Below the pieces are notes generated by a model. The model searched no databases. It was not told the origin of the DNA and was given only the letters and a program-made list of their open reading frames with translations. This document shows, one piece after another, positions 1 through 61,198 of a stretch of DNA of 61,198 bases; positions within the stretch are counted from its first letter, which is position 1, and each line of letters opens with the position of its first letter. Source of the DNA: Catajapyx aquilonaris (Eukaryota); the NCBI GenBank assembly GCA_000934665.2, contig KZ538653.1, forward strand, positions 1 through 61,198, written 5' to 3'. Position numbers and translations under genes: made by a program.

Positions 1-607
1 ATTTAACGGTGTTATTTATTAATAAATTAAAATGTGATAGTATTGTTTATCTAGAACTCAGTCCAATGTGCTATGATAAAAAATTTCATTGCAATTAAAG
101 TAAAATGGCTTTCAATATTCCTTAATCCAAAAATGCACAGAAAATGGCATATCTGCAAGCCATGATAAATATTTTTTAATTTTGTGCTAGATTTTTTGTA
201 ATTAATGTCATAACTGTTTTTGGGTTTGTGCGGCCCCTCAGGTTCATTATCAACATTTACATCCCGCTAAGTAAGAAATTAACATAGTGGCAGAAATTTT
301 TACCAGACCCCACAGAAATTCACTGTCCAAGGTATAATCGTATTTATTTCAGTTGTTAACTGTCAAATGAACTTCAAATTTGGTATCCTCCTAGCTCAAT
401 TGTTACTATTCATAATTATCCATTCTAAAGTCCAGATAATCTTAATGGAAACTTTTTATCACATCCTGTGTATAACCCCACCACTCCATTTTTTGGGGGT
501 GTCCCAATATTTTCAGATCAGAGCAAGTACAATCATCATGTTCTTTAAATCAGTCCCGGGGATGGGAGGTGTCGATGGAGGGATGGGATGGGATGTTTTT
601 TTCCCCC

Positions 608-856
608 GCCCCCTCGCATGATTATTGGTCCATCTGTACACCACACTAAGTTACATCGATAGAGCATTAAAACCCAGTAAATTTGATATCCATAACTGTT
701 TTAGTTTTCATATGATATTAAAGGTTGGAACACTTTGGTCAAAAATGGGGTCTAGGGGGTGTCGTTCGTCTTTTGTTTCTCTCCCCCTCTCGTGATTGTT
801 GCTTCATCTGCATACCTCGATAAATGTACATCGACAGAGATTCAAAACCTGGTAAA
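608..856 (+). repeat. Diverged direct repeat pair (about 175-bp period), probably inside an old transposon
   Basis: ccccctcgcatgattattggtccatctg...tacatcgatagagcattaaaacccagtaaa (about 608-680) resembles ccccctctcgtgattgttgcttcatctg...tacatcgacagagattcaaaacctggtaaa (about 783-856). Confidence 0.55.
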
Positions 857-2319
857 AGTCATCTTTGTAAAGTTTCCAGTTTTCGAATAAAACAGGGGCG
901 AATTTCAACCGCTTTTTGCAGGCGTTCCAATTATTTTGTCCAATGTACATGTACATTGTGTAGACCGCAGGGATTCTCAACCACGGATGCCGGAGTTGCC
1001 ACCCTCGACTTTTTACGTTACCAGTTTCCAAGCCCGTTTCTTCCGCCAATTCCGTGGAATTTGTGAATACTGTATGTCGGAAATTTTTATGTAAGTTCGG
1101 AGCTCCTTAGTCAAGGCTGCGTAAGTTGGGCCCCTTCTGCGTTATATGGGAGGCCTTTCCCTTAGGATTCTGCTGTAAGTTGCCAGAACGACCACAATCA
1201 TGTCAGTGGAAATGGTAGCTTTCAAGAAACGTAGTAGACGGTAATTTTTACGTCATTCAGGTGCACTAGATAATTATATAAAATGTGAATCGCGGCTCTG
1301 AATAGAATTTTAATGATGGTATCATTGTAGAAGTTATTAACTCAATTCAAAATAAGCATTATGTGGCAGAATTACTCATTCATGTGTGATGTTTAGGAGA
1401 ATTTACAAATATCACTAAATATATTCCCTTTTCAAAATCTTTAGCAAACTGGACAGAATACGACTCTTGTGGCAGACAGAATTTTTCCTTCGTTCAAGTG
1501 CATGAGGGATATTATTGTATGGTTTCACTGGATATCGAGATATCCCTCCCTTGGTGCTCGATCTAGTTATAAAAAGATATCGCAGAAGCAATCCTTTCTT
1601 CCCAATCCCTCCTCCGAGAAACCGGTCCTAATTGGGTATCCTTTCGCAGCCTCCTATCAATTTTCACACGCCAACCCTCTCCACTTTCCAGAAAATTTCT
1701 GCAGGATGGCGTGGAGCCTGGGGGCTTCAATGTAGTGAATTTTCTAACATATGGAGAAGGTAAAAACTATAGGCATATTTTGGTGAAAAGCTATCTTATA
1801 ACAAACACAAACAACTGGCAGAACGATACCGATTAAAAGAATTCCACACTATTTGCCACAGTATGCAGGAGCTCATAGTCACATGATATGATGTCACCAT
1901 ATTTTAATAAATCGGTCTTCATTATTATACGTATTTTAGAGGTGGTTTTATCAAGTCTCTCCTATGTGAATTATTATCTACGGAAAATTACGCTTGGGCT
2001 AACCTCTACACCCGTTCAATTTGAATGGAATGACCCTTGTATGACTCCAAAGAACAGTCAATACTTCGATCGAAATTTATCACAAACCATTACAGGAAGA
2101 CACAGTGCTTCCGAATTATTCAAAATTTGTCAAGCGTGGTCTTTTTCAAAGCATACTCATGATTATAAAAACTGATGACGACAACATATGCGTCGTCGCC
2201 TATTGAAAAAAGCAACCAACTCGCGTAATAGAGCACTTTGCCCGACAAGCTGGTCCAGGAATGTAAAAAATGTGGAGTTGCCTACGTTACTTATTAACGA
2301 CTAAGAGAGTGGCATGTGT

Positions 2320-3250
2320 GCACTCATCAAATATCCATTAGTTGTAGTCTTTGACTCTCTGGCAACACTGGTCGTAATTCAGTGGAAAGCTGAGCAGAGA
2401 GATCCACAACTGCTGCAAATAGTCCGCAGGGGATCCCAAGTAGATTTAATGTTGTCGTTTTGGAAAATGCTTTCCACCGCTTCATGAAACCGTCAAGGAT
2501 TGAACCACGACTCACACAAGTCACCCTGTTTAAGCCTTGCGTCATGCACAGGTCATTATCAGCATCGACGCGTGTATCCTAGGAGATGCTTGCTTGGGGC
2601 TGTCAAAAATACTGTTTCCTACGGATCGAAGTCCGTCGGCTGTAAACCCAGCTTCTGGGCCTGCTGGGATTCTGCAATGCAGATTGGCCTAATGGAAAAG
2701 GTGGTCATAGAAGCGTGGGGAGAGTGTGGATCCTACAATCCAATTCTGCTACTCTGGGAACTGAAGAATCCTGCTGGAATGGAGTGCTGCCCAAACATAA
2801 GTCATTCCTCCTCCTCCTCCCCCCAACACTATTCGCAGCCAGTTGTAGATAAGTTTCTAGTTCATTTCTGGTTGCTGCAAACGAGGATTTATTTCATGCA
2901 ATTTTTCTTCCCTCGGAGCCTTGCTCATTTCGATGCCGCTTGGAGTCCCTTTGTCATTGAAATTATGGGGCACGCCTTTTTTTCGCTGGCTTCGCTCAAG
3001 TTCCCAACTGACCGTCCAGAAGTGAAATGGTGGGGCATTGCTAACAATTCCAGCTCCTAATGCGCCGATTCCGCATCGATTTTTCAGATTTCAACTTCTC
3101 TCTCCAGCCTGACCTTTTCAAATGTCACGTTTGCGCAATATTATACCCGTCCCTTGTTGGTGAAGCTCACGTTATTTTTGCTTTGTTGCAGATAACATCA
3201 CTTGCAATCCACCGTCATTAGATTCACTCAATTTCACGAGTAAGTATCAA
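2320..3250 (-). mobile_element. Possible degenerate CR1/L2-type LINE ORF1 relic
   Basis: Minus-strand peptide fragments (YCANVTFEKVRLEREVEI; NRVTCVSRGSILD) resemble the zipper and esterase parts of CR1 ORF1; interrupted by stops. Judged by eye only. Confidence 0.3.
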
Positions 3251-3633
3251 CTACTTTGTGGAATGTAGCCAGAATGTAACTCAGGAAGTACTCTATCGCT
3301 CAAAAACATAGAGACGATTTTAGTACATGGAAAAAAAATTGTAAGAACTTTGCGCAGTACTACTCTAATGAACTTTGGGCATTCATTATAAATTTTTTTG
3401 CCTCATTACTTTTTATAGTCTAAGAACATACATTAGAAGCCCGAAGTTCATATTTTTTTCCTATATGACAAGTCGGATTAAAGTAATCGAATTAATTACA
3501 ATTCATAATAAAATGTGTCATAATTATTATGGAACCATATCTGACTTGATCATTTCAAATGCCGATGCACAGATTATATTGAGAAAATTGCATATTCACA
3601 TTTACATATTTTTGTCTCCTTTTTTCCATACAG

Positions 3634-16894
<13,261 letters not shown>

Positions 16895-17000
16895 AGGGGG
16901 CAGGAGTCAGGGGTACAAATACAGAAAAATATATATATTATGTAGTAGGATATGGCTCTTTCGCACCTGCGTCCGTGTTTGGTGCACTTTCCCCCCCCAG

Positions 17001-17017
17001 ATAAAGGGACTACTCTG
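17001..17017 (+). other. Candidate 17-nt micro-exon downstream of the Alk stop codon
   Basis: Acceptor ctttccccccccag and donor ctg|gtaagc, followed by a strong acceptor with a long pyrimidine tract ending ttttcag at 17234. Confidence 0.45.
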
Positions 17018-20000
17018 GTAAGCACAGTCTTGGAATGTCAGTAACGAACTAAATTTTCCCACTAGTTCTTTCGAGGGCCAACCTAATTTATTTCTTTTGT
17101 AATTTCATAGTCAGTTGAAGCAGACACTACACATTGTTCCACATGTTTTTGGATGGGTCTTCTTGTCATAAGTCCCTGTGCTCTTTTGCTGTTATCGTTT
17201 CCTATTTCCCTCTTCATTACTCTGTTGTTTTCAGGTCATGTGTGTAAAATAGCCAGTCACATTACTTGCAGGTTGTCGCCTCTGGGCTGATCTAGAAGTG
17301 GCATTACTGACTCCGTGACACTCACCTAATCATCATGTCCCGATTTCCCATTCCCCAACAGTCATTCATGCCAAAGGTAACGTGGTCTGATGTAGAGATA
17401 AACAGTATTATTAGTTCTTGGGAAAATGACTTGTGCAGGGTGCTGCAACCTTTTTAAGGCCACATTTCTGCGACGTCCGTTTTTGGGAGAAGTTGGCGGA
17501 AGGCATCATGAACCAATGCTTGGGTAACACCCGAATTCCTGATGAGGCTGGAAGTATGTACTGGCGAATTTAGGTGATACCGAAGTTGTCCGGTTGAGAT
17601 AATATTTGCAGCATCCTGCACATGAGATGTGCAAAAAGTGTTGTCAGGAAAAACCGAGCCAGTCCAATGATCCCCTACATGATTTAAACCATTTTAAAAT
17701 AGAAAAAAAAGTATCCGAATCATATTTTGATGTTTGTACGGTAAAGGGTCAAGCGGTTATACCTGTAAGTGCTGTAATCTAGTCCTTTGGTTCGAATATT
17801 TATCTGAGGGTTTCATTTATACCCGAAAACCACATGAATGAAAGTTTGAAAGGATACCCATTGCTCTCTCATGGGAGAATCATCATTGTCTTGTAAGTGT
17901 CATAATTATTTTATTTCTGTTTGTGCACACATCCAAGGGATTAAACTTGAAGGTGAAGGCGACTGAGGCCACCGCTCCGGATTTGCTAAAACCAGGGCAT
18001 TTGGTTCAAGTTTCAGCCGCCATCAACTTTAGTTTTCCTCGGAAGGACAGCTCTGCTTTTAATAGCATACGGTACCCAATGATGTTCCGGTAGTGAAATC
18101 CGTAATTACACGTCCCTTGTAACAGAAAACAAGAAAACCCACTATCGCCCAACAATACAAACAATAAACACAATGCCAAATTCCACCACATTGTACAATG
18201 CAGGGTAGAGAAGAAAGAAAAAAAATAGTAGCAGCAAGATAAATATTATGTGACGTGCCAAAAGTGTTTCTCATAAGTGATGAAGAGATTATGTTTATCA
18301 AATATCAGGGTCGTGTTTATTTCAGACGCATGTCCCCTAATCTCTTTCAGGGATGTCTCAAAGCGATTAGAACTAAACGAATAGAAACGACTACCTCATC
18401 CTCCCCCCCTCCCCCCATTCATCGTTTTCAAGCCAACACTTTGAATGGCGCACCATGAACGCCGCCTGGCGATTCAAAAGCGGGTTACGAATGGGCGGGG
18501 GAGCTCTCGCTATAGCAAACCTCTGCTATACACCACAATCGCATGTTTCTTCCAGCTGCCCACAGATGGCAAAAGCATCTCTCTCCGTTCAGCTTAATTG
18601 ATCCATACTTAAAGGTGAGTTCATTATAATCATAAACATAACCAACACTTATGTATTATCCAAAAAAATAAGAACTCTAAGTACATTATGTAGGTAAAAA
18701 TAACGTTGCACCACAAATGTCCATTCGATGGCCCATTGTACTATTAGCTCAACCAAGTAATACAGTATTTAAACAATATTTACTCAAAATTTTGGCAATC
18801 TGCACTATCTACATATTAGCAACATGGTATCCAGCAATAGACAGACCAAACTGGAATGACTGTCGAACTGGCATAAAATGGGGCTGGACCTGAATGGAGG
18901 CGCCTCCATCCGCCGGGAACAGATACAAAATCATCAATGAGTTTGGGCTCCTCTCAGGGCTAGTTTGGCTGGCTGGTTGACTGGCTGGTTTTGATCGGCT
19001 GGTCTCCTGGCTGGCTGGCTCTCTCTGAAAGAATCGATCCAGGCAGCAGGGTTAGCTGGGATCCTGTGTGAAGCATGCATGCATGGTGCTGGAGGGCCGC
19101 TGGGGGCTGCTGGAGCTGGGGCTGGCGGCAAGCATGGCAGGGCCAAAGTAGGTCGACGTGGCCTTTATAGGGCATGCCGGGAAATTGGGGGATTGGAGGG
19201 GGGAGGACCTATCTATGGAAGGCTCCATTCACCATTCCCTCGGTAACCAGAAAGCTGCTCTCGAGCTCACTCCCCGGATTCGGTCATACATGCTGCATTG
19301 ATTCACCCACCTCCAGCGACCTCGCTCTTACAATTTTGGCCTCGTTCTCCAACTCCCAAGGACTTAAAATTTATTGCCAGTTTTGCTTCTATACAGTTCT
19401 TTCACAATACCCCTGCAGCCTCCGCGAAATATTGGCATAGAGATGAAACGTCGCAGGAGATAAGTAGAGATGGCACAGACGACAGTGCACAATAAGGCTG
19501 CCATTCATATACAGGATGCTGCGTACTGTAGTTGCTCATTTATTTTACAATGGAGAAGATTTTTTTGCATCTCGGAGTTACGCAACAGATGTTTGGGAGA
19601 CGGAAATGTAAGCGGGCGTGTAAACTGATCCTAAATAAATTACATATGTCGCATGTAATTATCTTGCCCTCCAAAGCAGTGCAAGGTATATAGTTTCCTT
19701 GCACATCTCAAATGGTCTTGAAATTACTTTCTCCGAACTTCACCTTGAGCTCTTACGTCTTCTTTGCTGTCATTTGCATGACCTGAACTTGGGAGAAAAA
19801 AAAATGTAGACTATATGCCAATTTGAAGTTCGTCAAGAGCAACTCGCAGGGAAGACGAAAGTTGGAGACGACATTCGTCTGATTTGTTACAGGCGGGGAT
19901 AATTACTTTTAAGTGCACGTGTATTTTTTAATTTACTATTTTTCAACTTTTACACGTAACTTTACAAACATGTTAGTGTACCATTTACATAAGTTGTCCT

Positions 20001-22541
20001 CATTAACCTTCACGTTAAAGTAATTCCAGTATTGCGCTGTTCAATTTATTTTAGCTATTAACTTTTGACTCAAATGACATTAATTTTTGCTTATTTAAAT
20101 AGAAGAAAAACTTACTTGTCAATACGGTATGTATCGCTTATACATTTATGCGATACTAGTAACGGACACGTTGCCAAATATTGGCGATACTGCTTGCCCC
20201 CCCCCCCCACAAACAAANCACACACACACACATAGAAGTAGTACATAGGCCCATACCAGTTGGCGCATAGACTGTCCTTCTGCACACTACTACCATGCTT
20301 AGGGGAAAGCAGTGCCACATGCACGTTGGTGATGTGTCACCGCGCGGGCAAAGCCCACCAGGGCGCTATTACCAGAGCATGTCTCGCCTCCATTGAAGTG
20401 GATCCCACCTTATCTGACCGCTATATGTCGTATAATTGTTAAAGGGGGAAAGTGAAAATCCATGGTAAGGCGATGCGTGTTGATGGACGTAGCCTATAAG
20501 CAGAAAGAGAGGATAAGGCTTTTAGGTATACAGATATAGATGACATAAAGTTGATATACTAAACGAATTGGCCAAATGCAAATATTTCAGTAAATGGAAA
20601 GTTAACTGTGAGAGCAAATACATAACTTCTGTTACTGTAACGAACTGGTTTTCTCCATACGACCGATATAGAGAAAGAGTAGAAAATTTGTGCAGCTTTT
20701 TGTGTGACTTAACATTAGAGCAGTCGATGAATTACGTCATGTGGGCTGTGGGGGGTGAACCATATGACGGCCCTGTGGAAGTTTAACTTTACTTGAATTC
20801 AATATTACGCAAAAGGAAGAAAAAAAATCGTTATATGCGTAGATCAGAGCGTAGATTGGTCTGGCCAATTACAGGTAGGCAAAAAGTCGATTCTGAAAAT
20901 AAGGTCATGTATGATATTGATTGGCAGTACATTACATGTACATAGTAAAATATAGTTTTTAATTTAAAGTAAATACCTATATCGCATCGATATTCATTTT
21001 TATAGTTGTAACTTGAAGTTGAAGGATAATCAAATGCGTTTATGCGTGATAGGCAGCAAGGATCGTTCAATCTAGTGTGACAGAAGGAAGGAAAATACTG
21101 TAGGCCAAATATGTACTGTACTGTACTGATTCACTTGAGATAAATTTGTTTAGTTTTGATGTCATTGTTATAGACGTTTGAAAATGGACGTCATTTGCAA
21201 ACAAATGAAATGTGTCGGGAAAATTATTTGTATTTATATTTAGCTCATATAAGAGCACTTCCACACGCGCTCTTTTTCTGTTGGCATTCAAGCATTCGTT
21301 AGGTGTCCATCGATCAAGGACATTTTAGATGTAGGCGTGAAAGAAACCAACCAATCTAGTATTCAATGGCATCATATAAACGACAGTACTCATTTTACTG
21401 ACTGATTTACATCACTTAAACTATGTACGTTCCAGAATTAATATTCATTAGCCTACTTACAAAAAAAGTCATTTAAAATTAAATTAGCATCGAATTATCT
21501 TGAATTAGCCCGCATCGAAGTGGAAGGGTAGCTGAAAGTAGGAAGTCCCTGCGTAGGCATCACTATATGTTGATACCGAGGTTGATACATATGCATTCAT
21601 CAGACTTGTAGGGAAGGGATAAGCAGAGAGCCTACTGTTCTTTATGCGTGGATAGCATAAGGGAAATGAGGCACGTTTCATGAATTGCCGACTTGCAGAT
21701 GGCCCGGAAACATTTCCTGTGTCATCGCTCTTATCAATACAATACCGGACGTGGGCATAGTCCGCCTCACACTTTTGTCATATACTCGGTAAACCTAGAC
21801 CTGTTTCTTTTAACGGTGGCTAAAAGGACGTGTAGGTGGCTTTGACCGCAACCCAATCGCATGAAAAACATGTCTTCAACATTATCTTTTCTCTCCTTCT
21901 TTGAAAGGATCCATTCGTGACATATTGGGAAATGAAACAAATACCGGTATCCTGAACGCATTTCCTTCTTAAGAGGTTCCTGGAAAACTCCATTGTGAAA
22001 TATCACGATAAACTTCAGGCAAGGATGAATTAGTTTAGTTTCAACTCTCTTCCGCTTCCTTTGGCAGTTTGGAGCTGGGAAATCTCACCTGCAGAGTTGG
22101 CAGCAACGTCAACAGGAGAGTTGCCTCCTCATCAACCCCCTTTTCCAGAGCCTATTGATCGAAGTGGGGGGGGGGAGGGATGGGGGGATTGGTGTGAGTG
22201 GAGGGGGGGGGGAGGCCTGTAGAGTTAGTGGGGTTGGGGAGGAAAGAGACTATAGGCAAGCAAAGCCAAGGCAGCAGATAGAAGCTGAAAGGGGTAAACG
22301 CAAGTTGTGCCTCAGCTGCTGTCCCGAAAACGAAAGTCTTCAGAGTCATCTTTTCCTCCTGGTAAGGCCATGTAGAAGTGGAGGAATGGCGCTGTGGTGT
22401 CCGTGCCGATGGTGCTGGTAAGAAGGAAGGAAGGGTAGGCGTTGGGGCTTCCGGAAGACGGGTTGAATAAGAAAAGCAAGAGAGGCGGAATGCGGAGGAG
22501 GTGCGGCTCCAGCTGTCCACATCGCCTGCTGACCACCCAGG

Positions 22542-22567
22542 ATGCAGGATGAAGAAGAGCCCGGAAG
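22542..22567 (+). CDS. Spred: Candidate distal alternative first coding exon of Spred (MQDEEEPG-S)
   Basis: ATG plus 26 nt, aag|gtcagt phase-2 donor, acidic peptide; lies at the end of a purine/GC-rich UTR-like island (about 22050-22570). Confidence 0.4.
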
Positions 22568-22776
22568 GTCAGTGAGGGATGTATAGCTCGTGGTAGACAC
22601 ACAGTTGTAGTCGTTTTCTCCGATCGTGCAAACATGTGGTTGAATAAAAAATTCATTATCATAGGTCTCCTTTTCCTTTTAGTTTAATAGTACAATTTGC
22701 ACTTTTGTAAACAATAAGACTATAATAACAGAAAGTGCTTTGTTATTATACATAATCGTTTCAAAGGAGCAAAGAG

Positions 22777-23937
22777 CACTTGACTCCTGTTATAACGGAT
22801 TCGAAAGGCCGGTCCAGGCATACTTCCATATAAGACCCTGTGTATTTTTTGCTCCTGATATAACAGACTTATTTTCACGTCACCTAGGGAATAACAGACG
22901 ATTTTCTGGCCCCTCGGTGGGAAAATATGCTGTTTTTGATCATTCGACAAGAATGCCAAGAATACTGGAGCGATGTCATTTTCGCATTTGTCACTGATCT
23001 AAGCTCCTCAAAATCGTACTTTTTCTGGTATATTTGGCAACAATGGCACTGCAGAATAAAATTTCGGATTTTTTGTCCTGCATAATTTATTGGTGAGCTA
23101 ATTTTGCATTTTTGTGGATAGTTTCATTAATGTACTGTACGCGTAGTGTGCATTACAAGCATATGTAAAGCAGAAAACTTTGCGTATTAGTTGCAAACGT
23201 GGTGATTTGCAATGACGTATTTAGGTTTTTGCCGCCCCAAGGCATAGCCTTATCTGCCCCCCCCCCCCCCCNACACACACACACTGCTGGCTGATTTTTA
23301 GGTTCGAGATGATTGGGGAAATTCCGAAATTTGCTGATTTCAAAGCCAAATATCTCGAAAATTGTTATTTAAATCATTTGAAATTTTGGTCATGAATATT
23401 CCTACTAGTACTTAGAAAAATCCAGTGAATTTCATCTCAGGGTTTATACACTTTTATGCCGCTCCAAGGTGAATCGGCCGATGAGATGCCCAGACAAGTA
23501 TTTAAGGGTGAAAGTCGCCTGTAGATCCTGCACAGATCCCCATTGTCCTAGAGGGGAAGGGTGCAAGCGACTTTCGCCCTTACTGGTCTCGGGCATCTGG
23601 CGATTCATCTTGGGGCGGCACATGAACAAATGACGCCATAAAGTACATATTTTCGCATGCATCAAACTTTTCTCCTAGATAAAATGTCCGGCCTCCATGA
23701 CATTAAATGTCATGGAGGCGAAAAATTTTATCGAGGAGAAAATTATTTTGAGTCTAGGGCGGCAAATTTTAGGGGGCGGCAAATTTTGCCGCCCCCTAAA
23801 ATTTGCCGCCCTAGGCACGTACGTGCCTACTCGGCCTATTGGGTTTATACACCCCTGGTGATTTGGCTATAACAGACCTCGGTTATAACATAATTTTTCC
23901 ACGGTTCCTTGAAGTCTGTTATATCCGGAGTCAACTG
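22777..23937. mobile_element. pogo/Tigger-like non-autonomous element hosting a nested hAT MITE
   Basis: Imperfect TIRs CACTTGACTCCTGTTATAACGGA and (reverse complement) CAGTTGACTCCGGATATAACAGA; TA follows the right end; internal TATAAC subterminal motifs. Confidence 0.55.
23210..23857. mobile_element. hAT-type MITE with 8-bp TSD
   Basis: Exact TSD GTGATTTG at 23202-23209 and 23858-23865; ends CAATGACGTAT and ATACACCCCTG; GCCGCCC subterminal repeats. Confidence 0.75.
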
Positions 23938-26264
23938 TATAATACCCGCCAGTATTGAATGAGTCAATGGTCGTTGCATATATGAATCGCGAAATTTAAA
24001 ACGTAATAAGATTAATGACGCATATTCATCTCTGCAGGAAATTCACGCCGAATTATATGAATGCAAAGCGGCAAGAATTTCATATTAGTTATTTGTACCT
24101 TCATGCCTACTTTCTGGTGACCAGTTCATTGTTAGGAAAGCAAATTACAGATTCCGAAATTTTGTGTTTAATGAATGAACTCCTGTACGAAATAATGGAA
24201 TCTTCAATCTACCATGGTATCAGTATGAATTTGCGTTTCAGGTCTTCTCGCCGCGAGTGTGGCATATTTTGATGCACCCACACCAAGACGTGGAGAATGA
24301 TCATATTTCAAATATTTGTTTCTAGTATGTGATATTTCAGTTGATCGTATGAAAATAATGAGCAGGCCGTGAAAAATATCCTCGATAAAACGCCCACAAA
24401 GCGCAATAGATGAATGCCATTTAACCACACAAAGGGGGAAAAACAAAGTTGTATAGAAAAAGGATTATACATATGTATCTAGTATAGATATCGATATGTC
24501 AGAATGATAGCCTATTGCAAAATAATGATGGTGTGACGCGCGCGCAAAAAAAAACACAAAAAACACCGGCTCTATAATATTATGATACTGTAGTTACGAC
24601 TCTTCAACGCCAGACAAAGGAGGAAACTGTAAAATGGGATTTGGATGTGCTGCGTCATAAAATTATGACGCTTTATAGAAAGAAAAAGGTCGAAGGATAT
24701 CTGCAGAAAATACTAAAAACGTACTCATTGACTTACACGCTATAGGTCAAACGTTTATAATTTCTATAAATAAAGTTATTATTGATACCCGGTCCATAGG
24801 GAAACCAATAAATGCGTTCCTGTAGCTTCTATGGACATTGTATCATTCATCATTAAGTTCGCTTGATTAGTTGCTAACAAAATTGGTGGTGCGGCTCGAA
24901 TGATTCTTTGAATCGCAGAGGCAAAAAGGTATTGTGGAAAATTTTCCTCAGCACCCTTTTTACCCTTTTCCAAGGTTAAGCTTGCCTGTAGATTCAACAA
25001 TACCCATCCAATTAATGTGAACCAGCTGCTGTTGAAGTCGCATTGCATTATTAGTCAGTCCAACAAAATAAAATTCTGCTTGCTATATGTGGATCAATAA
25101 GTTCATTTTACCTAGGCCTACTGCAAATAACAAGCCGTAACAAGCCTTCACAGTTGAGTATAGTTGATATTAGATTCCACATCGTAGTTGGAAATTTTAT
25201 GGAATATTTTCCTATCTTTTCTCTTCATTGATATCAGATAAGAAATAGAGGCTTGGCTCCCTTATGAAATTCTTCAACATATACCGAGACTGAAGTCTGG
25301 TTGAAGCCCAGTTAGACTGAAGTCCGTCGTGCCCTATACTGTAGTATCAAGTGACTAACCCCTCGAATAAAGGCAATCATCTCAATTATTGTGGAAATAC
25401 GTATAGTCAATATTATTATTTCCTCGCAATTGATTTTGTAAATATATCCTGCACATCCTGCATATCCTGCACACTGTCAATTTGTCCTGCACATCGCACA
25501 GTGCAAGTAATACTACTGAGGATTTCTGACAGATTTCTGAAATATTTTATTTACACTATTTTTTTTTGCTTGTGAGGTGTTAAATATGCATTAAAATTAC
25601 ATTTTGTACAGTGTGTCTCTGCCAGTTTCTGCCCAATTTGATCATCTTTTAAGGGAAGAGGAAAAGTCGATGAGATGCTCCTGTTCCGTATTATTAGAAC
25701 TCCAAACTCTATTGTCACAATGTTTGGGTCTTTTTTTAAATTCTGACAATTTGATTTATGTCGTCAGCGGTTAGTCATACACTATAACGTCCCTGTTCAG
25801 ATCATCACCAGATAAACAACTTGAATAATCTTAATGCGTTTTACTAATCACAACATCGAGCTTCATTTACTTGTTCATTTATCAGTTTTGATGAAAATGA
25901 GAAAGGCTTTTAAAATCCTTTTCTATCTGCACCACTAAAATTGCTTTAAAATAATTCAATATATTGTACTTTTATTCCGAATTAATTTAAAAATGAATTG
26001 TTTATTAACGGCGCGGCGGGGCTCCCTGCTATTTGTTTTTGTTTTTAAAATGTGTAGTAAATAGTAACTATCAGTTTTAAGAATGAAATTGACATGATAT
26101 TCTCCCATTTTATTGTCTAATCAATATATGTGAGAAATCAATTAATATATCAATGTATTTTAAAGGCGGGCTCACACACATGAAGTTTACGAAAATGTCA
26201 AAAATAATTTAGATTTTCAAAAATCGATCGTTTCTCTTTATTTTTCTACACGTGACGGTATACT

Positions 26265-27250
26265 GATGGGTGTTAAGTCACTTTTCCTCTGGAGAAATTA
26301 CAGTTACTTTAAATAAATTATGGAACAAACATTCAATATCTTTGGGATAATGCCGTATACAAACTTCAAACCCTCATATCTTGATATTACTAAACTTTTA
26401 TTTCTATCTTTCCGCATATCTGTCCAACAATATATTCGTCTGATTGATTGGCATTCAGAAAATACTTTTATTATATTTTAATAAACCTGTCATTATTCTT
26501 TACAAAATGTTATGCTCGCAATTGTTATTTGATATCATGTTGTTCTCGTAAGCTACTGCCGGCCAACAAGGCCCGGATTTACTTCTTATAATATATTATC
26601 TCTTCATAACCACCGACAGTACCACCGACAGTATGTTAATACCACATTATTGCCGTTATATAATTATTTCCACATATTAATATTGTAGCTGATAAGTTGA
26701 ATCTATTATTTATTGATATGAATTATTGGTTCCTTTTAAAAGGAACCAATAATTCGAATCACTAATGAAGCTTAAATAATTATTGCAAATTCATATCAAT
26801 AAATAATAGATTCAACTTATCAGCTACAATATTAATATGTGGAAATAATTATATAACGGCAATAATGTGGTATTAACATACTGTCGGTGGTAATACTGTC
26901 GGTGGCTATGAAGAGATAATATATTATAAGAAGTAAATCCGGGCCTTGTTGGCCGGCAGTAGCTTACGAGAACAACATGATATCAAATAACAATTGCGAG
27001 CATAACATTTTGTAAAGAATAATGACAGGTTTATTAAAATATAATAAAAGTATTTTCTGAATGCCAATCAATCAGACGAATATATTGTTGGACAGATATG
27101 CGGAAAGATAGAAATAAAAGTTTAGTAATATCAAGATATGAGGGTTTGAAGTTTGTATACGGCATTATCCCAAAGATATTGAATTTTTGTTCCATAATTT
27201 ATTTAAAGTAACTGTAATTTCTCCAGAGGAAAAGTGACTTAACACCCATC
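26265..27250. repeat. Long inverted repeat: arms 26265-26724 and 26788-27250, 63-nt spacer
   Basis: The arms are reverse complements apart from two substitutions and one 3-nt indel found by eye; a perfect 36-bp palindrome lies at 26720-26755. Confidence 0.95.
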
Positions 27251-27639
27251 GGAAAGTACACTTCGAGTTCTAACTCAATATTGGCCAAATTGTGACTGGG
27301 CGTTCTTATTTATAGGTCTTCAATTGCGGCTATACAAAGCTAACTGATTTTAAAAATAAACAGCAAATGAGGCAATACAATCATGTCTTGCCTGCAAATT
27401 ACACGTTAACCGGTGCTCAAACCTTACACTCTTTTAAACACATGCACATTTCATAACTATAGAAGTGGGTACGAGTGGTATTTCTCGGTATTTCTCTTTT
27501 CTTTATTTATCCAGAGTAAAACAACTCATATGTTTTATATCATTAATAATTAATAATTAATTCATACCCCGTTATCAGCCATCGGCTCTTTAGGGGGGAA
27601 GTTTGTTTTGCCTGGAACTCTTTGCTTTTCATTTTACTG

Positions 27640-27830
27640 TGCTCTTTGGGGTAGGATAGGGACGGAAGGAAGCGGCTGTGGCCTATTAATTACGGAAGCA
27701 ACTCCGGAATTTTCCTGGAAGGACCGTGGGAAACCACAGAAAACCAAGGTCAGAGTTGCCGGCCCCGGGATTTGATCCCAGGACCTCCCGATTAGCAGTC
27801 GGACACCATATTCCCTCCTCCAAACTTCTT
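27640..27830 (-). mobile_element. tRNA-derived SINE
   Basis: Minus strand has a B-box-like GGGATCAAATCC, then GGTTTTCTGTGGTTTCCC...CCAGGAAAATTCCGG...AGGCCACAGCCGCTTCCTTCC, a body typical of insect SINEs. Confidence 0.7.
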
Positions 27831-29973
27831 CGGTCATATGCTTTATACACATTTATGACAATAAAAAAGATTTTCTGATTCACCAACAATAACACAAAAT
27901 GACAAAGCGAACTCTGACGCAGGAGCTTACCTAGATAGGGGAGCGATATGGTCCTGGTTCAAAATAGTTCCTTGACACATTCTCACAATAGTTCTCAATG
28001 TCAATCGCGTTATTACATAACTGTTGCTGTGGAAAAAGGACATGTCACTAACTAACAGAGGAACAGCGGACATGAAAATAATGTGACGCAATCGTTACTG
28101 CCACATCACTGCTTTCACTCTAGGCCCACTTTTATAATGTTGGAAGAGCAACCTAAAGAAAAAATAATCCACTTTTCTTGATGTCAATTTTGGAATGAAA
28201 TATATTTACGAAAAAATGACAATGATACATGCTCACTAGTTGAACAACTGCGCACTTCTCTCCTTGCAGGTGTTACTAACAGTCAGGTCAATGGTCATAA
28301 TATGAGGGGGTTCATGTAACTAAATATAATTATCATGAATATTCTATTCAAAATCATGACCACGTAGGAATAGGGTAGAACAAATTCCTAGTAATATAAA
28401 TTCATTTGAATGGGCTCGTCTCCTGGGAGATAATATTTCTGGAAAACACCCCATAGGTCAACTATTTCCGATGTGAACATCTTCAGGTGTCCCCTTTTAT
28501 TTCAACAGGAAGGCTTTATAACTACCTATTATTTCTACGTAGTTCAGATTTTAGATCAAAGGAGCCCAGAAAGGTATTTTGGAACTGCAAAGCAGGAAAG
28601 CCAGGCATGAGATACCAGGTGAAAAGGAGCATAGTTTAGAAATTAGCAGATTAGAAAGGGTCGGGCTTCGACGTCGCAGTTTATTTTCGTTATATTGGCG
28701 GCCTTTTGAGCAGTTAGGAAGTTTCTGGATTATTCTCATTATTCAAAGCTTCAAGTTTGACATGCGTAAGGCAATTTTTTGTGTGGAATTTGGCCTTGTA
28801 TTGACAGCAGACAATGGCTACAATTAATGCGGATATCACGTGATAGACCTATGATCATTTATGAGCTCAGAGTACCAGAATTATTCGATAGCTCTGGTAT
28901 TGATAGATTTTGAAATATTTTCTTTTTGCAATATTTCAGCTTATTCCGTGCCGCTATAGGAAATACAGGAACGTTTCTAGTGATCGATTTTTCATCTCAC
29001 AGACGCCCCCAGTTGAATCAACCAATCACAAAGGTGAATTCAAATCTTTGGCCAACCCTGTCATGATTTCGGCTAGGAGTCAAATAGTTCAGGAGCGCTT
29101 CTGTGATTGGCATAATCAAACAGTCATCTGAGGAATCCCCTCTTCCTCCGCCTTGACTCCATGACGACTTTGAGGTTGTGAACTTTCCTCTTCGGGCTCA
29201 TATGGGTAAAATGACCTTAGGGCACGCCAGAAAATAGTTGATACAAAGTTTATCGTGCTTTAAGAAAATTATCCTTAATTCCTGATATGTTATTTTTGTT
29301 ATTATCTTCTGTTATTCATATTGTAATATTAAAATGTCTCCCAAAAGCGGAAGACTTGGCACAAAAATAACTGAGTGTGAATTGAGTGACATTTGGCATT
29401 TGTGGAAATTATATATTCAATTTTACATGCATTTTTTTTTTTGCAAAATTATAGATTGTTAAGAGAAAACTAAAGGTTAAATGTCAAAACCACATTGACA
29501 AAAAATGAATTCTGACACTTGAATGTGGGCGGTTGTTCAGAGAGATCAGTCGTCACGAAAGCGTGTTTATATCGCTTCAGTACCAGAGTAATAACGAACC
29601 AATCAAGAGATGATATAATGAAAGGGGCTAGCCCCAATTACGACCAAGTAACGTGAACATAGGTTTTTTGGAGTGTTGGAGAAAATAAAAGAATCCTGAA
29701 AAAATAAATCCCAAGAAAAACCCGATAAAACCTAAATGAACGATAACTAATATTTTCCTACTAGATCTTATCACAATCACTCTTTAGACGTTTTTTTTTT
29801 TTTGCGTGGCACTATAATTTTGACAAAAAGCATGAGCCGTTTCTGTATTGTGTCAGAAAACTAAGTGACTTTTCGGTACGAAAAGGTTTTCGTGGCATGT
29901 TTCTGACATACGGACAAGAAACTATGAAAATCCAGGTTAAAGGGACTCACATGTTGTTAAAATGTTGTGAAAA

Positions 29974-30180
29974 GGGAGACACGGTGGCGGAGTGGTTAGC
30001 GCCGCAGCCTTCCACCTCATTTCTTCACTCGGTCCTGAGTTCGATCCCCGGGTCGGACGGAGGATACTTGTGGATAGAGCTTCGATGGGTTCTCTTCGTG
30101 TTCGCGTAGATTTTCTCGGGGTTCGTTTCTACTCGTACCGTATATCTCTTGTGTTGGGACTATAACACTCATCATACGAA
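29974..30180 (+). mobile_element. tRNA-derived SINE (3' end approximate)
   Basis: A-box TGGCGGAGTGG (29985) and B-box GAGTTCGATCC (30037); no closing tRNA acceptor stem. Confidence 0.7.
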
Positions 30181-30791
30181 AAAAATTCATACACCCTTGG
30201 CGTCTCCGGTCTATCTTAAGAATTGCTCTGAATATCAAATCAAATATAGAAGGAAGCAGCAGCACAGCCCAGGGGTATACGAAACCCTCCGAGGCATCTA
30301 AACACAAGTATTGAGGCACAAAATATACAGTTACCATCACCTCACTCTGAACAAGACAACGAAATATGAAATTGTTTCATGATGTCTAAATCCCATTCTT
30401 TCGGCAGGATTTTGTCCAATGCTTCATGGCATGTCATGAAAATTTAATAAAAATAGACGGCATTAGTATTTTGTATATTCATTACAATATTGTCACCAAT
30501 AGATAACCGCTTTACCGTTCAACCCTCCTAGTTTCGAAGAACCAACACTTCTGTTATTTATATACTGTATGAGTAAAAGGATATCAGACATAATGACCGT
30601 CATACCTGGGGAAACAATAACGTGCTTCACCATGCGATTCATGGTCTGAGAAATAAAGCCAATGCATTCGTCCTCACACTGAATAATATTATCATAGGTT
30701 ATGTTAAATATCATGTGTTCTATATTTTTGAATTTTAAGTTTGGGAACATAGCTACATACAGTATAAATGCAAATTGCACAAATATGAGTA

Positions 30792-31005
30792 CAGATTGAA
30801 AATCCTTTATCCTAAATGCTTGGTACTGAAAGTGTTTCGAACTTTGGATTTTTTTAAGGATTCTGGAATGTCATATTCATATCTATAAAATGGGACAGCT
30901 TTCGGATGGGACGAATGTCCGAAAGTGATATCCATATACATTTCTTAATGGAGGTTGCACATTATCCCTGGAGATAGCTTTATGTAAATTATTAATAATG
31001 TTGTA
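30792..31005 (+). mobile_element. Tigger/pogo terminal fragment resembling Tigger4/MER46
   Basis: TA followed by CAGATTGAAAATCCTTTATCCTAAATGCTTGGTACTGAAAGTGTTTCGAACTTTGGATTTTTT...GGATGGGAC, which parallels the Tigger4/MER46 end as I recall it. Confidence 0.6.
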
Positions 31006-31334
31006 TTACAGAGACATGGGTAATGAACTAATGATCGAGGGGTTAGTCACTTTTCTTTGTCTGGGTTCAAATAATTAGGCTGGTGTATTTTATTGAATTT
31101 AATGACAGTTGTATAAACCGGCATGTGATTGTTTTTTCTTGACCGGCACAGAACCAGTGTTTCATCTGTTCCTATATCTGAGGGTTGAATCTGGTTAAAT
31201 CTGATATGTTATGTAAATTCAGGAGAAATAGGTAAACAAAATTTTAAATATTCTTATATAAAATATAAATGATAAAAAGTGTTATAAAATTGATCCCTTC
31301 ATGCCTTCCTGATTGTAACTTTGTTCGTGTTGTA

Positions 31335-31455
31335 CTCAACAGTTCAAAAAAGAAAAGCTACGCGTCAGGATGAAAGGAACCAGTAACTGGTTCCTTTCAT
31401 CCTGACGCGTGGCTGCCCGCTCGACGCGACGGGACAATTCTTTTTGAACTGTTGA
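31335..31455. mobile_element. Mini Tc1/mariner-type element with an internal perfect hairpin
   Basis: Outer inverted repeat TCAACAGTTCAAAAA(A)GAA / TTCTTTTTGAACTGTTGA flanked by TA; inner palindrome with 25-bp arms at 31360-31410. Confidence 0.6.
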
Positions 31456-31559
31456 TACAAACATATAAGAGTTGTGGAAAATCGCCTCCTCTGTTATAGA
31501 GAAAGCCTACGTATACCTAGCACCACCTAGTCCAAGGTACAACAAAGAGGCGTATGAAT

Positions 31560-31795
31560 TCTATAAGAGATGGTGAAGATGTGTCCTACAGCATTCCGAT
31601 GGTATATACAAGGCATTCAGCAAGGGCGTACGTAGTCAGCTTTCAAAGAGGCAGGTTTGCATACTCCCATCAGAGTTTTGACAGAGATCATTAACACCAC
31701 CTATCATGCAGTGATTGTCGAGGAAGATCACCGCATAACCGTCGATGACCTTGCCAGAATGTGTGGTCCATCCAGTGGTACAGTACATCCGCCAC
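31560..31795 (+). pseudogene. mariner transposase relic (second HTH region)
   Basis: VIVEEDHRITVDDLARMCGPSSGTVH fits the mariner pattern xxEDRRxTVxELAxxxGxSxGTVH; no intact ORF. Confidence 0.6.
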
Positions 31796-32984
31796 ACGAT
31801 TTTGCATTGACCATTTGCACATGCGATACATTTGCCCCAGATACGATGTGGCCAGACTGTTTATACTCCAGAGGAGGCAGATGCTGGTGGAGGTTTGCAA
31901 ATAGTCGCATCGTCTTGTGGCCTCACATGGTGACCAGTATCTGCTGTTCACAATCTTAGCATGTCGTACAATCATGTACACCTCTGTGGTTGTTTTATTC
32001 AAACGGAAGCAACCTCAACGAATGCCCCAACGCTGAATATTGGGGTCTCACCGCCTCGCCGACCTCCCGGCATGGCAGTGCGGAGACGAATGTGGTGAAC
32101 CTTAGGTCTACTTCCGGTGTCACATCGGGTGGCACCATATCGCCTGAGACCGCAGAATATTTGAACAAGAATCGGTGTTCTAATATTTCAATCCGTACTG
32201 GACACGATGCCCGAAAGTAATGAACTTTCCTGTAACTTTATCTGAAGTGCTTTGATGTGATCGAACAGGACATGAACAATATAAATGAGTTATGACCACG
32301 ACATCACAGTTCCGAGCCTTGTGGTCTAATGGTTTTAATAGCAATGGAAAAGGACAGTTGTCAAGGAAGAAAAGAAACATAATTAAAAATTCACCTTATG
32401 CCAGATCAGCAGAATGGTGACAGATAAATATTTATTGAAGGTCGTCGCTAATTGGACGGTGGTATGCAATAATGAGTCAACCTACATGAGAATAGGTTTG
32501 AGAAAAGGGGCTTTCAAGGTCATACCTGTGAAATTAATGCAGTGTTCTTTTCGTCCATTCATGGTAGAAATATGCAGATTTCACCTGCGTGATTTTAACT
32601 GAATGAAGTAGGATCGTTTAGTTTAGGTATATCTGTTCCTGGGCTTAACTCAATTTTGACATTTTTTGTGGGTTGACCGATTATTGCATATAGCCGTCCA
32701 ATTATGAGACATGTTTTGTCTACCATGCGGGAGTAGCCATGGAGGGTCATAATGATTTTTGTCAATGTTTGTTTCATTACTTGTCACTGCACCTTCCTGC
32801 TCACTGTCAAACCCTTATACTCGTCAGCGACGTATGCCACTGACGGATGAAATCAAAAGAGTAGTGCTGTGAAGATGTGTTGAATTCAATGAGTGCATTC
32901 TTTGATAATTAAAATCATTAATTTTTAAATGAATCATTATGCATCACTATTCCACCTTTTACGTAAGAACATCATATTTAAAAA

Positions 32985-33441
32985 TCCTTCTGGAACTTTT
33001 ACAACATATCTACCGCTTGCAGATATTGGAACTTCATGTCATGATATAAATATGTCACATCTGCGTGTGCAAAAGCCACTTTATTGTTTCGATATGTGAA
33101 TATTCTCTTTTGAAGAGCAGGAAATGTATTTTGTCTCCTAAAGAGTGACATTTTTTGACATGTTGTTTTTTGAAAGGAAAAAAAAAGGCTTCAATGATCC
33201 TTTAAACGAAGTTTCAAATTCAAGTGGTTTAAATGGAAAGAAATGTATTAAAAGCAAAGGAAGTCATCAACCACTTCAGATCATACGTCAACTCCGATTC
33301 TGACTTGCATTTTGCTGTCTCGGATAGTTTTATTTTGCCCCATTACGTAATTTAATATACGTAGTTTTAAAGGGATGCTTCCCTTTCGCGGGCCACAATG
33401 AAATCAGTGTCCCGCCGGCCACAAGTGACATCCCTGGCCTA
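32985..33441 (+). mobile_element. Decayed hAT element 3' end (dimerisation-domain relic plus terminus)
   Basis: Frameshifted fragments resembling E-x-x-FS-x-AGNV and FDMLFF; terminus GCGGGCCAC...CCCGCCGGCCACAAGTGACATCCCTG resembles hAT ends. Confidence 0.4.
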
Positions 33442-34534
33442 GCATATTATGATTGAGAATTATCATCCTCTCATTCACATTTTGCGATAATAATATCAGT
33501 CACTTCAATTATTAAATTTATTTTACTGCACGCTTGTTTAATAACTGTCGGAAAAGGGCTTCCTGTTGGTCTTTATATGTGACAGTACAGTTGAACAGGT
33601 GATGTGCATTTTTTTTTCTTTCTGAATCATAGCAGATGGTATAATGAAGCATCGTACCTCATCTAGAGAAGTGCACATCGTAATATTATTAACACCACGC
33701 GATTTTCACCCTTTGTAAGTTAATATGTAATGTATGCTACATATTGCGCAGATAAGCCGATATTTTCATATTTGTTTCTATTCTAGAGATTATGAGGCGA
33801 ATTTGGGAACTTTTGTATGAACAATGAAAAGACCACAAGAGACATAGGCAAGCCGCGATCTCGCTAATTGGCAATAAGCGGCATTTCGAGAAAAAATGCG
33901 AGGTTTAAAAATTTCCGGAAGAATTTTTTGATACATACATAATACATACATACATACACGCATTCAATCGCGGCTATTCACTGTATTGGTCTTACAAGAT
34001 GGCCAGGTTGTGTATACCTGATCATTGATGGCAAACCACGTCATGGAATTAATACCGCGAAGAAAATTAACTAATACTGACAGTGAGTATTTGAATCATT
34101 TAATACACTAGTTTAATTGGNCCAGGTTGAAGATTGTGGTTCTGATGGTTTCTTTATTGTTCGAAATGCATACAATGGTGTTTGATAACATCTGCTACGT
34201 TATTTCGGGGAGTGCCGAGATCAATACTGTATTGCTAGTGCTCAATGTGACACTATATCGTATTCAATCAAGTATTAGTATTTTCCCAGTATAAATTTGT
34301 ATCCTTAAGAAGTTAAAACACTCTGACTCGCCTACCAATGTGAATATACGGTAGGTCCAGTCACAGATAATACCAATTTCAAACGCATAACACTGGGCAA
34401 TACACAAAAAAATTATCAAATGAAATTGCCAATCTTGACTAATTGCGAGGTGCTTAACACGAAAATGACAATAAAATTTGTCGTTTGGCTCTAGTTTGGA
34501 GATGGAGATAGTCAGTCATATATGGCCATGTATA

Positions 34535-34959
34535 CAGGGTGTATCTGAACTCAGTGCCCCACGTATATGACTGCCTTCCTAGCCACCAGAGGATCGATTT
34601 AAGTATAGGAGTCATTATATCTGGCCGCCGCATTACTGAGATAATTGGCCGCGCAAACATGTAGTACAAAATATCCTGTCGGTTAGGCCACCCATCGAAC
34701 CCTCCCCCAGTCAGAAGGCTCTGGAAGGTCTGGGGGCGGGACTTTGTTGGTTTGTTGCCCACAGGTGGTAAGGCCTCTTTGGCTAGTTACACCAGAAAAT
34801 TCTATTTAAAAGTCAGAAGGAGCGATTAGGCAAAAATCGCTAAAGAGTGTATCTCCGTAATGCGGCGGCCAAACATAATGATTCCTATACTTAAATCGAT
34901 CCTCTGGTGGCTAGGAAGGCAGTCATATACGTCGGGGCACTGAGTTCAGATACACCCTA
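34535..34959. mobile_element. Tc1/mariner-type MITE with TIRs of about 109 bp and TA TSD
   Basis: TA-CAGGGTGTATCTGAACTCAGTGCCCC... (34535-34643) is mirrored at 34850-34959 and followed by TA. Confidence 0.85.
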
Positions 34960-35431
34960 TATACACGACATACAAGGGAACATCGCTAATTTCTATGTGA
35001 AGTTCATGTTCAAAATGTGTTGCTAAGAAGAAAGCACCTTTCCAGAAAAGCCCTCTGGTTCTCAAGAATTCATGAGATACGGTGGTCAAAAGGTCAAAAA
35101 ATTATCCATTTTGCAAGGATCTGAAGAAGATGGATTTTATTAGTGATATCGGCAAGGTTTTTGGTGCATAACGGTTTTTTTTGCATGGAGAAAACAATAG
35201 TAAAGCTGACAATTATGAATTATGACATATAAGTGTACTTTTCAGGGAAGAGGAAGGGGGAAGTGTCGAAAATGAGTAAAAAACAGTATCTTCTAGTGCA
35301 TGAAAGCAAAAGGAGTTTTTAGACATTGACCTAGACACGCAAGGTGGTGGACTTTATTATTTATTATCGGAACCTTCAAATCATTAAGAAATAGCTACTT
35401 TAGTCTGCAATATAGGCAGTATAAGCGGACC

Positions 35432-35463
35432 TTTACTGGTTTACTGGTTACTGGTTTACTGGT
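35432..35463 (+). repeat. Short tandem repeat (TTTACTGG) x about 4
   Basis: tttactggtttactggttactggtttactgg is directly visible. Confidence 0.8.
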
Positions 35464-36765
35464 ACACACCATATGTAATGCAGTACGTATTCCTCTGTTA
35501 TGTAAGAAATATTGCGGATTTTTCAGGAATCGTAGCCAATTTTGGATTTTTATTGTGATATTCGTGATCAGCACATTGAAATCTTTAATAAATGCCTACG
35601 TTCCATACCGGCATTGTTACACCGTAAATAAATTCAGGCCAAACCCGGGCAAAACCACTACTACCATATGAGTATGACAGATAGATGTTCCCATTTTCAT
35701 GCCCAAATACCTCCCTTTTTGACTCTTTTTCTGGACAAGTGGATCTGTCAGGTTTTGGGGAGACGAAAGTGGTTTCAATTACATTTCACCGACCTAGTAC
35801 AGTAAAGCATATTGCTCAGTAAAAGTGCTTATTAGGATGCAGCATTTAATGTGTAAAAAGAGGAATGATGCATGAGTGCAGCAATAATTAGTCAAAAAGT
35901 ATATTAACATCCTCGGGACTGTAAACTATTGCAAGTATTTTTAGTCTCCTATTGCGTTTGTTAATTTTATACTCTCCCAAGCATAAAACTTGTGAACGTA
36001 TTAATTTTACAGCACATTGGTGTGCTGCAGACAAAATTGATATATGCTCAAGTATTACTTCACTCTATATTGTCCCCCGTGTCCTGCACCATCGTAATTA
36101 TTTAGGTCGGAATTTTGCAAAGCAAGCGGAATGCATTTCATTGATATACCGTAAGTAAAATATGTCGAGTGTACAGCAGTATGTAGTGATTAGTCAGTAA
36201 CAGTGGCGTCATAACAAATGGGGTCAACGAGTAATATATTTACTAAATAAATGCGTAATTAAAAGTTCACATGGTTCCTTTTGAAGTGCCTATTGAACCG
36301 CTTTTATCCATTAGCTATAATAAGCAACCGCTTTGTTATGCGCTGTTGTATATTATTGAAATATTTCATCGCGTTTTGTATGATTATCGTATGCATTAAA
36401 TTGCGCAGCAGTATTCAAAATTAAAATCGGTATCTTAATTATAATCCAAAACCTTTGCTAATGAAATGCAATTCCCACATGTGTGATGTTAACCATACTG
36501 ACGCACATTCGATATTGCACGTAAACAGCAGTGTTGAGTTATAGAATTATTAGATTTTCATAATGCAATAGTGAATAGTGTTAGTAGATTTAAAATTTAA
36601 TGCAACAATCTTTATCCAAAATGCCTATTCATTGTATTGCGAAAGTATCTTTTCCCATCGTGATCATATCATAAAGTAACCAGATGCCTTACATCAGAAT
36701 GACATTATTAATGAAGTCACAGTAAACGTTGGGAAACTAGTGTAAGAATGACAATAAGCAGATGG

Positions 36766-37066
36766 GCATGGTGGTCTTAGTGGCTATGCTATACTGGCCA
36801 GCCAAGCGGGAGGTCCGGGGTTCAAATCCCTTCCCCGATCACCTTCGCTTCGTCGAGAGTCTTTTTCTGCTTTTCACTCGACATGTCCGAGCAGAATTGC
36901 CCTCACTTCTCTGCCCAGGGCCAAGAGAAAAGGTCTTAAGAGCAAGGTCTTAAGAGGGTCAGAATTGAGTACTTAAGAGCGCCCTCATTTGGGACCCCCC
37001 CCCCCCCCCGCCCACCTAAGAGGGCCTCCGGCCCTGTCACGGGGTATTACAAACGAACAAACAAAA
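36766..37066 (+). mobile_element. tRNA-derived SINE
   Basis: A-box TGGTCTTAGTGG (36772), B-box GGTTCAAATCC (36819), and an (AAAC)-type tail near 37050-37066. Confidence 0.7.
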
Positions 37067-39309
37067 TTATAAGCTTACTTGTATAACAAGGAATTTCGTC
37101 GCAATCAGTGATTCACGAATGACACTATTCCGATGAACCGAAAATGACTGAATATCGGGCAGCTGTTTCACTGAACAGTGAACAGTGAATGTAAAAGAAA
37201 TGGGAATGAAAGGTGAATATGATTAAATCTAATAATTACGAACAGAAGTTGAATTGGAGTGGAATTGAATGTGACGCGAGAACGCGTAATGAATCGAATT
37301 GAGTTAATTAATTTTTAAGTGAATTGTGCCCATCACACACTCAAAAAAGCGCCAGTAAAGTAAGCAAATAAACGTGATTTTTTAAGAAAAAATTTCAACC
37401 TTATACGCTTTATAGTGCGTCGTATCGGTCGCATTGCTGAATGCACTTTTCTCTACGTACAAATTATTTACATTACTTACACTAAATACGGTGCAATGAA
37501 TAATTTTGGCCTATGAATAGCGAAAATTACTCATCACTCTCGGTGGAACGATTTAAGTGGATTTGAATGAATAATTTACTTCCTGATTCCCTGACTGCTT
37601 TAATTAGTCATATCCATTAAATTTTTAAACATATGAATCCATTTTAAACGGTTAAAAGCTACCGTACACAATAGGTTCACTACACTTTCTCTCAACATAA
37701 ATTTTGTATTCTACGTCTTCTTCGCTTTTTTCAAAATTTTCGCCACCAATCACCAATGAAGCAGTTTTTTAAATGATCCAAACTGTGTTTGGTCACCGGA
37801 AGTTGTATCTTTAAAGTAACAATAACAACTTCCACGTTATTATTGACAGATTATTGAACTATGGGGGAAGTACAGGGGCAATCTTTAAATTTCCCTGGAA
37901 AAACGCGTCGATATTCCGAAGCTGGTGGGACAATTACTTACCAAGTACTCTAGGCTCGCAATTTTGTTCGTTTAAAAGTATCCAAACATTCTTTCATTAT
38001 AGATGTTTTGGACGCGTCATCGTTAAGTAAATGTCGAGCGACTATGCCAACAATCTGTTTACCTCGGGTGATACACGGAACTGGCAAAGTGAGGGACTGA
38101 ACCAATTTAGTTATAATATTATACTGTGTACAATGCAAACCATCCGTGAGTGATACACCTAAGGGCAAAATTATTTCAGATCCCATATATATATATTTTT
38201 AAAAGTGAGTCGAATAAAATATACTGGAATATAAATTTTAATTTAAGTCGTCGCTCAAATTTATACTCCCTGGAGTATTTTATTTAGTTATGATATATGT
38301 TACTTTAAGGTTGAACTTTCCATGAAAGGTTTTTCACGTTTCAGTTTTTTAAAAATATCTTCATTCAAAAGTTTCCCTCGACAAATTGCAACGCTAGAAC
38401 GGTTTCACCTGAATTTGACAAGGAAGCTCTTGGACAACCTTGGACGAGATTGCCTACTGCGCGAGTCAAATAGGTTGCCTTTTACACTTGACCATCACTA
38501 TGGGTAGCCTACATCGGTAGGCCTCTGAATATCTTAGCATATAACCAAAACGTTGAATTTTTGTTTTGAATGTTCGTGAATTCAGTTATATAGTATCGAT
38601 ACCGCTGTTTAAAGTCATGTTTCTATCGTGAATGCTCGCTTATTTTTAATCCTGTTATTTCAAGTCCATCTGGTCTTAACGTTGTTGCAAACTTGCAATC
38701 ATCAACTTTCAGTTTTTCTCGTATTTCTGCAGAGAAGAGGAAGATTATTTTACAGAACCCCTTTGTAGGTTATATTGATTATTTCATATGGACCTTGCAT
38801 CATACTGTACAGTATCAACTGTTGGTTTAAATTATAATGCACTAAGCGTTTTAGAACAACATGCACAATGCCATAATTATGTCAATTACGTGCAATCTGT
38901 ATAAAACTGTAATTGTCTTTTTAAATGCACCATTATTCTCACATATATGTCAGAGTCGTATATGTGACGTCGTAAGCGCATTTTAAAACACTATAGTCGG
39001 TTTTTATCATACTTTTCACTACTAGTGATGTTAAGAGTAGTTTCACAATAATACTGTACTCGTTATATTCAATCGTTAATTCATCATTGTGAAGCTACGG
39101 TTGTAAAAAGTATGACGAAGAACCGACCCCTATACGCTTTTACCTGGGTTAGTAACAGTCACTCCCGGTCGCTCCCAATAATAATTTCCATTCATTTTTA
39201 CTTCCTTCTGTATATCTACATCAAAATTCTGTACTCCTTGCTGTATACCACCATGTCGACCACCATCATCCACATTAATCAGTCAAGTCAAGGTGACATG
39301 CGGGGCCTA

Positions 39310-39510
39310 ACTATCACTTCTTTGTAGGTCTTCCACAGTATACTCTTTTATTGTATGGTATCTCCTTTGCGTCAGCTTCCCCACGGACGGCCATGTTGGA
39401 TGGGAAAGCAATCCCATGACTTGCTTGGGCTGAATTGCTCTCTCGGACCGAGCGACGAAATCATGCCGTTGTTTGGATTCTTCCATTAAGTCAAAGGAAG
39501 ATCTCATTGC
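39310..39510 (-). mobile_element. Possible RTE/CR1-like LINE ORF2 C-terminal relic
   Basis: Minus-strand peptide EESKQRHDFVARSE...PKQVM...PTW...VEDL loosely follows the RLRWxGHVxR...PKxV...VxEDL pattern. Confidence 0.25.
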
Positions 39511-42500
39511 CACAATCTTGCTTAACTTACTTCAACAGGATATATGAAGTTATAAAGAATGAAAACCGTCAGACACTCATCTGTAATGGTGTATTAATTC
39601 TGAACTCTTTTGGTCGCAACTTTAGTTTTACCACACTATATAACTTGTATTAGTCAAAGCAAGATTCACACTGATGCAACCGACAATATACAGTTAAAAC
39701 AGTCAGTGGCATCTGATCTCCTAGCCGCCGAATTGTGTTAATCAAAGTCAGATCGGTTATAAAATGAATGAGTTGCACGACTGCATGCCATGGTTCCCGT
39801 AATGTAACTTTTTTTTATTTGTAAGAAATCCAGTCTTATACCGGTTTGCATCGTGGAGATAATATGCATCTTAATGAAGCTGAGTCAGAAAGAATGGTTG
39901 CTCAATCTTAGAAGCGGGATATCTGTTCTGTGCTTTAATGGATTTTTAATTTTTTATGTTAAAATGATCACAGAAGGCCCTGAAAATTATTCAAATGTTT
40001 TATTTCAATTGTTCTGGCAATAACAGGTGAGGTCATTAATTGATTGTTGCCAATAGTTTGTTAAAAGTGACAGCTAATTTTTAAAAACGGATCACTGCAT
40101 AACACCAGTTGCATCACGTGGAAATCCTTGAAATGATGACCCAATTTATAAAAATGCATCGCCCGTGGTAATTTAATTAAATAGTTAAGTCAACATTATG
40201 TGTTGCTTATAATCATTAACATCATCTGTCGCTGCCAAATATATTCAAAAAATGGCGAAAGGTTTTTAGCACCTTCTTGACTAAATCAAGCTCAAATTTT
40301 TGCAATTGAGTGAACGCATATCGTACCGTACGGTATATTTGAAAACTTTTCACTCCTGCAAAGATTTATTTGGAGACGCAGCCAAATGAATCCTTTACAG
40401 ACAATAACCATCATATTCGGATGCGTATGAGGAAGAGGGTAAGGACCATAAGACATTATATGAAGAACTGAAGTATATTTGGGAACCTTTTTTTTTTTGC
40501 ATTTTCTGTTTTCTGACTCGCTCTTTGCTTTCAACGGCTGTTGTCAATAATACGTCGTACTATACCTTATGAACCTTTCTGGACGTGGACAATAAAGTCT
40601 GCCCAAGTCTTCAGAAACATTTTTCGAACTTCTTCCCTATATCTTGAAACAAAGTCCATCGGCAATGTTTTCAAGTCCACGACATCAGTCATATCATAAA
40701 CAACGGAATCACAAATAATACATGAAAGCTCTCTAACTATTATTAAAGTGAACCTTAAGAAATGCCATAAATTTTCTATTTAAGATTATGTTGATTTAAA
40801 ATAAAGAATAAATGTCTCTCAAGCACTGATTTACCAGTACAAGCATTATGGGTTCGAATTTCTGCTTGTAGTTCACCATAACTGATGATGACTTCAAAAT
40901 AGAATGCAGACACGTTCACAGTAAGTAAAGTGGTTTTAATGTGATTGAAGTGCTTGCATATACGTCTTTGTTGGTCTTGTACTATAGTTGGCATTGTTGT
41001 TGTACAGGTGGTGGTTGTGATAATATATGTCAGTACCTCATCGATGCTGCGACTTTGCAGAAATACCGCCCGTTTATATATACTGTTCGTGACAAAATTC
41101 ATTGATCGCTTCCTCTATACGCGAGTGTCACATCGCGCTTGATTTTAAAGTGTTTTTCTACAGTGATATTTCATTACAGTCTCTTGTCCCAAATAATCAA
41201 CCTATTACCATAACCTTTACTAACGTCTCTACGTCTCTTTTGTCAGAGTCACGCCCTGGGTTTGGATTACACTATTAGTTGGACAGGCAATTATTGGATT
41301 CAAAATGTTGTCTATGCGAAATAATAGCCTATTATTTGACATAATATGCCACTGAGAAATTTTATATACTAATCTCTAATATATTGTGGGATAAATGCCT
41401 AATATAGCCCCCATTTCAATTGAATATTCCGCTACGCTGAGAACTGTCAATGGTACGGTATATCTATTTATGTAGGCAACAGATAATTTGTTCAATTTAT
41501 TTATCGTTATACTGATATTATACAGATAACCACTGTTTTCCTTCCTTGATGAATAACATCAGGTAAATAACATTTGTCACATCCTTGTAACATACACAAG
41601 CCAGATTTTCTCCCTCCAAAAAACCACTCGAGACCCATAACCTGCGGCGTCCTCGTGGCATATTCGGTTAAGAATACTTTTGGTCGGCTGGTCTCTTTTC
41701 CTGATATTCCCTAAAGAGCGGATAAGTCAAACGCAGAGAGTTCACATCTGGGGCTGGGGCGTGTTTGAAATGAGTCAGCTCTATTTGTATGTTCGGGTTT
41801 TTCCTGCAGCCCGGAAGGGCCGCTCTTTCTCTCCAGGGACTAGTTATTTTTTAATGCCGGTTAAATATCACGTAGCCTGTCGGCGGCCAATAATGAAATC
41901 GATAAGTGCTCGGAATGACTCGCTACCATCATCGCAATATGTGTATATAACACTGTTAGAGACTTGCCCTCCATCTCTGCCCATTTTGCCAAGCTTTAAA
42001 AAAATATTCTCATATTTCCCTTGTTGTTGTGGTGTTTCTTGGAAGACTATAACAACCTCATGATATCCTGCCATTAACGGGCGTTAATGGCAGCTGAAGG
42101 TAATATCACATTGCGCGTAAAATCAGCTTTTGTGCGTCACAACGTGATGGCGACATTCAGGGTCTAGGGCAGGTAATGGACGGTTTAATATTTCAGGGTC
42201 GATTTTTACCTGCCGGATTTTCTTTGTTCATTTTGATATTCAAATTGCCAGTTATTCACTAAATATATGAATTTGCAATAATTGATTAGTGCCAAACCAA
42301 GCACTGTACAGAAATGTTCATAGTTATGAAACGGGCTTCCTAATTAAGTGCAAGATGACCATAAAGAGTTAAGGCAGGGCAGTTGGTGTGGGCGGCCCCT
42401 GGGCGGTGTGCCCCCAGCTTGTGTGTCCTGGGCCGCCTCCATTCATAAGAGCTTCCTTTTCTGCAATGAATGGAAAGTTGTGGGGGCAACAGGATGAGGC

Positions 42501-43810
42501 CAAAATGGCCGGGGAGGTAGGGTCGCTCTGTTGGCTGGGCTGGCTGGCTGGCTGGCTGGCTGGATGGATGGTTGGTTATATACAGTAGATGGCCTCGCTG
42601 GCATCGATCAGCATCCAGAGCCCGCACAAACCATCCTCGCACACGGCCTTCCAAAAACCTTCCCCCACCCCCAGCAACCTGGGCTCATTCATGGAGAGAG
42701 CCCAGGCTGCAGAGTAGTTTGCAACATCAATTTCTGCTTTGCCTTATACGACCAGAGAAGATGCATCATCTTCCGAATGGTCTACTTTTTCCGGTTACGT
42801 AGAAAATAGCTAGTTTTTTTTTCCTTTTGGAATGGGGGGTGGTACTGATGGTTTTGGGTCGAGTGAGTGGACTAAAAATGGTTGGGGCTGAAAACAGCGA
42901 CGGTGTATGGCATACAGGAAGTTTTATTTTACAGAAATAGAACCTTCCATTGGGAACCGGCAAAGCTTGAATTTTGCTCTTGCTGAAGCTGCTGGAGGAA
43001 GTTGCGGCTGTGCCTGTAACAAGCAAGCCGTTAACCAGTATAGGCCTGTCACATCCCTACTCCTCCTCCTACCCCCTTCTCTCTTCAGCCGTCCCTGGGA
43101 GAGAGAGAGAAAAAATCCTGCAACGTGAACTCTGCAAACTCAGAATGCATTTTATCTGCAACCTTTCATCCTTTTTGAAATGGCACTAAAGGCGGAACCC
43201 TTTTACCCAAGCTTTTTCGCAGAACTCTTCGTCCAAATCCTTGATCTACCATGAAAAAAAAGATATTGAGGATGGGGATAAATGTCTTAAATTGCAAGTT
43301 AGCAACTTATATTAACATAGGGCATGTCTGTATGCATATACTATATGTTATCACTGCACGAGTGGTTTTTTTGTATGTGTTTTGCGAAGTTAAATGTAAA
43401 TGCGTAGTAGTATCCTTTTGCAAATACTGTGTGCCATTGTCAGTCTTTTTGACTAACTTCGACGTTAGTTTCCTGTGCAATCAGTTGGGATATATAAATC
43501 CACACAAGTTAGTGAGATTGTGGATAGTAATGGTAGCAGACAATGCAACTGATAGGAAGGGAGTGCTGTTTGTTATTGACATAGGATTTAAGCAGGAAGT
43601 TAAATTGTGACGAGTAAATACTCTATAATAAATTTTCCTGCTTTTGATTCTCATGTAACATACTGTACTTATATCGGGACTTTTCTAGATTGCGTTAGTG
43701 TTTTGACGACAAAAATTCTGCACTACTGAGTGAACATAGCCTGATGATAATATAACAGCCAATTTATTGTAGCCTACACCAAGCTACCATAATTGTGAAA
43801 CATTTTGAGC

Positions 43811-43981
43811 CAGTGTTCGCATACTGGTAGTGTTCCTATACCAACGTTGAGCAATATTGTTCTCCAGCCACAGTTGGAGTTACGACCTTTTTGCACAATG
43901 CGCTTACATAATATTTGCGAAACCTTTCGGAAGCACTCCGGGAACCCTAGGGTTCCACTGAACACATGTTGAGAAACGCTG
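43811..43981. mobile_element. Degenerate hAT-like MITE
   Basis: Right end GGAACCCTAGGGTTCCACTGAACACATGTTGAGAAACGCTG (16-bp palindrome plus CAGCGTTTCTCAAC TIR); weaker left end CAGTGTTCGCATAC; no TSD found. Confidence 0.5.
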
Positions 43982-44760
43982 ATCAATATAGCAGACCTAT
44001 CACTCTATCACAAATAAGATATCGCACCATCCTTTATCCTTTTTACATTGTAATCACAAACGATATGCACACCACTCCTGACAACAGATTATAGATATTG
44101 CCACGATTCTATACAATGTGCGTAACATCTATACGGTACCGTTTTATTTGCATTCGCCATTGTCAACTCTCAGTTCGCAAGTTTCACAAGGGACGCTTTT
44201 GTAAAAGGTCGAGGTCAGTCGGCCAGTCACCATTGTTTCTTCCTGACACCACTGAACGGTTCCATAACTATAAGTCGAGGAAATCGAAGAGTTTCTGCTG
44301 GGAACGCCCCGAAATGGCCAACGCGTGATGGGAATTAAAGTGGTGTCCCCATGAAGCATGAATGGGATGTTATCATCTCCAATTATAACGGCAGGTCTTA
44401 TCAAACTTCCTTATCTCCTAGCTTGAAACTCATTCAGAGAAAGGTGAACACTCCCCCCCCCCAAAAAATCATGAATGGCACAACAAATTATTCGCGCATC
44501 CAATTCCACCATCTAAAACTCTAAACAAGGGGGTGTTCCGTCTAGCCGATGTGACGACCATAATTTTTGAATGAAACACGGCCTTGCCTCCCTATACTCT
44601 GATTGAGCTCATAGTTTGAATCTAGCATCCCCCAGATGGCTCTGTACTCTGTGAATCAAAAAGGGAAAAAAAGGGGGAGGGGGGGAGGGAGTGACCAGGA
44701 GGGAGAGTAGGGCGCATGTGGGAGGAACGGATGTGCACCCTATGGAGTCACAGCGCAAGC

Positions 44761-44766
44761 TCAGTT
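44761..44766 (+). promoter_or_regulatory. Candidate initiator (TCAGTT) for the proximal Spred promoter
   Basis: Arthropod Inr consensus TCAKTY about 335 bp upstream of the candidate Spred ATG, downstream of a G-rich tract. Confidence 0.35.
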
Positions 44767-45095
44767 CCTACCCCCCATCCAAGCTACAACCTATTTCCTA
44801 ACCTCCCCATACCAACCTCCCTCCCAACTCGGGAACACTAGGGGGACGTTCGACTCGTTGGACTGGAGCGGGGGCGGTTGTGTGTGTCTCGGGGCTCCGC
44901 TTATAGTCGCCCCATTTCTTCGCTGGGGCTCAACCAGCCAGCGGGGAAGATATGGGTCTGGTGTATCGTGGGTGAAGAAGGAGGGTTGTTTTGTTGGTGC
45001 CTGTATATTCGGCCGGCTTGGCAAGATGGTGTGCCCCCTGGTTGTCGTTCGGAGGAGGTATCGTAGCGCCCTGGCTGCTGCAGCTCAACACAAAC

Positions 45096-45115
45096 ATGAC
45101 TCCCGGGAATGAGGA
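45096..45115 (+). CDS. Spred: Spred probable first coding exon (MTPGNE-D)
   Basis: caaacATG insect start context and ga|gtgagt phase-2 donor matching the phase-2 acceptor at 56442. Gives MTPGNEDKNYLVRVRAQ, similar in length and acidity to Spred N-termini. Confidence 0.75.
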
Positions 45116-46042
45116 GTGAGTATACAAGCGGAGGGAAGAGAGGGAGTAAAAAGAACAGGGGAAGAAATAGAGGGGGAGAAGTTTTTTCTGGATGGGGGAT
45201 AGGGGGAGGGGGGTCGTTGGCCTATTTTTTTGGCACTTTTTTGGGAGGATTGGTACTTAAGTTCATTCAGAAGGGACAGGTGATTGCATGTGTGTACTGT
45301 GCAGTATTGTTGTGTTGGTGTGGTACATGTTGCGGCATGCAGGGATTGTCTGCGTGATGTGTGTGGTTGGTGCAGACAGGGTATAGGTGACATTGTCTGC
45401 GCTGGAGGAAATTCTATGCAGATTCCTATCGGTGCACCTGAGTCTGACTAACATGAGCTATTTGTAATGCGGATAGGCTGATGTCGGGATGCCGACTTGT
45501 CTCTTCGACTGCGGCGGAAGATGTGTGCGTAGTTAACAGACAAAGAAACTGCGTCATGAGACGCATTAAATTTATTGGGGCCGATCATTTGATTTTCTAT
45601 GAGACTAATCGGCACTGTAAATGTAGTCGCTGACGTCTGTTTGAACCAAAATTGATGTATACAGGCCATTTCTAATTGTGCTCCTTGAATAAGAATTCAG
45701 ATGTTGCAATATCCTGTCGCAGCATATGGAAGTGAGAGTCTTGAACCCATTTTTTATCAGCTTTGTGTGGGTTGGCTGTTGCTTCCCTAATGCAGGCCCT
45801 ATTCTTCATACAAAATAAGAATGTTACAATGACATGGTAATGTTAGGAATGCAGAAATGATGATGAAATAGTGCAGCCTTAAAATGCTGCTTAGGAAAAT
45901 GTGGTGCAAGTTCAGATTTTGTGGCTATCTTCAAAACGTTCCTTCGAATGTCACATATTAGTGTAGCAGTTGCTTAACAATATCTGCAAGTAAATGCCCA
46001 GAATTCATTAATCAAACATGCTTGTGATTAATGAATTTTATT

Positions 46043-46375
46043 GGAGAGGCAGAGTGGCGCTGCGGCAACATATGCGCCCACGGATGTAATGGTCCCGGGT
46101 TCGATCCCAAGCCCGGGCTTTCCCCCCTTCATCTCGTGCAGAGTGGATCGTCTCTGGCTTCGTCTCGGGTGGAATCTCCACTAGACTAATCCACCTGGGG
46201 CAGTTCATAAAATGTACCGTTACACACATTGCACTTGCACATCCCCTCCCAAGTCACCCTGCCCGTGGACCTGGGCGTTTCTCTGTAAGGTTCCAAAAAT
46301 GTACACTATGTACACCAGGCCTAATGAAATAAAGGGCCGTGCAATACCTCCTCTGAGGGAGGTCCGATTTAACAA

Positions 46376-46432
<57 letters not shown>

Positions 46433-46442
46433 TATTATTATT
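46043..46442 (+). mobile_element. Full-length tRNA-derived SINE with (AAT)n tail and 16-bp TSD
   Basis: B-box GGTTCGATCC (46098); (AAT)n/(ATT)n tail at about 46376-46442; TSD ATTAATGAATTTTATT (46027-46042) versus ATTAATGCATTTTATT (46443-46458). Confidence 0.85.
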
Positions 46443-49378
46443 ATTAATGCATTTTATTTAACATGGGTGATGCATTTCGAGAGAAAGCTGACAGAATTGC
46501 TGACTTGCGTATTAATTTATGAGTACCACCATAATGTACGGTAATTTTGACAATTCCTCAGAACATTCTTCACAGTGTAAGGAACTCTTGCTGTTATGAA
46601 GAATTCATACGGGTGACAAAAATGTATCATCGTAGATGGTTTAGTTAGGATAGGAAGCATGTTTGTAACTACGACAATAATGGAGTCGCATGGCATAATT
46701 TTGGGACAAACGCAAACTTTCCACCAGTTGTTGAATTGTTGTTGCTTGATAAGCCACAAAGCTAGTTGTTGTGGATGTAACATTTGCATTCATGAGGCCT
46801 TTATATGGTTGGACTACAAGTCAATTTAGTTGAGCAAAAAGCAGGACCTAATTTATTTAACGGATGATGATGAGATTATGCAAGTGTTATGCTTGTACAA
46901 GGGAAGCTCTTAGTGCTACCGAGTAATTCGATCTCGTGCTAACTAGCCTTGTCAGCATTTTGTTGCAAGTGTTTCTATTGAGAGGCTGGTTGTAACAGTG
47001 GATCATCTCCCATTTATAACTTGCGGTATTAGCCGGCAACCGGGACTCGACAAGCCTGTGTGCACTGTTGGCGTAACTGTAGTAGTTTTACTAATAGAAA
47101 CAGCCACAAAGAAATATTTTGGTAACCACTGATGGCATCAAAAACAACCGCTGCGAGTTGCTATTGAAGTGTGCTGTGTAACATTGGGTTTTTAAATGTT
47201 TTGTTTTTCGCTGGTACATGATCTAAGCATAAAAATCTCCCCTGCGTAACTTCCACAAAATGATTCAAATTCTGACAGTCACACCCTCCCACCAGAATTT
47301 TATATGCATATTTATAATTATAATTACAGTAAAGAACATGTGCAGTTTGGAGTACAGATTTGGTTAGCAATGTGTGTTTGCATAGCTAATGCAGCATGTA
47401 TCCATTGTGAAAAACTAATATTCACGTAGAATACGTTGCAGGTGAAAGTGTTACGGGGGGGGGAATGAGTTATTAATGCTCTTCATTTTAAAATACTACA
47501 CATTTTGCAAATGTACAGTAGTAAGGCATTCATTTTTAAAAATAGGTTAAAACCATGCCACCTTTTCAGTTGACTGTCATGGTACTAAAATAATGGTCCA
47601 GTATGGAACCATTTTGTGTCTTAACTTGGAATTAATTAGTAGCACAAGTCATTACTTAACTCTACACATTAAAATTGATAGATATTGAGAGAATATGGCT
47701 CATCATTTTAATGTTATTATTTTATTAGTGGCAGTTCGTTAAACACCTACGCATTCAATACTAATATCACACAATTTCTTTACGCCCCGCGCTATAAAAT
47801 GTGACTTGTCACTACAGTCTGCCGCAGTCCGCCATCGATAGACACGTCAGCGCGATAAGATCAAAAGCTTCTCATTCATTCACCCCCTCAACCATTGATT
47901 AAACCATCATAACACACTTAAAAAAAAAAATCCGAGCGAATCAAGTTGCAATCATAATCTATCGTCGCATTTTTCCGTATTGGCTAGCTATACGCTGGCT
48001 GTGCCATTGTTACATCGGGTGCCGGGTGCGAATGTAAAAAAGGACTGGGAGATCAATGGAGTGTGCATGGTGTGAAACGGGGGATGGGGCACTGGATAGA
48101 GGGTGGATGTCGCATAATGATGGCAGCGGATTTGCCAGCTTCCCGGAGTTTCGGGATCCGGCCAAGTCCTCAATGAACTGCGAAACTCAAGCCTGAATGA
48201 GAGCCGCCAAGATGATGAATGGGGGACAAAAGCTGGTCGGAATTGGCCTGGCAACTTGTGCATCATGTAGGGAGGTATTGCGGGGGTGGTGGGGGGTTGA
48301 AAACAGGGTGTATCTGAAAATATGTATGTACGGGGGTGGTATGTACCCGGGGGGGGGGGGGGNGGGGAGATCCGGGCGGGAGTTGGCGGCCGATCGAAGC
48401 TAGTCCGGGCGGGCAACTCCGGGCCGGGCTTCGGTGCGCGGAATGCGGTTCTTGGAGCGTGGGAAGTGGTAATTGGTAGAGAGAAAAATGTGATGGGGAG
48501 GAAATATCTTTGACTATTCATTCATCCCATTCATGGTCCGCGTCCATCTGGTGCGGGTGGTTCGGCACTAGCTGGCTGCACCACCAGAAAAGCGGTATGA
48601 ATTATGGATGCGGATGTTCCAGACCTTGTGCCACCTTGCGCGCCCTTCACCACATTGGATGCTATCGGTACTGAATTAAGAGCAATTCATTATCTGATAA
48701 GTAGGAGGATCAAAAGCGGCGGTATTTTTGGGTTGGTGTTGCTAGCTGCGAGACCGGGGAAAATAAATAATGCAATGGTGGGCCCAGGTGCTGAGGGCCA
48801 GCAGGGTGGACATGGATTGCGCAGTAGTTGTCACTGGATGGGTCAGTGTGCGTTTGCGTGTGCGTGAATTCCCAGGTGCTGGTTTTGGTAATTTATTCGT
48901 ATGATAAGGTGTGTAATTTGGCGGAAGAAAGGCCTGCAAATTGCGGGTGTATTTTAGGAACTTGTAATAGCGGTGTCACCTTGATTTGAATTAGTTTTGG
49001 ATGCATTTTTGAAAGTTATTACATCAGTCAAAAAAAAAAATGGGAGCATAGGCGTCATATATTTAGGAGGCGTAATTTTATGCAACAGTGCCTCGGTGAA
49101 ATATGCATGTTAAATGTTTACCCACTTCAAACTTCTGGAAAATCCCACAGAACACAGTAATTTTATAATTTGTATGTGTACCATGGGAGAAAAATTATCG
49201 GGCTTGTAGTTATGCTTATAGGGATGCGGCGAGTGTGCAGGGGGAGATGCTTAGAATAAACCTTTGTATGGACTAGGACATAGGTGCGGGTTGCACAACA
49301 ATTCCTTGACATTTGATGTTCCCAAGGTTATTGCATATGCTTCCAAGCTCATATTGTAGTCACCTCTTTGCCTAAGAG

Positions 49379-49560
49379 TGTTGTGAAATGCGAAGCGAAA
49401 TGGGAAGGTCTTGTGACTTAGATTACCATACTTAAATCGCTCCAGAAACATCGGTGATCGAATAATGAAGTTGAGCAATTCGTATGCAATGAAGTCCCTA
49501 TGCTACATGTTGGAACTGTTCTCTGGTGGAAAGCACTGATTGTAAGAGATGAAATTAGTT
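49379..49560 (+). repeat. Dispersed direct repeat, copy 1 (about 180 bp)
   Basis: CGAAGCGAAATGGGAAGGTCTTGTGACTTA...CAATGAAGTCCCT...GTAAGAGATGAAAT is shared with 51895-52088. Confidence 0.9.
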
Positions 49561-50818
49561 TACTGCGTATAAACCGTCTCATCTGCATGGATATCACAAT
49601 CAGTATGGAAATGCTTCAAGTTAGGTTATTGTCGGTTCGCATCATAGGAAGCTATTTTCACAAGCATGCGACGACCTCTAACCTGAGGGTCCCAGCAGCC
49701 AGCATAATAGTCATTATTGCTGCCTTTGTTGAACACAAATAATGCTGGTGCTACGTAAAGTACAGTATTGTCATGTATATGAGTGTGTTTTAAGCCTTTC
49801 TATCTGCGGAGCATCGGCAGGACCGAAATAAATGCCATACTGAATTGCTTTTATTGTTCTGTCCCATTAGTTATGAGCTTTGAAATATGTTCCGGGTATA
49901 CTTGGTAACAAAACACATCTCCAACGTATTCACTACCGTCCAGGATAGGGTTTCACGGAAGTGCTTGGCATAGAATGCGAAAACCCACAACCTTTTCCCT
50001 CTGAACCGCCGACCTTTCTTATCGAAGAATTAATCGAGAGCCTGGCGATAATTGTGTTTGAGGAACGTAGTGGCGTAGCTAACTTTTTACAAGAAAGAAG
50101 GTGACACGAGAGGGACGTTGCAAAAGGGAGCGATGAAAATGATTTGTGCAAGTGCGGTTTCAGGCAGGGCTCCAAATGTGTGCCTCGCGTCATCACAGCC
50201 CAGCTTCTTTGTCTCCAACAACAACACCTCCCTCCTCCATCCCTTCCACATTCTAATACAGCCATCCGGCCTATTCTTCGGCCTTAATAATCCGGGCCTT
50301 CAAATATGTGGCGGCAGACAGAGGAATTGTTGTAATAATGTCCTTGTTTTCGGCATTTGCACGTTTTCTGTCGTGCTGGGCACGCCTTTACACGGTTGCA
50401 AACGACAAGGTAGGAATGTTTATCAATTGTCCAGGATATGACAATGGAAATGTAAGAATCCGAGGAAAAGGCTTGGCAGGGTAAGTGATAAAATCTAGGG
50501 TGACAATGGATGAAGCATCTTTTCCATATACCGCCACAATGATCAGTGGAGGTGTTACCAGTAATGCAAGATAAAAATTCACATTCAGATATGTCTGTCT
50601 ATGCGTGTAATGCGGAAATCTGCATTTGACATTCACAATCTTGTAATTTTTTAGATTTACAAGACGCCAGAAACCTGGGGTAATGTTTTTTACGGCAATG
50701 GTAGATGATGGCTGATTTTTTGAGGTTGCCAGATGTGAAAAATTAGGATTCCTATTGTATTTCCCCATCCAGGGTAACCAATGTTGCAAAAAATTACATT
50801 TATTAAATATAACTTTTA

Positions 50819-50906
50819 GGGCCGGTTGTATGAATATGAGTCAAGATTAACTACGTAGTTAGTCTATATGTAAGCAACAGCTAACTCAGGGTCATATAAC
50901 CAGCCC
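50819..50906. mobile_element. PIF/Harbinger (Tourist-like) MITE, 88 bp
   Basis: 15-bp TIRs GGGCCGGTTGTATGA and (reverse complement) GGGCTGGTTATATGA; TTA on both flanks. Confidence 0.7.
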
Positions 50907-51894
50907 TTAGAGAACAACGTGCAACACTCAAGATCGGGCGCCATTTACTAATGCTAGAAGAAAACCAAATTATCTAAGGTTACTGGCGTGGTCTGCGGCG
51001 ATTTCAAATAGGAAATATTGTAAAATTGCGAATGTCATGCGGATATCCGCAAAACCAGAATAGGGTAGGATAAACTGAGCTTTTCCTTCTTCCATTATTA
51101 GCAACAACTTCCAGTAAAAATTGTGGAGGTCCAGGAAAAAATGATCTTGGATTCTTTTGCATTGTTGTTGCATTTTCAATAGGGAAAGGAGTCCGGACAT
51201 TTCCACCTGACAACAACAATGAACAAGGATGAGAAATGGCCAGAATTAGCATATTTTCAGGTGGGTTTTTTTCACCATCAGTTGCTGGAAGCTAGGGCGA
51301 GATTTCATTTCTGCACTACTTATTTTCTGTTAGGTGCGCAGTTGCATGCCTGCCCGTTTCGTGATGGGCTACAATTTACATACAGTTCCGAGACCATCGA
51401 CGTAAGTAGAGAAAGATTTTCTCATAAACGCTACGTTGAAAGAGGGTGCGGGTTTATAGATAATCGACATTTTGAACAGGAATTGTATTGACAAATATCA
51501 GGCAGCTGACTATTTACGGAGGTCTCGTGTCAGTGCCCAACAATCGAGTTTTGTTGCAGTGCTCCCGACTATTTGTAGTTGAGGTCTGTAGGTGAAGTGA
51601 CTCGAGCAACGTAATGAAACGTACTACTAGTATAGCTAAGAACTGGCTTCCGATCTTTGCTCAATATACAGACGGGTTTTCCGGCAGGTGGTGTGGTGCA
51701 CTTGTGTATTGTTAAATTTGCAGTTATGCCAAGTTAGCAGTTACATGAGATATGATTGTGTGTACACACCCATCCAGGCTACCATTATGAGAAGTAACAT
51801 TTTTCTAATAATTTAACATCTTTATCACGACGCTTCGGTGTGACGTAAATAATCACAATCTTCAGCCAAGAGTCTAGTCAGATCTTTACCTAAA

Positions 51895-52088
51895 TGTTGC
51901 GAAATCCGAAGCGAAATGGGAAGGTCTTGTGACTTAAATTACCATACTTAAATCGCTCCCGAAACATCGATGGCCGAATAATAAAGTTTAGCAATTCGTA
52001 TATGCAATGAAGTCCCTGCTACATGTTGGGTGGGACTGGTTCTCTGGTGAAAAGCAATGATTTTCCGGGTAAGAGATGAAATCAGTTG
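51895..52088 (+). repeat. Dispersed direct repeat, copy 2
   Basis: Diverged copy of 49379-49560 with small indels. Confidence 0.9.
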
Positions 52089-53919
52089 GGTATTTACTTC
52101 ACGAAAGGGCGGAAAAGCCAAGCAGTGTATCCGACCCAAAATACATTTTGTGGCCATATTGACGTTGACCAAATGGGTGTTTGGGCAATTCTGCATTACT
52201 GCCTATTTCATGGCTACTAGATTCAGTTCTTCCCATGACGTCAATGCCCATGTAAGCGCATGCAAAAATGTGTGTGTGTGTGTGTTTTTTTTTGTACGTG
52301 CCACTGAAATATTCTCAGTGAGATATAATACTTGAAAATAATTTAATTAAGCGTAGCCTGTCTTTGACATTGACTTTTACTTTTACCGTAAACTTAGGAG
52401 GGAATCAAGGCGGGACTTCCAGCGAAGTTTACTATGAATTTCTATTTTCTTACCCTTTCGGTGAAACAACGAATGTTGTAAACATAGGCCTATACGTAAG
52501 CTAAGGAGTAACTTGACATATCAGTAAAGGTAACCGGGTTTCTTGGAAGTCGTATATACTATAGAATCCCTCCTTGTGCGTTGTTGTTGCAGCCCAGGAT
52601 ATAGGATTTCATCCCAATCTCCCGGAACAACTTGTTACTGCTAAGTGAACAGAGTTCCGGGAATTGTTGGTTCTGACAAACAAGCTCCCATCAAAATTAG
52701 AAGAGACCTTTGTTCGTCAGTAATTGCGTCCTGTGCTTATTATGTCCTAACAAGGGTTTGATCGGGCGTGAGTTTTCCGATATATGTCGCCAGGATGAAC
52801 AGATAAACGCAATATCTTCCCACTCCTGGGGTGTTTGCTATATAGCACCTGGGAAGACCGGAAGTTTCTTGCTGAAAATATAGAAAAGACATCAGAAGAA
52901 GAGCCCTGCAAATGTTTTGAGCGTGAATAAGAATAGAATCTTTTGATGAATGAAGGCTTCCTTGCAGATAATGAGTTAAGTAGCGCCATATAAGTTCAAG
53001 GGCGCGTTTGTTAAGAGGCGGGCGATAGCAAGCAGCAAAATGTGATATTGTTTTCTGGAAGAGTACAAGGCATCGAAATGGGGGGGATATGCCGTGCATT
53101 GGTTGGGGGTGTCGCTGGGAACTATACTGGCACGTACAAATCAATACTAGGAAAGTGGTGCTTGCTGCTAGGGGGGTCCGTGCACATGCCCATGTTTTTC
53201 GGAGGGTTTTCGTATCTGGCGACGTGTGTGATGCAAGACTTTTTGCGTGATATTTTGGCTGAGTGGCCCAAATGAAGCGTCTCGTGGCGTCAAGCGATGT
53301 TGGAGGGGGGAGGACTAATCGAATTTCTCGGAAAGTATAGGAAGCAACAAGTACGGGATGTCGCAGGGAATGAGACTGCCTGGGCCCATTGATTGCGTCA
53401 GCTAGTTATAATTTTGGCCAAATTTTTACAAGCGTTTCTCCAGAAGACTGACCGTTGAAAGTTTGTCTTGACCGTGAAATGGGTCTCGAGAAGCAAAGCA
53501 GGTGGAAGAAAAGCGACAGTTGGTCCCGATTTCCGCCCTAGAAAATACGGTAGTTGTGAATGAGAGCCGGAGAATGAATCGGCCGCATAATTATCCGGCG
53601 TGCATTTTTGTAGTGTGCGTATGTGGGACGGAAGCTAGCCCACAATGGCAGCCAAGGTAGCCGGAACTTGCTTCCTTTTTTCCCACCATCTGCTCCCCCC
53701 CCCCCCCCCNCCCCTCCGGATGATTCTTCCTCTGGTGTGGAAACGGAAGGAGTGCTGAACACACCCATTGGGCCAAGCGGCCCAATGCCCCCCTTTTTTG
53801 GGGCCACAACTCTATCAAATTAGCTCCAATCGTCAAATTGTGAAGGGAGGGAATGCAGGATGTTTAGTTTTATACGAGAGGAAGCCAACTTCCGGGTTCG
53901 TATATATACGTTCAACAAA

Positions 53920-53961
<42 letters not shown>
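53920..53961. repeat. (TA)n microsatellite running into an assembly gap
   Basis: Directly visible. Confidence 0.95.
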
Positions 53962-54117
53962 NNNNNNNNNNNNNNNNNNNNNNNNNNNNNNNNNNNNNNN
54001 NNNNNNNNNNNNNNNNNNNNNNNNNNNNNNNNNNNNNNNNNNNNNNNNNNNNNNNNNNNNNNNNNNNNNNNNNNNNNNNNNNNNNNNNNNNNNNNNNNNN
54101 NNNNNNNNNNNNNNNNN
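53962..54117. other. Assembly gap (further gaps at 58243-58258 and 59367-59545)
   Basis: Runs of N. Confidence 1.
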
Positions 54118-56441
54118 GGGGGGGGAGAGAGAGAGGAAAGGGGACGGGCAATTCCATTATGGTGATTGGGTTGGTGGATTTTGTGCACCTGCAGTAAGAG
54201 AGAGTTATTGGCCGGAAATGGAACATTTTTGCGGAGCAGAGTGTCGGAGGCTTTTTCCGCATATTGGAAGAGACTTCTACTGACAGGATTTGGTGGTAGC
54301 CCCTAATTTGGTTGAGAGATGCGATGCCCCTCTTTTTTTTCGCTCTGTTGCTGGGAGCTAGCGCGACACGGACTGTCGAAACAATGTTTTAACACGGTTT
54401 TAACCACCACTTTCCTCTCCTTGTGAGAGTTAGGAAAAGGAAACGAGATAAATAGTCGGGGGATGACGTTGCAGACCTTGAGGCCTTCCCTTCAAACTCC
54501 CCCACCTCCTGCCTTTATTTATTTTTTCTTCTTCCACGCACTCCTAGACGCAAGAATATGTTGTTGTTGTTGTTCCAAAGTGACTCTTTTGCAACATACT
54601 ACTTAGTGGTTTAGGGGGTGGGGGGGGGTGGGGAATTCATTCATTCATTCATGAGGGTTTCATTCAAGCGTGTCCCTTTTGTTTGCCACCAACGTGGCGG
54701 AGACAACAGGAAGTGCGACTGAATGAGCCGCCTGAATAATGGACCAAGGAATAGAATGTAAGTTATGCGCATGTATGTGGAAGAGCAACAGAAGCTCCAA
54801 CCTCCCGTGGACAAATCGATTTCACAATTGCAGGGTAATTGAGCCAGGATGCTTTATGGCCCGGGTTGGGAGTCCATCAAGTGTTGCGGAGGGGGGGGGG
54901 GGAGTTGGGTTGGTGTACGAGGTCCATTCAGCAGAATGGTGCCGGGCTTACCTGGCTTGTGCGATGATTCTTGCATGTCATTTGCGGGTAGGAATGGTTT
55001 GGCGGGGGAAGGTCAGGGATTTTGACCCGAGGAGCCTGGCAGCGGTGCTTGAATGAGTAATGGTTCGGGTGACAAGAGTGGTAGCAATAAAACCCAATTT
55101 GTAAACGATATCGCATGGCGATAGGCCACCTCGTAACATGGTCGGATTTGGAAAAGCGCGGGTATCATTTGATATAGTCCGGTTGGTACAATGACCTTGA
55201 TATTACGACATGATTATTGTGTGATGGAATCCAGTCGATGGTGTGTCGAGTTGCTGGCTAATTTTCAGCCGGATAAGTAGGTCAGGAGTGCCATTTACGA
55301 TGTGGTTTCACAATCGTTGTGGGCATTGTTTAGCGGTTCTTAGCGACATAATTGGAAGCAATGGGCGACAAAGAGGCCGACTTGTGAAATGGGTGAGTGA
55401 GTGAGGGAGGCAGCCAGGCCGCCGGATAAGGGGGGTGCTTGGGAGGCCTCCGGAAGCGGAAGTAGGCTGCAGCAGCCCGAGTTGGGTTGGAAAGAGTGGC
55501 TGGAGAGTGTGCGGGCCATGTGTGCTGGCAGTGGAGTGATGGTGTGGCTGTAGGAGGGCCATGGTGGGCTCCCGGGAATGGCCTAGGTAGGGCTGGCTTC
55601 TGTGTGTGTTTCCAGGAAGAGTGAGTCAATTGTTGGCAGAGGGTAATTGCTTGAATCTGGAGTGATCATCCCAAGGCAAGGGCGGGGAGGGCAAACAAGA
55701 AAACTTTTTTGGGGGGGAGTGCAGAATCCTAAATAAGTTTCCAAAGTAAACGTGGCCTTGTTCAAAGGGGGGGAGAGAGGATTTTTTCAGGGCGGATTTG
55801 GTGGACTGACTGGCGGAAACGTGTGGTGTTTGAATAGTGAGGGGGCATGTAGTTTTTGAGAGGCAAGAGGGCTGATTTCCGCGCACCTTTATTTCCCCAC
55901 AGAATGAGTGAGTTGGCGTGGTGGTGGCGGAAACCCAGGCTCCAGTAATCCTTTCATGCCCCTCCACTCATGGGAATGGCCTTTCAACATGGGCTTGCAT
56001 ACGAGAATGGCTAACTTAGAATTTCGAAGGTACATGTAGATGTGTGCACCTATCAGATGGTCTTGTTTGTGTTGCTATTCTCCTGACCTGTAGTTTGGAG
56101 TGCCGTCGCCAGCAGGTCTGCCTGGTGACGGCAGTCTCAAAGCCAGGAGTGTAGGTGTTTTTTCCGTTGTTGACATTGTTTGTAGTGGACGGGGGGCTTC
56201 TCTGACGCTGCAAACCAATCAGGACTTGCACCGAAGACTGTCAAGTCAAGTGCCGAGTGTGGCCATGGTAATGAGAAGTCCTACTTGGAATTACAGGACG
56301 GTCAGAGAGCAATGTGCATCGGTTCAGGTGTCATGTGGATGTAGCATTGACAGAATGTTGTGCGTGTGGGTGTGAATGGATGTGAATAGCAGGTGGAAGT
56401 GAAGGACCATTGACTGACAGTTGTCGTTCTTCTTTTTTCAG

Positions 56442-56625
56442 CAAGAACTACCTGGTTCGTGTGCGGGCTCAGGTGATGATGCGGGATGACAGCACGGGGG
56501 GCTGGGTCCCCATGGGGGGAGGGGGCCTCTCCGACGTGTCTGTCCGAAAGCGCAACATCTCATCTGACCCTGACGAAGCCAGGCACGAATACCTGATATA
56601 CGGAAAGCGTATATCTGACCAGACG
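56442..56625 (+). CDS. Spred: Spred EVH1 domain exon (KNYLVRVRAQVMMRDDSTGGWVPMGGGGLS...YGKRISDQT)
   Basis: Spred-type VRVRAQVMxRDDSxGGW signature; ttttttcag acceptor, acg|gtgagt donor. Confidence 0.95.
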
Positions 56626-59600
56626 GTGAGTCTGCTTCTCTTATTCGTCTTGCTCTGCTGCGGGCAGTCGGTTGGCGCCAGGGGGGAGGGGAGGGGGATT
56701 TTTTGGGCAGTCGGCTTTGTGAAGGGATGTTTTCAAAGAAAAGAGGCAGCTTGCGTGTCGTATTTCAGTGAACTTCAAAGTTGTGCACTTCATGCAACCT
56801 GGGTAACTGGGGTGGGGCTTCCCAGAGAATTAATCAAAGCGAAGAATTGAGAGATTCATGATTCTGGGAAGTCGAAGGTCGAGAAAATCCACGTTGCAAT
56901 ATTCAAATGTCAAATCACATCTCCCACGCTTTAATCTGAAAACGGTGCCCTCTTGGTGATTTTTAACTTACGAAAAGTTCCGATGCCAGGCTTTTCCTGT
57001 GTTCACAGTTCCAATGCTAATATGGTGATGATTTTAGAAGTATGAAATGGTACTGTATATCCAGAGTCAATCATTTGCACGGGATGGGCACAGCAACTGT
57101 TTAACCCTTAATAATGTATTGGTTGTCACAGCAGGCCAATTCAGTTTTTTTCCGGTCTGTTATGTGTACCAGCCTTGTAGTGATGTAAGTCACTTTATCA
57201 AATTACATCACCAGTATATGTATACAGCAGGGCCAATTCCAGGTCACATTGTTACAAAATCGGGAGCTGGAAATTGCAGACCGACCACGTTTTGCAACAA
57301 TGTTTCCCGAAGGATATTATCATTCCTCCGGCCGGAGAAACCGGCCACGTGCAACGGCGTGAGATGTTTTCTTGTCGGTATTAATCATGACAGGGAAAAC
57401 ACGAAATTCGATTCAGAGTCTCGGTTGTCAACCACGCGCCGTCACTTTGGCCCCCACCGTTAGGAAATTTTCTGCCATTCGATGCCAAACCAGAGATCCG
57501 AGGGATGCAAACTCCAAGAGAGGAAGATCCAGTGATGACTCTCGATATCGGAGGGAAGTGAGGCCCCTGGGAATGCCACTTGACAGGAAAGGCGGCATCA
57601 ATATTTTTCCTACCCATATGGAGATCTCTCCCCCTCTCTCACAAACTTGTGAACGAGAACCCGTATTCCCTCGACTCCGGTGACAACTAGCCCAAGAGCG
57701 CACTCCGGAGAACGTGGGCTTCTTTTCGGGCGTTGGATGCGACAGCACCGCAGGGATTTCCCGCCCGATAGAAAAGGTTGGGGTTACGTGAATACCCCTA
57801 GCGCATCATAGGGGTATGGGGGGGGGGGGGTTAGGTAAAGGGCTTAGAGTTAGTGTGCCAGGGTGCTTTCCTCGTGGGGTGACTCAAGCCGTCGGCGAGC
57901 CACACATACACCGTCGCACATGCAGCGAGTGCATCTGGCAAGCACACACGGGGGGTTGAGGGGGGGGGGGGAGAGAAACGGGTGTAAGTAGGCCTAAAAA
58001 TAATGGGTGCGTAATGAACTTGTCAAGTGTGCGTTGAACCCTTCACGAGGTGCTGCTGAGCCAGACGAAAAATCAGCGACCGACTCCAGGGGATGACCCT
58101 TGGCCTTATTGCAGGGAAGATATTGGCGAGATAGAGGATCAACTGGATGCTTTTAGTGCTTAATAAGCGTCAGTGATTCCTTGCCAATCGAAGGCAAGGA
58201 CAGGCGGGTGACTTTTTTTTTTTGTCTGGGGCGCTGGGGAGGNNNNNNNNNNNNNNNNGGGGGGGGGGGGGTAATGTCAAGTGTAATTTGCGGAGTGGGA
58301 AAAATCGGAGGCTGCAAACAGGAGTAGGAAATCAGGGGACTGTTGAAATGACATTAGGGCTGGTTGGCAGTGGGCGGTAGTGACATAACATCTGGGTCAG
58401 AAAGTGATGCTATTACGATATTCCGGGGGATATAATACGATTGCCGTTCGCCAAGGTACGGCAGGAAACGGGGCCGGGTAACAGAATTATCAGTTTTCCA
58501 TGCTGGAAAGAGGAGGGAAATACTGGAGCTAATGCAGCAGGATAGGGGGTCGGTGTCAAGGTGACTTTGCCGATTCAGAGAGCGGCGTATTGAAAGCGGC
58601 ACAGTTCGTAATTAGGCATTGTTAGTGTGGAGTTCAAAAATAAGCAAATTGGTAATTGGAAGTGTACTGTAGGGTACGACCATGCAGAAATTGAATGGCA
58701 TATGCCCACGTATGTTTTCCAGTCTCCTGCGTCCGAATCGGCAGCCCCAAATGCAAATGACTCCAAATTTCGCACACTTGAACGGGTTACGACAATCCAG
58801 TCCTCAGCCAATGTCGGTGGTTTTGAATTGATGGTGCCGACAACATCCATGACGTAACCGCTTCTTTCATCGGGGGGGTCCTTTTTGTACCTGGTGACCC
58901 AGGGCGGCCATCACGGGCACAGGGTGTTTCATCTGCAATGGGCGTGGGCCATCCCGCACCTGAAAGGAGGGTCCCTGGCACAGGGCGTGGGTGACGGGGC
59001 GTGGTCTTGCAATTTTAGCCCCTACTCTAGTCCTTCTCGGGCTCGGGGCCGCCCCCAGGGCTGACGGGCGAGCCGGCTGGCCCTTGGGTCGCACCCGCCA
59101 ACACCCGAGCCGGGATATAGCGCAGGTGGGGGGGCCGGCAGTGGGCGGCCCCGGAGGTGGCCCCTGGACCCCGGAGTTGGAAGCGACGCCTCCGACGCTT
59201 TTTCTCCTCCCTCCTCCATTCAGGCCGCTCCCGGAGCAGGCTCCATTGACAGAATTTTCCCAGCGGCATGCGCACTCTCATGGCGGCGGAGCTTGTTTTG
59301 GGGACGGGGGTGGGAGGCTTGCAGACTATGGAAGCTCGAGCCATTAATTAAACCTGCGCACAGAGANNNNNNNNNNNNNNNNNNNNNNNNNNNNNNNNNN
59401 NNNNNNNNNNNNNNNNNNNNNNNNNNNNNNNNNNNNNNNNNNNNNNNNNNNNNNNNNNNNNNNNNNNNNNNNNNNNNNNNNNNNNNNNNNNNNNNNNNNN
59501 NNNNNNNNNNNNNNNNNNNNNNNNNNNNNNNNNNNNNNNNNNNNNGGGTTGATGAGGACTTTCTCCCTTGCACGGCCTCCAGAAAAAAAGGGGGGAGCCA

Positions 59601-60011
59601 GAAATTTAGCGGTCACGTGTTTGTCCATTCATTCCTGGTTGCTGGAAAGGATGGGGCCGATGCAGATGCGGGGCTGATATCTGGCAGGTGGGGATCGGGA
59701 GATGCGGAAAATGGCGTGGAAAGGAAAAGAGAGGGAGAGAGCGGGGGGACCCGGAGTTTGCATTGAATGAAGCCGTCCCAGTTCATTCACAGGTCGGGCA
59801 GATAAGGCCGCCTCGCCGATTTCCGAAGGCCACACGCCGCGCCCGCTTTTCCTACCTGCCAGCCGCGATGGCTGGAGGAGCTGTTGCTTGGCCCCCTTGG
59901 CAACTGGTCAGAGCCCCGGGGCAAAGAACCAAAATGGCCGCGGCTTTTGTTTCCAGGAATGTTGACCAAAAACGGGGTGTAAAAAAAAAATGGATGCGAC
60001 GATGCTTGCAG

Positions 60012-60180
60012 GTGGTGCTGAGCTGTACCATCAAGAAGGACTTCGAGTACAACAAGGTGATGCCGACATTCCACCACTGGAGGACTGGAGACAAGAAGTT
60101 CGGGTTGACCTTCCAGACGGCGGCCGATGCCCGAGCTTTCGACAAGGGGGTGGTGACGGCCGTGGAGGACCTTCTGGACG
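60012..60180 (+). CDS. Spred: Spred EVH1 domain exon ([23 protein letters not shown]...[18 protein letters not shown]...EDLLD)
   Basis: PTFHHW and FGLTFQxxADARAF Spred motifs; ttgcag acceptor, g|gtacgt donor; the gene continues beyond the window. Confidence 0.96.
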
Positions 60181-61198
60181 GTACGTGGTGCAACGTCGGT
60201 GTTGAAAACATCCATCGCCCCCTCTGTTCCTTGTTTCCACTCCTTCCGGCGAGCGAGCCAGGCAAGCAGCGGAGGGGGCGCCTATTTTTAGGACAGTATG
60301 TTGGTTGGGGGGGAGGGGGGAGGGGGGGGTGTTGGAAAGGGAGGATCAAGCCATGGAAAAAAGGATGGATGGATAGATGCATCCTTTCCCTCCTCCTCCA
60401 CCTCCTGCGCCGCCGACCAACCAGCCAACCTTCTCCCCCCCATTCATAAGGATTTTTGGGGCCACGGTACCCCCAACCGCTTCCGCTCCCTAGGGTAGTA
60501 AGGCATACCAACCATTTCGGGAAAACCTTCAAATCCGTTCTCAGGCTCCCACACCAGAATTTTGATGCGGCCCCCTTTTTTCCCCTCCCCCATCTCTACA
60601 TACAAGTGGAGCTCGGGAATTAGGCAACTGGTGTCACGTGGGAAGGACAGTCGAGGGCCGCGCTTCAAAATTGATCGGAAATGGCAGGTGCGTCACGGGC
60701 TTTTGCATTATTTTTTTTTGTATGGGGAGGGGGGGGGGGAGCAGGATTATTNTTTTGCACGGGACGTATTGTGACGTCATGGCGTCCCCCTCCGGTGACA
60801 GATGGAGGTGGAAATGTAATGAGTCACGTTTAGTACGGCAAAGTCTACCCACACGCGCGCAGTATGTGGGCACAACACGGAAGAAGAAAAGGGGGGAATC
60901 GCTGGGAAGGGACAGGTTGTGCGAGCGCATTCCGGGGAAATGTCTCATTGGGCGATTCCAGGACAGTTCATGCAAAATAAAATTGAAAGTTCACCCTCTA
61001 TTTTTTAATGTTAATGAAATTTGGTACGATAATTCTCCAACAGGAATAGAGCACATATCAATTTTTTTTACATAAATACGTTCATTAGGTCGCACGTAAT
61101 GAAATGGGCAAAAAACCCGTAAAAGTTGCAAACACGTCGACAAATGACCCTATATCTCGTTAACTGCGTAGCCCACCGTTACATGTGATGTATGTACG

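Follow-up and report, generated by a model that had tools for sequence, protein, structure and literature searches.

The 5' part of the Spred gene contained in the window (the whole stretch of 61,198 nucleotides that was analyzed) carries an excess of the Capicua octamer TGAATGRA, which is strong, local, specific for this motif and clustered. Among the transcriptional sensors of ERK activity Capicua is the main one, and the SPRED proteins, which act as brakes on Ras, are found mutated in Legius syndrome. We rather favor the view that these sites form real Capicua-site clusters which make Spred ERK-inducible, and the sequence suggests that the feedback brake leading from Capicua to SPRED in mammals may also be present in arthropods. 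Below we establish which genes are present, how their exons are arranged, and that the motif is in excess, specific and clustered; the link between Capicua and Spred has been demonstrated in mammals, and the arthropod case was not found in print.

Spred and Alk genes in the window

The 3' exons of Alk occupy positions 14467–16894 (+ strand) according to the list of open reading frames, the last long coding frame of which spans 15908–16894. The kinase-domain exons of this gene (14467–14679, ~15028–15249 and 15352–15612, all on the + strand) were recognized from Pfam and solved relatives, with matches to PK_Tyr_Ser-Thr (E 3.9e-21 and 1e-21) and with the ALK kinase as best solved relative (E 7e-35).

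Exon 1 of Spred, as far as seen, extends from 44865 to 45115 (+ strand) and is comprised of 5' UTR up to the start codon at 45097, with a donor GT at 45116. It is delimited by a 523-nt spliced contig from run X5, in which position 45115 is joined to 56442 with GT..AG ends and 11326 nucleotides skipped, corresponding to an 11.3-kb intron 1; this joint is absent from the DNA run X1, and the two leftover bases of exon 1 agree with the phase of exon 2. A single spliced contig of this kind shows that Spred is transcribed and no more than that. Exon 2 (56442–56625, + strand), which is likewise placed by the spliced contig, encodes the first half of the EVH1 domain, its best solved relatives being the EVH1 domains of Spred1 and Spred2 (E 2e-12). 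The second half of this domain is encoded by exon 3 (60012–60180, + strand; Pfam WH1, E 4e-8; E 4e-23 against the Spred1 EVH1 domain), and the joint from 56624 to 60011 also has GT..AG ends. For exon 3, 120 relatives with 82–95% identity were listed, and those bearing an organism name were all from arthropods.

The identification of this gene as Spred and of its upstream neighbor as Alk, proposed in an earlier sequence-only reading of the window, is borne out by these Pfam and solved-relative matches. The same reading described a motif array across Spred. Since the window ends in intron 3 of Spred, the region concerned covers upstream DNA and the first two exons with their introns, and the description applies to the 5' part of the gene but not to the gene as a whole.

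Excess and specificity of the octamer

In the whole window TGAATGRA is present 30 times, versus 8.33 ± 2.87 in 100 dinucleotide shuffles (maximum 16; none of the 100 reached 30), and the excess thus holds against a dinucleotide-matched background. Seventeen of these 30 matches lie in the region 42438–59789, where 2.1–2.6 are expected from Markov models of orders 1–3, as had been roughly estimated before (about 2); order-3 simulations of this region gave 2.43 ± 1.53 matches (maximum 8), with 0 of 300 reaching 17. The number of separate sites is 15 when an array described below is counted once and 16 when matches less than 8 nt apart are merged, consistent with the at least 14 separate exact sites reported earlier, and each coordinate named in that report bears the motif assigned to it. 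Its figure of about seven sites in the first 42 kb was in error, 13 being present there versus 6.2–6.9 expected.

The density of the octamer is 1.00 per kb in the region versus 0.31 in the rest of the window (binomial p = 0.0012, or 0.0048 with the array collapsed), a value which is slightly flattered as the boundaries of the region were placed on motif matches by the sequence-only reading. In the Spred part (42001–61198) there are 16–17 TGAATGRA matches versus 2.28 expected (P 3e-9) and 26–28 matches to TGAATGRR versus 4.46 (P 3e-12); no excess of TGAATGRA is seen in the Alk gene part (1–16900; 4 vs 2.41, P 0.22). The intergenic stretch (16901–42000) displays a mild excess (9 vs 4.15), and hence the rest of the window is not a clean control. 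The octamers are above background and grouped in clusters, and their excess is local to the Spred part and not a habit of the genome, as measured against shuffles, Markov models and comparisons within the window, a background which is not genome-wide.

Among the 639 families of the form NNNNNNRN with at least four matches in the region, TGAATGRA ranks sixth, and the families above it are G-runs, (AT)n and (AAT)n only, making it the leading 8-mer family once simple repeats are set aside. The form TGAATGAA is found 11 times in the window, where 1.21 are expected. Of its 24 single-base variants, only TGAATGGA (6 vs 1.07) and TGAATGAG (7 vs 0.85), both tolerated by Capicua, are clearly raised, the other 22 being present 0–3 times with 0.5–1.3 expected. 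This spectrum agrees with the specificity of Capicua, which tolerates variation at positions 2, 7 and 8 only; the position-2 variant TCAATGAA is itself not raised (1 vs 1.02). The general form T(G/C)AATG(A/G)A is represented in 42438–59789 by 17 TGAATGRA and three TCAATGRA. The latter are indeed present at 48053, 48170 and 59242, as had been noted, but without enrichment (three where 1.71 are expected, a number attained in 73 of 300 simulations), and they add nothing to the case.

Functional sites of this type might also be read by a factor other than Capicua with similar preference, e.g., one favoring the 9-mer ATGAATGAA, and we regard this as very unlikely. An A is found at position −1 in 45 of 76 sites, and ATGAATGAA, which extends beyond the published octamer, accounts for 11 of 18 nine-nt runs. 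However, POU-like words of the TGAATAAA type are depleted (0.7x), and we know of no factor besides Capicua for the TGAATGRA octamer. The only substitution that is clearly tolerated, a G at position 7 or 8, also agrees with the published consensus T(G/C)AATG(G/A)(G/A) (PMC5485162), and mouse sites are flanked by a short A/T-rich extension (PMC5344332).

The proposal that Spred is a direct target of both Capicua and Pointed is supported in its Capicua half by the excess and clustering of the octamer, but its Pointed half is not supported, as ETS cores occur at chance frequency. The four ETS cores that had been pointed out do exist, but ETS motifs as a whole show no enrichment: CCGGAAGT is found twice versus 0.77 expected (reached by 51 of 300 simulations), CCGGAARY four times versus 3.60 (141 of 300), and GGAA 212 times versus 212.9; CMGGAAGT (5 vs 1.59; 7 of 300) is marginal. 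An ETS/Pointed-responsive enhancer was considered and rejected, the ETS cores displaying neither excess nor tight coupling, with only the one at 54707 lying within a cluster.

Site clusters and the repeat question

Spred has approximately 26 TGAATGRR sites, of which 16–17 are strict TGAATGRA, in its 2.9 kb of upstream DNA, within the 11.3 kb of intron 1 and within intron 2. Most of them fall into five groups (C1–C5), four of which contain at least three sites in 300 bp. All four qualifying clusters fall in the Spred part (upstream, promoter, intron 1 and intron 2), versus a simulated mean of 0.04 per window (100 simulations, maximum 1), and the 26 sites are more clustered than when placed at random (P 0.005).

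Group C1 (42438–42691, both strands) consists of three TGAATGRR upstream of Spred, viz. an inverted pair of TGAATGGA at 42438(−) and 42467(+), 29 bp apart, and TGAATGAG at 42684(−); it is 2.2–2.4 kb 5' of the first transcribed base seen and adjoins a (TGGC)10.8 array at 42532–42575. The promoter-proximal C2 (44359–44575, both strands), 290–506 bp 5' of the start of the spliced contig, is comprised of TGAATGGG at 44359(+), TGAATGAG at 44429(−) and TGAATGAA at 44568(+), plus TGAATGGC at 44472. In the upstream 2.9 kb as a whole there are six TGAATGRR versus 0.60 expected (P 4e-5). A single TGAATGAA (45262–45269, − strand) is present 147 bp inside intron 1, and further within this intron C3 (47871–48533), in a G-rich stretch, contains six TGAATGRR (47871, 47875, 48194, 48216, 48517 and 48526), of which 48194/48216 and 48517/48526 form pairs less than 100 bp apart, and two TCAATGRA (48053 and 48170). 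Isolated sites on the + strand follow at 52947–53564 (TGAATGAA at 52947 and TGAATGAG at 53557), with the ETS-like core ACCGGAAGT nearby at 52857.

Group C4 (54636–55057), also in intron 1, has five merged sites within 300 bp. It includes a (TTCA)4.5 array, equivalent to (ATTC)4.5, at 54635–54652 with three overlapping octamers (54636–54651), followed by TGAATGAA at 54659(−), TGAATGAG at 54720(+), TGAATGGA at 54923(−) and TGAATGAG at 55050(+), and the ETS-like CAGGAAGT at 54707 lies between these sites. One TGAATGGA (56373–56380, + strand) is found 62 bp 5' of the exon 2 acceptor. Lastly, C5 in intron 2 (59215–59789, both strands), 220–800 bp 5' of exon 3, contains TGAATGGA at 59215(−) and 59624(−), TCAATGGA at 59242(−) and two inverted TGAATGAA spaced 18 bp apart, at 59764(+) and 59782(−); the group is interrupted by an assembly gap (59367–59545, 179 N). 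For intron 2, four sites were observed versus 0.32 expected (P 3e-4).

This arrangement bears on the promoter that such sites would serve. Real Capicua sites could act not upon the exon 1 promoter but upon Alk, 28 kb upstream of Spred, upon an unannotated transcript within intron 1 or upon an alternative promoter of Spred located in intron 2, an arrangement which we consider improbable. C3–C5 are in G+C-rich islands distant from exon 1, C5 lies close 5' of exon 3, several isoforms are found among the named relatives listed for exon 3, and the intergenic stretch toward Alk is mildly raised. However, C2 is promoter-proximal to the sole exon 1 with spliced-contig support, the Alk gene body is without excess, and the excess recurs at Spred loci without Alk in their flanks, no Alk-like sequence being present in 60 related loci (flanks of up to 10 kb). 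The earlier suggestion that a loop is closed with the adjacent Alk was based upon adjacency alone and is speculation.

A different reading of the excess follows from the composition of the motif. The form TGAATGAA is (TGAA)2, i.e., a dimer of TGAA. If the region tended to accumulate AATG-class proto-microsatellites, together with decayed copies of them, its match with the Capicua octamer would be a coincidence arising from this identity. We consider this unlikely, although tetranucleotide dimers are raised overall (median 1.84x, 90th percentile 5.1x), (TGAA)2 at 4.6x ranks just 19th of 126, its three cyclic permutations are also raised (3.4–5.2x), and a true (ATTC)4.5 array is present within C4. 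In contrast, the non-periodic TGAATGGA and TGAATGAG are enriched in the window as strongly as the dimer, TGAATGAA stands as a bare 8-nt run in five of its 11 occurrences versus four for the other three phases combined, the motif is found in just one of 19 tandem-repeat rows (42000–61198), and the inverted pairs at 42438/42467 and 59764/59782 are not explained by slippage.

An outright (AATG)n microsatellite, defined by at least three head-to-tail units, was rejected as the source of the sites, as only 54635–54652 (4.5 copies) qualifies and it accounts for three of the 17 strict sites; elsewhere in 42001–61198 the periodic runs are 8–11 nt long. The sites resemble such microsatellites in that TGAATGAA is made up of two units and one 4.5-unit array exists. 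They differ from them in that 14 of the 17 strict sites are outside the array, on both strands and in part as inverted pairs. Of AATG-class runs of at least 9 nt, five are present in the 19.2-kb Spred part and five in the first 42 kb, the corresponding numbers for the AAAT class being three and 15.

Known Capicua systems and Spred loci of other animals

The octamer is bound by Capicua as a monomer in both fly and human (PMC5344332). Human SPRED1 and SPRED2 are CIC targets, with ChIP-qPCR enrichment at SPRED1 and with 13 putative CIC sites in the SPRED2 promoter and three in SPRED1 (PMC5485162). CIC-DUX4 peaks contain tandem or repetitive TGAATGRR, and one is found at a SPRED1 regulatory element (bioRxiv 10.1101/2023.10.11.561932). 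The mammalian control of SPRED1/2 by CIC, as invoked in the sequence-only reading, is accordingly documented (PMC5485162; PMC5344332; bioRxiv 10.1101/2023.10.11.561932). That Spred belongs to the RTK/ERK-responsive targets combines its identity, tested here, with the ERK/CIC response reported in the mammalian papers. In Drosophila, Cic DamID recovered TGAATG(G/A)A in 692 of 2279 sites (PMC4684324). Spred is not named as a Capicua target in the fly literature searched, and Spred/CG10155 has no mention in five supplementary files of PMC4684324, the texts of which are possibly incomplete.

The closest known system is the repression by mammalian CIC of SPRED1/SPRED2/SPRED3, SPRY4, DUSP4/6 and ETV1/4/5. 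It shares with the present case the octamer, the target family, multiple promoter-proximal sites and the logic of an ERK-inactivated repressor acting upon a feedback inhibitor of the Ras pathway. Unlike it, the present case concerns an arthropod gene, whose sites form separate clusters distributed along 17 kb of upstream and intron sequence instead of one 2-kb promoter window, and outside the exons the arthropod locus aligns with no other Spred locus compared. The Drosophila Capicua elements (tll, hkb, ind, argos, pnt and Ets21C) also contain TGAATGAA-like octamers, often at least two each, which are read through the HMG-box and C1 domain with no helper sites (PMC5344332), but in the available sources they have 1–2 sites per probe, fewer than arthropod Spred, and Spred is not among the named targets. 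The repetitive TGNNTGNN bound by CIC-DUX4 in human sarcoma combines tandem TGAATGAA with TGAATGGA, TGAATGGG and TGAATGAG in promoters and introns, a mix that matches C3–C5 and the TGAATGAATGAA runs of related loci. CIC-DUX4, however, is an oncogenic fusion and an activator of transcription, and the relevance of such repeats to wild-type CIC is left open by the authors (bioRxiv 10.1101/2023.10.11.561932).

If arthropod Spred is controlled in the same manner, Capicua would, as long as ERK activity is low, bind the clustered sites in monomeric form by means of its HMG-box and C1 domain, and Spred would stay repressed. Activation of Ras-ERK by a receptor tyrosine kinase would lead to phosphorylation of Capicua and its departure from DNA, Spred transcription would follow, and the Spred protein would dampen Ras, the predicted outcome being a delayed negative feedback. 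Should the clusters be real, this module would be old and widespread, and they would provide easily testable enhancers for how site number and arrangement set the ERK threshold. If they reflect only a repeat habit, the case would be a warning that counts of this octamer, a TGAA dimer, require a repeat-aware background.

A similar excess returns at the Spred loci of other animals despite non-aligning non-coding DNA, mostly in the form of periodic runs. In a set of 15 non-redundant genomic Spred loci, totaling 140.9 kb and analyzed with exons 2 and 3 masked, TGAATGRA is present 59 times (52 when merged) versus 21.3 expected (P 1e-8); it is carried by 13 of the 15 loci and ranks 16th, outranked by simple repeats only. 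Alignment of these loci to the window, and of L007, L033 and L031 to one another, recovered exons only and no non-coding DNA. By our own Poisson arithmetic on the locus counts, five of the 15 loci (L007, L033, L031, L047 and L052) are individually significant at p < 0.02, and no excess is seen in L054 (1 vs 2.37), L032 (0 vs 1.10), L036 (1–2 vs 1.08) and L015 (4–5 vs 3.58). L052, an annelid-like locus whose best named match is Paralvinella (91%), has 12 sites versus 2.5 expected, five of them within ~230 bp (9871–10101), and three of these five are TGAATGGA.

The excess at these loci comes mostly from periodic runs of at least 9 nt. Their bare 8-nt runs display no phase preference (9, 7, 9 and 5), and TGAATGGA (10 vs 6.94) and TGAATGAG (8 vs 7.0) are near expectation; hence the replication rests on the periodic runs, for which microsatellite slippage could be an alternative source. 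In accordance with a neutral AATG habit, 25 of the 49 TGAATGAA of these loci are in runs of at least 10 nt by our breakdown of the run table. However, AATG is the first of 33 tetranucleotide classes in these loci (38 runs, 13 of 15 loci), and Spred loci are the only place where it exceeds the A-rich classes that usually dominate (38 vs 22–23 A-rich runs), the first 42 kb of the window having five versus 15 AAAT-class runs; among nine-nt runs, moreover, 15 of 18 are in a phase that includes the octamer (p 0.004).

Returning to Capicua as the reader of these sites, it is possible, and we put this forward tentatively, that the link from Capicua to Spred is ancestral bilaterian wiring, shared by annelid-like animals, arthropods and mammals and maintained through turnover of octamer clusters. 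Homotypic clusters would then turn over continuously without leaving alignable non-coding sequence, and the TGAATGAATGAA runs would be under selection as slippage-tunable, overlapping Capicua arrays that set the ERK threshold of Spred, and would not be neutral microsatellites. Such a regulatory link, if real, would have outlasted complete turnover of the surrounding sequence. Each of the three sites of L012 has an aligned counterpart in L013, but the two loci are 89% identical overall.

Exon structure of Spred and other features of the window

The 3′ part of an Alk/Ltk-type receptor kinase gene (14467–16894, + strand) was identified by Pfam (PK_Tyr_Ser-Thr at E values of 3.9e-21 and 1e-21) and by solved relatives, the best of which for its exons were ALK kinase structures (E 7e-35); the last long coding ORF of this gene in the ORF list ends at 16894. 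The 5′ part of Spred (44865–60180) lies on the same strand, with the two genes arranged tail-to-head and about 28 kb between them. Within Spred, exon 3 (60012–60180, + strand) matched Pfam WH1 and the Spred1 EVH1 domain (E 4e-23), exon 2 (56442–56625, + strand) matched the Spred1/2 EVH1 domain (E 2e-12), and exon 1 (+ strand) was located by a spliced contig, which covers it at 44865–45115. Relatives of exon 3 showed 82–95% identity among the 120 matches listed, and because those with an organism name all come from arthropods (insects, spiders and decapods, together with one scorpion, one centipede and one springtail), the gene is supported as being of arthropod origin.

The window is covered by four DNA runs from one sample, which may be the source of this DNA, and also by a run of a kind not on record (X5), which contributed one spliced contig and hardly any other cover. 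This 523-nt contig matches 44865–45115, skips 11326 nt (GT..AG), continues through 56442–56624, skips a further 3386 nt (GT..AG) and resumes at 60011–60099; neither of these splice joints was present in the DNA run X1. The contig is a spliced Spred transcript, and the true transcription start of the gene is at 44865 or upstream of it. The sole in-phase start codon in exon 1 is at 45097, and the two bases left over at the end of this exon (45115) complete the first codon of exon 2. The region dense in the strict Capicua octamer TGAATGRA (42438–59789) thereby starts 2.4 kb upstream of the exon 1 seen here, takes in exons 1 and 2 with the 11.3-kb intron 1 between them, and extends over most of intron 2, so that the array described as running across Spred in the sequence-only reading covers the 5′ part of the gene only.

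Several other features of this DNA may be mentioned. A high-copy interspersed repeat is present at 46040–46250, where the summed contig depth in X1 is about 30,000 versus about 30 in adjacent bins and where variant letters and loose ends are numerous; it is without a match in Rfam, as is the whole window, and it is adjoined by an (AAT)19 array (46376–46432). Single Ns occur at 20218, 23272, 34121, 48363, 53710 and 60752, those at 48363 and 53710 being inside G and C homopolymer arrays (48349–48367 and 53695–53714), and no word family of the window is more over-represented than GGGGGGRG (107 versus 14.4 expected). The G-run excess and the homopolymer Ns are possibly artefacts of sequencing or assembly. 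The GC skew is near zero over Alk and strongly positive on the + strand from 48000 to 60000, i.e., from intron 1 to intron 2 of Spred, with a peak of 0.29 in 54001–56000.

Excess, specificity and clustering of Capicua octamers

TGAATGRA was found 30 times in the window versus 8.33 ± 2.87 in 100 dinucleotide shuffles. The motif is present at every site that the sequence-only reading had named, and the excess that it described is confirmed. Seventeen of the 30 matches fall within 42438–59789, where the earlier estimate of about 2 expected sites agrees with Markov models of orders 1–3 (2.1–2.6), and a count of 17 was reached in none of 300 order-3 simulations of this region (2.43 ± 1.53, maximum 8). 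The first 42 kb of the window, for which about 7 sites had been noted, actually contains 13, versus 6.2–6.9 expected. The difference between the region and the remaining window was significant (binomial p = 0.0012), also after collapsing (p = 0.0048) an (ATTC)4.5 array at 54635–54652 that accounts for three overlapping matches and is the only motif-bearing tandem array among 19 rows. Backgrounds of orders 4–6 trained on the region (4.2–12.9 expected) were rejected as circular, since such models learn the motif from the region itself.

When the window was divided by gene structure, TGAATGRA and its looser form TGAATGRR (the latter in brackets) were found 3 versus 0.32 times expected (6 versus 0.60) in the upstream DNA at 42001–44864, 9–10 versus 1.54 (15–17 versus 2.84) in exon 1 and intron 1, and 4 versus 0.32 (4 versus 0.73) in exon 2 and intron 2. 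The corresponding counts for the Alk gene part (1–16900) were 4 versus 2.41, P 0.22 (5 versus 4.08). The intergenic DNA at 16901–42000 showed a mild excess of 9 versus 4.15, P 0.026 (14 versus 6.70), to which an inverted pair (32554/32600) and, directly beyond the 3′ end of Alk, a further three sites (17835–19231) contribute; these intergenic sites may belong to the same landscape as its distal portions, or be due to chance.

The excess is specific for this motif. Among 639 NNNNNNRN families with at least 4 matches in the region, TGAATGRA ranked 6th, below G-run, (AT)n and (AAT)n words only, versus 286th in 1–42437, and of the 34 TGAATG words in the region, 27 have purines at both of the next positions. 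In a substitution scan of 42001–61198, where TGAATGAA and its 24 single-base variants were counted, only TGAATGAA itself (11 versus 1.21 expected), TGAATGGA (6 versus 1.07) and TGAATGAG (7 versus 0.85) stood out, and the remaining 22 variants had 0–3 matches versus 0.5–1.3 expected. This pattern is that of the published CIC consensus T(G/C)AATG(G/A)(G/A) (PMC5485162), but it lacks an excess of variants with C at position 2. The TCAATGRA variants pointed out earlier are present in the region but are not enriched (3 versus 1.71 expected). The ETS cores reported with them likewise exist, but at chance frequency only (CCGGAAGT, 2 versus 0.77 expected; CCGGAARY, 4 versus 3.60; GGAA, 212 versus 212.9).

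Using a criterion of at least 3 TGAATGRR within 300 bp, four clusters were detected, all in the Spred part of the window (42438–42684, 44359–44568, 54636–54923 and 59624–59782), versus a mean of 0.04 and a maximum of 1 in 100 block-wise order-3 simulations; when the same 26 sites were placed at random, four or more clusters arose with P 0.005. A fifth, looser group is found at 47871–48533. The second cluster (44359–44575 in full) is positioned 290–506 bp upstream of the transcript 5′ end, and inverted octamer pairs occur at 42438/42467 and 59764/59782. Assembly gaps (53962–54117, 58243–58258 and 59367–59545) adjoin or interrupt the clusters at 54636–55057 and 59215–59789, and further sites may be hidden there for this reason. 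The first cluster (42438–42691) is immediately adjoined by a (TGGC)10.8 array (42532–42575), which explains the over-represented CAGCCARC family of the region (11 versus 1.56). In 45 of 76 sites from 42001–61198 and other Spred loci, the octamer is directly preceded by A, which may extend the Capicua site by one base; mouse sites are flanked by an A/T-rich extension (PMC5344332).

As TGAATGAA is (TGAA)2, the octamer excess might simply reflect a general habit of forming tetranucleotide repeats. Tetranucleotide dimers are indeed generally raised in the Spred part pooled with 15 Spred loci of other animals (median 1.84x, 90th percentile 5.1x), where (TGAA)2, at 4.6x, is 19th of 126 dimers and its cyclic permutations are likewise raised (3.4–5.2x). 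However, in the window the non-periodic variants are enriched equally to the dimer, bare 8-nt runs favour TGAATGAA (5 of its 11 occurrences are such runs, versus 4 for the other three phases combined; p 0.049), and only one run exceeds 11 nt. Therefore, a repeat habit does not explain the signal in the window, and on the sequence evidence we consider it fairly probable that the clusters at this Spred are functional Capicua sites.

Octamers at Spred loci of other animals

When metagenome contigs were searched with exon 3, 60 loci were identified, of which 30 formed 11 redundant clusters, with at most one locus kept from each. The 15 genomic loci retained (L007, L033, L015, L009, L024, L031, L036, L047, L052, L053, L054, L032, L045, L051 and L037) amount to 140.9 kb of sequence, in which exons 2 and 3 were masked. 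Short loci, loci in which exon 2 had no match of its own and cDNA-like loci with exon 2 directly against exon 3 (e.g., L001–L006, L008, L010) were left out, as were L057–L059 (65% G+C), which belong to the redundant clusters, matched over 17 residues only and are bacterial-looking. Six of the cDNA-like loci (L001, L002, L003, L005, L006 and L008) together contain one TGAATGRA. By protein similarity, L009 is ant-like, L024, L036 and L032 are springtail-like, and L052 is annelid-like (best named match Paralvinella, 91%, then Lingula and Capitella). Alignments of the window with these loci recovered exons only, the non-coding DNA being without alignable sequence, and L007, L033 and L031 also share only exons with one another, none of their sites being in an alignable block; footprinting by alignment is thus impossible.

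The 15 loci contain 59 TGAATGRA (52 merged) versus 21.3 expected (P 1e-8), with 13 of the 15 positive, and the family ranked 16th, below 15 simple-repeat families. By a hand Poisson calculation from these counts, five loci were individually significant at p < 0.02: L007 (8 versus 2.05 expected), L033 (5 versus 1.02), L031 (6–8 versus 0.74), L047 (4 versus 0.89) and L052 (11–12 versus 2.56). No excess was seen in L054 (1 versus 2.37), L032 (0 versus 1.10), L036 (1–2 versus 1.08) and L015 (4–5 versus 3.58). In L052, five TGAATGRA, three of them the non-periodic TGAATGGA, lie within about 230 bp (9871–10101) of the intron after exon 3.

Against this replication, bare 8-nt runs in the 15 loci had no phase preference (9, 7, 9, 5), and the non-periodic forms TGAATGGA (10 versus 6.94 expected) and TGAATGAG (8 versus 7.0) were close to expectation; hence, the excess sits in periodic runs of at least 9 nt. 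In its favour, besides the frequent A before the octamer, the octamer is contained in 15 of 18 nine-nt runs (p 0.004), the favoured form being ATGAATGAA (11 of 18), and AATG is the top of 33 tetranucleotide classes (38 runs, 13 of 15 loci), versus 22–23 runs for the AAAC, AAAG and AAAT classes; in the first 42 kb of the window AAAT runs number 15 versus 5 for AATG. Short of genome-wide backgrounds, such periodic runs are compatible with real sites and with slippage alike, the former because CIC-DUX4-bound regions in human cells are reported to contain TGAATGRR in tandem and repetitive form (bioRxiv 10.1101/2023.10.11.561932). At the level of sequence, what is added here is that Spred of several arthropod-like lineages and of an annelid-like one likewise carries an excess of the motif, mostly as periodic runs.

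Candidate Capicua control of Spred and the Alk neighbourhood

CIC, acting as a monomer in fly as well as human, recognizes TGAATGAA-like octamers via its HMG-box and C1 domain, and it represses RTK-responsive genes until it is down-regulated by RTK signalling (PMC5344332). In fly gut stem cells, phosphorylation of Cic by MAPK removes it from its sites and its targets are derepressed, and TGAATG(G/A)A lies within 692 of 2279 Cic DamID sites in the fly gut (PMC4684324). Loss of CIC raises human SPRED1 and SPRED2, and ChIP-qPCR enrichment was observed at a SPRED1 promoter site (PMC5485162). We infer that this arthropod Spred would be under the same Capicua logic as these human genes: at low ERK activity Spred would be kept off through the many octamers that surround its promoter and occupy two of its introns, and at high ERK its release would provide a delayed negative feedback on Ras. 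Spred works through neurofibromin, and Capicua repression is mediated by Groucho or HDAC complexes. Of the suggestion that Spred is a direct Cic/Pointed target, the Capicua part is likely in view of the octamer excess, its specificity and clustering, but the ETS part is unsupported, as the cores occur at chance frequency.

The Capicua–SPRED link is already known in mammals, and the arthropod case is apparently new to the literature: by title and abstract, no publication was found on Spred of an insect or other arthropod as a Capicua target, and preprint peak lists may bear on it. Spred and CG10155 have no occurrence in five supplementary files of the fly DamID study (PMC4684324), and a Drosophila preprint (10.1101/2025.11.11.687669) deals with Spred as a pathway suppressor only.

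The feedback loop that was proposed to be closed with the adjacent Alk is speculative, as adjacency alone does not point to Alk. None of the 60 related loci gave an Alk-like match, but their flanks of at most 10 kb make this result say little on synteny. In human, ALK and SPRED2 are both on 2p, and LTK and SPRED1 are both on 15q; these pairings would fit an old linkage of Alk and Spred.
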